Assembly: GCA_964609295.1 (NCBI GenBank)
Contig: CAZSQT010000014.1
Span: forward strand, 1-46,246
DNA length: 46,246 nt
Reading direction: 5' to 3'
From: an uncultured Gammaproteobacteria bacterium
Lineage (GTDB): Bacteria > Patescibacteriota > Microgenomatia > UBA12405
Shown here: positions 1 to 46,246 of the stretch, one piece after another
How positions within the stretch are numbered: position 1 is the first letter of the stretch
How the letters are laid out: the number at the start of each line of letters is the position of its first letter
Made by a program: the position numbers and the translations under genes
The notes under the pieces: generated by a model
Database searches by the model: none
The model's input: the letters and a program-made list of their open reading frames with translations, nothing else
Told to the model about the DNA's origin: nothing

Positions 1-399
1 GGCAAAAGAGAGGTTCAAAAGGGTGATTTATTGGGTATGATGGGCAATACTGGTTACTCTTTTGGTGACCATCTTCATTTTGGTTTATACGATCTAAAAG
101 AATCCGAAATTGCTTCTTGGACTTATGTCAATGATATAGACCCTCTTCCTTATATGAATCAGCATATTTGGCCAATGACTAATTATCGAGTCACCCAGTA
201 CCGAGGACACACTCCCTATGCTTATCTTTATAGCGATAGATTTCATCATGGTATTGATATGGTTTCTTCAAATGGTCAAATTATGGCCATTAATGATGGT
301 ATTGCTTACTTTTACAGAAACCCCAGTTCTAGTTTAGGTAATCACGTTAAGTTATTTCACCCAGACGGTAAAATGACTCTTTACTTGCATATGAAATAA
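1..399 (+). CDS. Peptidase M23 (LytM-type metalloendopeptidase), 3' part only; the gene starts upstream of the window
   Basis: Frame 1 is open from nt 1 (GKREVQKGDLLGMMGNTGYSFGDHLHFGLYD). This carries the G-x-TG-x-S-x-G-x-HLHF (HxH) signature of M23 peptidases. A second partial domain follows: HHGIDM (HxxxD) ... FHPDG ... YLHMK, then TAA at 397-399. The track start at 31 is a TTG inside the longer open frame. Confidence 0.8.
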   Translation, partial: GKREVQKGDLLGMMGNTGYSFGDHLHFGLYDLKESEIASWTYVNDIDPLPYMNQHIWPMTNYRVTQYRGHTPYAYLYSDRFHHGIDMVSSNGQIMAINDGIAYFYRNPSSSLGNHVKLFHPDGKMTLYLHMK

Positions 400-403
400 T
401 TAC

Positions 404-1018
404 TTAAGCAAAATAGCCTCTAATCAATTTTCGAGAAAATAAGGATATAGATATCAACAAGACACTAATCAATGTTCCCAAAAATAGGGGATTAGCTCCA
501 GTAACTGGCACATAAGTTCCAGCAATATAATAAGAAGAAGTATCATTGTCACCAGCATCATCACCACTAGCTTCTACTCGATTAACTTTTAAGCCAGCAT
601 TGTCCAAAGCATTTATTCTAGCCTTGACAATCAATGTTTTTATTTCACTAGGATTAATTTCATCAAGAGTCCAATTCAAAGTATTACCACCCTTATCAAA
701 ATTTCCAGAAGTAAAATCAATTTCTAAACCTTCCGGTAAAAAATCAACTACTTCTATACCATTTAAAGTTTCAGTTCCGTTATTTTCAATATTAATTTGA
801 AAATGGATTTCGTCATTATGATAAAAAACAGCATTGTTCTTATCAATATTATCCAAAAAATCAGTTTTACCAACCAATCTTACTTTTTTATCTACAGTCA
901 AAGATTTAAAATTATTACCTTGACTATAGTACTGAGCTTCAGCCAATTTAGGAGAAGTCAAAACTCCTGCCAAAAGAACCAAACCAACTAAAATAGTTTT
1001 TATGTTTTTGTGTTCCAC
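404..1018 (-). CDS. Secreted cell-surface protein with a DUF11-like repeat domain and a C-terminal sortase-type sorting signal
   Basis: Signal peptide MEHKNIKTILVGLVLLAGVLTSPKLAEA. The central segment FQINIENNGTETLNGIEVVDFLPEGLEIDF...LNWTL resembles DUF11/conserved-repeat surface domains. The C-terminus has VPVTG (nt 497-511), about 20 hydrophobic residues and the basic tail SRKLIRGYFA, an LPXTG-like signal. GTG start at 1016-1018. Confidence 0.65.
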   Translation of the reverse strand: MEHKNIKTILVGLVLLAGVLTSPKLAEAQYYSQGNNFKSLTVDKKVRLVGKTDFLDNIDKNNAVFYHNDEIHFQINIENNGTETLNGIEVVDFLPEGLEIDFTSGNFDKGGNTLNWTLDEINPSEIKTLIVKARINALDNAGLKVNRVEASGDDAGDNDTSSYYIAGTYVPVTGANPLFLGTLISVLLISISLFSRKLIRGYFA

Positions 1019-1097
1019 CTGCTTTTTATAATAAAAATTTAATAATTTATGATTACAGGATATATTTTATCTTAAAATTATAAAAAGTCAAGTAATT

Positions 1098-1106
1098 TGC
1101 TATACT
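1098..1106 (+). promoter_or_regulatory. Extended -10 element TGCTATACT, 6 nt upstream of ATG 1113 (leaderless-type promoter candidate)
   Basis: Read directly: tgc tatact tattac ATG. The spacing puts the expected transcription start at or next to the A of the start codon. No SD is present. Confidence 0.4.
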
Positions 1107-1112
1107 TATTAC

Positions 1113-1841
1113 ATGAAGTCAAACAAAAAATATTTAATCTCCGAATTATCATTATTTTTTCCCTGTTATAACGAAGAAAAAAATTTAAGTAATACTATCA
1201 ATAAGGCAATTCCTATTCTAGACGAAACTGCTCAAAGATGGGAAATAATAATTATTAATGATGGCTCAAAAGACAAGACAGAGCAAATTGCCCACAAGAT
1301 CAAGCAACAATACAAAGACAAAGATATCCGTATTATCACCCATAATCCCAATCGTGGTTATGGCGCTGCTCTAAAAAGTGGTCTTTATAATTCCAAATAT
1401 GATTGGATAACTTTTACTGATTCTGATGGACAATTTGATTTTTCTGATATTAAAACCTTAATCAATACTCAAAAAACAAGTAAAGCAGATTTAGTTATAG
1501 GCTTTTATCTTGGCAGAAAAGTTCCTTTTTATCGTATTTGGGGTTCTAAATTATGGCAATTAGCTGTTTTTGTTTTGTTTGGCCTTAAGGTCAAGGATAT
1601 TGATTGTGGCTTTAAATTAATCAACAAAAAAGTAGTCGATACTATTCCTAAGCTCGAAGCTGAAAGAGGCCCATTTATTTCTTCCGAATTTTTGATCAAA
1701 GCCAAAAGAGCCAAATTCAAAATAGTTGAAGTTGGTGTTCACCATTTTAGTCGACAAGAAGGGGAGGCCACAGGGGCTAATCTAGATGTTATCTTAGCCG
1801 GATTAAAAGATCTTATTAGACTTAGATTTAAAATAAAATGA
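1113..1841 (+). CDS. GT2 glycosyltransferase, DPM1/GtrB/ArnC-like polyprenyl-phosphate sugar synthase
   Basis: 242 aa. Motifs: FFPCYNEEKNL, IIINDGSKDKT, GYGAALKSG, FTDSDGQFD (DxD), DIDCGFKL. The stop overlaps the next ATG (ATGA at 1838-1841). Confidence 0.8.
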   Translation: MKSNKKYLISELSLFFPCYNEEKNLSNTINKAIPILDETAQRWEIIIINDGSKDKTEQIAHKIKQQYKDKDIRIITHNPNRGYGAALKSGLYNSKYDWITFTDSDGQFDFSDIKTLINTQKTSKADLVIGFYLGRKVPFYRIWGSKLWQLAVFVLFGLKVKDIDCGFKLINKKVVDTIPKLEAERGPFISSEFLIKAKRAKFKIVEVGVHHFSRQEGEATGANLDVILAGLKDLIRLRFKIK

Positions 1842-3310
1842 TAAAAAGAATTTTTCAAAAACACTGGCCTCTTATCATTATTCTCCTGATTGCTTCCTTT
1901 CTCCGTCTTTATCGCATCTATGATTATGCTGAATTTTTGGGTGATCAGGGCCGAGATATTATCATCGTCAGAGATTTGTTAAAAAATGGTAATTTCTTTT
2001 TTATTGGCCCTGGTACTAGTATTGGCAATATGTATCTCGGCCCATTTTACTATTACCTGATAGCCCCAGCTCTTTTCTTTTCTGGTTTTAATCCAATTGG
2101 CCCTCCTATTTTTATTGCCTTACTTGGTATTGTTACTGTTTATTGTCTTTATTTCATCACTCGTAAATGGTTTGGTCAAAATGTTGCCTTAATTGCCTCT
2201 TTTCTTTATGCTATTTCACCCATCGTTATCAAATATTCTAATTTTTCTTGGAACCCCAATATTATGCCACTTTGTGCTCTCCTTTTTATTTATTTTGTCT
2301 CCGAATCAAAATGGCTATTGGCCTCACTTGCTTTTATTATGGCTCTTAACTCTCACTATTTAGCTTTAGTTTTACTCCCAATCGGTGGTATTTTTTGGCT
2401 ACTTGAATTCATCAAGCATAAACAAAATAAACAAAAAACCACTCTTTTGATCAAAAGCACTCTTTTGGCTGTTTTGGTTTTTGTCATTTCCCTGCTCCCT
2501 CAAATCCTTTTTGATATCAAGCACGAAGGTCAAAATGCTCAAGCCATGACTGAATTTTTTACCAAAAGAGAAACGACTGTCAATATCAAATTTTATAAAT
2601 CTTTTTCAAAATTTCCCATACTTTTTAACCAAATCAATACTGACCTTTTGTTTGGTAAAAATCAAGAAATCGCCCCTTATTTTTCAGCTTTATTTGCCCT
2701 ACTTATCATTTACTTATTTTATTTTTATCTCAAACACAAAAACGACAAAAGTTCAAAATATTTTTATTTGATTTTAGCTTGGTATGGCCTTGGTATCCTT
2801 GGCCTTGGTCTCTACAAACAACACATTTATAGCCATTATTTCGGTTATATTTTTCCTGTTGTTTTTATTTTGGCTGCTCTTTGTATCCAAAAAACCAAAA
2901 TAATAGGATTTGCCTTTATGCTCGCTTTGATAATCTTATCTATATTGGGTAACGACTTTTGGCATGCACCACCTTCTCAAATTAGAAAAACCGAAAAAAT
3001 TGTTGACCAAATAATTGATAAAGCTAACAACGATGATTTTAATTTAGCTCTAATTGCCAAACAAAATTATGACACTCCTTATCGCTATTTTATGTTAGAA
3101 AAAGAAGCTAAAATAGTTGATGCCAATCAAAAAATTGCTTCTCAACTTTTTGTTATTTGTGAACCTCACCCCGACATTGATTGCAATCCTATCAATCATC
3201 CTGAATGGGGAATAGCTTCCTTTGGCTGGGCTAAGATTGATCAACAATGGGAAGTAGAAGGTGTTAAACTATTCAAGCTAGTTCACAACTTACTCAGTAT
3301 ACCCCAATAA
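1838..3310 (+). CDS. Polytopic GT-C-type membrane glycosyltransferase, family C (GP..GPxYYY / FEIKH signature)
   Basis: 490 aa with many hydrophobic segments. Motifs: GDQGRDIIIVRDLL..FFFIGPGTSIGNMYLGPFYYYLIAP, SWNPN, FDIKH. It has a soluble C-terminal part. Paralogs are at 3290-4759(-), 6977-8386 and 8386-9576. Confidence 0.65.
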   Translation: MIKRIFQKHWPLIIILLIASFLRLYRIYDYAEFLGDQGRDIIIVRDLLKNGNFFFIGPGTSIGNMYLGPFYYYLIAPALFFSGFNPIGPPIFIALLGIVTVYCLYFITRKWFGQNVALIASFLYAISPIVIKYSNFSWNPNIMPLCALLFIYFVSESKWLLASLAFIMALNSHYLALVLLPIGGIFWLLEFIKHKQNKQKTTLLIKSTLLAVLVFVISLLPQILFDIKHEGQNAQAMTEFFTKRETTVNIKFYKSFSKFPILFNQINTDLLFGKNQEIAPYFSALFALLIIYLFYFYLKHKNDKSSKYFYLILAWYGLGILGLGLYKQHIYSHYFGYIFPVVFILAALCIQKTKIIGFAFMLALIILSILGNDFWHAPPSQIRKTEKIVDQIIDKANNDDFNLALIAKQNYDTPYRYFMLEKEAKIVDANQKIASQLFVICEPHPDIDCNPINHPEWGIASFGWAKIDQQWEVEGVKLFKLVHNLLSIPQ

Positions 3311-4759
3311 AGGGTCTAGCTCTAAGTCGGGATTTTCACACAAAGACGGATTAATATTTTTAATTTCTTTAGGCTTAATCACCCCAATTCCAGAAAATCT
3401 TTTGTCTAAACTGTCAACACTTATATCAAAAGGAGCCACAATATCATATTGTGGAATACTGGGATTAGTTTTCACCACTTTCATTCCCTTATACCAAAAC
3501 AAATATCTAAATCCAACACCATTTCCTGGGGAAGCAATATAATTTATAGAAATACAAGGATAATTATTTTCTCTAGCATCATTGACAATATAATTAGTTA
3601 CCTTATCTTTAATATCGTAACTTTCACTATTAGTATAGTTAAAATTATTTATTAAAACCAAAAAATTTAAACCACAATAAATTATTGCCAAAAAAGTTAG
3701 CATAGACTTATTTTTAATTATTTCAATAAAAAATAAAGAAGTAATTAAAAATACAATTGGAATAAGGTTAGTAAAATAATATTCTGAAACAACTTTTTTA
3801 GAAGTAAACTGAGCCAGCATAATCATAAATACCCAAACAAACATATAGGTAAGTTGTTTTTTATCTAAAATTTTCTTTTTTAATAAATAAAAAGCCATTA
3901 AAACTACTGTCGGCCAAATTATTATAATTGGAAAAGAATCCCAGCCATGTAATAAGCGAAATTGAATTTCTTTAGAACTTGCATCTATTACTTTATTAAA
4001 TTTTTGCCATCCTGTTGGTCCTATATATTCAGATTGCATTGTACTTATTATACTTGTGACTTGGGACCAATTATGCTTAATTTCGAACAACCAAAAAGGA
4101 CTACTAGTTACCAAAAAGATTAAGAAAAAAATAATATATTCTTTTAATTTTATTTTTTTAAAATTTTTTATTATATTACCTTTTCCTGACAATAAATAAG
4201 CCACAATTGGTAGGGGCAAAATAGGTAATAAGGCAATATGAATATGATAAGTTAGTCCTATCAATAAGCCATAAAGATAAAGAATTCTTTTATCTCCCTT
4301 AATTGATTTTAAAATTACATATAAAAATAAAATTGACCACAAAATCGTTGGTTGAGTCGGAACTGACCATCTTTGAAAAAGAGCTATTCCTGTACTACTT
4401 GCTACTAAAAAAGCAATTATTAAGGCCTTTTTTTCTCCCCAAAATTCTTTAACAAAAAAATAAATTGCTCCAATAGAAACAAGACCAATAATCGTTGTTA
4501 CCAAGATAGAGCTTAAGGGGTTCATTCCAAAAATCCAATAAGCAAAAGCGATCATGTAATAATAAAGAGGACCAATAAAAACACCATCAACACTAGTAAT
4601 TTGCCCCACCAATCTCCAATGTCCATTTAAAACAATATCTTTAGCTATCCAAGAATAAAGATCATGATCATGAGCCCAAGAAAAGCTATATCTATAACCA
4701 AAAATCAAAAAAAATAAACCTAATACTAGAATTAAGTATAATTTTATCTTATTATTCAT
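3290..4759 (-). CDS. Polytopic GT-C-type membrane glycosyltransferase, family C
   Basis: 489 aa. Motifs: SWAHDHDLYSWIAKDIV..WRLVGQITSVDGVFIGPLYYYMIAFA and WLFEIKHNW. It has a C-terminal soluble domain. The 3' end overlaps the convergent gene 1838-3310 by 21 nt. Confidence 0.65.
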   Translation of the reverse strand: MNNKIKLYLILVLGLFFLIFGYRYSFSWAHDHDLYSWIAKDIVLNGHWRLVGQITSVDGVFIGPLYYYMIAFAYWIFGMNPLSSILVTTIIGLVSIGAIYFFVKEFWGEKKALIIAFLVASSTGIALFQRWSVPTQPTILWSILFLYVILKSIKGDKRILYLYGLLIGLTYHIHIALLPILPLPIVAYLLSGKGNIIKNFKKIKLKEYIIFFLIFLVTSSPFWLFEIKHNWSQVTSIISTMQSEYIGPTGWQKFNKVIDASSKEIQFRLLHGWDSFPIIIIWPTVVLMAFYLLKKKILDKKQLTYMFVWVFMIMLAQFTSKKVVSEYYFTNLIPIVFLITSLFFIEIIKNKSMLTFLAIIYCGLNFLVLINNFNYTNSESYDIKDKVTNYIVNDARENNYPCISINYIASPGNGVGFRYLFWYKGMKVVKTNPSIPQYDIVAPFDISVDSLDKRFSGIGVIKPKEIKNINPSLCENPDLELDPLLGYTE

Positions 4760-4766
4760 ATATAGA

Positions 4767-4772
4767 ATTATA
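4767..4772 (-). promoter_or_regulatory. Consensus -10 hexamer TATAAT (minus strand), 7 nt upstream of ATG 4759
   Basis: The reverse complement of attata at 4767-4772 is TATAAT. It lies in the 30-bp divergent intergenic region 4760-4789. The plus-strand candidates TATAAC (4769-4774) and TAAGTT (4776-4781) would serve gene 4790. Confidence 0.4.
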
Positions 4773-4789
4773 ACCTAAGTTTAATCAAC

Positions 4790-5557
4790 ATGAGTAATAA
4801 TAAACAAATCTCCATCATTATCCCTTGCTACAATGAAGAGAAAAATTTAAACAATGGCGTGCTGGATGATGTTTATGATTTTTTATCTCAACAAAAATAT
4901 GATTGGGAAGTTTTGATTTGCAATGATGCTTCTACTGACAATAGTCTGCAAATCGCTCAACAATATGCCCAAAAATATAAAAATTTTCGAGTTTTAGATT
5001 TACCCCATGGCGGTAAACCTGGTGCTGTTTGGGGTGGTATTAAAGAAGCTAAATATAACCTTGTTTTGTTTACTGATATGGATCAATCAACTCCTATAAT
5101 CGAATTAAACAAACTACTTCCTTATTTTGACCAAGGTTTTGATGTTGTTATTGGCTCCAGAGGGTCTCTTCGTGAAGGAAATAGTATGATTAGAAAAATT
5201 ATGGCTTCTGCATTTCTTACCTTTAGAAGGTTATTGCTTTTACCCAATATTATTGACACTCAATGCGGTTTCAAAGCTATGCGTACTGAATTAGCCAAAA
5301 AAATATTTCCCCAATTAGCCTATTTTAAGGAAAAAAATCAATCAGGTTGGCGTGTATCCGCCTTTGATGTTGAACTGTTATTTATGGCCAAAACTTGGGG
5401 TAATACAATTAAGGAAGTACCAGTAAAATGGCAAGATGAAGATTTGTCAGATACTAAAGGCAACAAATTTGATAGATTCAAAAAAGAATCGATTACTATG
5501 GCCAAAGAAATATTAAGAATAAAAATTAATCAAATTAAAGGTGTCTACAAAAAATAA
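4790..5557 (+). CDS. GT2 glycosyltransferase, ALG5/DPM1/GtrB-like polyprenyl-phosphate sugar synthase
   Basis: 255 aa. Motifs: ISIIIPCYNEEKNL, ICNDASTDNS, FTDMDQSTP (DxD), VIGSR, IIDTQCGFKA. Confidence 0.8.
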   Translation: MSNNKQISIIIPCYNEEKNLNNGVLDDVYDFLSQQKYDWEVLICNDASTDNSLQIAQQYAQKYKNFRVLDLPHGGKPGAVWGGIKEAKYNLVLFTDMDQSTPIIELNKLLPYFDQGFDVVIGSRGSLREGNSMIRKIMASAFLTFRRLLLLPNIIDTQCGFKAMRTELAKKIFPQLAYFKEKNQSGWRVSAFDVELLFMAKTWGNTIKEVPVKWQDEDLSDTKGNKFDRFKKESITMAKEILRIKINQIKGVYKK

Positions 5558-6980
5558 TTCGCTTAACTATTTTCACTTATTTTGTCTAACCATTGCCTAT
5601 TTTTTTAGTCGCTTATTTGCCTTAACCAAAATTCCTGTTTTTGCCGATGAAGCTATTTATATTCGCTGGTCACAAATTATTCGTTCTGTTGAAACCTTAA
5701 GATTTGTCCCTCTAACCGATGGTAAACAACCACTTTATATGTGGCTTCTTTCTGTAATAATTGAAAAAATAAATGATCCCTTATTTGCTGGTCGACTGAT
5801 TTCTGTTATTGCAGGATTTGGCTCACTAGTAGGTCTTTTTTTAATTGCCAAATATATCGCCAATTATAAAACCGCTCTGATTGTTTCTTTTCTTTATATT
5901 ATTTTACCCTTCACTTTTTTCTTTGACAGGATGGCTCTGGCAGATAATTTGTTAAGTATGTTTGGTATCTGGTCTTTGTATTTGAGTCTAGTTGTTGCCA
6001 AAACCAAAAGATTAGATTTTAGCCTTATTTTGGGAATGATTTTAGGTCTAGCTTGGTTGACCAAATCTCCTGCCATTTATTTTATTGTTTTATTTTTGAT
6101 TACTTATATCTTAATAAATTTCAAAAAGATAAAACTCTACGATATTTACCTTATTACTATTCCTCTTATAATTTCTTTTATTATTTACAATATTTTACGA
6201 CTTGGACCACAATTTCACATGATAGCCCTTAGAAACAAAGATTATGTTCACCCCTTAAGTGAAATCTTAAAACACCCCCTAGATCCACTCAAGCCCCATC
6301 TCATTGATTATTTTAATTTAATATTTTTTTACATTTCTCTCCCTGTATTTTTTGCTTTTTTTGCCAAGAATAAATATCTACTAATTCTTTGTTGTTGGGC
6401 ATTTCTTCCTGTAATTTCCAATTCGGCTATGGCCAAAGTTTTTACTGCTCGTTATATTTTATACACCATTCCTTCTTTGATAATAATTATTTCACTTGGT
6501 TTTGAAGCTTTAATTAAAAAATTTAAGTATCCATTAATCCTTTTTCTTTTATTTATTCCAAACATTATTTTAATTTCCAATTTATATTTTCGCCCAAAGC
6601 AAGTTAAATTACCCTCAATCGATATGGGACATTTAATTGGCTGGACTTCAGGCTGGGGAATTAAAGAAAGTTCTCTTTATCTTAAAGAGCGCAGTAAAGA
6701 GGTCAATGTTATCGTTGGCACCGAAGGCTATTTTGGTACTTTACCCGACGGACTCCAAATTTATACCCAAAATACAAATCAATTAACTGTTTTTGGAGTT
6801 GGTATTGATATTAAAGAAATCCCAGAAAAATTAATCGATGCCAAAAATCATGGCGACGAAGTCTATATGTTGTTCAACCAATCTCGCCTAGATATTCCCC
6901 AAACCGAGTTAGACAAATTAACCTTAGTGTCTCAATACCCCAAACCAGACGGTGATAAACTAGTTTTATATAAACTATGA
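5541..6980 (+). CDS. Polytopic GT-C membrane glycosyltransferase, ArnT/PMT_2-like (family D)
   Basis: 479 aa. First external loop FADEAIYIRWSQ...LTDGKQPLYMWLL, then AGRLISVIAG, FFFDRMALADNLL and LAWLTKSPAIYF. The paralog is 27126-28694. GTG start overlaps the upstream gene by 17 nt. Confidence 0.75.
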   Translation: MSTKNNSLNYFHLFCLTIAYFFSRLFALTKIPVFADEAIYIRWSQIIRSVETLRFVPLTDGKQPLYMWLLSVIIEKINDPLFAGRLISVIAGFGSLVGLFLIAKYIANYKTALIVSFLYIILPFTFFFDRMALADNLLSMFGIWSLYLSLVVAKTKRLDFSLILGMILGLAWLTKSPAIYFIVLFLITYILINFKKIKLYDIYLITIPLIISFIIYNILRLGPQFHMIALRNKDYVHPLSEILKHPLDPLKPHLIDYFNLIFFYISLPVFFAFFAKNKYLLILCCWAFLPVISNSAMAKVFTARYILYTIPSLIIIISLGFEALIKKFKYPLILFLLFIPNIILISNLYFRPKQVKLPSIDMGHLIGWTSGWGIKESSLYLKERSKEVNVIVGTEGYFGTLPDGLQIYTQNTNQLTVFGVGIDIKEIPEKLIDAKNHGDEVYMLFNQSRLDIPQTELDKLTLVSQYPKPDGDKLVLYKL

Positions 6981-8386
6981 TTAAAAAACTATTTTTAGGT
7001 ATTCTAATTAGTCTTGCCTTAATATCATCTTTAATAGGGCCTTTAAAAGGTGATATATTTTTTCACACTGATATTGCCAGGGATTTTTTATTAATTCAAG
7101 ATATTGTCATAAATAAAAATTTAACCTTAATTGGACCTAGGGCTGGTGGTATTCCTGGTGTGTTTCATGGGCCATTCTGGCTATACCTTAATGCTATTCC
7201 TTTTTATTTAGCTAATGGTAATCCTCTTTTTATTTCTTGGTTTTGGTATATTTTAATGATATTTGGTCTTTTTATCTCTTTTAGCATTTCAAAAAAAATA
7301 TTTAATTTAAATATTGCCTTAATTAGCACTGCTTTTTTATCTATTTTTTATATTAGACAAGTTAATAATTTTTTTAATCCCTACGGTGCTTTATTAATAT
7401 CACCACTCTTTTTCTATTTTATTTATCAAAAAAAATATATTTTTGCCTTTCTTGTTTTAGGTATTATTTTCCAATTTCAAATGGCTTTTGCTGTCCCTCT
7501 TTTATTATTAAGCATTCCTCTTGTTTATAAAAAACTTTATTCGTTAATAGGATTATTACCTGGCTTATCCACTTTTATTTTTTTTGAAATAAGACATCAA
7601 TTTATTCAAAGTAAAGCCCTTCTTAGTTTTATTGAAAAAGGACTTGGAGATAATTCTAATTTATATTACAATAGAATTAATTCTTTTTTAAATTCTAGTA
7701 ATGTTTTTATTTCGTCCGATATTTATTTTAAAATATTTTCTTTAATTTTATTTATTTTCTCTCTCTGTATTTTATATAAGAAAAAACCATATTTTACTAA
7801 AATATTTATTTATTATTATTTTGGTTATTGGTTAATAACTTTTGTTTTTGGTGGAAACATACAATCTTATTATTATATACAATTTATTCCAATTATCTTT
7901 TATATTTTTTCTCATCTTCCTTCTTTTATTATTATCCCAATTTTAATTTTTAATTTATATTCCTCACATCTTCAAAATTTAAATTATAAAGAAAATATTA
8001 TTGGTAAAAATATTTTATCTTGGCAGTTTTATAAAAATACAATTTCAGAAGTTTTAAAGAAAGAAAAAAACACTTTTTCTTATTTTGTTTATTCTCAAGA
8101 TCAGTATGGCTATGCTACCAAATATACTCTCAGTTACTTATCTAACAAAAATATTATTCCATATCAAAAATCAAAAATTACTTATTTATTTAAAGAACCA
8201 GATATAGGAGAAAATCCATATACATCCTATCAAGATTGGAAATTAAATAAAGTCAAAATTAATAAAAAACCTGTTGAAGTATTAGAATTTAAAAATGGCT
8301 ATCGTATTGAAAAATATATTTTAGATGAAACCGAAATCTCTCTTAAATCAGATGATAATTTAATTAAAGATTTAATTTTTAGATAG
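6977..8386 (+). CDS. Polytopic GT-C-type membrane glycosyltransferase, family C
   Basis: 469 aa. Motifs: FFHTDIARDFLLIQDIV..LTLIGPRAGGIPGVFHGPFWLYLNAIP and FFEIRHQF. ATGA overlap with the upstream stop. Confidence 0.6.
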   Translation: MIKKLFLGILISLALISSLIGPLKGDIFFHTDIARDFLLIQDIVINKNLTLIGPRAGGIPGVFHGPFWLYLNAIPFYLANGNPLFISWFWYILMIFGLFISFSISKKIFNLNIALISTAFLSIFYIRQVNNFFNPYGALLISPLFFYFIYQKKYIFAFLVLGIIFQFQMAFAVPLLLLSIPLVYKKLYSLIGLLPGLSTFIFFEIRHQFIQSKALLSFIEKGLGDNSNLYYNRINSFLNSSNVFISSDIYFKIFSLILFIFSLCILYKKKPYFTKIFIYYYFGYWLITFVFGGNIQSYYYIQFIPIIFYIFSHLPSFIIIPILIFNLYSSHLQNLNYKENIIGKNILSWQFYKNTISEVLKKEKNTFSYFVYSQDQYGYATKYTLSYLSNKNIIPYQKSKITYLFKEPDIGENPYTSYQDWKLNKVKINKKPVEVLEFKNGYRIEKYILDETEISLKSDDNLIKDLIFR

Positions 8387-9576
8387 TGAATAAAAAAATA
8401 GTTCTCAGTTTGATTTTTGTCATTATTCTATCTTTAATTTATCTTTTTCCTCGTCTTTATCAATTTGAGCAAAATATAAATTTTCGTTACGACCAAGGAC
8501 TTCATCTGTTAGAAACATATGAAATGGTCAAGTCTGGCCAAATAAGATTTGTAGGGCCAGCTGTAACTTCCAAAACATTTGAAGGTCGACAATTTTTTAT
8601 CGGTCCTAACTATTATTATTTTTTGGCTATTTTAGGAGTAATTTTTAGTTGGTCAGTTAGCAAAATTATTCTTAGTTTAATTTTTATTGAATTATTTTTT
8701 TATCTTTTATTTTTTTATTTTATTAAAAAATATTTTGGTTTTTTACCTGCCTTAATTACTTTTGTCGGTATCTCTTGCTCTCCTTATCTCATTTACCACA
8801 GTTCTTTTTTTTGGAACCCTCATTTTTTGATTCCTCTGTCTATTCTTCTTCTTATTTTTAGTAAAAATATCTTTATATCTTCGTTTTTGTTTGGGCTAGC
8901 TTTTTCTTTTCATTATTCAGCTATTTTTTGGATAATCCCAATTATTTTAATTTTCAAAATTAATCAAAAAATAAATCTCAAAAACATTTTAATTGCTATC
9001 TCGATGTTTTTGTTAGCCAATCTTCCTTTTTATCTTTTTGAAATCAAAAATTCTTTTTATAATTTTAAAACCATGCTTCTTATATTTTTAAATTCAAAAG
9101 ATTCCGGCAGCCTAACTTCTCATTATTTTATTTTTCCCTTAATTATTTTTGTTATATTTATTTTCTTATATCTATCCCAAAAATATAAAAAACCTTTTTA
9201 TTTAATTCCTTTCCTTTTTCTTATATTTTTTAAAAATACTAATCCTTTAGACAATTTTTGGATATATCCAGATCAAGTTAAAACCGCTCAAATAATTCTC
9301 CAAAAACAATGTTTAGATAATTACAATATTGCCGCTACTATCCAAGGTGATACTCGTTTTTATGATTTAAGATATTTATTGACTATCAACAATTGTCCAC
9401 CTGACAAAGTAGAAAATTATCCTCACAACAAATACCTATATTTGATAAGCAACAAAGACAATCCTCACCAAGAAACTGTTTGGGAAGTTGATAGCTTTAA
9501 ACCATTTCAAATACAAGATAAAATTAAAATTAATCAAAACATCAATCTTTTTCTTATCCAAAGAATTGATAAATAG
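8386..9576 (+). CDS. Polytopic GT-C-type membrane protein, family C (shorter member)
   Basis: 396 aa. Motifs: RYDQGLHLLETYEMV..IRFVGPAVTSKTFEGRQFFIGPNYYYFLAIL, FFWNPHF and LFEIKN. The GTG start shares one nt with the upstream TAG. Confidence 0.55.
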   Translation: MNKKIVLSLIFVIILSLIYLFPRLYQFEQNINFRYDQGLHLLETYEMVKSGQIRFVGPAVTSKTFEGRQFFIGPNYYYFLAILGVIFSWSVSKIILSLIFIELFFYLLFFYFIKKYFGFLPALITFVGISCSPYLIYHSSFFWNPHFLIPLSILLLIFSKNIFISSFLFGLAFSFHYSAIFWIIPIILIFKINQKINLKNILIAISMFLLANLPFYLFEIKNSFYNFKTMLLIFLNSKDSGSLTSHYFIFPLIIFVIFIFLYLSQKYKKPFYLIPFLFLIFFKNTNPLDNFWIYPDQVKTAQIILQKQCLDNYNIAATIQGDTRFYDLRYLLTINNCPPDKVENYPHNKYLYLISNKDNPHQETVWEVDSFKPFQIQDKIKINQNINLFLIQRIDK

Positions 9577-9583
9577 TTTATAG

Positions 9584-9589
9584 TAAAAT
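9584..9589 (+). promoter_or_regulatory. -10-like hexamer TAAAAT, 6 nt upstream of ATG 9596 (possible internal promoter)
   Basis: The 19-bp gap 9577-9595 reads tttatagTAAAATatagagATG. Confidence 0.3.
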
Positions 9590-9595
9590 ATAGAG

Positions 9596-11317
9596 ATGGC
9601 TTTTTTAAACAAATACAAAAATAATATTTTTTTAATAGTTCTTTTAATTGCTCTTCCTGCATTTTTTGCCTTACTTAAGCCTGGTTATTGGAATATGCAT
9701 GACGATATGCAGATGATTAGACAACTTCAATTAGAAAAATGTATTTTTGACGGCCAAATTCCTTGTCGCTGGACTCCCGATTTAGGCTATGGTTACGGCT
9801 ATCCTTTGTTTAATTTTTACCCACCTATGCCCTATATAGTCGGTCAAATATTTCGTACTTTAGGTTTTTCTTTTATCTGGTCAGTCAAGTTAACAGCTAT
9901 TCTTCAAATTTATCTTTGTGCTCTTTTTATGTATCTTTTGGCCTTAAAAATATCCAACAAAAGGGGAGCCATCCTTGCCTCTCTTTTTTATACCTATGTT
10001 CCGTATCATGCTGTCAATATTTATGTCAGAGGAGCAATGAACGAAGCTTGGTCTGCCGTTTTTTTTCCTCTAATTTTTCTTTTTTCTCTCAATTTAATCA
10101 AAAAAACTAATTTATTAAATTTTATTCTTCTTTCTCTTTCTCTCACTGGGTTACTCCTATCTCACAATCCCATGGCTCTCACTTTCGCTCCCATATTAAT
10201 CATCTGGTGTCTCTATTGGCTTTATCATCAAAAATCTTTTTACAAAATCAAACAATACATAATTCTTGGACTTTCAGGACTTTTTTCACTTTTACTTTCT
10301 GCTTTTTATACCTTACCAGTTTTGTTTGAGACAAAATTAGTCCAGATAGAAACAATGTTTGAAAATTATTATCACTATTCTGTCCATTTTACTAGTCTGT
10401 ATCAATTATTTATTAGCAATTTTTGGGGTGATGGTCCTTCAGTCTGGGGACAAGCGGATAAAATGAGCTTTATGATTGGTTATTTACATTGGCTCATCCC
10501 TTTAGCTATTTTTATTTTTATTATTGTAAAAATTATCCAAAACAAAAAAATTCAAAGCTCTCACCTTCTTCCGTTGTTGATTATTTCAATGGGCTTTTTT
10601 ACGGCTTTTATGACTCACGAAAGATCAACTTTCCTTTGGAAAATATTTTCTCCTATCCAAAAAATCCAGTTTCCATGGCGTTTTCTCAATCATACTTCTT
10701 TTTTACTACCTTTATCACTCGCTTTTTTACCTTTGATATTAAAAGAAGTTATTAAGCAAAAAAAATATCGTTTCTACATTTTTATTACATTAGCTGTTTT
10801 GCTTTTTAGTTTAAATATTAGCTATTTTAAGCCCGTCACCAGTGGTCCAATCACTGATGCTCAAAAATTTTCTGGTTTAGCCTGGACAAATCAGATTACT
10901 TCAGGAATTTATGATTATTTACCAAAAACTGCTTCAACTGCCGCCAAAGCTCCCGCCAAAGAATACATTGATTTAGTGGAACCACAAGATACCGTTTATA
11001 CCCTTTCCGGTCAAAAAAGAGGGACTGATTGGATGTTTTTTAATCTTAATTTAGATAGAAGAGCTATTGTAACTTTATCCCAACTCTATTTTCCAGAATT
11101 CGAAATATTAAATCATGGTCAAAAAATAGATTATCAAATTGAACCTGAATTAGGTCGTATATCTCTTAATTTAGATAGGGGAGACCACCAAATATATCTT
11201 AAATTTAGAAATACTCCTATTAGAACTGTTTCTAATTTTATTTCCTTTTTATCCTGGTCTTTAATTTTTATTTTTTTCACTAAACCACTATGGCAGAAAT
11301 TAATCTCGAAGAAATAA
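9596..11317 (+). CDS. Polytopic membrane protein, PTPS-related/YfhO-like putative GT-C glycosyltransferase (family B)
   Basis: 573 aa. N-terminal loop GYWNMHDDMQMIRQLQLEKCIFDGQIPCRWTPDLGYGYGYPLFNFYPP. C-terminal module YFPEFEILNHGQKIDY...LKFRNTPIR followed by a terminal TM. The paralog is 31979-33496. Confidence 0.65.
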   Translation: MAFLNKYKNNIFLIVLLIALPAFFALLKPGYWNMHDDMQMIRQLQLEKCIFDGQIPCRWTPDLGYGYGYPLFNFYPPMPYIVGQIFRTLGFSFIWSVKLTAILQIYLCALFMYLLALKISNKRGAILASLFYTYVPYHAVNIYVRGAMNEAWSAVFFPLIFLFSLNLIKKTNLLNFILLSLSLTGLLLSHNPMALTFAPILIIWCLYWLYHQKSFYKIKQYIILGLSGLFSLLLSAFYTLPVLFETKLVQIETMFENYYHYSVHFTSLYQLFISNFWGDGPSVWGQADKMSFMIGYLHWLIPLAIFIFIIVKIIQNKKIQSSHLLPLLIISMGFFTAFMTHERSTFLWKIFSPIQKIQFPWRFLNHTSFLLPLSLAFLPLILKEVIKQKKYRFYIFITLAVLLFSLNISYFKPVTSGPITDAQKFSGLAWTNQITSGIYDYLPKTASTAAKAPAKEYIDLVEPQDTVYTLSGQKRGTDWMFFNLNLDRRAIVTLSQLYFPEFEILNHGQKIDYQIEPELGRISLNLDRGDHQIYLKFRNTPIRTVSNFISFLSWSLIFIFFTKPLWQKLISKK

Positions 11318-12726
11318 AAAGTAAAAGTACCACCAGTGTTTTGTTTTTATCTTTAAGAAATATCGGTATTCAAGCTATTTCTTTTTTTGGTTTTTTCCTT
11401 CTTACTATTTTACTCAAAAAAGAAGAGATTGGTTTATTTGCCCTAATCGTTGAAATTATAGGTATTTTGGCTTATTTTTCTGATATTGGTCTTGCCGCTG
11501 CTTTAATTCAACAAAAAGAAGAAGTTACCAAAGAAGAATTACAAACCACTTTTTTGATTCAACAAATTTTAGTTTTTACGGGACTTATTGTCTTTTTTAT
11601 CCTTTATCGTAATCATTTATCCAAAAACCTTTTCCTAATAATGGCCCTCTGTTTTTCTTTTATATGTGCTTCTCTTAAGACTATTCCCTCTGTTCTTCTT
11701 GAGAGAAAACTTAATTTTAAAATTTTATCAACCATTGATATCGCCGAAAATCTTAGTTTTTACCTCTTAGCTGTTTTACTAGCTTTTTTGGGTTTTGGAG
11801 TCAACGCTTATGGTTTTGCTGTAATTTTTCGTTCCCTTTTGGGTCTAGTTTGGATATACAAGATGGCCCCTTGGCCAATTGGATTTAAATTCTCCATTCC
11901 TGCAATCAAAAGACTATTTAGATTTGGTATTCCTTTTCAGCTAAATAGTTTCATCGCTATGCTCAAAGACAGAGTCCCCAATGTTTTAGTTGCCAAATAT
12001 ATTGGTTTAAGTAATTTTGGTATCATCTCTTGGGCTCAAAAAGGCCCTCGCACTCCACTTAGCTTTATGGATGCCATTCAGAGAGTTACTTTTCCCACTT
12101 TTGCTCGTATTCAAGATCAAAAAGATATTTTAAATCGATCTATCAAAAAAAGTGTTTTTTTTATTGCCTTGTTTGTTTTTCCTACCTTAACTGGCATCGC
12201 CCTAGTTGCTCCCAATATTATTCACATTGTTCCTGATTACACCAAATGGCAACCCGCCATCATACCTCTTTATATTTATTGTCTTAGTTTTGCTATTGCC
12301 TCTATCACTACTCCTCTTACTAACGCTTTTAATGCTGTTGGTAAAATTACTATCACAACCTGTCTAATGGTCATGTGGACAGTTTTAACTTGGATATTTT
12401 TCCCTCTTTTGTCAATCAAATTTAATTATATCGGAACTGCCTATGCTGCTCTGATTGTCAGTTCTTCCTCTTTTGTTGTTTGGTTTATCGCCAAAAAACT
12501 TTTTAATTTCAACACTATTTCTGCTATCAAACACCCTCTTGTTGCCTCAATTTTAATGCTCTTAATTATTTTTCCTATTGGTAATTTAATTTCTCACCAA
12601 CTTCTTAGTTTAATTATCAAAGTTTTATTAGGGGTTACTATCTATGGTCTTTATCAGTTTTTCTTTTCCAAAAACGAAATTAATTGGTTTATCAAACAAA
12701 TTAAATGCCTAAAAATAAAAGAATAA
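11290..12726 (+). CDS. Wzx-type oligosaccharide/polysaccharide flippase (MOP superfamily)
   Basis: 478 aa with about 12-14 TM segments. N-terminus SVLFLSLRNIGIQAISFFGFFLLTILLKKEEIGLFALI, mid-protein RLFRFGIPFQLNSFIAMLKDRV. Layout is typical of Polysacc_synt/Wzx proteins. Confidence 0.75.
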   Translation: MAEINLEEIKSKSTTSVLFLSLRNIGIQAISFFGFFLLTILLKKEEIGLFALIVEIIGILAYFSDIGLAAALIQQKEEVTKEELQTTFLIQQILVFTGLIVFFILYRNHLSKNLFLIMALCFSFICASLKTIPSVLLERKLNFKILSTIDIAENLSFYLLAVLLAFLGFGVNAYGFAVIFRSLLGLVWIYKMAPWPIGFKFSIPAIKRLFRFGIPFQLNSFIAMLKDRVPNVLVAKYIGLSNFGIISWAQKGPRTPLSFMDAIQRVTFPTFARIQDQKDILNRSIKKSVFFIALFVFPTLTGIALVAPNIIHIVPDYTKWQPAIIPLYIYCLSFAIASITTPLTNAFNAVGKITITTCLMVMWTVLTWIFFPLLSIKFNYIGTAYAALIVSSSSFVVWFIAKKLFNFNTISAIKHPLVASILMLLIIFPIGNLISHQLLSLIIKVLLGVTIYGLYQFFFSKNEINWFIKQIKCLKIKE

Positions 12727-14339
12727 TTATTGGCTTTTTATTAATCATTGGCACAATTATTTTTAGTTTACCAATCATCAGAAGTGGTTTAGTTACAAAA
12801 TATGGTTTGTCTTTTTGGGGAGCCAATGCTCATGATGGTCTTTGGCACTTGAGTTTAATCAATCATCTCAAAAATCCTTTCAACATAGAATTACCTATTT
12901 TTCCAGGTTTTAAGTTAATAAATTACCACCCTTTTTATAATATTTTGATTGCTTTTATTGCCTTTGTATCCAAAATACCTAGCAATTTATTGGTTTTCCA
13001 AATTTTTCCTCTCATATCATCATTTATTATTCTTTATCTAAGCTACCAAATAGCGACCAAAATTACCAAAAATTATCTAGCTGGTTTATTTTTTGCTTTT
13101 TTAACTATTTTTGCCACTTCATTTGGTTGGCTAATTAGTCTTTTACGCGATGGGCAACTATATGGTGAATCAATGTTTTGGGCCATGCAATCTTTTTCTA
13201 CCCAAATCAATCCCCCCTATACTCTTTCCTTAATTTTTCTCTTACTGTTAATTAACGAAACCCTCAAAAAAAAGTCCAATACTTACATCATTGCTTTAAT
13301 TTTATTGCTTTCTCCTATCACTAAAGCTTACTCTATTGTTCCTGTTTTTATCATCGCCTTTTTTCATTTTTTAAACAAAAAACAACTCAAATATTTTTTT
13401 GTTTTTTCCTTTTTTGCTCTACTGTTATTTCTCCAATTTAATTCCTCTTCATCATCCCTTATGGTTTATAAACCATTTTGGTTTCTTCATACTATGGTTG
13501 AAACCACCGATAGATTTTATCTTCCCAAAATTGTTTCCATCATTTACGCCCTCAAAGATTCCCCTTCTTTTAGTCCAAAACTTTTAGTTATAAACATCAT
13601 CCTTCTTTTTGTTTTTATTTTGGGTAATTACTCTTGGCGAGTTTTTGCTTTTTTTGAAATTAAAAACAAAAAATATTTACCCTATTTTTTATCTATTATC
13701 ATTTGTACTCTAATTCCTCTCTTTTTTGTCCAAAAGGGAACGGCTTGGAATACTATCCAGTTTTTGTATTATGCCCTTTTTCTCTCCAATCTATTACTCA
13801 CTATTTATATTTTTAAAAATATTAAAAAACCTCTCTTCAAAATATTATTATTCACCATAATTATTACCTCTATTATCGGTAATGTTGGTAATTTAAAAAA
13901 CTATTTAGGCAATCCACCACCAACATCTATTTCGTTATTAGAGCTAGACGCTTTAAATTTTTTAAAACAACAAGAAAAAGGTATCGTTTTAACCCCACTA
14001 TATGACCCCTATCTCAAAAAAAGATATGACAAGACCCCTATTCCCCTTTATGCCTATGAGACTACATCCTATGTCTCGGCTCTTAGTCAACAACAAGTCT
14101 TTCTAGAAGATGAAATGAATTTAACTATTATTAGAGACAATTGGCAGGAAAGAAAATCTGCAATAAAGGATTTTTTTGATCAACAAAATCCTTATATAGA
14201 TAGAAATTTTTTACTCCAAAATAATATTAGATATATTTATCTTCCTAGGATCTTTAATTTTTCTTTTGACAACATCGATATGTACCTTGATATTATCTTC
14301 CAAAATGAAGAAATAGAGATTATCAAAGTCAAAAAATGA
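12705..14339 (+). CDS. Large polytopic membrane protein of unknown family (possible GT-C-like enzyme, polymerase or ligase)
   Basis: 544 aa, highly hydrophobic. N-terminal loop FWGANAHDGLWHLSLINHL, and GESMFWAMQSFSTQINPPYTLSL. It has a C-terminal soluble segment and sits directly downstream of Wzx. The CDS is solid but the function is not assignable by eye. Confidence 0.4.
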   Translation: MPKNKRIIIGFLLIIGTIIFSLPIIRSGLVTKYGLSFWGANAHDGLWHLSLINHLKNPFNIELPIFPGFKLINYHPFYNILIAFIAFVSKIPSNLLVFQIFPLISSFIILYLSYQIATKITKNYLAGLFFAFLTIFATSFGWLISLLRDGQLYGESMFWAMQSFSTQINPPYTLSLIFLLLLINETLKKKSNTYIIALILLLSPITKAYSIVPVFIIAFFHFLNKKQLKYFFVFSFFALLLFLQFNSSSSSLMVYKPFWFLHTMVETTDRFYLPKIVSIIYALKDSPSFSPKLLVINIILLFVFILGNYSWRVFAFFEIKNKKYLPYFLSIIICTLIPLFFVQKGTAWNTIQFLYYALFLSNLLLTIYIFKNIKKPLFKILLFTIIITSIIGNVGNLKNYLGNPPPTSISLLELDALNFLKQQEKGIVLTPLYDPYLKKRYDKTPIPLYAYETTSYVSALSQQQVFLEDEMNLTIIRDNWQERKSAIKDFFDQQNPYIDRNFLLQNNIRYIYLPRIFNFSFDNIDMYLDIIFQNEEIEIIKVKK

Positions 14340-14345
14340 TAGAAT
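14340..14345 (+). promoter_or_regulatory. -10-like hexamer TAGAAT, 9 nt upstream of ATG 14355 (possible internal promoter)
   Basis: The 15-bp gap 14340-14354 reads TAGAATatatctactATG. Confidence 0.25.
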
Positions 14346-14354
14346 ATATCTACT

Positions 14355-15290
14355 ATGAAAAATAAACCCTTAATTTCAGCGGTAATCAATACCAGGAATG
14401 AAGCCAAAACTCTAGACAAATGCCTTAAATCTCTCAAAGATTTTGCTCAAGAAATAATTATTGTTGATATGGAGTCAACAGACGATAGTCTGAAGATAGC
14501 CAAACGATATCAAGCCAAAATTTTCAAACACAAATTTCTTCCTGTGGTAGAACCAGCCAGAAATTATGCTCTTTCAAAAGCCACTGGCAAATGGATAATT
14601 CTTCTTGATCCAGATGAATATCTTTCTCGAACTCTCAAAAAAGAATTAAAAAATATTACCAAGCGTCACGATGTTGATTTTGTCAAAATTCCTAGACAAA
14701 ACTTTATTTTTGGAAAATGGATGAGACATTCCAAATGTTGGCCTGATTACCTAATTAGATTTTTCAAAAAATCCCATGTTTCCTGGAAAGATGAAATTCA
14801 TAGTCAACCAGAGACTAAAGGTAGCTGCTTAACCCTTCTTGATTCCGAAAAGTTAGCCATAAAACACAACAATTACCCCAATGTATCATCATTTATCACT
14901 AGAGCTCTTCGTTATAGCAACACTCAAGCCGAAGAATTATTAAAACAAGATTATAAAGTAAAAACTAGTGATTTTATTTTAAAACCAACTCAAGAATTTA
15001 ATAGCCGTTTCTTTTATTCTCAAGGTTACAAAGATGGACTACACGGTCTTATTTTTTCCCTTCTTCAAGCTTTTACTATCGCGTTAATTTATATCAGACT
15101 TTGGGAAAAACAAGGTAGTCAAGAAAAAGTTTTAGCCAAAGAATCCTTTATCTCTGCCAGTCAAGAATCAAATTACGAATACAGTCATTGGTTTACCCAG
15201 TATTTCACCGGTGAATATTCACACAATATCTTTAAAAATTTCATTGTCAAAATTAGACACATTTTAAATCGTATTAGTAAAAATTTCTAA
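14355..15290 (+). CDS. GT2 glycosyltransferase (WaaE/KdtX-like subfamily)
   Basis: 311 aa. Motifs: ISAVINTRNEAKTL, IIIVDMESTDDS, LDPDEY (DxD). C-terminal amphipathic GLHGLIFSLLQAFTIALIYIRLWE. Paralogs are at 16204-16992 and 38158-38964. Confidence 0.75.
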   Translation: MKNKPLISAVINTRNEAKTLDKCLKSLKDFAQEIIIVDMESTDDSLKIAKRYQAKIFKHKFLPVVEPARNYALSKATGKWIILLDPDEYLSRTLKKELKNITKRHDVDFVKIPRQNFIFGKWMRHSKCWPDYLIRFFKKSHVSWKDEIHSQPETKGSCLTLLDSEKLAIKHNNYPNVSSFITRALRYSNTQAEELLKQDYKVKTSDFILKPTQEFNSRFFYSQGYKDGLHGLIFSLLQAFTIALIYIRLWEKQGSQEKVLAKESFISASQESNYEYSHWFTQYFTGEYSHNIFKNFIVKIRHILNRISKNF

Positions 15291-15292
15291 CT

Positions 15293-16213
15293 ATGGATAA
15301 AATAGGAATTATTGTTCTAAATTATAAACAAGAAAAATTAACCAAAGATACTGTTGATTCTTTACTTCAAATCAAACACGAAAATTTTAATTACCATATT
15401 TACATTATCGACAACAATTCACCAGACGATTCATTTGATAAATTATCAAAACAATATTCTAATAATGCCAATATTAGTCTTTACCAAAATAAAGTTAACT
15501 CCGGCTATGCTGGTGGTAATAATTTTGGTATTAAAATTGCCTTAAATGATAAAGTAAATTATTGTTTAATTATCAATAACGATGTTCTAGTTGACAAAAA
15601 TTTTCTTCAAATTCTTTACAATACTAGTAAAAAATATGACGATAATTGTATTGTTGGCCCCAAAATATATTTTGCCCCTGGCTATGAATTTCACAAAGAT
15701 AGATATAGCAAATCAGAAATTGGTCGCGTTATCTGGTCCAGCGGTGGTAAGGTTGATTGGGACAATATCTATGGTAGCAACCTTGGAGTTGATGAAGTGG
15801 ACAAGGGCCAAAGAGATCAAGAAAATATATACAATGATTTTTTAACTGGTTGTTGTATTTTAGTCCCTACAAAAATTTTTGATAAAATCGGACTTTTTGA
15901 TGAAAGATATTTTATGTATCTCGAAGATATCGATTTTTGTCATCAAGCCAAACTCAATGGTTTTCAATTAGTCTATGCCCCCAAATCTTTTATCTGGCAC
16001 CTTAATTCTGGTTCCTCCGGTAGTGGCAGTAATCTTCATGATTATTTTACTACTCGCAATCGACTTATCTTTGGTTTCAAATATGCCAAAAGACGAACTC
16101 AATTTGCTTTGTTTCGAGAATCTCTCCGTCTCTTGATTTCCGGTCGAAAATATCAAAAAATTGGTATCAAAGATTATTTCTTAAAAAATTTTTATAAAGG
16201 CTCATGGAAATAA
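15293..16213 (+). CDS. GT2 glycosyltransferase (rhamnosyltransferase/WbbL-like subfamily)
   Basis: 306 aa. Motifs: IGIIVLNYKQ, IIDNNSPDDS, NSGYAGGNNFG, INNDVLV, YLEDIDFCHQAKLNGF. Confidence 0.75.
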   Translation: MDKIGIIVLNYKQEKLTKDTVDSLLQIKHENFNYHIYIIDNNSPDDSFDKLSKQYSNNANISLYQNKVNSGYAGGNNFGIKIALNDKVNYCLIINNDVLVDKNFLQILYNTSKKYDDNCIVGPKIYFAPGYEFHKDRYSKSEIGRVIWSSGGKVDWDNIYGSNLGVDEVDKGQRDQENIYNDFLTGCCILVPTKIFDKIGLFDERYFMYLEDIDFCHQAKLNGFQLVYAPKSFIWHLNSGSSGSGSNLHDYFTTRNRLIFGFKYAKRRTQFALFRESLRLLISGRKYQKIGIKDYFLKNFYKGSWK

Positions 16214-16992
16214 AAAATTTATCAGTTATTATTCTTGCTGGTAATGAAGAAAAAATAATTTCTAAGTGTCTTAAAAGCTGTTCCTTTGCTTCTGAAATTA
16301 TTTTAGTTGCTGCCAACTCTACTGATAAGACAAAAGAAATTGTTCAAAAAATAGCCAATGATGAAAAAATAAAACTCAAAATAGTTGAAACTCAAGATGA
16401 ATACAACAAAAATTTTACCAAATGGCGCAATTTAGGTTATCAAAACGCCAGCAAAGAATGGATTTTGTATATAGATGCCGATGAAGTTATTGATGACAAA
16501 TTAAAGCAAGAAATTATAAATACTATTAGTCACAAAACCCAATACAATCAATATGCCATCCCCAGGGCGAATCACTTTTTAGGCAAAAGAGTAAAATATG
16601 GCGGTACCTATCCAGACTATGTCAAAAGATTATTCAAAAAAGACTCCTTTTCTGGTTATCGAGGTTATTTACACGAAGAACCAATTGTAAAAGGTAAATT
16701 ATCTTATCTTACAAATGATTTACTGCACTTTACTCATCGCCATCTTTCTTCAATGATTGACAAAACTAACGCTTGGACAGACATGGAAGCCCAAGCTCTT
16801 TTTGATGCCAAACACCCTCCCGTTTACTGGTGGCGTTTTCCCCGAATGATGTTTACCAAATTTTACCAACGTCTTATCAAAGAAAAAATGTACAAAGATG
16901 GTATAGTTGGTTGGATTTCTGCTATCTTTGAATCTTTTGATACTTTTATTATTTATGCTAAACTTTGGGAGTTACAACAAAAAACAAAATGA
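16204..16992 (+). CDS. GT2 glycosyltransferase (WaaE/KdtX-like subfamily)
   Basis: 262 aa. Motifs: LSVIILAGNEEKII, ILVAANSTDKT, IDADEV, GIVGWISAIFESFDTFIIYAKLWE. Confidence 0.75.
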   Translation: MEIKNLSVIILAGNEEKIISKCLKSCSFASEIILVAANSTDKTKEIVQKIANDEKIKLKIVETQDEYNKNFTKWRNLGYQNASKEWILYIDADEVIDDKLKQEIINTISHKTQYNQYAIPRANHFLGKRVKYGGTYPDYVKRLFKKDSFSGYRGYLHEEPIVKGKLSYLTNDLLHFTHRHLSSMIDKTNAWTDMEAQALFDAKHPPVYWWRFPRMMFTKFYQRLIKEKMYKDGIVGWISAIFESFDTFIIYAKLWELQQKTK

Positions 16993-18173
16993 ATACCCAT
17001 CGCGCTGCTATTTATGATCCTTATCTTGATACCCTCGGTGGGGGAGAAAGATACTGCCTTAGTGTTGCCGAAATTTTATCCAAAAATGGCTATTTAGTCG
17101 ATATTTTCTGGTCCGGTAACAAAAATTTTTTGAAAAAAGCCGAAAAAAGATTTTCCCTAGACCTTAAGGATATCAATATTGTTCCTGATGTTTTTGGTAT
17201 TGAGCCAAGTATTTTAGAAAATATTGAAGATAAAAATATTTTAAAAAAAATAATTAAAAAAAATCACACATCACTCAAGGCAATCAACAAATTCAAAGAT
17301 TTTATCCAAAAATACAAAACTACCCGACAATACGATCTTTTATTTTTTTTAAGTGATGGCAGTATCCCTTTTATTTTTGCCAAAAAAAATATCCTTCATA
17401 TTCAAGTTCCTTTTTTGAAAAAAAATATTAATTATAATCCTTATCTAAATCTTGTAAAATCAAAAATTTTTTCCAATATAATTTGCAATTCAAAATTTAC
17501 CGCCAGATTTTCTCAAAAAATATTTCCCAAAAATGTAGAAGTTTTGTATCCACCAGTTGATGTCAGCAAGTTCCATCCTGCAGATAAAAAAGAAAATATT
17601 ATTTTATCAGTCGGTCGTTTTGACAATATTTTAAATGCCAAAAGACAAGAAGTTCTTATCAGGGCCTTCAAAAAACTCTCCCCCCAATTACCATCAAAAT
17701 GGAAACTAATTTTGGCTGGTGGTAGTATGGTAGAAGAAGAAAAAAATCGCTATCTTAACTATCTCAAAAAAGAAGCCAAAGATTTTCCTATAGAAATTAT
17801 TGTCAATCCTGCTTTTGAAGAATTAAAAAATATTTATTCTAGCTCCAAAATTTATTGGCATGCTGCTGGCTATCAAGTTAAAGAAAACAATCACCCAGAA
17901 GCTACAGAGCATTTTGGTATGACTATTGTTGAAGCTATGGCCTCTGGATTGGTTCCTGTTGTTGTCAACAAAGGTGGTATTCCAGAAATTATTAAAAACG
18001 ATCATAACGGCTATCTATGGGACAAAATAAATCAATTAGTTAATTATACTTTATCTCTAATCAAAGATGAGCAAAAATTAGAAGAATTAAAAAATGAAGC
18101 TATTAAAGACAGCCTAATCTACTCCAAGGAAAATTTTGAAAAACAATTTTTATCAATTATCAACAAAAAATAA
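16989..18173 (+). CDS. GT4 (GT-B fold) glycosyltransferase
   Basis: C-terminal EHFGMTIVEAMASGLVPVVVNKGGIPEII (E-x7-E region). The start is set at ATG 16989, giving an ATGA overlap with the upstream TGA at 16990-16992. The track start at 16965 is a TTG extension. Confidence 0.8.
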   Translation: MNTHRAAIYDPYLDTLGGGERYCLSVAEILSKNGYLVDIFWSGNKNFLKKAEKRFSLDLKDINIVPDVFGIEPSILENIEDKNILKKIIKKNHTSLKAINKFKDFIQKYKTTRQYDLLFFLSDGSIPFIFAKKNILHIQVPFLKKNINYNPYLNLVKSKIFSNIICNSKFTARFSQKIFPKNVEVLYPPVDVSKFHPADKKENIILSVGRFDNILNAKRQEVLIRAFKKLSPQLPSKWKLILAGGSMVEEEKNRYLNYLKKEAKDFPIEIIVNPAFEELKNIYSSSKIYWHAAGYQVKENNHPEATEHFGMTIVEAMASGLVPVVVNKGGIPEIIKNDHNGYLWDKINQLVNYTLSLIKDEQKLEELKNEAIKDSLIYSKENFEKQFLSIINKK

Positions 18174-18174
18174 T

Positions 18175-19047
18175 ATGAAAATATCAATTATCGTCACTAA
18201 TTGGAACGGACTAAAACTTTTACAAAAAAATTTTCAAAGAGTTATTGACACTAGCCAAGAAGCTGAAGAAATTATCTTTACTGATGATGCCTCAGGAGAC
18301 GAGAGTGTCTCCTACATGAAGTCTCTTCAAAAAAAATACCCTAAAATAAAAATAATTGCTCACAAAAAAAATGTTGGTTTTGGTAAGAACTCAAATTATG
18401 CTGTTTCCAAGGCTAAGGGTGATTTAGTTGTTTTACTCAACAACGATATTTATCCCCACGACAACTACATAAAAAATTCACTTAAACATTTTAAAGATAA
18501 AAATGTTTTTGGTGTTGGTTTTGCTGAAAGTGGTAATGAAAATTGGGGAAACATATATTGGCAAAATGGATACCTTCAACATAATTGTGGATACAAAAAC
18601 AAAAAAACCCATATCACTGCTTGGCTCTCAGGTGGTAGTTCTATTATCAGAAGAGATTTATTCTTAGAATTAGGTGGCTTTGATAATGTCTATGAGCCTT
18701 TTTACTATGAAGACTTAGACCTAGGTTTTAGGGCCTGGAAATCAGGCTATAAACTTCTTTGGGATCCTCATTGTGTCGTTGACCACAAACACGAATCAAC
18801 TATTTCCAAATTTCCCAAAAAATTTTTAGACTATGTCAAAGAGAGAAATCGTCTTTTAATAATTTTAAGAAATATTGACAATAAAAAATTACTCAAACAA
18901 AATAAATATGCTCGATTTTTAAGAGTTTTATCTGGCCCCAATTATATTAAAATCATTCGTGCTGCCAAAAAACAAATTCGCCAAAATCCCCCACCAATTC
19001 ACAAAAATAAACTCACTGATATCGAAGTGTTAAATATGTTTAACTAA
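18175..19047 (+). CDS. GT2 glycosyltransferase (WbbL-like subfamily)
   Basis: Motifs: MKISIIVTNWNG, FTDDASGDES, GFGKNSNYA, LNNDIYP, YYEDLDLGFRAWKSGY. The start is set at ATG 18175. The track start at 18136 is a TTG extension into the upstream gene. Confidence 0.75.
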   Translation: MKISIIVTNWNGLKLLQKNFQRVIDTSQEAEEIIFTDDASGDESVSYMKSLQKKYPKIKIIAHKKNVGFGKNSNYAVSKAKGDLVVLLNNDIYPHDNYIKNSLKHFKDKNVFGVGFAESGNENWGNIYWQNGYLQHNCGYKNKKTHITAWLSGGSSIIRRDLFLELGGFDNVYEPFYYEDLDLGFRAWKSGYKLLWDPHCVVDHKHESTISKFPKKFLDYVKERNRLLIILRNIDNKKLLKQNKYARFLRVLSGPNYIKIIRAAKKQIRQNPPPIHKNKLTDIEVLNMFN

Positions 19048-19050
19048 ATA

Positions 19051-21279
19051 ATGTTTCAAAATATTAAAAAATATTGGCCATTATTTTTAATATCTTTAAT
19101 AGTTTCTTTGTTTTTTTGGAAAACCATATATCTCAAATTAATACCTTTTCCTGGTGATATGTTGGTCGGCGCCTATTATCCCTGGCTTGATTATAAATGG
19201 GGAGGATTTGAAACTAGTGTTCCTATAAAAAATCCCTTGATTAGTGATGTTTTCTCTCAATTTTTTTTATGGAAAGACTTAATTAGAAAATCATTTATAA
19301 ATAAACAAATTCCTCTTTGGAATCCTTATTCTTATAGTGGCTACCCTTTATTGGCCAATTTCCATTCAGGTGTTTTTAATCCTCTTAATTTATTATTAAT
19401 AATTTTTGGCTCTATAAATGGTTGGTCGGCTATAATTATTTCTCAATTTCTCTTTTCTGCCATTTCTATGTATTTTCTTTTAAGAAATTTTAAAAGAAGT
19501 AATTTAGCTTCAATAGGTGGTTCCATTAGTTATGCTTTTAGTGGTTTTATGATTTGTTGGTCGCAATTTGTTACCGCTGGTTTTGCCCTTATTGCTCTTC
19601 CTTTAATATTTTTATCTCTCAATTTATATTTTCAAAAAAATAAAAACAAATATTTATTTTATTTAAGTCCATTATTATTTTTATTAATTTCATCCGGTCA
19701 CTTTCAAGCAATTTTATACACCTGCTTAATATCATTTTTTTATTTTTTATATCTCTTTTTACACAAAAAAAATAAATTAATTCATTTTTTTAAAATTAGC
19801 TTATTTTCTATTTTAGGTATCGGCCTAATTGCTCTACAAATTTTACCGACAATAGAATTGGGTAAATACTCAATAAGGTTTAATGAAAATTATATAAAAG
19901 AATATAAGTATGGATTACTTTCTCTTGATAGAATCCCTACTATTTTTGCTCCAGATTTTTTTGGCAATCCGACTACCTTTAACTATTGGGGAAATTATAA
20001 CTATCATGAAACTATAATTTATATGGGTATTGCCAGTATTCTGGCTATCATTTTTTGTCTTTATAAATTTAAAAATTTAAAAAACGAAAAATTTTTCCTA
20101 CTAACCTCTTTATTAAGCTTAATATTTGCTTTTGATACTATTTTTGGTAAATCAATTTTTCTTTTAAAAATACCCGGACTTTCAACTAGTTCCGGAGCTA
20201 GAATTATATTTTTATTTACTTTCTCCACCTCAATCTTAATTGCTTATTGGATGGATTTTATTTCTAAAGAAAAAGTAAAAAATATAATAAGATACTATTG
20301 GGGTTATTTTCTTTTTATTTTCATAATTGCTTTAAGCATGCTGTTAAGTTACAAATACAGTCTCGAATTTGTAGAATTATCACAAAATTATAAAATTAGT
20401 CTTCGTAATTTAGTTATTCCAATTTTTATTTCTTTTGTTTTTTTACTAATTCTTTTTATAAAAAACAAAATTATAAAATTAACTTTTATTATAGTTTTGA
20501 TTATTTTTGATTTATTTCGTTTTGGTTGGAAATATACACCTTTTGTCAGACAAGAATATGTTTACCCTAAAACAGCAATAATAGATTTTTTAAAAAATGA
20601 TAAAGAAATTTTCAGAATAGAAAAAGAAAAAGGACCACTCTTAACTCCTAACACTTGGACTGCTTATCGTCTTATGTCAACTTCTGGCTATGATCCTATG
20701 GCGATAGAAGAATATTCAATTTTTTATGAAAAAAATCTAAATAAAAATACTCAAGCCAGCCCAAGTCGATATTCTGAATTAGGTAAATATGATTCTCTAA
20801 GTCTTGGTGAGGCTAATGTTAAATATCTTTTAGTTTTAAAATACAACGAAATAGATGATTTTACTGATACTAAACCATATAAATTAAATAGAAAAATAGA
20901 TCAAGAAAAATGGATTCCTGTTTTTGAAGAAAAAACCGTTGTTATCTTACAAAACAAAGATTATAAATCCAGAGTTGAAACAGAAAACAAATCTTTTGTA
21001 GAAATAAAATCCTACACCGCCAACAAAATTATTATTAATTTTGATAATCCTTCAAATACAAAACTTATTCTAAGAGATACCTACTATCCAGGCTGGATTG
21101 CTAAAATTAATGGAAACATAACAAAAATAGAAAAATACAATGATATTTTTAGACAAATAGATTTACCTGCTGGTAAAGGAATTGTCGAGTTTATTTATCA
21201 ACCAAAAAGCTTTACAATTGGTGTATATATTAGTTTAATAAGTCTTGTCATATGGCTCATATTGATCTTTCTATTATAA
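19051..21279 (+). CDS. YfhO-family polytopic membrane glycosyltransferase (GT-C)
   Basis: 742 aa. Motifs: GDMLVGAYYPWLDYKWGG...PLWNPYSYSGYPLLANFHSGVFNP. C-terminal module TYYPGWIAKINGN followed by a terminal TM, the typical YfhO layout. Confidence 0.75.
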   Translation: MFQNIKKYWPLFLISLIVSLFFWKTIYLKLIPFPGDMLVGAYYPWLDYKWGGFETSVPIKNPLISDVFSQFFLWKDLIRKSFINKQIPLWNPYSYSGYPLLANFHSGVFNPLNLLLIIFGSINGWSAIIISQFLFSAISMYFLLRNFKRSNLASIGGSISYAFSGFMICWSQFVTAGFALIALPLIFLSLNLYFQKNKNKYLFYLSPLLFLLISSGHFQAILYTCLISFFYFLYLFLHKKNKLIHFFKISLFSILGIGLIALQILPTIELGKYSIRFNENYIKEYKYGLLSLDRIPTIFAPDFFGNPTTFNYWGNYNYHETIIYMGIASILAIIFCLYKFKNLKNEKFFLLTSLLSLIFAFDTIFGKSIFLLKIPGLSTSSGARIIFLFTFSTSILIAYWMDFISKEKVKNIIRYYWGYFLFIFIIALSMLLSYKYSLEFVELSQNYKISLRNLVIPIFISFVFLLILFIKNKIIKLTFIIVLIIFDLFRFGWKYTPFVRQEYVYPKTAIIDFLKNDKEIFRIEKEKGPLLTPNTWTAYRLMSTSGYDPMAIEEYSIFYEKNLNKNTQASPSRYSELGKYDSLSLGEANVKYLLVLKYNEIDDFTDTKPYKLNRKIDQEKWIPVFEEKTVVILQNKDYKSRVETENKSFVEIKSYTANKIIINFDNPSNTKLILRDTYYPGWIAKINGNITKIEKYNDIFRQIDLPAGKGIVEFIYQPKSFTIGVYISLISLVIWLILIFLL

Positions 21280-22064
21280 TCGTTACTTGGAATACTGCCC
21301 AAATCACTCTCAAGTGCATTCAAACCATCCATAAATATCTTAAAGATACAATTGATTACGAAATCATTATCGTTGACAACAACTCCTCTGACAATACCCA
21401 AGATGTATTAAAAAAAGAAAAAATTAAATATATTAAAAATTCAGCCAACTTTGGTTTTGCCAAAGCCAATAATATTGGTGTTAAACAATCAAAAGGGGAC
21501 TATCTCTTATTTCTTAACTCCGACATGGAATTAATCGATGATAGTCTAATTAAAATGTTAAACTTTTTCAAAAAAGACGAAACTATCGGTATTATTGGTC
21601 CTCAATTTTTAAATATCGACAAAACTCCACAAGCCTCTGTCTTTCCCCCTCAAACAATTTTAAATGCGTTTAAAGAGTTTTGGTTGGGTCAAAAAAATGC
21701 TTATTCCAAATACAATCCACCTACTGACAAAATATCACAAGTTTATGCTATTTCAGGTGGAGCTCTCTTAATAAGAAAAACTTTGTTTAACAAAATAGGT
21801 GCTTGGAACGAAAAATATCATTTTTATTTTGAAGATCTAGATATGTCTCGAACTATAAATAAATTAGGCTACAAAGTAATCTTTTACCCTTTTTGTAAAG
21901 TAATCCATCGACATGGTGCCAGCGGTAAAAAATTGGCCGACCCTCAAAATCAATGGCGTCGCCTTATCAATGGTAGTATCAAATATCACGGATATTTTAA
22001 AAACTATATATTATATTTAATCATAAAATCTAGCCAAGTATGTCAAAAATACTTAAACAAATAA
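21252..22064 (+). CDS. GT2 glycosyltransferase (WbbL-like subfamily)
   Basis: 270 aa. Motifs: LSIIIVTWNT, IIVDNNSSDNT, NFGFAKANNIG, LNSDMEL, YFEDLDMSRTINKLGY. Confidence 0.75.
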   Translation: MAHIDLSIIIVTWNTAQITLKCIQTIHKYLKDTIDYEIIIVDNNSSDNTQDVLKKEKIKYIKNSANFGFAKANNIGVKQSKGDYLLFLNSDMELIDDSLIKMLNFFKKDETIGIIGPQFLNIDKTPQASVFPPQTILNAFKEFWLGQKNAYSKYNPPTDKISQVYAISGGALLIRKTLFNKIGAWNEKYHFYFEDLDMSRTINKLGYKVIFYPFCKVIHRHGASGKKLADPQNQWRRLINGSIKYHGYFKNYILYLIIKSSQVCQKYLNK

Positions 22065-23242
22065 ATAAAACCATATTTTTAGCCATTATCATTAGAATTT
22101 TAATAATGCCATTTTTTTATCACCCAGATATCAAAAGTCAATATTTTCATTTTCAATTTTTACAAAAAGGTGTTTTAAATATTTATAGCTATCTTGATAA
22201 AAATAAAGACAATCTCCCCAATACTGACACTTTCAACTATTTACCTCTAACTTATTTTACTTTTGGAACTAATCATCTTATTTCACAAGTTTTTATGCCC
22301 AAAGATTATTCTCTTTGGTTAAATGATTGGGGAGTCAAAAAAAATGATTATTCGAACCTGCCTATTTTTCTTTTTATCCTTAAAATACCTTATTTATTTT
22401 TGGATATTGGAATTGCCTATCTTTTGTATAAACTTTTTCCCAAAAAGAAATTACATTTAATTTGGCTGTTTAATCCACTAACTATCTATCTCATTTATAT
22501 TTTGGGAAATTTTGATATTTTACCCTCATTTCTCACCCTTCTCGCTTTTTATTTTCTTAACAATAAAAAGAATTTTCATTGTTATTTTTCACTGGGAGTT
22601 GCTATTGCCGTTAAAATGTATCCAATATTATTTTTACCTTTCTTTTTGTTTTATCACAAAGAAAATCTAAAACAAAAATTTTTAAATCTATTGTTTTTAT
22701 CGCTACCCCTAATTATTAGTATCGCTCCTTTTTTGACTAATACTTATTTTGTAAACTCTTTTTTGGGTTCTGGTTTAACTCAAAAAATACTAGAATACAA
22801 AATTTTAAATATACCTATTTATCCAATAATTTATACAATAATTTTTTATTTATTTATCAAATCTAAAAACAAAGAAAAATCTTTTTACAAAAGTATTTTT
22901 TACCTCATGATTTTCTTTTTTGCTTTAATCAAATTTCACCCCCAATGGTTAATTTGGTTTTTGCCTTTTGTCATTTACCCTTTTTCATCTATCAATAAAA
23001 TTAGAACTCTTTTTATATTTTATATTTTACTGTTTTTAGTTTACACTTTTTTAATTAACGATCAATTCCTTTTTTGGGGACACCTTGTCCCCATTCATTC
23101 CAATTTTTTACTTCTTCGCACTCCCTTTGATTTAATTTATTATAAATTTCATCTTAATCCTCATTTTTTACAAAATAACATCAAATATTTAATGTTATTT
23201 ATTTCTTTTTTTCAAGTTTATCTTTATGAAAAAAATAATTAA
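22040..23242 (+). CDS. Polytopic membrane protein, DUF2029/GT87-like putative GT-C mannosyltransferase
   Basis: 400 aa. Motifs: FYHPDIKSQYFHFQFL, LKIPYLFLDIGIAYLLYKLF, FNPLTIYLIYILGNFDILPSF, GVAIAVKMYPILFLPFF. This pattern recalls PIG-M/DUF2029-type enzymes. Confidence 0.5.
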   Translation: MSKILKQINKTIFLAIIIRILIMPFFYHPDIKSQYFHFQFLQKGVLNIYSYLDKNKDNLPNTDTFNYLPLTYFTFGTNHLISQVFMPKDYSLWLNDWGVKKNDYSNLPIFLFILKIPYLFLDIGIAYLLYKLFPKKKLHLIWLFNPLTIYLIYILGNFDILPSFLTLLAFYFLNNKKNFHCYFSLGVAIAVKMYPILFLPFFLFYHKENLKQKFLNLLFLSLPLIISIAPFLTNTYFVNSFLGSGLTQKILEYKILNIPIYPIIYTIIFYLFIKSKNKEKSFYKSIFYLMIFFFALIKFHPQWLIWFLPFVIYPFSSINKIRTLFIFYILLFLVYTFLINDQFLFWGHLVPIHSNFLLLRTPFDLIYYKFHLNPHFLQNNIKYLMLFISFFQVYLYEKNN

Positions 23243-23831
23243 ATTTTTATCTCTAACTTTGGTTGAAATAATACTTATAGTTTTTTTATTAATTATTATA
23301 CCTTCCCTTCTAATTAGGGAAATTAGAGAAGAAAATAATTTTGGTCAAAATTTTTTTATTAAACTTGATTCAGCTGTCACTTATCAACAAGAAATTAAAT
23401 TAACTCATCCAAATATTCAAAATCTTTTTCTTCTTTTCAAAAACCCCAACTTAGAAAGTAAACAATTAATTTATTTAACAATAGAAGATATTAATGGAAA
23501 TGAACTACGCAGTCTTTCTTTCACTGGCAATAGTGTAGAAGACCCCACTTGGGTACCTTTCAAGTTTCAACCTCTAAATGAACCAAAAATAACCCTTAAA
23601 ATTAACTCCCCTCAAGCCCCTAACACCCCACCCCTCCTTTTGGGTTTCAATGAAAAAGATCAAAGTTTAATTTATCAATCAAGCTATCAATCTAGTAACT
23701 TTAAAGAAAATTTAATACAAAATTTAAATAAAATAAAAGAAAAAACTCTTATCAGTTGGCAGTATTCCCTTATTTATTTAAATTTATTTTTAATACTTAA
23801 TTATCTTTATATTAAAAATCTTAAAAAATAA
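23226..23831 (+). CDS. Hypothetical bitopic membrane protein (N- and C-terminal TM helices with a domain of about 150 aa between them)
   Basis: 201 aa. TM1 is LSLTLVEIILIVFLLIIIPSLLI and the C-terminal TM is WQYSLIYLNLFLILNYLYI. No recognisable motif. It is the last gene of the 19-kb plus-strand block. Confidence 0.4.
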   Translation: MKKIIKFLSLTLVEIILIVFLLIIIPSLLIREIREENNFGQNFFIKLDSAVTYQQEIKLTHPNIQNLFLLFKNPNLESKQLIYLTIEDINGNELRSLSFTGNSVEDPTWVPFKFQPLNEPKITLKINSPQAPNTPPLLLGFNEKDQSLIYQSSYQSSNFKENLIQNLNKIKEKTLISWQYSLIYLNLFLILNYLYIKNLKK

Positions 23832-23833
23832 AA

Positions 23834-25462
23834 TTATTTCAAAAATATAATCTGAGAAGATTGATAAATTTTGATAGGACTTTGGGTGAAATAATTTTCT
23901 GCATCAACTATTCTACTCACGTCTAGGGTATCAATTCTTGGAGAAGTCCACAGTATTGTTTTTTTTAAGTTTTTATCTTCATCCCAATTAACTTTTCTAA
24001 ATTTGAATTTTCCAAAATCAAAATTCCAAATACCGTGCTTGTCTGAACTAATTCTTTTATAACCTTCTTTCTGTGGAATAATTGGATTAATTTTAAAATA
24101 GTAAAGTATAAAAATATAACTTTGGGCTTGTGGAATATCTATTATTACCTGATCATAGTCATCAATAACCTCAGAAATTAAATTAGCTCCTTCCTCAAAA
24201 CCTCCTGGTTGAAACTCACCATGTGTTTCATAATAAGAATAAGATATCTCATTGTTTATAATAAAACAAAATTGAAATATTAAAAAAAAGATTAACAAAA
24301 ACTTAATTATCCTATTTTTTTTAAAAATATAAAATAAACCTAAAAAACTTAAAATTTTAATAGCTCCAATAGAGTTCAAACTTCGCAGGGGATGGTACCA
24401 ATTCCAAGTTGCTGCTGCTGGTGCCAAGCCAGCAACAATCCAATACAAAAGAGTTCTGTATTTTTCTTTTACTATATTTTTAATCAAAATAACAATTCCT
24501 ACTAAAAAGGTGATAGATTCAATCCAACCCAACATTCCAAAACTAGGTATATACATCACCGATCTTCTAACCCACAAAAAAACTCTCGTTCCTAAATTTA
24601 TTGGCGAAAAGTAAGCCCAAAGTCGACCAGTCAACATTCCTAAAAAATAATAAATTTTAGAAAAAGGAAAAAATAAAATTTCCTTTGGAGAATAAGGATA
24701 ATAAGCTTTAAAAAAATTTTCTTGATTAAATCTCGTTAAAACAGAAGAACTATTAGAATCTAAAAAAATAGGAATATAACACAATAAAATTAAAATCAAA
24801 GAAGATATGTTCATCCACGTTATTCTTTTTTTATTCTTGTTTTCTTTTTTACCCAACAACCAATTTATGGGATCAATTTGCATTAATATTATAAAAAGAG
24901 GAACTGCCACCCTTGCTCCGTGATAACTATAAATAGAAAGTATAAAAAATAAGATATAAAAAATAAAAAAAGAAATTTTAAATTTTCTTCGATTAGTTAA
25001 ATAAAAATAAATTCCCCAAGTATAAAAACAAGCAGATAGGTGAGTTTCTAGAGCCACTCTTGAAAAATGCAAAGAATATGGCTGCATTAAAGCTAAGATT
25101 AAACCAAAAAGTTTAATTTTTTCATCTTTAATAAAAAGTCCTAAAATAAAATAAATGGCTAAAGACAGAAAAACACCAGAAAGAGCACTTACCAATCTTA
25201 AACTTAAATTATTTAAACCAAATATTTTAATAAAAGGTATAGTTAAGTAAGAATACAAAGCTGGTTTATAATCACCAAATGACTTTAATGAGACTGGCCA
25301 ACTTAAACCATGCTCATCCTTCCCAGTCATCATTAGACTATATGCATTGTAACCCAAACCAGCTTCATCAAAACCAATAGAGTTAGGAGATTTATCTATT
25401 TGCCATACTCTTAAAAATAAACCTATTGATAATAGTAAAAAAATAATCAATATTTTTTTCAT
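23834..25462 (-). CDS. Polytopic GT-C membrane glycosyltransferase, PMT_2-like family A (GYNAYS motif)
   Basis: 542 aa. Motifs: GFDEAGLGYNAYSLMMTGKDEHGLSWPVSLKSFGDYKPALYSYLTIPFIKIFGLN and QPYSLHFSRVALETH. Paralogs are at 28703, 30298, 33483, 35062 and 36593. Confidence 0.75.
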   Translation of the reverse strand: MKKILIIFLLLSIGLFLRVWQIDKSPNSIGFDEAGLGYNAYSLMMTGKDEHGLSWPVSLKSFGDYKPALYSYLTIPFIKIFGLNNLSLRLVSALSGVFLSLAIYFILGLFIKDEKIKLFGLILALMQPYSLHFSRVALETHLSACFYTWGIYFYLTNRRKFKISFFIFYILFFILSIYSYHGARVAVPLFIILMQIDPINWLLGKKENKNKKRITWMNISSLILILLCYIPIFLDSNSSSVLTRFNQENFFKAYYPYSPKEILFFPFSKIYYFLGMLTGRLWAYFSPINLGTRVFLWVRRSVMYIPSFGMLGWIESITFLVGIVILIKNIVKEKYRTLLYWIVAGLAPAAATWNWYHPLRSLNSIGAIKILSFLGLFYIFKKNRIIKFLLIFFLIFQFCFIINNEISYSYYETHGEFQPGGFEEGANLISEVIDDYDQVIIDIPQAQSYIFILYYFKINPIIPQKEGYKRISSDKHGIWNFDFGKFKFRKVNWDEDKNLKKTILWTSPRIDTLDVSRIVDAENYFTQSPIKIYQSSQIIFLK

Positions 25463-26691
25463 TTTAATTCTCCTATAACAATATAATCACTATATCCATG
25501 AGCAACAGAGTCTTTAAGCTCTTTATAATCTAATATTTTATAATTTTCATCAGACCAAAAATCTTGCCAATTATCAACCAAAGAATTATTAAAAGTCCTT
25601 CCACTAAATTCACCCGCAAAAATACAAATATACTTAGATCCCTCCAATTCACTATTAACTGAATAATCAGACCCCCAATAATATTGGGCATATTCATCAG
25701 TAAAGCCGATTATTCTCGTAACATAAACATCTTCTTTACTTGGTAAATTATTAAAACAATAATCAAAAACAATTGGCTTGTTGTCTAGCCAATGTTCAGG
25801 TCTGGTTGCGAAATTTAAAAAACTAATAACAAAAGAATAAATTAAAAATAAAAGAAAGAAAACTTTCCAAACAAAATGTACCTTTTCAAAAGAAAGAGAA
25901 ATCAAATAGGACAACGTATACCAAAGTAGTGCAAATCTTAAAAATAAAATTTCTTTACTAAAAATAAAATAAATAAAAGAAAAAACAAAAAAAATCAAAA
26001 TCTCCCTTTTTCTCTTCTTTTTTAGAAAATAAAAAACTCCCAATGTTAACAAAAATATTTCAAACCAGTAAAAAATTATTATTCCTTTTTGTTCCAGAGG
26101 ATGAAACTCTTGAAAAAATAAAGCTTCAATGTCAAAAAAAGAATTAATTTCTCCTAGGATATTCTTCGTTGCAAAAAAGGGTTTATTGTAAGAAAGTCTT
26201 CTAAAAAAAAGAGGGAATGAGGGTCTAAACGACAAAGAATCTTCATTTTTAAATCTAATATTTACCTCTGTCGATAAAGCTTCTGGTTTTATTTTATCCC
26301 ATAAAATAAAACTTCTGTCCTGAACTCCAATTCTTAAAATAACAAGTAGAAACAAAAGAATAATCCAAACTTTATTTTTTTGAATTTTTTTAATCACAAA
26401 AATCCAAGCAATTAATTCAAACAAAATTAAAGGATAACAATACCATAAAATCCAATAAAAAGGAGAAATTAAAATAATAATAATATTCCATTTTTTTAAG
26501 TAAAAAAAGATCAAAAAACATGAAAAACCTAAAGATAAAATACGAAAAAACCAAACATTTATACCTCCCAAAATCTGATTAGGCAAAGGAGGATAATTAA
26601 TTAAAAAACTAATTAATAATTGAAAAATAATTACTAAAATAGAAACAATAAAAAATTTTTTAGCTTTTAAAAAAGGAAATAGGCTATTCAT
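25459..26691 (-). CDS. Polytopic membrane protein, divergent relative of family A lacking the N-terminal DE loop
   Basis: 410 aa. There is no DE...GYNAYS loop after TM1 (INYPPLPNQILGG instead). It does share the mid-protein motif INSFFDIEALFFQEFHPLEQKG with the family A F-S-x-x-FLF-x-x-GD-x-x-x-R motif. It has a soluble C-terminal part of about 110 aa. ATGA overlap with the downstream gene. Confidence 0.4.
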   Translation of the reverse strand: MNSLFPFLKAKKFFIVSILVIIFQLLISFLINYPPLPNQILGGINVWFFRILSLGFSCFLIFFYLKKWNIIIILISPFYWILWYCYPLILFELIAWIFVIKKIQKNKVWIILLFLLVILRIGVQDRSFILWDKIKPEALSTEVNIRFKNEDSLSFRPSFPLFFRRLSYNKPFFATKNILGEINSFFDIEALFFQEFHPLEQKGIIIFYWFEIFLLTLGVFYFLKKKRKREILIFFVFSFIYFIFSKEILFLRFALLWYTLSYLISLSFEKVHFVWKVFFLLFLIYSFVISFLNFATRPEHWLDNKPIVFDYCFNNLPSKEDVYVTRIIGFTDEYAQYYWGSDYSVNSELEGSKYICIFAGEFSGRTFNNSLVDNWQDFWSDENYKILDYKELKDSVAHGYSDYIVIGELK

Positions 26692-27103
26692 AATGATTTT
26701 CTATTAATTTTTTTAATTTTATCTTTTTTTCTATTAAATGATTAGTATCCACAACGTCAATCAAGGGAGCTAAATAGACAAGCCCGTTCTCATAACTGTT
26801 TTTTGCTAAATCCAATTGTTTTTTTGCCAAATTATATAAACCATAATTTAAAAGCTTTTGAGATTCAAAAATTCTTTTTTCTGCCAACACAAAATTCCAT
26901 TCAACCAAATCCCTATCTGCTAAAATAAAAAAAGATTGTACTTTCTCCCTTCCTCTTTTTAGATAATAAATAGGCGAAACAGGAGTTGTCCCTTTGTAAT
27001 CAAAAATCAATTTAAAACTATCAAACTTTAATCCAAAAAAAATAATCCAAAAAAATAATCCAAAAAAGATAAGTATAGTAAAAATAAACAGTCTCCGCTT
27101 CAT
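26684..27103 (-). CDS. Small N-terminally anchored protein of unknown function (helical ectodomain, possibly DUF5667-like)
   Basis: 139 aa. TM is LFIFTILIFFGLFFWIIFFGL, followed by SPIYYLKRGREKVQSFF...LAEKRIFESQKLL. It is the first gene of the minus-strand three-gene block. Confidence 0.4.
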   Translation of the reverse strand: MKRRLFIFTILIFFGLFFWIIFFGLKFDSFKLIFDYKGTTPVSPIYYLKRGREKVQSFFILADRDLVEWNFVLAEKRIFESQKLLNYGLYNLAKKQLDLAKNSYENGLVYLAPLIDVVDTNHLIEKKIKLKKLIENHYE

Positions 27104-27109
27104 GAAGAT

Positions 27110-27119
27110 ATGATATCAT
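27110..27119. promoter_or_regulatory. Perfect 10-bp palindrome ATGATATCAT encoding two overlapping divergent -10 hexamers (TATCAT on each strand)
   Basis: The 22-bp intergenic region 27104-27125 splits as 6 nt + palindrome + 6 nt. TATCAT at 27114-27119 (+) lies 6 nt before GTG 27126. TATCAT at 27115-27110 (-) lies 6 nt before ATG 27103. Confidence 0.45.
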
Positions 27120-27125
27120 TTTAAT

Positions 27126-28694
27126 GTGAAAAAGAATATTATGCTTCCACTAATAATAATATCTCTTTTAGTGGTCAGATTTTGTTTTATTTTAAAAAAT
27201 CCAATGTATCTAGATGAAGGAATTTATTTATCTTGGGCCCAACTAATTGGTATTTCAAAAAACTTCGCCTACACAAGCCTACAAGATGGAAAAACACCAT
27301 TGTTCTTTTGGCTTTTGCATTATTTTGGCTCACTCATTAAAAATTATCTACTAGCTGGTCGACTAATATCAATTATTTCAGGTTTAATCACGGCCATATC
27401 GTGGATGTTAATTTTTTCTAAAAAAAATACACGATCTATTTTTTATTTATTTTTATTCTTAATTGCACCATATGGATTTTTAATAGAAAGAATGGCTCTA
27501 ACTGATAGCTTATTAGTAGCCCTAAGTAGTTTTTCTCTAATGCTTATTATTAAAGGAAAAAATATTTTAGAAAAAAAAGAAAATACAAAATATATTTATT
27601 TTTTTATATTAATGATATTCTCCGGAATTTCTCTAGGATTTGCTTATGCCACTAAAACAACTGCGAAACTTTTTCTCGTTACTTATTTACTAATTATTTT
27701 ATTTTGGATTTTCAGTTACTTTTTGAATAAAAAATACAAAAAACTAATTTTCATAATTTTAGGAACAATACTCCTTTTTCTATTTTATTCGGAAGTAGTT
27801 AATTGTTTCCGAACAGGAGGGCAAGCTTTTTGGATTTCAATAAAAGAAAAGGAAAAACTAATGATTTATTCACCGGAGCAAATTATTAACAGATTAGTTA
27901 ACAATCCTCTTTCTTCTTTTACTTATGCAAAGTTATTTTTCGATTATCTTTTAAATTATGTATCTTTTTTACTTATTTTTATAATAGTTGGATTATTTAA
28001 TATTGTAAAAGAAAAGAAAAATCGAAAATTTATTTGGTTAATATTTTCTTTTTTATTTATTAGTGTCAGCGTCTGTTTGTCTGGAAAGGTTATGTCTTCA
28101 CGCTATATATATTTAACTTACCCAACTTTAATTGGCCTAGCAGTTTTTGGTTTAGAATATCTAATATCTTTAAAAAAAACCTGGCTCAATTTTGCTATTG
28201 TTTTAATATTTATTCTAACTATTAACAAAAGTCTACTTCTTGTTTTTAATTTTGAAAAAGCTTCTTATTCCCAAGACGATCAATCTTATTTAGTTTCTGG
28301 TAACCTAACTAACTTCGGATTAAAAAAAGTAATTAATTACTTTGACAATAAAGAAAAAAACAATGTCTTAATTGGCATTAACGGTAGCTGGGGTATTCCA
28401 GAAGGATCATCTATTATTTTGAAAGAAAATAATCTTAATTCAATAATTTTAAAAAAAGAAGAAATTATTGAAAAAAAAGAATCAATAAATAATAGTTGTC
28501 CAAAAACATGGCTTAAAAAAGATAATTTTTGCTTAAAACTTAATTTTAAACAAGAAGAGAACATCGATAAATATCTTTACTTGGTAGGTGGAAAAGAAAT
28601 GGTTGATAACTTAAGTAACTTTAATTTTACTGAAATTTATGAATTTAAAAAAAATAAAGGAAATAATAGTAATTACTTCCTAAAAATAAATTAA
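27126..28694 (+). CDS. Polytopic GT-C membrane glycosyltransferase, ArnT/PMT_2-like (family D)
   Basis: 522 aa. Motifs: YLDEGIYLSWAQ...LQDGKTPLFFWLL, AGRLISIISG, FLIERMALTDSLL, FAYATKTTAKLF. The paralog is 5541-6980. GTG 27126 is preferred over ATG 27141 because of the promoter geometry at 27110-27119. Confidence 0.7.
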   Translation: MKKNIMLPLIIISLLVVRFCFILKNPMYLDEGIYLSWAQLIGISKNFAYTSLQDGKTPLFFWLLHYFGSLIKNYLLAGRLISIISGLITAISWMLIFSKKNTRSIFYLFLFLIAPYGFLIERMALTDSLLVALSSFSLMLIIKGKNILEKKENTKYIYFFILMIFSGISLGFAYATKTTAKLFLVTYLLIILFWIFSYFLNKKYKKLIFIILGTILLFLFYSEVVNCFRTGGQAFWISIKEKEKLMIYSPEQIINRLVNNPLSSFTYAKLFFDYLLNYVSFLLIFIIVGLFNIVKEKKNRKFIWLIFSFLFISVSVCLSGKVMSSRYIYLTYPTLIGLAVFGLEYLISLKKTWLNFAIVLIFILTINKSLLLVFNFEKASYSQDDQSYLVSGNLTNFGLKKVINYFDNKEKNNVLIGINGSWGIPEGSSIILKENNLNSIILKKEEIIEKKESINNSCPKTWLKKDNFCLKLNFKQEENIDKYLYLVGGKEMVDNLSNFNFTEIYEFKKNKGNNSNYFLKIN

Positions 28695-28702
28695 TTTTAA
28701 AT

Positions 28703-30301
28703 ATGAAAATACTCAAAAAAATAAATCCTATTTTTTTAATTTTAATATTGGCCTTTTGTTTAAGATTAATAAATATGAGCAAAATACCTCTTTTTGGCGA
28801 CGAAATTGACGTTGCTAATCATACTTATTTTCTTTCAAAAACTCTTCGAGATTATAGGGGAAACTTTCTTCCTTTCTACATTGATTCATTTTCAGAATCA
28901 CGTGCTCCGTTATTAATGTATACATCGATTCCTTTTTTTATTTTTTTAGGAAAGAGTGCTTTAACTCTAAGATTAACCCCTTTAATATTTGGAATATTGT
29001 CTATTTACTTCTTTTATTTGTTAATAAATTTGATAACCAAAAAAAGAAAGATGGCTTTAATTTCGGCCCTAATAATGAGTATCATTCCTTGGCACATTCA
29101 TTATAGTCAAATGTCATTTGAAGTTACTTTACTGCTTTTTTTAATTTTGGCTGGTACTTATTTTTATCTTAAAAATAAGTATTTTTTATCAGTTGTTCTT
29201 TTTTCTCTTTGTTTCTATACTTATTCCGTAGCCAACATCTTTATTCCTATTTATGCAATATTTCTATATTTTTATCATAAACCAATTCCTCTTAAAAAAA
29301 TTATTAAATTATCACTTTTAGTCATTTTTCTGTTAAGTCCAATTATTCTTAATATATTTGAAGGAAAAGCTAGTAATAGATTTAAATTAATAAGTATTTT
29401 TAATAATCCCCAAAAAATAACAAAATTGATTTATCGACGCACCAGTTTTTCTTCTAATCCCAAGATAGAAAGAATCTTTAATAATAAAGCTACTCTTTTT
29501 AGCTCAGAATTTTTAAAAAACTACACTGAAGCTTTATCATTTAGTTTTTTATTTACAGAAAAAGGAGACCCTAGTCCTCGCCACCAAATACCAGGAAAAC
29601 CTCTATTGTTTACCATACTAATAATTCCATTCATTATTGGTCTTTTTTCAAAACCCGATAAGCTATTTATTTTTTTCTTATTAATAGCCCCTATTTCAAG
29701 TGCTCTTACCCAAGAAGGAGGCAGACATGCTACTCGATTATTTATTATGATTCCCCCCTTATGTTACTTGATATCCCTAGGTTTATTTAAATTATCAAAA
29801 AATATAAAATATGTCATCTTTGGATTGTGTGCTATTTCGCTTTTCTTTTATTTTCATGAATATGAATATTATTGGCAAGAAAATTATCAAAACTTAAATG
29901 GAAATTATAATGAACTTTTTTCTCATATTCCCAAAAATTGTTCAAGATATTTTATTTCCAACACTACTTATAATTCTTTACCTTATTTTTTGTTTTATAA
30001 AAATTATGAACCTTCAAATTTCTTAAAAGAATTTAAGGGGGATAAAAATAAAGAAAATATATTTTTAGACATGTCTGGTTTCTCTCTTGGAAAAAACATT
30101 TTTTTTATAAATGATTGGCAAGGAGATGGAGATAATTTTTCAAAAATTCAAAAATTTGCTCAAACAAATGATTGTTTTTTATTTTTTGAAGGAACCGATA
30201 TTAACGGAAAAATAAAACTTTCAGAAGAATATCAAACAATTCATGCAACCATATCACCTAGCAAAAATTTATTTGGTCAAATAATTAAAAAAACTAAATG
30301 A
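28703..30301 (+). CDS. Polytopic GT-C membrane glycosyltransferase, family A (divergent member)
   Basis: 532 aa. Motifs: LFGDEIDVANHTYFLSKT...SFSESRAPLLMYTSIPFF, IPWHIHYSQMSFEV, FLFTEKGDPSPRHQIPG, GGRHATRL. Confidence 0.7.
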   Translation: MKILKKINPIFLILILAFCLRLINMSKIPLFGDEIDVANHTYFLSKTLRDYRGNFLPFYIDSFSESRAPLLMYTSIPFFIFLGKSALTLRLTPLIFGILSIYFFYLLINLITKKRKMALISALIMSIIPWHIHYSQMSFEVTLLLFLILAGTYFYLKNKYFLSVVLFSLCFYTYSVANIFIPIYAIFLYFYHKPIPLKKIIKLSLLVIFLLSPIILNIFEGKASNRFKLISIFNNPQKITKLIYRRTSFSSNPKIERIFNNKATLFSSEFLKNYTEALSFSFLFTEKGDPSPRHQIPGKPLLFTILIIPFIIGLFSKPDKLFIFFLLIAPISSALTQEGGRHATRLFIMIPPLCYLISLGLFKLSKNIKYVIFGLCAISLFFYFHEYEYYWQENYQNLNGNYNELFSHIPKNCSRYFISNTTYNSLPYFLFYKNYEPSNFLKEFKGDKNKENIFLDMSGFSLGKNIFFINDWQGDGDNFSKIQKFAQTNDCFLFFEGTDINGKIKLSEEYQTIHATISPSKNLFGQIIKKTK

Positions 30302-31986
30302 AATATAAAAACTTTTGGATAAGTATAGCGCTTATCTCCCTGTTCATTATTGGTAGTTATTTTAGGTTGATTAATTTATCGAATAATCCACCCTCTATTT
30401 TTTCTGATGAGGTAGATGCTCAATATCAGGCTTTTATATATAAACAATGTGGTACCGATTATTTTGGCAATAAATTTCCTATCCATTTTCAATCTTTTTC
30501 CGACTATCGTACTCCCATCTTTATTCGAACTATTGCCTTATTTAACTCTGTTCGTCTTTCCCAATCTATATTTGGTATTTTTTCCTTGTTTTTGATCTTT
30601 TTAATTCTCAAACATCTTTTTGTCAAAAATAAAATTATTTGGATTTATGGATTATTTATTTCTGCTTGTTCTTTTTGGTTAATTCATTATAGTCGCACTG
30701 GTTTTGAAGTTTCTCAAATGCTCTTTTTTCTTTTTTTGTTTCTTCTTTTTTGGCTTAAATTTATCAAAAAACCAACTCTTCCTTATCTTTTGATTAGTTG
30801 TATCGCTCTTATTTTGTCTTTTTATACCTATAGCACCGCTAAATTATTTGTCGTTTTACTGCTACCACCTCTTTTTTTAATCTGGCGAAAAGAAATTTTT
30901 TCTTTAGGTGTCAAAAAACTATCTATCTTGATAGTAATTTGTTCTTTTTTGGTTTTACCAATGATTACCGATACTATTTCTGGTCGCTCTGGTTATCGTT
31001 TTTCCTATATCAATATCTTTAGTGACCCCACCATAAGCAAGGAAGTTGATTATCAAAGATATCTCGATGCCACCAATAAATATGGTCAACAAATAGGACT
31101 TTCTCCTGATTTATCATCAAAATTAATTCACAACAAAGTTGTCCTTTGGACTAATAAATTTATCAATAATTATTTTGAAAGTTTTTCCAGCCAATTCCTT
31201 TTTCTCAAGGGAGACGGCAATCTCCGACAAGGTTTTGGCTTTTTGGGATATTTATTTTTCACCGAAATTATTTTAATTATTTTTGGACTAGGTCTTGTGT
31301 TAAAAAAGAAAGATAAATTCACCACCCTTATGTTCCTTTGGTTAATTTTGGCCCCAATCCCATATGCTCTTACCAGAGATTCTGCTTTTACTCACGCCAC
31401 TCGATTAATAATTATTGTCCCAGCCTTAATGTATTTTTCTATTTTGGGTTTTAGTCAAATTTCAAAATTAAAATATCAAAAAATATTTATAATTCTAATT
31501 TTTACTTTTAATATTTGTCAACTTACTTATTTTTGGCACTATTACAATATCCATTATCCTCAAATTTCAGCCAAAGAATGGCATTATGGTATTGATATTA
31601 CCTTAAATAAAATAAAAAAAGATTATAATAATTCACCAAAGATATTTTTTAGTTCCAACCCAGAGCCAATATTACCTTTCTTCCTCTGGAATTTTAAATA
31701 CCAACCAAGCGATAATCCCTGTGCTCCCGCCAAAGAGATAATTTGGGATAATAATGATAATTTTAATGCCTTAGTCGCTGACAACAAATATTATTTTGGT
31801 AGATTTGAATGGTCACAATTTAAAAATTCTCCCCATTTTAATAATCAAAATCTTTTTATGATTTCTAGCAAAGACATAGAAACCATTGATTCTCAAAATT
31901 TTAAATATGAGATACTTTATCAACTTGACAAAAAATATCTCGAACAAGAAATTTATTATTTAGTTCGTTTTAACAATAATGACTAA
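30298..31986 (+). CDS. Polytopic GT-C membrane glycosyltransferase, family A (divergent member)
   Basis: 562 aa. Motifs: IFSDEVDAQYQAFIYKQCGTDYFGNKFPIHFQSFSDYRTPIF, WLIHYSRTGFEVSQ, FLFLKGDGNLRQGF, FTHATRL. ATGA overlap with the upstream gene. Confidence 0.7.
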   Translation: MKYKNFWISIALISLFIIGSYFRLINLSNNPPSIFSDEVDAQYQAFIYKQCGTDYFGNKFPIHFQSFSDYRTPIFIRTIALFNSVRLSQSIFGIFSLFLIFLILKHLFVKNKIIWIYGLFISACSFWLIHYSRTGFEVSQMLFFLFLFLLFWLKFIKKPTLPYLLISCIALILSFYTYSTAKLFVVLLLPPLFLIWRKEIFSLGVKKLSILIVICSFLVLPMITDTISGRSGYRFSYINIFSDPTISKEVDYQRYLDATNKYGQQIGLSPDLSSKLIHNKVVLWTNKFINNYFESFSSQFLFLKGDGNLRQGFGFLGYLFFTEIILIIFGLGLVLKKKDKFTTLMFLWLILAPIPYALTRDSAFTHATRLIIIVPALMYFSILGFSQISKLKYQKIFIILIFTFNICQLTYFWHYYNIHYPQISAKEWHYGIDITLNKIKKDYNNSPKIFFSSNPEPILPFFLWNFKYQPSDNPCAPAKEIIWDNNDNFNALVADNKYYFGRFEWSQFKNSPHFNNQNLFMISSKDIETIDSQNFKYEILYQLDKKYLEQEIYYLVRFNNND

Positions 31987-33496
31987 ATTCATCTCCAAAA
32001 ATATTTTTATAATTTTAATTATCCTTTTGGGACTTTTATCTACCCACCGATTACTCAGACCAGGAATTCATTCCATGGCCGACGAAATGCATGTTTTTCG
32101 CCTAGAACAATACCACCAATGCATTATGGATGGTCAAATTCCTTGTCGTTATGTCGCTGATGCCGGTTTTGGTTACGGTTATCCATTGTTCAATTTTTAT
32201 GCCCCTGGCTTTTACTCTATAGCTCAAATATTTCATTTAATTGGTTTTTCTCTGATCAACAGCCTCAAAATAGTTATTGTTTTAACAGCTATTAGTGGTG
32301 CTATTGGTATTTTTTATCTATCCAATTCCTTACTAGCTAGTGTTCTTTTTCTCTTTGCTCCATATCAAGCTGTCAATATTTTCGTTCGTGGTGCTTTTCC
32401 TGAATTTTTTGCCCTTAATTTAATTCCTTGGGTAATTTATTTTTTTAAAGAAAAAAAATATTTTTGGTCAACCATTTTTCTTTCTTTTGTTTTAATTTCT
32501 CATACTCTCACTAGTTTAACTTTACTAGTTTTTTTGATTCCTTATCTATTTATTTTTATCAAAGATTACAAAAAACAAATAATTTCACTCCTGACCAGTT
32601 TTGGATTATCTGCCTTTTTTACCCTACCTGCTTTTTTTGAAAAAAATATCACTACCGTTGAAACAATGACTCAAGGTTATTTTAATTTTATTAATCATTT
32701 TGCCACTCTCAATCAATTGTTCATATCTCGGTTTTGGGGTTATGGTGCTTCACTCTGGGGCCCTCAAGACGATATGGCTATCTCTATTGGTCTTATGCAA
32801 TGGCTAATTCCCTTATTGACACTTATATATCTTTTCAAAAATAAAAAAATAAATTTAAAAATAATTTTTTATTTAACATCTGCCTTATTTTTTATTTTTC
32901 TCACTCACAACAAATCAACCTTCATCTGGCAAAGTTTACCGTTTATGAAATACTTCCAATTTCCTTGGCGTTTTATTGGGATAGCTCTTATTCCATTGTC
33001 CTTACTAGCCGGAAAAATTAAATTAAACAAATTATTTCTCACTATTTTAATTTTTATTACTATTTGCTTAAATCTAAGTTACTTTAAAGAAGATATCTGG
33101 CACCAGCAATATGATTTTAACAAAGCTCGCTTAAGTGGTTTGGCAATAGGGGATTATTGGCCTAATTATGGGGAAGAATTACCTTCCAAATATATAGAAT
33201 CAAGAGGAATAGACAGACAAAGTAATAAATTATCCCTCTTTGTAGAAGTTAAAAATGAAAAAATGGAATTAATTTTACCCATAGTTTATTTTCCCGGCTG
33301 GAAAGTTTATGTCAACAATCAAGAAAAAGAATTTCAAATTGATCCTCTCTACGGACAAATAAAAATTAATCTGGAAACAGGACAAAACGATGTTGTTTTA
33401 AAATTTCACAATACCCCAATTAGAAACATTGCCAATCTTATCTCTTTTATTTCTCTTGTTTTTTTATTTTTTATAATAAAGTATGAAAAAAAATAG
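31979..33496 (+). CDS. Polytopic membrane protein, PTPS-related/YfhO-like putative GT-C glycosyltransferase (family B)
   Basis: 505 aa. Motifs: HSMADEMHVFRLEQYHQCIMDGQIPCRYVADAGFGYGYPLFNFYAPGFY. C-terminal YFPGWKVYVNNQEKEF...LKFHNTPIR followed by a terminal TM. The paralog is 9596-11317. Confidence 0.65.
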   Translation: MTKFISKNIFIILIILLGLLSTHRLLRPGIHSMADEMHVFRLEQYHQCIMDGQIPCRYVADAGFGYGYPLFNFYAPGFYSIAQIFHLIGFSLINSLKIVIVLTAISGAIGIFYLSNSLLASVLFLFAPYQAVNIFVRGAFPEFFALNLIPWVIYFFKEKKYFWSTIFLSFVLISHTLTSLTLLVFLIPYLFIFIKDYKKQIISLLTSFGLSAFFTLPAFFEKNITTVETMTQGYFNFINHFATLNQLFISRFWGYGASLWGPQDDMAISIGLMQWLIPLLTLIYLFKNKKINLKIIFYLTSALFFIFLTHNKSTFIWQSLPFMKYFQFPWRFIGIALIPLSLLAGKIKLNKLFLTILIFITICLNLSYFKEDIWHQQYDFNKARLSGLAIGDYWPNYGEELPSKYIESRGIDRQSNKLSLFVEVKNEKMELILPIVYFPGWKVYVNNQEKEFQIDPLYGQIKINLETGQNDVVLKFHNTPIRNIANLISFISLVFLFFIIKYEKK

Positions 33497-35072
33497 ATTT
33501 TTATTTATTTTTATTCTCTTAATTGCTCTATTTTTGAGATTTTACCAACTTAATCAATTTCCCCCTAGCCTAAATTGGGACGAAATTAGTCATGGTTACA
33601 ATGCTTACTCAATTTTAAAAACTGGACAAGATCAATGGGGGAATCAAGCTCCCATTTTTAATTTTAGAGCTTATGGAGATTATCCCACCACTCTCAATAT
33701 GTATTTGACCATTCCTTTCGTTTATTTTTTTGGACTAAATGAATGGTCAGTCAGATTACCCTCAGCCATTCTAGGTTTTGGCCTTGTTATCCTTGCTTTC
33801 TTTTTGACCCAAAAACTATTTGATAACAAAAAATTAAGTTATTTAGTGATGTTTCTTTGTGCTATTTCTCCCTGGACTCTCTTTACCTCTAGGGCTGTTT
33901 TTCAATCAACCGTAGCTCAATTTTTTATCCTTCTTGGTATTACTTTGTTTTTGTATAACAAAAAAAATCTCGGTGCCATAATGTGGGCCCTTTCCGCTTA
34001 TGCCTACCACAATACTCGTATTGTTGCTCCCTTACTTTTTGTTGTTTTTATCTTTATCTATTTTCCCAAATTTTGGAAAAACAAAAAAACACTTTTTGCT
34101 ATTTTTCTCTTTTCACTTCTAATTATTCCCAATATTTTAAATTTGTTTGTTCCTTCATCTCGAGCCAGGGGAAAGTGGGTCTTTATCATTAACCAAAATG
34201 CTATCAACATCATTGACGAAAATAGAAATAATTCCACCCTAACTCCCACGCTAAATCGGCTTGTCAACAACAAATATACCTATCTTGCCAGCAATATTAC
34301 CAAAAATTATACTGATTTTTTAAACCCCTATTTATTGTTTTTTAAAGGTTCAGGCCAATATCAATTTAATATTCCCAATCACGGAATTTTGTATTTTATT
34401 ACTCTCCCATTTTTTTATCTTGGTATTTTTAAAATTATTTTAAAAATTAGACACAAAAATAATTTATTTTTAATCTTGTGGTTTTTGATTGGCCTAATCC
34501 CAGCCGTAATTACTTTTGGCGATTTTGCTATCCTAAGAGGCTTCACTATTATCCCTATTCCTTTAATTTTTATTGCCGTTGGTCTGTTGAGCTTAAAAAA
34601 AATTAGCTTCTATACTGTCTTACTAATTATAATTATTCAAGCTTCACTATATATAAATAATTACTTTACCCAATACCCAAAACAATATTCACAAAGTTGG
34701 CAATATGGATACAAAGAAGTAGTCAATTATATTAAACAAAATGAATCTTCTTACGACCAGATTTTAATTACCAAAAAATACGGTGAACCCCATGAATTTA
34801 TTCTTTTTTATCTTCCCTACGAACCTCAACAATTACTCAACAATAATATTGTTTGGGATTTCCATGCTAATTGGTATTGGGTTGATCAAATTGATAAATA
34901 TCATTTTATTAATGATTGGGAAGTAAAAGAAAAAACAAAAAATATTACCGACAAAACATTGCTTATTACCTCGCCATTCAATTACAATAGTAATAAGAAC
35001 AAATTACTCAAAACTATTAATTTTAAAGACAATACCCCTGCCTTTGATATAGTCGAAATTTATGAAAACTAA
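33483..35072 (+). CDS. Polytopic GT-C membrane glycosyltransferase, PMT_2-like family A
   Basis: 529 aa. Motifs: NWDEISHGYNAYSILKTGQDQWGNQAPIFNFRAYGDYPTTLNMYLTIPF and SPWTLFTSRAVFQS. The ATG is embedded in the upstream TAT-GAA codons. Confidence 0.75.
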   Translation: MKKNRFLFIFILLIALFLRFYQLNQFPPSLNWDEISHGYNAYSILKTGQDQWGNQAPIFNFRAYGDYPTTLNMYLTIPFVYFFGLNEWSVRLPSAILGFGLVILAFFLTQKLFDNKKLSYLVMFLCAISPWTLFTSRAVFQSTVAQFFILLGITLFLYNKKNLGAIMWALSAYAYHNTRIVAPLLFVVFIFIYFPKFWKNKKTLFAIFLFSLLIIPNILNLFVPSSRARGKWVFIINQNAINIIDENRNNSTLTPTLNRLVNNKYTYLASNITKNYTDFLNPYLLFFKGSGQYQFNIPNHGILYFITLPFFYLGIFKIILKIRHKNNLFLILWFLIGLIPAVITFGDFAILRGFTIIPIPLIFIAVGLLSLKKISFYTVLLIIIIQASLYINNYFTQYPKQYSQSWQYGYKEVVNYIKQNESSYDQILITKKYGEPHEFILFYLPYEPQQLLNNNIVWDFHANWYWVDQIDKYHFINDWEVKEKTKNITDKTLLITSPFNYNSNKNKLLKTINFKDNTPAFDIVEIYEN

Positions 35073-36603
35073 AATAATTTTAATCACTATTTTTTTAATT
35101 GCTTTTTTTATCAGAATTTACAATATTCAATATCCTCCTTTACTTTGGGATGAAGCCTCACTCGGCTACAATGCTTACTCAATTTTAAAAACCGGTCAAG
35201 ATGAATATGGTAAAAGTTTTCCTCTAATTTTAAAATCATTTGGCGACTACAAACCAGGAGTTTATGCTTATTTAACTATTCCTTTTATCTCAATTTTTGG
35301 ATTAAATGAACTTTCTGTTCGCTTACCTTCAATTATTTTAGGCTCACTAATTCCTATTTTCCTATATCTCTTAATTATTGCTTTTGATAAGAAAAAAACT
35401 AAATTAGCCTTAATTGTAGCTCTAGTAACTGTCTTTAACCCATACAATATTCATTATTCAAAAGGGGCTTGGGAAACCAATATTCTCACTTTTCAACTAC
35501 TACTCGCTTCTTATTTTTTTATCAAAAAGAAATATCTACCTAGCGCCTTAATTTTTGGTCTCAGTCTTTATACCTATCAAGGAGCCAAAACTGCCTCTCT
35601 AATAGTTCTCTTAATTTTATTATTTTTACAATACAAAAATCCTCTCAATTTATTCAAAAAAGATTTTAAAACTTTAACTCTTCGTTTTTTTATTCCTCTG
35701 TTTATCTTGACTATCCCCTTACTTATCGGACTCTTGACTTCTAACGATAGCAATCGCCTTAAAGTTCTTAGTATTTTTTCTTATCCTCGTCAAACACAAG
35801 AAACAAATATTTTTCAAAATGACTTTACTTTTTATATTCAAAATATTTCCCATAGATATTTCAATCATTTTTCTCCAGAATTTCTTTTTACAAAAGGGGA
35901 CTGGCAAAACCCACGCCATAGTGCTCCTTACACTGGTGTTTTATTATTACCAAGTGTAATATTTCTTGTCATAGGTCTTTTCAAATCTTCTTACAAAAAA
36001 AGGGTTAATTTATTTTTTCTTCTAATTTTATTATTTGCCCCATTATCGGCTTCTTTTACTCGAGATTCTGTTCAAGCTACTCGGTCAATGTGGATGTCTC
36101 TCGGCTTGGTTTATTTTATTGGTTTTGGTATTAATATATTTTTAAAAAAGTTTTCTAATTTACTAATTTATTCACTCCTTATTGTTATTTATTTACTTTC
36201 TTTCATATATTATAGTGATCTCTATCACAACCATATGGTAAAAACTAATTCTGCCGATTGGCTTTCTGGCTACAAAGAAAGCATTACCTACTTAAATACA
36301 AAAAAATCTCAATACGAAAATCTTATTGTTACCGATTTTTATGGCCAACCATACATTTTTTATCTTTTTTATAGTCAATATCCACCTCTAGATTACCAAA
36401 AACAAGCCAATTTAATTAGCGATTCTGTTGATACTGGTAAAATTATACAAATAGACAACATAGAGTTTAAATCACCTGATTTTAATCAAATAAACAAACA
36501 AAAAGACACTCTAGCTATTTTCTCGTTTGATGAAGTCATTAGACAAAATTTAGATTTTAATCTCTTTAAAAAATTTGGCAATTTTTATATTTATGAAAAT
36601 TAA
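35062..36603 (+). CDS. Polytopic GT-C membrane glycosyltransferase, PMT_2-like family A
   Basis: 513 aa. Motifs: LWDEASLGYNAYSILKTGQDEYGKSFPLILKSFGDYKPGVYAYLTIPF (D30/E31 at nt 35149-35154), NIHYSKGAWETN, FLFTKGDWQNPRHSAP. Confidence 0.75.
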   Translation: MKTKIILITIFLIAFFIRIYNIQYPPLLWDEASLGYNAYSILKTGQDEYGKSFPLILKSFGDYKPGVYAYLTIPFISIFGLNELSVRLPSIILGSLIPIFLYLLIIAFDKKKTKLALIVALVTVFNPYNIHYSKGAWETNILTFQLLLASYFFIKKKYLPSALIFGLSLYTYQGAKTASLIVLLILLFLQYKNPLNLFKKDFKTLTLRFFIPLFILTIPLLIGLLTSNDSNRLKVLSIFSYPRQTQETNIFQNDFTFYIQNISHRYFNHFSPEFLFTKGDWQNPRHSAPYTGVLLLPSVIFLVIGLFKSSYKKRVNLFFLLILLFAPLSASFTRDSVQATRSMWMSLGLVYFIGFGINIFLKKFSNLLIYSLLIVIYLLSFIYYSDLYHNHMVKTNSADWLSGYKESITYLNTKKSQYENLIVTDFYGQPYIFYLFYSQYPPLDYQKQANLISDSVDTGKIIQIDNIEFKSPDFNQINKQKDTLAIFSFDEVIRQNLDFNLFKKFGNFYIYEN

Positions 36604-38161
36604 AAAAATATTTTTTATACTAATTTTAGCCTTAATACTCAGAAGTATTTTTATCAATACCACTCCCGCTCTCAATCCTGACGAAGCAGCCCTTGGCTAC
36701 AATGCTTATTCTATTATTAAAACCGGTAAAGATGAACATGGCCACTCTTTTCCTCTTCATCTAAAATCCTTTGGTGATTATAAACCCGCTTTTTATACCT
36801 ATCTTAGTATTCCAAGTATTGCCATTTTTGGACTTAATCCTTTTTCAGTTAGATTACCAAACATTATTCTTTCTGTTTTAGCAATTTATTACACTTATCT
36901 ACTAATTTATCTATTAACTAAAAACAAAAAACTAGCCCTATTAACCGCTCTAATTTTAAGTATCTCTCCTTGGCACATTCATTTTTCTCGTGGCGCTTGG
37001 GAATCATCCACTGCCTTATCTTTTATCATTATCGGCACCTATTATTTTTTTAAAGATAAAAAATATTTATTTATCCTTTTCTACGCCCTCTCTCTCTACA
37101 CTTACCATTCCGCCCGTCTTATTGCTCCACTATTAGCCCTAACTCTACTAGTCACCAATTACCATTTACTAATTACCAACTTAAAGAAATGGTTTTTACC
37201 ACTTCTTTTTGGTATTTTAATCTGCATTCCTGTCCTTTTTTCTTTTCTCAACAATGGTGGCACTGCTCGATTTTCTGGTGTCGGTATCACCGCCGACAAA
37301 GGCCCACTTAATAGAAGTGAGGAGCTTTTAAATCACCACAACAACGTTAAACTCATCAATAGAGTTATTCACAACAAAAGAGTCCTTTATATTCTTTCTT
37401 GGTCAGAAAAATATCTTTCTCATTTTAATTTTAATTTTCTTTTCAATGAAGGTGATGCCGTCCCACGCTCCAAAATACCCAATATGGGACTTTTGTATCT
37501 TATCGAATTACCTCTCTTAATATATGGCATTTACAAATCCCTCCAAAGTTCTAAAGTTCTAAAGCTCCAACGTTCCAACTCTCTATTTCTCCTCTGGCTT
37601 CTTATTGCTCCTATCGCCTCTAGTATAACCTTTCAAGCCCCCAGCGCCCTCCGGGCCCTTTTTATGATCATCCCTTTAACTTACTTTATCGCCCTTGGTA
37701 TTTATCATTTACCCAAAATTAGTCACTATGTGCTACTTCCCCTTTATATTTTTTATTTTGCCTTTTATCTCCATTCTTACTTTGTCCAATATGTCAAAAT
37801 CTATCCTTTTGCTTGGAATTATGGATTTTCGAAAGTTGTTCCCTATGTCCAAGACAATAAAGATAAATACGATCACATCTATTTCACCAACAAATACGAT
37901 CAACCATATATTTTATATCTCTTTTTTAGCCAATATGATCCAGTCAAAATTCAAAATCAAATAGAGTTAACTCCTCCCGATCAATTTGGATTTCAAACCG
38001 TCGATCACATTGATAACATTACTTTTTTTATTCCCCAACAATACGACAAAATTGAAAGCAATTCTTTGATTGTCGCTTCAGATGAAATCATTCCCTTATC
38101 TACCAAAAAAAACTTTATGTTCCCCGACGGTTCTTCGGGGTATAATATATATATCAAATGA
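36593..38161 (+). CDS. Polytopic GT-C membrane glycosyltransferase, PMT_2-like family A
   Basis: Motifs: NPDEAALGYNAYSIIKTGKDEHGHSFPLHLKSFGDYKPAFYTYLSIP, SPWHIHFSRGAWESS, FLFNEGDAVPRSKIP. The start is set at ATG 36593 (MKIKKIFF), the same TATGAAAA junction as at 35062. The track start at 36575 is a TTG extension. Confidence 0.75.
   Translation: MKIKKIFFILILALILRSIFINTTPALNPDEAALGYNAYSIIKTGKDEHGHSFPLHLKSFGDYKPAFYTYLSIPSIAIFGLNPFSVRLPNIILSVLAIYYTYLLIYLLTKNKKLALLTALILSISPWHIHFSRGAWESSTALSFIIIGTYYFFKDKKYLFILFYALSLYTYHSARLIAPLLALTLLVTNYHLLITNLKKWFLPLLFGILICIPVLFSFLNNGGTARFSGVGITADKGPLNRSEELLNHHNNVKLINRVIHNKRVLYILSWSEKYLSHFNFNFLFNEGDAVPRSKIPNMGLLYLIELPLLIYGIYKSLQSSKVLKLQRSNSLFLLWLLIAPIASSITFQAPSALRALFMIIPLTYFIALGIYHLPKISHYVLLPLYIFYFAFYLHSYFVQYVKIYPFAWNYGFSKVVPYVQDNKDKYDHIYFTNKYDQPYILYLFFSQYDPVKIQNQIELTPPDQFGFQTVDHIDNITFFIPQQYDKIESNSLIVASDEIIPLSTKKNFMFPDGSSGYNIYIK
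37543..37582 (+). repeat. Degenerate octanucleotide tandem array (ccaaagtt ctaaagtt ctaaagct ccaacgtt ccaactct) inside the family A GT-C gene
   Basis: Read directly. Consensus is C-Y-A-A-N-N-Y-T x5. It encodes SSKVLKLQRSNS. Confidence 0.7.
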
Positions 38162-38964
38162 AAAATAACAAAATAAAGCTCTCTATCGCTCTTGCTACTT
38201 ACAATGAAGAAAGTAATATCAAAAAATTTTTGGAAAATTTTTCTGATATCGGTGATGAAATTATTATTGTTGATGGTCAATCTAGCGACAATACTGTCAA
38301 AATTGCCCAAAAATACCCAAAAGTTAAAATCATATCAACCACCAACAAGCCAATGTTTCACTTAAACAAACAAATGGCCATTGATGCTTGTCAAGGTGAT
38401 TGGATTCTTCAAATGGATGCTGATGAGTTATTGACTCCTCAACTTAAAAAAGAAATAAAATCAATTGTTGGACAAAATCCCGAGGAAATAGAATATAACG
38501 GTTTTTGGATTAAAAGAAAAAATTTTTTCTTGGGATCTTTTTTAAAAAAAGGTGGTGTCTATCCTGATCCTACTATTCGTCTCTACAAAAATGGCAAAGG
38601 CCATTTACCTTGCCAAGATGTTCACGAACAAGCCCACATAGATGGTAAAATCGGCTGGCTCAAACACGATATGGAGCATTATGCCGACCCATCCTTTTCT
38701 CGATATCTACTTCGTGCCAATCGCTACACCACTCTTTTGGCCCAACAATTAAAAGAACAAAAAGTGCCTCTAAATTTTTCTTCTTTTTTTAAATATTACT
38801 TTCTTTTACCAAATTGGTGGTTTTTTAAAACATTTTTTAGACACCGTGGTTTTATGGACGGACTTCGCGGTTTTGTCTTTTCTTATTTTTCTGCCCTTCG
38901 TTTTCCTATTGCTTACACCAAATATTATGAATTAAAACAAAATATAACTCAAGGATGGGCATAA
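38158..38964 (+). CDS. GT2 glycosyltransferase (WaaE/KdtX-like subfamily)
   Basis: 268 aa. Motifs: LSIALATYNEESNI, IIIVDGQSSDNT, MDADEL, GLRGFVFSYFSALRFPIAYTKYYE. ATGA overlap with the upstream gene. Confidence 0.75.
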   Translation: MKNNKIKLSIALATYNEESNIKKFLENFSDIGDEIIIVDGQSSDNTVKIAQKYPKVKIISTTNKPMFHLNKQMAIDACQGDWILQMDADELLTPQLKKEIKSIVGQNPEEIEYNGFWIKRKNFFLGSFLKKGGVYPDPTIRLYKNGKGHLPCQDVHEQAHIDGKIGWLKHDMEHYADPSFSRYLLRANRYTTLLAQQLKEQKVPLNFSSFFKYYFLLPNWWFFKTFFRHRGFMDGLRGFVFSYFSALRFPIAYTKYYELKQNITQGWA

Positions 38965-38965
38965 T

Positions 38966-39988
38966 ATGAAAATAGGCGTTATCGGTTCACCCCTCCAAGA
39001 TGGCAATAAAATTCGTGGTGTTGGTTTCTACACCAAAAACCTTTTTGAAAATTTAAAAAATACTGACTTAATTACCAGTTACCAGTTACCAATTACCAAT
39101 TACGATCTCATCCACTATCCCTTTTTTGACCCCTTTTCTCCGACTTTAAAAATATTCAAAACTCCCACCATCGTTACTGTCCACGACCTTATTCCTCTTC
39201 AATTCAAAAAACATTTTCCAGTTGGTGTTAGAGGTATTATCAACTGGTATCGACAACTTTTTAATCTTCGCCGTGCCACAGCCATCATTACTGTCTCCAA
39301 TTACTCCAAAAAAATAATACATCAAATTACCAAAATACCTTTAGAAAAAATTCATGTCACTTACTTGGCTCCAGATAAATTTTGTAAACCAATTACTGAC
39401 AAAAAATTTCTCCAAAAAATTAAAGAAAAATACAAATTACCTTCAAAATTTGTCCTATATGTAGGGGATATCAATTGGAACAAAAACATTCCCTCGCTTG
39501 TTAAAATATGTCAAAAATTAAATTATCCTCTAGTTATTGTAGGCTCTAGTGCTGTCAAAAAAGATGTTCCCAATCATCCTTGGACACAAGATATCCTCTA
39601 CCTCCAATCAAAATCTAAAGATCTAACGCTCCAAGGTTCTAACACTCTAATATTCACCGGTTTCATCCCCGACGAAGAACTTCCTGCCATTTACTCTCTA
39701 GCCACTATCTATTGCCAACCATCTCACGCCGAAGGCTTTGGTCTCCCTCCTCTTCAAGCCATGGCCTGTGGCTGTCCTGTCATCTGCAATTTTCAAACTT
39801 CCTTAAAAGAATTATATGAAAAATACTCCCTTCCTTTTGATAAAGAAAGTTTCAAAAAATTATGGAACAATTCAAAACTCAGATCAAAATATTCTCAACT
39901 TGGCTTAAATTATTCTAAAAATTTTTCTTGGTCAAAAACTGCTCAAAAAACTCTTCAAATTTATGAAAAATATCAAAAAACAAAATAA
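38966..39988 (+). CDS. GT4 (GT-B fold) glycosyltransferase
   Basis: 340 aa. Motifs: TVHDLIPLQF, FVLYVGDINWNKN, FTGFIPDEELPAIY, HAEGFGLPPLQAMACGCPVICN. The gene contains a 7-nt tandem repeat at 39072-39103. Confidence 0.8.
   Translation: MKIGVIGSPLQDGNKIRGVGFYTKNLFENLKNTDLITSYQLPITNYDLIHYPFFDPFSPTLKIFKTPTIVTVHDLIPLQFKKHFPVGVRGIINWYRQLFNLRRATAIITVSNYSKKIIHQITKIPLEKIHVTYLAPDKFCKPITDKKFLQKIKEKYKLPSKFVLYVGDINWNKNIPSLVKICQKLNYPLVIVGSSAVKKDVPNHPWTQDILYLQSKSKDLTLQGSNTLIFTGFIPDEELPAIYSLATIYCQPSHAEGFGLPPLQAMACGCPVICNFQTSLKELYEKYSLPFDKESFKKLWNNSKLRSKYSQLGLNYSKNFSWSKTAQKTLQIYEKYQKTK
39072..39103 (+). repeat. Heptanucleotide tandem repeat (TTACCAG x2, TTACCAA x2, plus partial TTAC) inside the GT4 gene 38966-39988
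   Basis: Read directly: ttaccag ttaccag ttaccaa ttaccaa ttac, encoding ITSYQLPITNY. The unit length is not a multiple of 3. Confidence 0.85.
39615..39654 (+). repeat. Second copy of the degenerate octanucleotide array (ctaaagat ctaacgct ccaaggtt ctaacact ctaatatt) inside the GT4 gene
   Basis: Read directly. Nt 39614-39649 match 37550-37585 at 31 of 36 positions, in the same codon phase. It encodes SKDLTLQGSNTL. Confidence 0.65.
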
Positions 39989-40724
39989 TCACTTTTTATC
40001 TCTAATAGTTCCTGTCTACAAACAAGAAAAAACTATCAAAAAAGATATCTTAAATATCTTAAAAACTCTTTCTCAAATTCGTTACAATTATGAAGTTATT
40101 GTTGTTGTGGACGGTCTTTTTGTTGACACTTCTTATTTTATTTTAAAAAAAATAAAACAACCCAAACTCAAATTAGTTGCCCTAAAAAGAAATCATGGCA
40201 AGGGTTTCGCCATCAGAAAAGGTATGAGTCAAGCTAAAGGCGATTATATCGCTTTTATTGACGCCGGTATGGAGATTGACCCCAACGGTATTTCAATGAT
40301 TTTGGAACACATGGAATGGTATAACGCCGATATTATTGTCGGCTCCAAAAGACATCCGGCTTCACAAATATCTTATCCATTGGAAAGAAAAATTGTCAGT
40401 TTTTTTGCTCAAATTTACGCCAAATATTTTCTAGGGCTCAACATCACTGACACTCAAGCAGGCCTAAAAATATTCCGCAAAAAAATTCTCCAAAAAGTTT
40501 TACCAAAATTATTGGTCAAACAATATGCTTTTGATCTAGAAATTCTCTCGGTTGCTAATCGTTATGGTTTTAAAAGAATCTATGAAGCCCCCATCAAACT
40601 AAATTATAGTTTTGAAAGTTTAACTCATGCCAGTGGTCTCAAAATTTTATGGAAATCTTTAATTGACTCCCTGGCTGTTTTTTATCGATTAAAAATTCTT
40701 CGCTATTATGACCCCAAAAATTAA
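39963..40724 (+). CDS. GT2 glycosyltransferase, DPM1/GtrB-like polyprenyl-phosphate sugar synthase
   Basis: 253 aa. Motifs: LSLIVPVYKQEKTI, VVVDGLFVD, NHGKGFAIRKG, FIDAGMEID, IVGSKRH, ITDTQAGLKIF. Confidence 0.7.
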   Translation: MKNIKKQNNHFLSLIVPVYKQEKTIKKDILNILKTLSQIRYNYEVIVVVDGLFVDTSYFILKKIKQPKLKLVALKRNHGKGFAIRKGMSQAKGDYIAFIDAGMEIDPNGISMILEHMEWYNADIIVGSKRHPASQISYPLERKIVSFFAQIYAKYFLGLNITDTQAGLKIFRKKILQKVLPKLLVKQYAFDLEILSVANRYGFKRIYEAPIKLNYSFESLTHASGLKILWKSLIDSLAVFYRLKILRYYDPKN

Positions 40725-41667
40725 ATTTTCTATCATTATTCCTATTAGGATAGAAAATGATTATCTCAAAGAAACACTACAAAAATTAAAATTACAAAGC
40801 TTTAAAAATTTTGAAGTATTGGTAATTACCGATAAAATTAGCAAAAAATCTTCTCCTGCTTACAAAAGAAACCTTGGCGCAAAAATGGCAAAAGGCCAGT
40901 TTTTAGCTTTTATTGATGATGATTCTTATCCACACCGACACTGGCTTAAAAATGCCTCTAAAATTTTACAAAAATACAAAAATCTCGCTGCTGTTTGTGG
41001 CCCTTGTCTTACTCCACCCAAGGATAATATTTATCAAAAAGCTTCTGGTTTAGTCTGGAGTAGTCTACTTGGTAGTGGGGGAGCCGGTACCTACCGTAAC
41101 CAAATTAGTTCCGCTCGCTTTGTTGATGATTTTCCTTCAGTCAATCTCATTGTCAACAAAGAAGATTTTGTTAAGGTTAAAGGATTTGATACTCATCACT
41201 GGCCAGGTGAAGACACTATTCTTTGTCTCAATCTAACTAGTAAGCTCAATAAAAAAATCCTCTATCATCCATCAATTAGGGTGTATCATCATCGCCGTGA
41301 AGTTATCAAAAAACATCTTCAACAAATTACTCGTTATGCTCTTCATCGCGGTCTTTTTGCTCGAATTTATCCGCAAAATAGCCGTAAAATAGGATATTTT
41401 TTACCAAGCCTATTTTTTGTATATCTCATCACCCTACCTATTACCAAAATTTTTTGGCCCTTATATTTATATCTAATTCTCTTATTTGCTAATTTACTTA
41501 ATTATTTATTCACTTATCCATTTTATTTATCCCTACTCGCTACTATCACCATCCCCATAACCCATATATACTATGGAGTGTTATTTATTAAAGGCTATTT
41601 TTCAAAAAATCTAGATTTTAATCCCCACCATGTCAACAAAAAAACCGGCAAATACATCGGCGGTTAA
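40708..41667 (+). CDS. GT2 glycosyltransferase with a C-terminal membrane anchor (about 3 TM)
   Basis: 319 aa. Motifs: FSIIIPIRIEND, AYKRNLGAKMAKGQFLAFIDDDSYP, WPGEDTILCLNL. C-terminal hydrophobic IGYFLPSLFFVYLITLPI...LYLYLILLFANLL...ITHIYYGVLFI. Confidence 0.7.
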   Translation: MTPKIKFSIIIPIRIENDYLKETLQKLKLQSFKNFEVLVITDKISKKSSPAYKRNLGAKMAKGQFLAFIDDDSYPHRHWLKNASKILQKYKNLAAVCGPCLTPPKDNIYQKASGLVWSSLLGSGGAGTYRNQISSARFVDDFPSVNLIVNKEDFVKVKGFDTHHWPGEDTILCLNLTSKLNKKILYHPSIRVYHHRREVIKKHLQQITRYALHRGLFARIYPQNSRKIGYFLPSLFFVYLITLPITKIFWPLYLYLILLFANLLNYLFTYPFYLSLLATITIPITHIYYGVLFIKGYFSKNLDFNPHHVNKKTGKYIGG

Positions 41668-43039
41668 GATTGCTATTTCTTATCCTCCCTTAGTTTCCAA
41701 AAAAGGTCGTCCCTTTTTGTCCCAAAATCGCCAATTTCAATGGACTAATACCAAAAATATTATTTACCCTGTTGTCCCTGCTTCAGCTGCTACTCTTTTA
41801 AAATCAAAAGGTTATCAAGTTTTTTGGGATGATGCTATCGCCCAAAATCTTTCTTTTAATCAATGGTTTATTAGATTAAAAAAAGAAAAACCTGATTATA
41901 TCGCTATCGAAAGCAAAACACCTGTTATCAAAAAACATTGGCAAATAATTAAAAAAATTAAAAAAAATCTTCCGGAAACAAAAATTATTCTTATGGGAGA
42001 TCATGTTACTGCCCTACCACAAGAATCCTACAAAAATTGCCCTATTGATCACATTATTATTGGTGGCAATTATGATTTACTTCTCTTAGATTATATCTCT
42101 GGCAAAAAAAATAATCTTAGCGTCCAAAATTTACCCCAAATTGATCGTCAATTAACACAATGGCAATTGTATGCCTATCAAAATACTAATTTTAAATATC
42201 GCCCTGGTGCTTATACCATGTTTGGCCGAGATTGTTGGTGGGGGAGATGTACTTTCTGCTCCTGGACTACTCTTTTTCCCGGAAAATGTTACCAATCTTA
42301 TACTCCAAAACAAGCCTTCAATGAAGTAAAAAATCTAATAAAATTAGGTGCTAAAGAAATTTTTGATGATTCCGGTACTTTTCCAGTAGGTAATTGGCTT
42401 AAAGAATTTTGCCAACTTATCATAAAAAACAATCGGGCAACTGGCAAGCATATTAGATTTGGTTGTAATATGCGTTTTGGTGCCTTAAGTGAAAAAGATT
42501 TTAAACTAATGCATCAAGCTGGATTTCGTTTTATGCTTTTTGGTCTCGAATCAGCCAATCAAAAAACCTTAGACAAAATCAATAAAAATAATAAAGTAGA
42601 AAATATTATCCCCACCCTAAAACTTTGTAAAAAATATCACATTGATGCTCATCTGACTGTTATGGTTGGTTACCCTTGGGAAACAAAAAAAGAATTAGAC
42701 AAAACTATTAATTTTGTTCGTCAAATATTTAAACAAAATCTAGCTGCCAGCCTTCAAGCAACTATTATTATCCCTTATCCAGGAACACCACTCTTTAAAT
42801 ACTGCAAAAGAAAAAAACTTCTTTTAACCAAAAATTGGGATAAATACGATATGCGTCAAGCAATTATAAAAACCAAAAATCCTAAATATCTAAAAACTGC
42901 AGTTCAAAATTTATTTAAAACAATTATTACTCCTCGATATATTTTAGGAAAAATTTTCAATATTAGATCAGTTAGCGATATTAAGTTTTTATTTTTTTAC
43001 GCTATTAAATATTTAAAAAAATTAAATGATTTCCGTTAG
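41630..43039 (+). CDS. Radical SAM enzyme with an N-terminal cobalamin(B12)-binding-like domain (class B-like)
   Basis: 469 aa. Rossmann-like N-terminus DYIAIESKTPVIKKHWQIIKKIKKNLPETKIILMGDHVTALP. Cys triad GRDCWWGRCTFCSW at nt 42233-42259. Later FGLESANQKTLDKINK and MVGYPWET are typical of radical SAM TIM-barrel strands. Confidence 0.75.
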   Translation: MSTKKPANTSAVKIAISYPPLVSKKGRPFLSQNRQFQWTNTKNIIYPVVPASAATLLKSKGYQVFWDDAIAQNLSFNQWFIRLKKEKPDYIAIESKTPVIKKHWQIIKKIKKNLPETKIILMGDHVTALPQESYKNCPIDHIIIGGNYDLLLLDYISGKKNNLSVQNLPQIDRQLTQWQLYAYQNTNFKYRPGAYTMFGRDCWWGRCTFCSWTTLFPGKCYQSYTPKQAFNEVKNLIKLGAKEIFDDSGTFPVGNWLKEFCQLIIKNNRATGKHIRFGCNMRFGALSEKDFKLMHQAGFRFMLFGLESANQKTLDKINKNNKVENIIPTLKLCKKYHIDAHLTVMVGYPWETKKELDKTINFVRQIFKQNLAASLQATIIIPYPGTPLFKYCKRKKLLLTKNWDKYDMRQAIIKTKNPKYLKTAVQNLFKTIITPRYILGKIFNIRSVSDIKFLFFYAIKYLKKLNDFR

Positions 43040-44021
43040 TTTTATTATTCCTACCTTAAATGCCCAAAAAGTTTTGGGCAAATGTCTTCGCTCTATTGCC
43101 AAACAAAAAACAAAATTAAAATATGAAATTATAATCGCCGATGGTGGTTCAACTGACAAAACTATCTCTATTGCCAAAAAATTTAAGGCCAAAATAATAA
43201 AAAATCCATTAAAAACTGCTGAAGCCGGTAAAGCAGTTGGTGTTAAAAAGGCTAAAGGTCAATATATTTGCCTTATCGACTCTGACAATATTATCCCCAC
43301 CAACAACTGGCTAGAAAAAATGATTTTACCTTTTTCTGACAAAAAAATTATTGGTAGTGAACCAATATCTTTTACTTATCGAAAAAATGCTGGCCTTATC
43401 GAGCGTTATAGTGCTCTTATCGGTGCTAATGACCCCTATGCTTTTGTGACTGGGATTTATGATCGTCAAAATTTTATAAATTTTCGGTGGACAGATCTAA
43501 AATTAGAAACAAAAAATTTTAAAGATTATCTAAAAATAAAATTAGAAAAAAACAAAGCCATTCCTACTATCGGTGCCAATGGCACAATTTTTCGCAAATC
43601 ATTATTTAAAAATTTTAAATTAGATTATTTATTTGACATTGACTTATTAACTAATTTACTCATAACTAATTCGCCATTATATTTTGCCAAAGTTAAAGTT
43701 GGTATTATCCATACTTATTGCGAAAACAACATAAAAAAATTTATTAGAAAACAAAATAGGCGAATTGTCGATTATTATACTTATCAAAATCTAAGAACCT
43801 TCAATTGGACTACTACAAGCCCCACTAAATTTATTTTTTATACTATACTAATTTTTCCCCTTATTTATCACTCTTTTGTTGGTTTTATTCATAAACCAGA
43901 TACCGCTTGGTTTTTCCACTTACCCGCCTGCCTTATAACTCTTTATGTTTATCTCATCAATTTTGTCAAAAAAAAATTAAATATTATCAAACCCCTAAAT
44001 AGAGACAAATGGCAACAATAA
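43026..44021 (+). CDS. GT2 glycosyltransferase with C-terminal TM helices
   Basis: 331 aa. Motifs: VSFIIPTLNAQKVL, IIIADGGSTDKT, AGKAVGVKKAKGQYICLIDSDN. C-terminal hydrophobic FIFYTILIFPLIYHSFVGFI and FFHLPACLITLYVYLINFV. Confidence 0.7.
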   Translation: MISVSFIIPTLNAQKVLGKCLRSIAKQKTKLKYEIIIADGGSTDKTISIAKKFKAKIIKNPLKTAEAGKAVGVKKAKGQYICLIDSDNIIPTNNWLEKMILPFSDKKIIGSEPISFTYRKNAGLIERYSALIGANDPYAFVTGIYDRQNFINFRWTDLKLETKNFKDYLKIKLEKNKAIPTIGANGTIFRKSLFKNFKLDYLFDIDLLTNLLITNSPLYFAKVKVGIIHTYCENNIKKFIRKQNRRIVDYYTYQNLRTFNWTTTSPTKFIFYTILIFPLIYHSFVGFIHKPDTAWFFHLPACLITLYVYLINFVKKKLNIIKPLNRDKWQQ

Positions 44022-45103
44022 AAAAAACTATTTTAATGATTAGTCCTTTTTTTCATCCCAATATTGGTGGAGTAGAAACTCATCTCTCTGACTTGGTTAC
44101 AACATTATCCAAAAATCACAAAATTTTTGTTCATACTTATTCACCAATTACTACTCCCAATGTTTTGTATCGTAAATTTGAAAAACATAAAAATTTAGAA
44201 ATTCATCGTTATCCTTGGTTTGGCAAATCTTTGTTTCACAAATTAGAAAAATTTCCTTTGTTTGATTTTCTCTATCTCACCCCATATCTTTTTTTACGCA
44301 CTTTTATCTGGATGATATCCAATCACCAAAAAATTGAAATCATTCACTCACATGGCTTTAACGGTGCCTTTTGCGGTCTCTTGTTAAGTAAAATTTTCAA
44401 CAAAAAACACATCGTCAGTACTCATGCTATTTACGACAATATCACTACTTCTACTATTCTCAAATACACTCTAAATAATTCCAATCATATTTTATGTTTA
44501 TCCAAAGCTTCTGCCAAACAACTAATCAATTGGGGTATTGATCAAAACAAAATATCAGTTTACAAATATTGGATTGATTTAAATATTTTTAAACCAATCC
44601 AAAAAAAAACAACTAATTTTTCTGTCTTATTTGTCGGTCGTTTAATTGAAAAAAAAGGTATAAAAATACTAGTTAACACCGCCAAATTGTTACCCCAAAT
44701 TCAATTTGTTTTTATTGGAACTGGTCCACTTGGGGATTATCTAAAAAATCTAAAAATTAAAAACATTGTATTTTTGGGAAAAATAGAAAACAAAAAACTA
44801 CCAAAATTTTATGGTAAATACCATATTTTTTGTGCTCCATCTTTGTATGAAGAAGGTTATGGCAGAGTTGTTATGGAAGCAGTTGCTTGTGGTACTCCTG
44901 TCATCGCCAGCAATAGGGGAGGTCTGCCAGAGGCTCTAGACAATAATGTCGCCATTTTAATCAAACCAACTAATTCAACAACTCTCAAAAAAGCCATTTT
45001 AACAATGCAAAAAGATTATCAAAAATATCAAAAAAAATGTCGCCCCTATGCCCTTAAAAATTTTTCAACTAAAAATTTAAATCTAATTACCAAATATTAC
45101 TAA
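44009..45103 (+). CDS. GT4 (GT-B fold) glycosyltransferase
   Basis: 364 aa. Motifs: MISPFFHPNIGGVETH, FVGRLIEKKGI, YEEGYGRVVMEAVACGTPVIASNRGGLPEAL. Confidence 0.8.
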   Translation: MATIKKTILMISPFFHPNIGGVETHLSDLVTTLSKNHKIFVHTYSPITTPNVLYRKFEKHKNLEIHRYPWFGKSLFHKLEKFPLFDFLYLTPYLFLRTFIWMISNHQKIEIIHSHGFNGAFCGLLLSKIFNKKHIVSTHAIYDNITTSTILKYTLNNSNHILCLSKASAKQLINWGIDQNKISVYKYWIDLNIFKPIQKKTTNFSVLFVGRLIEKKGIKILVNTAKLLPQIQFVFIGTGPLGDYLKNLKIKNIVFLGKIENKKLPKFYGKYHIFCAPSLYEEGYGRVVMEAVACGTPVIASNRGGLPEALDNNVAILIKPTNSTTLKKAILTMQKDYQKYQKKCRPYALKNFSTKNLNLITKYY

Positions 45104-45104
45104 A

Positions 45105-45725
45105 TTATTTCTCAGCTTCACAATAAAAACTTAATTCTTTGTGTGAACTTAAATCTAATTTGTCCAAATTCGGCACCCTCCCTTTACCTATAGAACAAAT
45201 TTTTATATTTTTAAAACCACACTCTTTCAATAATTCCCTAAATGTTTTTTTGTTATACATCCACTTATGATCTCTTATAAAATATCTCGATAACTTTGTT
45301 AAAAAACTTTTTGGCTCTTTATCTTTATCAAAACCCCACCAAATTCTACAAAACTCATCTGCTCCCATTTCTTTATATTTTCCAATTAATTTATCAATAT
45401 CAGGCAAAACAATCCGTATTACTCCTCCTTTTTTTAAAACTCTTTTTGATTCCATTAAAATATTTTTTGCTTCCCATCTCTCAAAATGCTCCAAAACATG
45501 TGAACAATAAATATAATTTATAATGCTATCATCAACCGGCAATCTTTTTCTTATATCGACCAATTCAAATTTGGGCCATTTGGTCAAATATGATTTATCG
45601 ATAAGACCTAATTTAACAGCAAATTTTAATAAATTAAATTTATTTAAAAAAGGTAAAAGACCCCAATCATAATTAATCCAACCATTTATTCCACTTGGTC
45701 CACATCCTAGGTTTATTTTTTTCAT
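45105..45725 (-). CDS. Class I SAM-dependent methyltransferase (Methyltransf_11-like)
   Basis: 206 aa. Motifs: MKKINLGCGPSGINGW (motif I), YIYCSHVLEHFERWEAKNILMESKRVLKKGGVIRIVLPD. Confidence 0.75.
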   Translation of the reverse strand: MKKINLGCGPSGINGWINYDWGLLPFLNKFNLLKFAVKLGLIDKSYLTKWPKFELVDIRKRLPVDDSIINYIYCSHVLEHFERWEAKNILMESKRVLKKGGVIRIVLPDIDKLIGKYKEMGADEFCRIWWGFDKDKEPKSFLTKLSRYFIRDHKWMYNKKTFRELLKECGFKNIKICSIGKGRVPNLDKLDLSSHKELSFYCEAEK

Positions 45726-45733
45726 ATATAGGT

Positions 45734-45739
45734 TACAAT
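45734..45739 (+). promoter_or_regulatory. -10-like hexamer TACAAT, 6 nt upstream of ATG 45746
   Basis: The 20-bp divergent gap 45726-45745 reads atataggtTACAATaagttaATG. Confidence 0.35.
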
Positions 45740-45745
45740 AAGTTA

Positions 45746-46246
45746 ATGAAAAAACTTTTAATTATAGCTAATAATAACATTGGTCAAGGTCAAAGTGGTG
45801 GAGATACCATTTTTTTGAATTTTATAAAATACTGGCAAAAAGATTTAAATATTACCGTCTTGGGTAGTCAAGAGACCAAAGATTTACTCAAAAGATATCA
45901 ACTGCAAAAAATTAAATTTATCAAAACTGATGACGAAACCAATCTTCCCTTACTCTTTCATCAAATCAGAAGAATTATTAAAGGTATTAAAAGCATCTAC
46001 AAACTACGAACTAAACACTATGATCTAATTTATACTGTTTCTGATTTTTATCCTGACTTAATCCCTGGACTCATCTACAAAGCTTACAAACACCAGAGTA
46101 AATTAATTTGTGGTTATTATCTTTTTGCCCCAAATCCTTTTGACTCCCAATCTCCATATATTCAAACCGATCAATTTTTTAAAGGTCTCTTTTATTACCT
46201 TTCTCAATTACCAAGCCGTTTGGCTGTCAATTTGTGGGCTGATATA
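45746..46246 (+). CDS. Probable GT4/GT-B glycosyltransferase, 5' part only (runs off the window); not in the supplied ORF track
   Basis: ATG at 45746, with the frame open for 167 codons to the window end. Translation MKKLLIIANNNIGQGQSGGDTIFLNFIKYWQKD...DLIYTVSDFYPDLIP resembles a GT-B N-terminal Rossmann domain. Confidence 0.5.
   Translation, partial: MKKLLIIANNNIGQGQSGGDTIFLNFIKYWQKDLNITVLGSQETKDLLKRYQLQKIKFIKTDDETNLPLLFHQIRRIIKGIKSIYKLRTKHYDLIYTVSDFYPDLIPGLIYKAYKHQSKLICGYYLFAPNPFDSQSPYIQTDQFFKGLFYYLSQLPSRLAVNLWADI

Follow-up and report, generated by a model that had tools for sequence, protein, structure and literature searches.

Our data indicate that the 46,246-nt stretch analysed here (the window) carries a 45-kb glycosylation locus, at positions 1113-46246, that is dominated by membrane glycosyltransferases of the GT-C type. 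The reading that we favour, with a probability of about 0.6, is that the locus encodes a lipid-carrier assembly line that makes a complex cell-surface glycan, either glycoprotein or wall-linked, in an uncultivated Shapirobacteria-like bacterium of the Candidate Phyla Radiation (CPR). ORF listing and translation gave 39 complete ORFs and one 3'-truncated ORF in the window, with 38 genes in the 45-kb block. Only 123 bases of the block (0.27%) are non-coding, and 25 of the 31 same-strand gene junctions overlap. Of the 38 genes, Pfam assigns 11 to GT2 (ORF starts 1113, 4790, 14355, 15293, 16204, 18136, 21252, 38158, 39963, 40708 and 43026), three to GT4 (16965, 38966 and 44009) and one each to a Wzx-type flippase, a B12-radical-SAM enzyme and a methyltransferase. 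A fourth GT4 runs into the window end, and the other genes encode 18 polytopic and two small bitopic proteins. The GT2 and GT4 genes together give 15 cytoplasmic sugar-transferases. The GT-C genes total 27.7 kb, or 61% of the block. This density far exceeds what chance would give for a family normally represented by a handful of genes per genome. A sequence-only reading had given the same counts for the GT2, GT4, Wzx, B12-radical-SAM and methyltransferase genes, less than 1% non-coding DNA and 16 confident or 18 possible GT-C proteins, and all of these are borne out, the last as 17 supported and one probable.

Each of the 18 polytopic proteins has 6-12 hydropathy peaks, and 11 reach Pfam gathering scores: g4, g5, g7, g22, g25, g29, g30 and g31 with PMT_2 or PMT, g18 and g28 with YfhO, and g20 with GT87. 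Three more, g10, g26 and g27, fall slightly under the threshold, yet their BLAST matches to genes that pass (E 3e-91 to 1e-30) mark them as clear paralogues. Profile alignment with hhalign ties g8 and g9 to the g4 family (probability 99.4, E 2.5e-21 and 99.7, E 2e-26) and g23 to the g31 family (96.5, E 8e-10). Soon after the first transmembrane (TM) segment, 17 of the 18 carry an Asp-containing loop-1 motif (D-E, D-D, H-D, D-Q or similar), and the D-E motif of paralogue group C aligns with the D-E of Pmt4. GT-C identity is supported for 17 proteins and probable for g23. These matches, together with the fold of g12, speak against most of the polytopic proteins having another fold such as that of transporters. 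The transporter assignment was rejected, the g12 model giving an MFS probability below 0.15 versus 1.00 for oligosaccharyltransferases.

The 5' part of the locus is made up of GT2 and GT-C genes.
1113-1841, + strand: g3, soluble GT2, predicted polyprenyl-phosphate sugar synthase (Glycos_transf_2, E 4e-32)
1838-3310, + strand: g4, GT-C of PMT_2 type, paralogue group A, loop-1 GDQGRD (PMT_2, E 1.2e-9, 39.1 bits against a cut-off of 26.1)
3290-4759, - strand: g5, GT-C of PMT_2 type, group A, loop-1 HDHD (PMT_2, E 1e-9)
4790-5557, + strand: g6, soluble GT2, predicted polyprenyl-phosphate sugar synthase (Glycos_transf_2, E 2.4e-27)
5541-6980, + strand: g7, GT-C of PMT_2 type, group B with g25, loop-1 ADEA (PMT_2, E 2.3e-13)
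6977-8386, + strand: g8, divergent group-A GT-C paralogue, loop-1 HTDIARD
8386-9576, + strand: g9, divergent group-A GT-C paralogue, loop-1 YDQG
9596-11317, + strand: g10, 573-aa GT-C, group D with g28, loop-1 HDDM (PMT_2, E 6.7e-5, below cut-off)

The paralogue groups are linked by BLAST (g5 to g4, E 1e-22; g7 to g25, E 4e-34; g10 to g28, 37% identity, E 3e-91); g8 and g9 have no Pfam match, and their BLAST links are at E ~1e-12. Orthologues in related loci are 59% identical for g4 and g7 (both L044), 48% for g5 (L046, also on the minus strand) and 61% for g10 (L044 and L046), and the position of g10 directly upstream of the Wzx gene is conserved. The stop of g3 overlaps the start of g4 and the frame of g6 overlaps the start of g7, an arrangement known from GT2 + GT-C three-component cassettes, and L048, a distant locus, has the same GT2-PMT_2 pairs. 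Among solved structures, the top matches of g3 are ArnC (E 1e-16, residues 9-221), GtrB sll0501 and the Dol-P-Man synthase of P. furiosus; those of g6 are GtrB (E 1.6e-12), Dol-P-Man synthase and ArnC. The same three enzymes head the list for g34, another soluble GT2 near the 3' end, in the order GtrB, Dol-P-Man synthase, ArnC. The matches span most of the catalytic domain, and the control GT2s g17 and g37 do not rank these enzymes first. Thus, g3, g6 and g34 are predicted to make lipid-linked sugar donors.

Apart from g12, the remaining GT-C genes lie between and beside blocks of cytoplasmic enzymes.
14355-19047, + strand: g13-g17, GT2, GT2, GT2, GT4 and GT2
19051-21279, + strand: g18, YfhO-family GT-C, 742 aa (YfhO, E 3.2e-20, 72.6 bits against 28.5)
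21252-22064, + strand: g19, GT2 closing the central cytoplasmic block (Glycos_transf_2, E 4.3e-28)
22040-23831, + strand: g20, GT87-type GT-C of 400 aa (E 5.6e-6, 26.7 bits against a cut-off of 25), with g21, its 201-aa bitopic partner
23834-27103, - strand: the unit g22-g24
23834-25462, - strand: g22, GT-C of PMT_2 type, group C
25459-26691, - strand: g23, divergent group-C paralogue without acidic loop-1 motif
26684-27103, - strand: g24, 139-aa single-TM protein (sub-threshold DUF5667 match)
27126-38161, + strand: g25-g31, seven tandem GT-C genes (PMT, PMT_2 and YfhO)
38158-41667, + strand: g32 (GT2), g33 (GT4), g34 (soluble GT2, polyprenyl-phosphate sugar synthase-like) and g35 (GT2 with 2 C-terminal TM segments)
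41630-43039, + strand: g36, B12-binding radical SAM enzyme (Radical_SAM, E 2e-18; B12-binding, E 1e-5)
43026-46246, mixed strands: g37-g39 and a truncated GT4
start 43026, + strand: g37, GT2 with 2 TM segments
start 44009, + strand: g38, GT4
45105-45725, - strand: g39, SAM methyltransferase
45746-46246, + strand: truncated GT4, matching the N-terminus of a full-length Glycos_transf_1 protein in the relative L002 at 60% identity

The order of g13-g17, which are predicted to build a lipid-linked oligosaccharide, is conserved in L044, L046 and L050 (51-68% identity) and in L048, and g19 has orthologues of 57-58% identity. The g20-g21 pairing is kept in L049 (365 + 193 aa) and L050 (406 + 201 aa). 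Where D-E would stand in loop 1, g23 has NYPPxxxQ; its model (pLDDT 74.8) gave no significant structural match. In the tandem array, g25 belongs to group B, g28 (with a C-terminal YfhO match) to group D and g26, g27, g29, g30 and g31 to group C; the last three are PMT-like with a W/P-D-E loop 1, and NCBI relatives of g31 are named 'GT family 39' or 'phospholipid carrier-dependent glycosyltransferase'. Weak C-terminal matches link g18 to PgfM1 and PgfM2 of S. mutans. Orthologues of g32-g35 (56-82%) occur in unchanged order in more than 10 genomes, and the g34-g35-g36-g37 core is found also in Acidimicrobiia and Eremiobacterota contigs. The nearest NCBIfam models of g36 (HpnJ, BchE and lipid B12-rSAM) are all below cut-off; the predicted reaction is C-methylation or rearrangement of a sugar or lipid-linked sugar. 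In L002, the full-length GT4 is followed by one more GT4-like gene, two NAD epimerase/dehydratase genes, a second B12-rSAM gene and a gene for a polytopic TPR-repeat protein. The locus extends past the window end; in relatives it goes on for at least 7 kb.

The centre of the proposed pathway is a pair of overlapping genes.
11290-12726, + strand: g11, Wzx-type (MOP/PST) lipid-linked glycan flippase (Polysacc_synt_3, E 2.6e-46; Polysacc_synt, E 1.5e-20)
12705-14339, + strand: g12, GT-C with oligosaccharyltransferase-like fold, a sequence orphan (AF2 model and Foldseek)

The overlap is 22 nt, and the adjacency is kept in L044, L046 and L048, with overlapping frames from close relatives to a lineage of ~36% identity. 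One recorded protein fuses Wzx, a DUF3863 domain and g12; there is only this one sequence, on a contig of 8.8 kb, and the fusion could be an artefact of misassembly or of a frameshift. Neither g12 nor 40 relatives match Pfam or NCBIfam, and g12 and its family (1343 representatives) have no sequence match to STT3 or any solved structure. The AF2 model (pLDDT 90.5, pTM 0.91) consists of a membrane domain and a C-terminal globular domain. Its top 15 Foldseek matches are all STT3/AglB/PglB or DPY19, which are peptide-acting GT-Cs (E 3e-7 to 7e-5), and the C-terminal domain separately matches that of AglB (TMt 0.53-0.57). H43-D44 in loop 1, E155 and D269-R270 are among the invariant residues. The model points to an oligosaccharyltransferase-like fold that was previously unrecognised, and we propose that g12 transfers the glycan flipped by Wzx. 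Flippases of the MOP family can also transport polyprenyl-phosphate monosaccharides that serve as donors, as described for a MATE flippase (PMC11127046), and g11 might therefore serve the GT-Cs rather than g12.

The same fold matches bear on a less likely explanation, in which a wall-associated polysaccharide or lipoglycan, not a protein-linked glycan, is built residue by residue outside the membrane, like mycobacterial lipomannan/LAM and arabinogalactan. In that case g12 would act as a monosaccharide GT-C for priming or branching, and the role of Wzx would be to export a short lipid-linked primer or the donors. The monosaccharide transferase AftA ranks next after the oligosaccharyltransferases and DPY19 among the matches of g12, and the sequon-binding motif WWDYG is absent from g12. 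The GT87 family, to which g20 is assigned, includes mycobacterial mannan-building GT-Cs, PMT_2 is broad enough to take in glycan- and lipid-modifying enzymes such as ArnT, and many distinct, individually conserved GT-Cs recall the one-enzyme-one-linkage logic of LAM and arabinogalactan. However, the best fold matches of g12 all act on peptides, its C-terminal domain resembles that of AglB, and group C has the PMT Pfam domain with the D-E motif. In the window, no Emb/Aft-type Pfam family was matched, and there is no decaprenyl-phosphoribose/arabinose donor pathway and no LCP ligase. We lean slightly towards a surface protein as the final acceptor.

For the lipid-carrier assembly line, we infer the order of steps, donors and product as follows. 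On the cytoplasmic face, g13-g17, g19, g32, g33, g35, g37, g38 and the truncated GT4 would assemble an oligosaccharide on polyprenyl phosphate as the carrier, and g36 and g39 may add non-standard groups. The lipid-linked glycan would be flipped to the outer face by g11, and g3, g6 and g34 would make polyprenyl-phosphate monosaccharides. These would be the donors for 16-17 PMT/PMT_2-, YfhO- and GT87-like GT-Cs on the outer face, each keeping the loop-1 Asp and adding one particular sugar or linkage, and g12 would transfer the flipped glycan to the final acceptor. This logic resembles the archaeal Agl and eukaryotic ALG/OST pathways. The elaborate extracytoplasmic assembly line suggested earlier is supported by the GT-C assignments, the g12 fold and the gene order, as well as by the NDP-sugar epimerase/dehydratase genes downstream of the locus in L002. 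Pfam found no initiating phosphoglycosyl transferase (WecA/MraY- or PglC/WbaP-type), GtrA-like small flippase, Wzy polymerase or LCP ligase in the window, which leaves initiation, donor flipping and attachment either unexplained or dependent on genes elsewhere.

The order of GT2 + GT-C cassettes, Wzx-g12, GT2/GT4 block, 9-11-gene GT-C array and GT2/GT4/rSAM block is conserved in many related genomes. Since it recurs in independent assemblies, the array is not an assembly artefact, and the locus is conserved clade-wide and not peculiar to one genome. GT-C content differs in places between relatives, which fits a single fixed product less well. It is improbable, and more so than a wall glycan, that the locus is a collection of independent GT2 + GT-C modules that each decorate an acceptor of their own (S-layer or pilin proteins, teichoic-acid-like polymers, a Wzx-dependent polysaccharide) and whose turnover makes the surface vary between strains, for instance as protection against phages or in host recognition. 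Such modules would be consistent with the constant cytoplasmic backbone beside varying GT-Cs, the self-contained look of the GT2-GT-C pairs and the lower GC content of the variable blocks. The YfhO-family g18 is present in the close relative L049 and absent from L044, L046 and L050, L046 has three extra polytopic genes after g12, L048 has an inserted toxin-antitoxin pair, and g23 has only 12 relatives among 5.8 billion proteins. On the other hand, about half of the GT-Cs (g4, g7, g9, g10, g12 and g28-g31) have positional orthologues that are still 41-64% identical across deep divergences, the 16-17 GT-Cs face just three candidate donor synthases, operon-like overlap is tight throughout the block, and a search for phase-variation repeats and invertible elements gave none.

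The nearest relatives of several locus genes are in Candidatus Shapirobacteria, Woesebacteria and Microgenomates MAGs, which indicates that the host is a Shapirobacteria/Woesebacteria-like Microgenomate of the CPR. Homologues sit on contigs of 0.74-1.1 Mb, which are probably near-complete genomes, so that 45 kb would be about 4-5.6% of the genome. The small-genome CPR host and the large share of coding capacity that had been anticipated both agree with this. No description of such GT-C arrays in this lineage was found in the literature searched. Mycobacterial GT-C genes had been called dispersed, which is not wholly correct, as embCAB, aftA and aftB are clustered; these five genes in about 30 kb are still far from 18 in 45 kb. 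Within the window, paralogues are 23-39% identical and high-identity repeats are absent, whereas orthologues between genomes are 41-82% identical (24-39% versus 43-64% for g25-g31, in L002 and L005-L010). From these identities, the GT-C copies are old and individually conserved, as would be expected if every GT-C performs a distinct step.

The window is AT-rich (GC 0.24–0.34), and the standard bacterial code gives long ORFs across it. It contains 39 complete ORFs (g1–g39, in window order) and a fortieth that is open at its 3' end; no tRNA genes were found in the window. From position 1113 onwards only 123 bases (0.27%) are non-coding, and 25 of the 31 same-strand gene pairs have overlapping junctions. 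In this region g5, the unit g22–g24 and g39 lie on the minus strand and all other genes on the plus strand.

Window features referred to by position
31–399, plus strand: ORF with a Peptidase_M23 (peptidoglycan endopeptidase) match, upstream flank of the locus
404–1018, minus strand: g2, just upstream of the locus
11290–12726, plus strand: g11, Wzx-type flippase
12705–14339, plus strand: g12, 544 aa
23226–23831, plus strand: g21, 201 aa, hydrophobic at both ends
26684–27103, minus strand: g24, 139 aa, sub-threshold DUF5667 match
38005–38310, minus strand: 101-aa ORF antisense to the end of g31 and the start of g32, most likely spurious
45746–46246, plus strand: fortieth ORF, open at the 3' end

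Pfam assigned 11 GT2 and three GT4 enzymes among the window ORFs, together with the Wzx-type flippase g11 (Polysacc_synt_3, E 2.6e-46), the B12-binding radical-SAM enzyme g36 and the SAM methyltransferase g39. The fortieth ORF is counted as a fourth GT4, because it has 60% identity to the N-terminal half of a full-length Glycos_transf_1 protein in the same position in L002, a contig of a relative. The GT-C genes cover 27.7 kb, or 61% of the region, and the GT2/GT4 genes 29%. The sequence-only reading had counted 16 confident and 18 possible GT-C-like proteins, and Pfam, BLAST, hhalign and the fold of g12 upheld this inventory, which was if anything slightly cautious. GC is 0.24–0.27 at 6000–10000 and 22000–30000, where the less conserved GT-Cs lie, against 0.30–0.34 in the conserved GT2/GT4 backbones; the dip may merely reflect the amino-acid composition of membrane proteins.

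On the upstream flank, residues 70–122 of the ORF at 31–399 match positions 1–53 of the 96 in the Peptidase_M23 model and a stop codon follows, so the gene may be mis-started, truncated or fragmentary. The neighbouring g2 carries a signal peptide and a DUF11 domain (E 1.6e-13), and at its C-terminus a VPVTG motif precedes a hydrophobic segment and an R/K tail; it looks like a sortase-anchored surface protein. With its several N-x-S/T sites, it might serve as a glycan acceptor. None of the fetched loci of relatives showed a homologue of g2, and an exact-sequence look-up of g2 returned no database record.

Each of the 18 polytopic proteins has 6–12 hydropathy peaks in a crude scan, which is not a dedicated topology predictor. 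Eleven of them score above the Pfam gathering thresholds for GT-C families.

Pfam families and paralogue groups of the polytopic proteins
PMT_2 or PMT above cut-off (Pfam): g4, g5, g7, g22, g25, g29, g30, g31
YfhO above the cut-off of 28.5 (Pfam): g18 (72.6 bits), g28 (29.9 bits, C-terminal part only)
GT87 above cut-off (Pfam): g20
Paralogue group A: g4, g5, g8, g9
Paralogue group B: g7, g25
Paralogue group C: g22, g26, g27, g29, g30, g31 (and g23)
Paralogue group D: g10, g28
Singletons: g12, g18, g20

Three further proteins, g10, g26 and g27, are slightly under the Pfam threshold yet are unambiguous paralogues of passing genes (g10 with g28, E 3e-91; g26 and g27 with g31, E 1e-30 to 1e-52). 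Neither g8 nor g9 has a Pfam match, and hhalign related them to the g4 family with probabilities of 99.4 and 99.7, respectively. An Asp motif (D-E, D-D, H-D, D-Q, D-M or D-I) occurs in loop 1 soon after the first TM segment in 17 of the 18, the exception being g23; GT-C enzymes have their catalytic loop-1 Asp at this position. We consider it highly probable that the polytopic proteins as a class are outer-face glycosyltransferases dependent on polyprenyl-phosphate sugars; the three ArnC/GtrB/DPMS-like GT2s of the locus lend the use of such donors indirect support. Transporters were considered and rejected on fold and family evidence. No specific function can be transferred from NCBIfam, since none of the 28 proteins scanned against it exceeded a curated cut-off.

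Identity within the paralogue groups is only 23–39%, and a repeat search found no high-identity DNA repeats in the window; the copies are therefore old. Recent duplications, invertible segments and phase-variation tracts were likewise not found in the window, which showed only old paralogue similarity and AT-rich low complexity. Recent tandem amplification was rejected because the paralogues are merely 23–39% identical. With hhalign, g12 and g20 were not linked to the other GT-C groups of the window.

In group C, g22, g29, g30 and g31 pass the PMT or PMT_2 cut-off and g26 and g27 are just under it. In the group-C alignment (A3) D36-E37 never varies, and the D-E of yeast Pmt4 falls at the same place. 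Matches of the group-C profile to PDB sequences were only marginal (ArnT and STT3, E 0.6), and close sequence kinship to characterised PMTs was not found, the best match being Pmt4 at E 0.11. Pfam reported no MIR domain in group C. Since bacterial Pmts lack MIR too, this absence rules out only the eukaryotic PMT subtype.

For g23, the outlier of the group, a search of 5.8 billion proteins yielded only 12 relatives. Its loop 1 carries a conserved NYPPxxxQ instead of an acidic motif, and hhalign linked it to the g31 family (probability 96.5, E 8e-10). The AF2 model built from the 12 sequences was mediocre (pLDDT 74.8) and gave no significant Foldseek match, so the assignment depends on hhalign. 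From this profile similarity g23 is a probable GT-C paralogue, possibly a non-catalytic one. Two small proteins travel with GT-C genes in relatives, g21 with the GT87-like g20 and g24 with the g22/g23 unit; both are membrane-anchored and may be accessory subunits.

The short soluble GT2s g3, g6 and g34 have ArnC, GtrB (sll0501) and the Pyrococcus dolichol-phosphate-mannose synthase as their best solved relatives, with most of the catalytic domain covered. Enzymes of these three kinds load a sugar onto polyprenyl phosphate. The control GT2s g17 and g37 ranked generic GT2s first, such as chondroitin synthase and ppGalNAc-transferases. The reading frames of g3 and g4 overlap, as do those of g6 and g7, in each case a synthase-like GT2 with a GT-C. 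Adjacency of a GT2 and a GT-C is a known 'three-component' layout, and one published system comprises a polyprenyl-phosphoribose synthase, a MATE flippase and GT136 (PMC11127046). No window ORF had a GtrA or MatE Pfam match, and the Wzx-type g11 is the sole flippase candidate. Pfam also gave no match within the window to Wzy_C, Wzz, Bac_transf or Glycos_transf_4 (MraY/WecA), and the only signal related to Wzy, Wzz or an initiator was a sub-threshold EpsG match on g4. No LCP ligase was found in the window. The Wzy polymerase, the chain-length regulator and the initiating phosphoglycosyl transferase could be encoded elsewhere in the genome.

The protein g12, encoded next to the flippase gene, had no Pfam match even at E ≤ 1, nor had 40 of its relatives, and g12 had no NCBIfam match. 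Its family profile found nothing relevant among PDB sequences, with no oligosaccharyltransferase at E ≤ 10. All 589 close relatives are unnamed or 'hypothetical protein', those with an organism label being nearly all from Candidatus Shapirobacteria, and a profile search gave 1343 representatives at 50% identity. The AlphaFold2 model from a 41-sequence alignment was confident (pLDDT 90.5, pTM 0.91), and its best 15 PDB matches in Foldseek were all oligosaccharyltransferases or the C-mannosyltransferase DPY19. The oligosaccharyltransferases were yeast and human STT3, archaeal AglB and bacterial PglB (E 3e-7 to 7e-5, TMq 0.42–0.52; PglB, E 4e-5 to 7e-5). AftA came after these, Pmt1/2 and EmbB were much worse, and MFS transporters reached only probabilities below 0.15. 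The C-terminal globular domain alone matched the C-terminal domain of AglB (3vu0; TMt 0.53–0.57). Among the invariant residues of the family are H43-D44 in loop 1, E155, D269-R270 and, in the C-terminal domain, a Y-E-T triplet. The motif WWDYG defines STT3, AglB and PglB, and none of the 41 family members has it or a WWD-like motif. Because the fold matches are significant whereas sequence matches and WWDYG are absent, g12 is, as judged from its predicted structure, a GT-C fold of the oligosaccharyltransferase type that is not a sequence member of the STT3/AglB/PglB family.

The fold, the invariant pairing with Wzx and one fusion of Wzx, DUF3863 and g12 suggest a transferase role for g12. The fusion (P0172, 1639 aa, Wzx N-terminal) is weak evidence, as only one sequence, from one 8.8-kb contig, shows it. 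That g12 specifically transfers the Wzx-flipped glycan is a tentative proposal, somewhat short of an even chance. Many g12-family proteins (P0144, P0158 and about 40 others; also L048, 8001–11465) are 850–1150 aa long and have an N-terminal signal anchor and an extracytoplasmic domain of about 430 aa before the g12 module. This domain is DUF3863 in precomputed Pfam; our own scan gave no match for it.

The best genomic relatives of g36 come from Candidatus Woesebacteria (65%), Shapirobacteria and other Microgenomates MAGs, and relatives of g12 and g31 bear Shapirobacteria labels. Some of the latter lie on contigs of 0.74–1.1 Mb, the size expected for whole genomes of the group, and because homologues sit on such genome-sized contigs, the locus would take about 4–5.6% of the genome. 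The 3' part of the locus (g28–g39) recurs in at least nine genomes at 43–82% identity and the 5' part (g3–g19) in the contigs L044 and L046. The middle, with equivalents of g17–g31 (YfhO, the pair of GT87 and small protein, the inverted g22–g23 unit), recurs in the close relative L049, and in L050 nine polytopic genes link the central GT block to the 3' block. L048 is from a distant lineage, its g12 being about 36% identical, and still shows the core in the order GT2-PMT_2 twice, Wzx overlapping the start of the g12 homologue, GT2, polytopic gene, GT2, GT2, GT4, GT2. A mobile element or an assembly chimera was rejected on the synteny found on chromosomal contigs of hundreds of kb.

Features of contigs from relatives
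L013, L017, L027–L029, L033, around 10001: GT2 (g34), GT2 (g35), B12 radical SAM (g36), GT2 (g37), without GT-C arrays
L002, 19575–21296, minus strand: polytopic TPR protein
L006, 18083–19810: polytopic TPR protein
L039, 19564 onward: polytopic TPR protein
L002, 18272–19606: radical-SAM paralogue
L006, 11488: radical-SAM paralogue
L010, 14559 and 16002: radical-SAM paralogues
L039, 16563 and 18060: radical-SAM paralogues
L047, 18490–19628: GT4 orthologue of g16, split in two
L048, 5096–5648: PhdYeFM antitoxin/ParE toxin pair, inserted mid-locus
L003, L009, L014, L016, L021, L024, L030, L034, L038, L039, L042: Gammaproteobacteria-titled contigs with the radical-SAM gene

The cytoplasmic backbone has positional orthologues, and so have roughly half of the GT-Cs. 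Presence varies between relatives for g18 and g23, and L046 has three additional genes following g12. Contigs labelled Acidimicrobiia, Ferrimicrobium and Eremiobacterota/Vulcanimicrobiota carry the core g34–g37 too (36–50% identity), there with no GT-C array, and this core may be an independent module making a modified lipid-linked sugar. The whole locus might be a set of independent, variable modification modules, as the variable genes would allow; set beside the positional orthologues of backbone and GT-Cs, we regard such a set as unlikely.

Beyond the equivalent of the window end, L002 encodes a GT4-like protein, two NAD-dependent sugar epimerase/dehydratases, a second B12-radical-SAM enzyme and a polytopic TPR protein. 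The last is a conserved protein of about 575 aa at the downstream end in relatives, outside the window, with 9–10 TM segments and C-terminal TPR repeats, an architecture reminiscent of the eukaryotic TMTC O-mannosyltransferases. In or beside their loci, relatives have one to three additional B12-binding radical-SAM paralogues, which are 22–31% identical to g36. Multiple B12-radical-SAM genes are unusual for organisms not expected to make cobalamin. The split g16 orthologue of L047, a Shapirobacteria relative, consists of 128 and 240 aa in our own ORF call and 99 and 234 aa in the record, and in this one assembly it is either a frameshift/pseudogene or a sequencing error. Homologues of g36 are carried by 11 TPA MAG contigs titled 'uncultured Gammaproteobacteria bacterium', of which L003, L009, L034, L038 and L039 also keep the g30–g38 order at 40–70% identity. 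Contig L023 bears the title Bathyarchaeia, and one g12 homologue the label Methanoperedens. The Gammaproteobacteria, Bathyarchaeia and Methanoperedens labels on these records look unreliable.

We propose that the locus encodes an integrated assembly line on a lipid carrier, and give this reading of its function, made from homology and context, a probability of about 0.6. On the cytoplasmic side, GT2 and GT4 enzymes would assemble a glycan, with radical-SAM and methyl modification, and Wzx would export it in lipid-linked form. The polyprenyl-phosphate monosaccharide donors would be synthesised by g3, g6 and g34, the GT-C battery would elaborate the glycan on the outer face, and the OST-fold g12 would transfer the flipped glycan. 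As the paralogues are old and individually conserved, each GT-C may perform one distinct step. Caution is needed because the window has no initiating phosphoglycosyl transferase, GtrA-type flippase, Wzy polymerase or LCP ligase, because g12 has no sequon-binding motif, and because a MOP-family flippase could carry monosaccharide donors, like the MATE flippase of the three-component system (PMC11127046).

The predicted assembly logic is closest to the Haloferax Agl and eukaryotic ALG/OST pathways, and it is also near the three-component and the mycobacterial LAM/arabinogalactan systems. The S-layer Agl pathway of Haloferax volcanii has the GT2s AglJ and AglD, the Wzx-like AglR, the GT-C AglS and the oligosaccharyltransferase AglB, and the ALG/OST pathway of the eukaryotic ER has Dpm1/Alg5, Rft1, lumenal ALG GT-Cs and STT3. 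The locus shares with both Dpm1-like GT2s, cytoplasmic GT2/GT4 assembly on a polyprenyl carrier, a MOP-family flippase, GT-Cs predicted to act outside with lipid-phosphate sugar donors, and an OST-fold enzyme. NCBIfam gave weak cross-matches to AglJ, AglG, Agl23 and a haloarchaeal Dol-P-hexose transferase. However, g12 has neither sequence similarity to STT3 and AglB nor WWDYG, and the locus has 16–17 accessory GT-Cs, where Haloferax has one (AglS) and the yeast ALG pathway six. The present host is bacterial, and the locus is known from homology and context.

Two bacterial protein glycosylation systems are also alike in part. The Pgl locus of Campylobacter jejuni (PglB, PglK, PglA/H/I/J, PglC) is compact and combines cytoplasmic GTs, a flippase and an OST-fold transferase, and its PglB is one of the proteins that g12 matches significantly in fold. 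However, Pgl has an ABC flippase, the PglC initiator, no accessory GT-Cs and WWDYG in PglB, and the present locus differs on each. The Pgf O-glycosylation system of Streptococcus mutans (PgfS GT2; PgfM1/PgfM2, YfhO-like GT-Cs) also joins a GT2 to YfhO-type GT-Cs. The matches of g6 to PgfS and of g18 to PgfM1/PgfM2 are weak (24–64 bits against NCBIfam cut-offs of 500–1500), and the locus differs considerably from Pgf in scale and composition.

The GT-Cs of mycobacteria and corynebacteria (EmbA/B/C, AftA–D, PimE, MptA–C) each form one linkage outside the membrane from polyprenyl-phosphate sugars. Like those for arabinogalactan and LM/LAM, the present locus has many GT-Cs and a GT87-type enzyme, and a wall polysaccharide or lipoglycan built in the manner of LAM would fit these likenesses. 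On the other hand, no window ORF matched the Emb/Aft Pfam families, the only link to them being the fold match of g12 to AftA (E 1.6e-3); all genes are in one contiguous block that includes a Wzx and an OST-like protein, and the genome is about five times smaller. We hold a LAM-style product to be rather doubtful and retain the assembly line with transfer by g12. As in the three-component systems (GtrA/GtrB/GtrC, ArnC/ArnT, CsbB/YfhO, PMC11127046), a GT2 lipid-phosphate-sugar synthase adjoins a GT-C (g3–g4, g6–g7) and a YfhO-family protein (g18) is present, but the locus has no GtrA-type flippase. Those systems have one GT-C per locus, which adds a side-branch to a glycan made elsewhere, whereas here 17–18 GT-Cs form the bulk of the locus.

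The enzyme classes themselves are known, since public annotation already labels single genes 'phospholipid carrier-dependent glycosyltransferase' or 'glycosyltransferase family 39 protein', for example. In the open-access literature searched we found no description of GT-C arrays, of their conservation or of an OST-like protein in CPR, which is not proof of absence. The main CPR protein-family study does not contain the terms 'glycosyl' and 'mannosyl', and suggests of the many-TM families enriched in CPR that they 'may be involved in transport' (PMC6744442). CPR/Patescibacteria have genomes of about 1 Mb with very few metabolic genes. Shapirobacteria have some of the poorest sets of metabolic gene families (PMC6744442). 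Despite this, the clade keeps at least 45 kb (about 5% of the genome) for surface glycosylation, 61% of it GT-C genes. So large a share implies that the glycan is central to the biology of this clade, for example in envelope integrity, host attachment or phage defence.

To a specialist, the scale and contiguity of the locus, the tiny host genome and the orphan OST-fold family are surprising, the function being deduced wholly from homology and context. The locus exposes a large unannotated protein family with an OST-like fold that is invariably paired with Wzx. The roughly 17 divergent GT-Cs with co-encoded donor synthases are a compact natural set that could serve GT-C enzymology and glyco-engineering. 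A bolder and unlikely reading is that the locus is a bacterial counterpart, in Shapirobacteria-like CPR, of the archaeal and eukaryotic N-glycan pathway, transferring a large branched glycan en bloc to surface proteins. Its parts would be the OST-fold family of g12, the coupled Wzx/Rft1-type flippase, 16–17 'ALG-like' outer-face GT-Cs and the Dpm1-like synthases that feed them. If it were true, extensive GT-C elaboration of a lipid-linked oligosaccharide outside the membrane would not be a eukaryotic speciality, and the surface glycan would be a major investment of a minimal host-dependent cell, plausibly its host interface.

Follow-up and report, generated by a model that had tools for sequence, protein, structure and literature searches.

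An uncharacterised radical SAM protein family encoded beside a membrane-anchored glycosyltransferase in glycan loci of Patescibacteria and other bacteria

The gene examined here looks unremarkable in itself: it encodes a class B-type radical SAM (rSAM) protein, a known kind of enzyme, from an uncharacterised family. This conserved family is tied to a membrane GT2 glycosyltransferase in surface-glycan loci of Patescibacteria and other, mostly uncultured bacteria. The fold, motifs, conservation and synteny of the gene are the established part of this account. Beyond them, we propose that the soluble rSAM protein is the dedicated partner of the membrane GT2 encoded upstream in a locus for lipid-linked glycan assembly and that it remodels a hexose, a reading to which we give about even chances.

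Sugar-tailoring rSAM enzymes are otherwise known almost solely from antibiotic and hopanoid pathways, and the envelopes of the hosts concerned are essentially uncharted chemically. The family could disclose a new sugar modification, and it could tell whether the class B branch that includes HpnJ truly uses cobalamin, a question that matters for how far reduced genomes depend on the cofactor. The GT2-rSAM pair is a compact two-gene target, with one homolog in the cultured Fundidesulfovibrio agrisoli SG106. A literature search found no paper specific to the rSAM family.

Reading frame, fold and cluster motif

The window, the whole stretch of DNA that was analysed (46,246 nt), contains the following features around the rSAM gene.

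38158..39988, + strand: GT2 (268 aa) and GT4 (340 aa), part of the conserved block (Pfam, synteny)
39963..40724, + strand: small soluble GT2, 253 aa, polyprenyl-phosphate sugar synthase-like (ArnC / PpgS / PgfS; NCBIfam)
40708..41667, + strand: partner membrane-anchored GT2, 319 aa (Pfam GT2 / Glyco_trans_2_3, TM segments, synteny)
41630..43039, + strand: rSAM gene, 469 aa, ATG start (ORF reading, Pfam, NCBIfam, AF2 model)
41666..42109, + strand: Rossmann-like (B12-binding-like) domain, residues ~13-160 (PF02310, AF2, hhalign, OxsB alignment)
42206..42799, + strand: radical SAM core, partial TIM barrel, residues ~193-390 (Pfam, HpnJ alignment, invariants, Foldseek)
42233..42259, + strand: putative [4Fe-4S] cluster motif C202-WWGR-C207-TF-C210, flanked by invariant R200 and W212 (direct reading)
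42800..43036, + strand: C-terminal helical region, residues ~391-469 (AF2 helices 418-430, 435-443, 448-467)
43026..44021, + strand: downstream membrane-anchored GT2, 331 aa (Pfam GT2, 91.9 bits)
44009..45103, + strand: GT4, 364 aa, same block (Pfam Glycos_transf_1, 113.5 bits; synteny)
45105..45725, - strand: class I SAM methyltransferase, 206 aa, convergent (Pfam Methyltransf_23/11)

The first-pass annotation had placed a class B rSAM gene at 41630-43039, overlapping the upstream GT2 by 38 nt and the downstream GT2 by 14 nt; the reading frame and both overlaps were confirmed. The frame has no other ATG, GTG or TTG start ahead of Met122, therefore the 38-nt overlap stands, and a GT2/rSAM overlap of 25-31 nt recurs in related Microgenomates loci. 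The two-domain architecture, an N-terminal Rossmann-like domain joined to a radical SAM barrel, was borne out by Pfam, NCBIfam, AF2, Foldseek and hhalign. Pfam Radical_SAM matched residues 199-363 at 67.5 bits (cut-off 29.5 bits), and the AF2 model reached a pLDDT of 83.8 and a pTM of 0.87. SAM-binding motifs were located in the core at F245-DDSG-T250 (GGE-type), G305-L-E-S308 (ribose motif) and V344-MVGYPWE-T352 (GxIxGxxE-type); across the family, DDSG (246-249), GLES (305-308) and VGYPWE (346-351) do not vary. The C-terminal helical region, which has conserved residues at D407, M408, F429, Y457 and K460, could in the modelled structure act as a substrate cap.

The codons at nt 42233-42259 (TGT TGG TGG GGG AGA TGT ACT TTC TGC) read C-W-W-G-R-C-T-F-C, which verifies the C-x4-C-x2-C spacing first reported from the DNA (C202-x4-C207-x2-C210). 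The pattern CW[WHY]G.C.FC is present in all 120 closest homologs (54-100% identity), ruling out a sequencing or frameshift artefact as the origin of the extra residue in the Cys loop. A scan of the whole protein found no second C..C..C motif, the canonical CxxxCxxC included, and the triad aligns with the CxxxCxxC of HpnJ, QCMT and TokK-type enzymes, which supports its assignment as the probable cluster site. Against the Cx4Cx2C motif of OxsB the alignment is gap-free (CWWG[KR]CTFC against CDYSRCTFC). Among genome loci, Cx4 occurs in 76 of 82 and Cx7 in five, and in the wider family the loop between the first two Cys takes the forms x3, x4, x7 and x9-10. Several homologs carry a LAGLIDADG intein inserted exactly ahead of the third Cys, at a type of site that inteins favour. 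Cys residues 202, 207, 210, 261 and 279 are invariant in the family. C279 is a generic core residue, since HpnJ and AprD4 also have it ("SCNAK" and "WCETR", respectively). An auxiliary Fe-S cluster was ruled out, as the N-terminal domain has no conserved Cys. The spacing had been called unusual, but it is not so for this class: Cx4Cx2C has been reported in GenD1 (PMC4340712), and the crystal structure of OxsB shows it binding the cluster (PMC9204698). It is real, but already known, and does not constitute a discovery.

The N-terminal domain and relation to characterised enzymes

Of the earlier proposal that the N-terminus is a B12-binding domain, the fold stands, with five beta-alpha units in the AF2 model, but the PF02310 match (residues 46-145, 25.7 bits, E 1.1e-5) is significant while lying under the gathering score of 32.1 bits. 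A precomputed PF02310 match exists in 43 of the 120 closest homologs. In OxsB, TsrM and TokK, cobalamin (Cbl) is contacted by the motif [G/A]-x-[S/T]-x-X after beta3, a Gly on beta4 and G-E at alpha5; the beta1-alpha1 loop, which is long, is a further contact feature (PMC9204698). The conserved elements of the rSAM protein are E94-S-K96-T97-P98 after beta3, G123-D-H on beta4 and G145-G-x-Y148-D149 before alpha5. Its beta1-alpha1 loop spans ~29 residues in the AF2 model and contains the conserved LSQNRQFQW (residues 30-38), which is specific to the family and absent from HpnJ. When aligned with OxsB, G182-x-S184-x-N186 falls on A92-I-E94-S-K96, the beta4 Gly on G123 and G-E on Y148-D149; the Cbl motifs are in part kept and in part exchanged for other invariant residues.

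The Cys loop of TokK touches Cbl through Arg204, while its Trp215 is sandwiched between Cbl and the cluster (PMC9204698). R200 (two residues before the first Cys) and W212 (two residues after the third) sit at these positions, as checked against TokK numbering, and both are invariant in the family, with Trp in 82 of 82 loci. An aromatic residue at the latter position is not exclusive to Cbl binders; AprD4 has Tyr there. AprD4 has the same fold as class B enzymes without binding cobalamin (PMC12931638). Cobalamin dependence of the rSAM enzyme is unproven, because the PF02310 match is below threshold and AprD4, the closest solved structure, binds none. No cobalamin uptake or salvage gene was seen in the window, which spans the glycosylation island only.

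Among NCBIfam models, HpnJ (TIGR03471) scored best, at 124.2 bits (E 6e-36) against a curated cut-off of 577.6 bits. The top models, HpnJ (124 bits), BchE (90 bits) and the ladderane enzyme (84 bits), are all non-methylases, and the methylase models PhpK, HpnR and QCMT scored 70, 63 and 54.5 bits. All 25 NCBIfam matches lie far under their cut-offs, which rejects membership in any curated family. MiaB/RimO enzymes carry an N-terminal UPF0004 domain, whose three Cys serve a second cluster, and a TRAM domain at the C-terminus; this family (TIGR00089) was rejected on its score (37.5 vs 251 bits) and on the missing conserved N-terminal Cys. The AprD4 family (NF033070) was likewise set aside, with 39.5 vs 500 bits, a place under ten other class-B-type models and a different motif. 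Foldseek matched the AF2 model to AprD4, MgmA, TsrM and OxsB, and the top full-length match was AprD4 (E 1.7e-17, TM 0.71/0.74, 477 columns), a rank that may stem from similar size and not common function. When the PDB was searched by sequence with the family profile, QCMT/MgmA came first (38.9 bits) and AprD4 second (37.8 bits). A plasmid collection yielded no family member, just distant class-B enzymes (HpnJ, BchE) at no more than 31% identity.

HpnJ, a hopanoid-associated rSAM protein, is believed to turn BHT-glucosamine into a cyclitol ether by contracting its glucosamine ring, a chemistry that has itself been deduced solely from genetics. The likeness to HpnJ covers both domains by hhalign (99.7%, E 8e-27, residues 44-400), with 31% identity over the core (199-390), and extends to 'x-T-x-T-P' following beta3, to the 'R-x-C' and 'C-x-W' that flank the cluster motif on its N- and C-terminal sides, respectively, and to a GT2-to-rSAM gene order like that of hpnI and hpnJ. 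However, HpnJ has the canonical cluster motif CRSRCTFC (Cx3), the rSAM protein scores one fifth of the HpnJ cut-off, and the partner GT2 matches HpnI at E 0.16, not beyond the generic GT2 fold; orthology to HpnI/HpnJ was rejected on these grounds. The window holds no HpnK-type deacetylase, SHC-type or other hopanoid gene, and a comparison locus (L085) has hpnI, hpnJ and hpnK together.

OxsB (PDB 5UL2-4) performs a cobalamin-dependent radical SAM ring contraction in oxetanocin A biosynthesis. It shares the Cx4Cx2C spacing and a profile match over the Cbl domain and core (E 4e-4), but is a protein of 744 aa with additional N- and C-terminal domains and a soluble nucleotide substrate, and has S184 and N186 in the Cbl motif where the rSAM protein has E94 and K96. 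AprD4 (PDB 6FD2), the radical SAM 1,2-diol dehydratase of apramycin biosynthesis, is similar in size, two-domain layout and use of a sugar-ring substrate, whereas its identity is 12%, its motif is CX3CX3C (CPYPCRFYC) and it serves an antibiotic pathway with a soluble substrate. QCMT / MgmA (PDB 9CCB) is a B12-dependent glutamine C-methyltransferase acting on methyl-coenzyme M reductase; the best PDB match by sequence, it has the 'R-G-C...CTFC' context in common but differs in its canonical Cx3 (CPGNC) and protein substrate, and aligns over the core alone. [quoted passage not shown] By description, GenD1 has Cx4Cx2C (PMC4340712), class B architecture and a sugar substrate in common with the rSAM protein, but all three enzymes belong to soluble secondary-metabolite pathways. 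The likeness to the calditol synthase Cds of Sulfolobus acidocaldarius is one of reaction logic, a lipid-attached hexose being, as proposed, converted to a cyclopentitol after glycosylation (PMC13459092, PMC9092360), but Cds is confined to acidophilic archaea.

Conserved glycosyltransferase neighbourhood

Both flanking genes encode membrane-anchored GT2 enzymes, as proposed at the outset, with C-terminal hydrophobic segments, according to Pfam and TM segments. In the partner GT2, D42, D70-D72, E168-D169 and Q206-x-x-R209-Y210 are invariant (a D,D,D,QxxR[W/Y]-type signature) and the hydrophobic segments span residues 228-263 and 276-294; its AF2 model (pLDDT 91.7) has BcsA and hyaluronan synthase as top Foldseek matches. 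A homolog lies immediately upstream of rSAM in 66 of 76 loci, which span different phyla and include that of Fundidesulfovibrio agrisoli. The downstream GT2 (TM segments 269-288 and 296-314) has a homolog no more than 3 kb 3' of rSAM in 29 of 57 loci. The small GT2 matched ArnC, PgfS and PpgS near full length (49, 48 and 43 bits), and an ArnC/PpgS-like GT2 is found upstream of the GT2-rSAM pair in 37 of 66 loci.

The gene order GT2-GT4-GT2-GT2-rSAM-GT2-GT4 forms a conserved Microgenomates block (L001, L003, L005-L024 and others) in which homologs of the class I methyltransferase recur; one relative, P0048 (700 aa), has the rSAM C-terminus fused to such a domain, and P0215 is a distant GT2-rSAM fusion. 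Non-Microgenomates loci contain a Wzx flippase in 30 of 48 cases and an NDP-sugar epimerase/dehydratase in 20 of 48. Within 7 kb of rSAM in 82 loci, the recurrent neighbours were GT2, GT4, Wzx, NDP-sugar epimerase/dehydratase, SPASM radical SAMs and class I methyltransferase, and no lipid-synthesis or precursor-peptide gene recurred. One cluster-less family member also adjoins NDP-sugar genes (the informative contig among three examined). The window contains glycosylation genes only. The conserved synteny upholds the initial view of the gene as integral to its operon, here a glycan locus.

Candidate reactions and host range

What the rSAM enzyme acts on, whether that substrate is bound to the membrane, which reaction takes place and whether cobalamin takes part are matters of inference. 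C202, C207 and C210 would hold a [4Fe-4S] cluster that cleaves SAM reductively to a 5'-deoxyadenosyl radical, and the radical would take a hydrogen from a hexose freshly attached by the partner GT2 to a membrane-bound acceptor, which would be a membrane lipid or else a glycan intermediate linked to polyprenyl phosphate. Resolution of the sugar radical would end the reaction. The modified unit would be lengthened by the downstream GT2/GT4 enzymes, exported via a Wzx-type flippase and used by the many GT-C enzymes of the island. By analogy with ring contraction by HpnJ and calditol synthase, and with OxsB and AprD4, the most likely chemistry would be a non-methylating rearrangement or elimination on the sugar ring, with C-methylation as the next option, although sequence does not discriminate among rearrangement, dehydration and methylation. 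Published proposals place the action of HpnJ and calditol synthase after the hexose has been joined to the lipid (PMC13459092, PMC9092360); GT2-rSAM synteny does not separate action on the GT2 product from action on the nucleotide-sugar donor or the lipid. The GT2-rSAM pair might even be a widespread, hitherto unrecognised two-enzyme module that glycosylates a membrane-bound acceptor and then converts the hexose to a carbocycle (cyclitol) or rearranged pseudo-sugar, which we regard as quite unlikely. If true, bacteria would have in their surface glycans an equivalent of the HpnI/HpnJ cyclitol ether and of archaeal calditol, and their surface glycoconjugates would resist acid or glycosidase.

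The first-pass annotation had cited GenK/Fom3-type methylation as common class B chemistry; it is not favoured here because the profiles nearest to this protein, those of HpnJ, BchE and the ladderane enzyme, describe non-methylases. A sugar C-methylase, in which the 5'-dA radical would take H from a sugar carbon and methylcobalamin in the N-terminal domain would supply a methyl radical for a C-branched sugar in the glycan, is in our judgement somewhat doubtful. The PF02310 matches of this protein and its homologs, the placement of R200 and W212, the Cx4Cx2C motif of the sugar C-methylase GenD1 and the fact that the majority of characterised class B enzymes methylate (PMC9204698) all point towards it. 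Against it stand the methylase models scoring under the non-methylase ones and the partial Cbl motifs, in which the Ser of G-x-S-x-X is an invariant E94 and 'GE' is Y148-D149. To our knowledge, Patescibacteria, which make up most hosts, are not expected to make cobalamin, and we count this too against methylation. The nearest structural neighbour, AprD4, binds no cobalamin, a further point against it. An alternative that we consider unlikely is a cobalamin-independent, AprD4-like enzyme whose Rossmann-like domain would do no more than help to bind the substrate, a sugar that would undergo redox-neutral 1,2-diol dehydration, or a related elimination or epimerisation, to a deoxy or keto sugar. 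Such an enzyme would suit reduced host genomes, and the ranks of AprD4 in the Foldseek and PDB sequence searches agree with it, as does the finding that the best PDB match of HpnJ itself is AprD4 (74 bits); AprD4 and ArsL homologs lie within the class B similarity network and bind no Cbl (PMC12931638). The Foldseek rank may mirror size rather than function, however, the AprD4 model of NCBIfam fits poorly, and AprD4 shows CX3CX3C and 'FGC', not 'R-x-C'.

Highly improbable, in our view, is a non-sugar target, namely the lipid carrier, a membrane lipid chain (cf. Tes, GrsA/B and the ladderane enzyme) or a protein or peptide, with the GT2 link reflecting a shared pathway. Numerous radical SAM enzymes act on lipid tails (PMC13459092), and the lipid-biosynthesis model TIGR04072 (rSAM_ladder_B12) runs through the two domains as a single match (83.8 bits, residues 44-397), but it is sugar-handling genes that recur in the 82 loci and adjoin even the cluster-less family member.

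At least 566 species genomes carry the rSAM family. Most of them are Patescibacteria; others are sulfate reducers, the cultured F. agrisoli and MAGs labelled Nitrospirota and Dehalococcoidia. An archaeal distribution was not taken at face value: a locus labelled "Methanoperedens" (L025) has full Microgenomates synteny, and the label of L071, Archaeoglobus, was not accepted for a contig of 36% GC. Many contigs labelled "uncultured Gammaproteobacteria" or "Bdellovibrionales" resemble Patescibacteria.

The radical SAM gene and its GT2 neighbours

A radical SAM protein of 469 aa, referred to here as rSAM, is encoded between two GT2 genes:

40708-41667, partner GT2
41630-43039, + strand, rSAM
43026-44021, downstream GT2

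The rSAM start lies 38 nt ahead of the partner GT2 stop, and the downstream GT2 begins inside rSAM, sharing its last 14 nt. The ORF coordinates thus confirmed both overlaps noted in the first-pass annotation; the 38-nt overlap is real because rSAM has no other start codon before Met122, and overlaps of 25-31 nt were also seen in related loci. Pfam assigned GT2 to both neighbours, and C-terminal hydrophobic segments are present in both and absent from rSAM, in agreement with the earlier description of the flanking genes as membrane-anchored GT2s.

Within rSAM, Pfam placed a Radical_SAM domain at residues 199-363 (67.5 bits) and a B12-binding domain at residues 46-145 (25.7 bits, E 1.1e-5), the latter significant, yet under its gathering score of 32.1 bits. 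The SAM-binding motifs DDSG (246-249), GLES (305-308) and VGYPWE (346-351) are invariant in the rSAM family. A confident AF2 model (pLDDT 83.8, pTM 0.87) displayed a five-stranded Rossmann-like domain, a barrel and a helical C-terminus. As far as its sequence goes, rSAM is shown to be a radical SAM enzyme with intact cluster and SAM sites and a Rossmann-like accessory domain.

The very confident AF2 model of the partner GT2 (pLDDT 91.7) combines a GT-A domain with an interface helix and, at the C-terminus, three helices. Its invariant residues D42, D70-D71-D72, E168-D169 and Q206-x-x-R209-Y210 resemble the D,D,D,Q(R)xxRW signature shared by GT2 synthases of the membrane and by lipid glycosyltransferases, and Foldseek ranked BcsA and hyaluronan synthases best, followed by TarP, AvpGT and PcManGT. 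The gene order GT2-rSAM matches hpnI-hpnJ, although BLASTP detected no HpnI likeness in the partner GT2 itself.

Spacing of the cluster cysteines

Direct reading of nt 42233-42259 gave C-W-W-G-R-C-T-F-C, that is, C202-x4-C207-x2-C210, and the protein contains no other C..C..C motif, a canonical CxxxCxxC included. In alignments with known enzymes, this triad matched the cluster motifs of QCMT/MgmA (CPGNCTFC, with one gap), HpnJ (CRSRCTFC) and OxsB (CDYSRCTFC, without a gap). The pattern CW[WHY]G.C.FC was found in all 120 of the 120 closest homologs (54-100% identity), and 82 loci from species genomes included 76 with Cx4 and 5 with Cx7. A wider count drew on the best 150 of the 50%-identity cluster representatives: of the 74 full-length proteins (400-560 aa) in this set, 48 have x3 between C1 and C2, 11 have x4, 4 have x7 and 2 have x9-10. 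The loop therefore varies in length, and x4 is one of its forms. In the OxsB crystal structure, the radical SAM cluster is bound by Cx4Cx2C (PMC9204698), and the same spacing has been reported for GenD1 (PMC4340712). The spacing is real, conserved and already documented, not new. The first-pass annotation had thus read the motif correctly and its interpretation was right in outline, but its view of the spacing as unusual did not stand, being known from OxsB and GenD1.

Five homologs outside the window (P0121, P0122, P0124, P0133 and P0135) carry a LAGLIDADG intein inserted right after the F that precedes the third Cys. The intein spans ~420 aa in P0121; the junctions read ...GCTF/CVPGNTLI...LAVKN/CSWTTLFP, and splicing would restore CTF/CSWTTLFP. 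Given this insertion point, the cluster ligand coincides with the +1 residue of the extein, and the intein position is consistent with a functionally critical third Cys. In five other full-length homologs (P0136, P0147, P0149, P0152 and P0155; loci L086-L089), which are 30-37% identical, none of the three cluster Cys is retained, e.g. RDSDWGQSSLGS. P0152 lies next to a PQ-loop/SWEET-like protein amid NDP-sugar genes (RmlA-like, RmlD-like and NeuB), and its locus lacks the partner GT2. These cluster-less homologs may be pseudo-enzymes or sugar-binding proteins.

Relatives, cofactor and candidate chemistry

rSAM belongs to no curated family, as its best NCBIfam models all scored under their cut-offs.

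Table. Best NCBIfam models for rSAM (score / cut-off, bits)
HpnJ: 124 / 577.6
BchE: 90 / 481.35
Ladderane-associated lipid enzyme: 84 / 360
PhpK: 70 / 600
HpnR: 63 / 650
AprD4: 39.5 / 500

A family profile built from 38 members aligned with Mycetohabitans HpnJ over both domains (residues 44-400 / 31-395, probability 99.7%, E 8e-27). Foldseek with the rSAM model returned AprD4 first over the full length (E 1.7e-17, TM 0.71/0.74), followed by MgmA, TsrM, OxsB, MiaB, CysS and TokK. We infer that the nearest relatives of rSAM are three sugar-ring enzymes, namely HpnJ by sequence, OxsB by motif and AprD4 by structure.

The evidence on cobalamin is mixed. In its favour are the PF02310 match, though under the gathering score at 25.7 bits, a long beta1-alpha1 loop like those of OxsB, TsrM and TokK, a Gly on beta4 (G123), and the invariant R200 and W212, which occupy the positions of TokK Arg204 and Trp215 (numbering checked on the TokK chain). 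These TokK residues touch cobalamin or stack between cobalamin and the cluster (PMC9204698). Against it, or neutral, the Ser of the OxsB G-x-S-x-X motif aligns with invariant E94, the OxsB "lower-face" residue with invariant K96 and "GE" with Y148-D149, and AprD4, the closest solved structure, has the same architecture with no cobalamin bound (PMC12931638). AprD4 is also the best PDB match of HpnJ, an enzyme that is not known to use cobalamin. Therefore, a class-B architecture is taken as established for rSAM, which may or may not depend on cobalamin.

We suggest that rSAM would abstract a hydrogen from a hexose after its transfer by the partner GT2 to a membrane-bound acceptor. Since HpnJ, OxsB and AprD4 are sugar-ring enzymes and none is a methylase, we tentatively favour rearrangement of, or elimination from, the sugar ring by analogy. 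As precedents, HpnJ and calditol synthase are proposed to contract a hexose ring by radical chemistry once the sugar has been joined to a lipid (PMC13459092, PMC9092360). C-methylation comes second and is rather unlikely, and a non-sugar substrate is the least likely reading, which we consider improbable. The interest of this uncharacterised, widely distributed GT2-rSAM module lies in its chemistry and cofactor use rather than in its Cys spacing.

Conserved neighbourhood and distribution

The 46-kb window (29% G+C) is almost entirely a glycosylation island. It encodes roughly twelve GT2, three GT4 and a class I methyltransferase, together with 14 or more membrane proteins of the GT-C type (PMT/PMT_2, YfhO, GT87).

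Table. Further features of the window
1838-6980, glycosylation-island stretch
6977-8386, large ORF without Pfam match
8386-9576, large ORF without Pfam match
9596-11317, glycosylation-island stretch
11290-12726, Wzx-like flippase
12705-14339, large ORF without Pfam match
19051-25462, glycosylation-island stretch
23226-23831, large ORF without Pfam match
25459-26691, large ORF without Pfam match
27126-38161, tandem of seven GT-C-type membrane proteins of ~500-560 aa each (PMT/PMT_2/YfhO matches)
39963-40724, ArnC/PpgS-like small GT2
45747-46246, ORF MKKLLIIANNNIGQGQSGGDTIF..., running off the window end

The last ORF, which reads like a putative glycosyltransferase N-terminus, is unfinished, so the locus extends past the window.

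The block GT2-GT4-GT2-GT2-rSAM-GT2-GT4 also occurs in Shapirobacteria and Woesebacteria contigs. The most constant companion of rSAM is the partner GT2, a homolog of which immediately precedes it in the same orientation in 66 of the 76 loci with enough sequence. The small GT2 is upstream in 37/66, and a downstream GT2 homolog is found within 3 kb in 29/57. Outside the Microgenomates, 30/48 loci have a Wzx flippase nearby and 20/48 an NDP-sugar epimerase/dehydratase; more GT2s recur there as well. These counts show that rSAM is tightly coupled genetically to a membrane GT2 across phyla, in loci for assembly and flipping of lipid-linked glycans.

Two fusions were observed: P0048 (L003 10001-12103, 700 aa) joins rSAM to a C-terminal class I SAM methyltransferase, and P0215 (1383 aa) joins a GT2 domain to a more distant B12-type radical SAM domain. 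In two related Shapirobacteria loci (L001 11460-21470 and L003 12100-22000), the block is followed by three genes for SPASM radical SAM proteins and by another two or three for B12-domain radical SAM proteins with canonical Cx3, interleaved with GT2/GT4, giving up to seven radical SAM genes per glycan locus. As far as the window reaches, these additional genes are absent from it.

A scan of one genome per species yielded at least 600 pattern matches, of which at least 566 were confirmed. The family thus reaches beyond Shapirobacteria and Woesebacteria: among the matches listed, those at 47-50% identity include a cultured bacterium, Fundidesulfovibrio agrisoli SG106, with its homolog at L050 10001-11473, as well as MAGs that carry the labels Nitrospirota, Dehalococcoidia, Acidobacteriota and archaea. 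Some of the archaeal labels are probably mis-binned. Many public MAG contig labels look wrong (L007, L009, L025, L028, L071 and others): the complete gene order of the Microgenomates, at 55-70% identity, is present on contigs labelled "uncultured Gammaproteobacteria", "Bdellovibrionales" or "Candidatus Methanoperedens", and "Archaeoglobus sp. UBA234" has 36% G+C at its rSAM locus.
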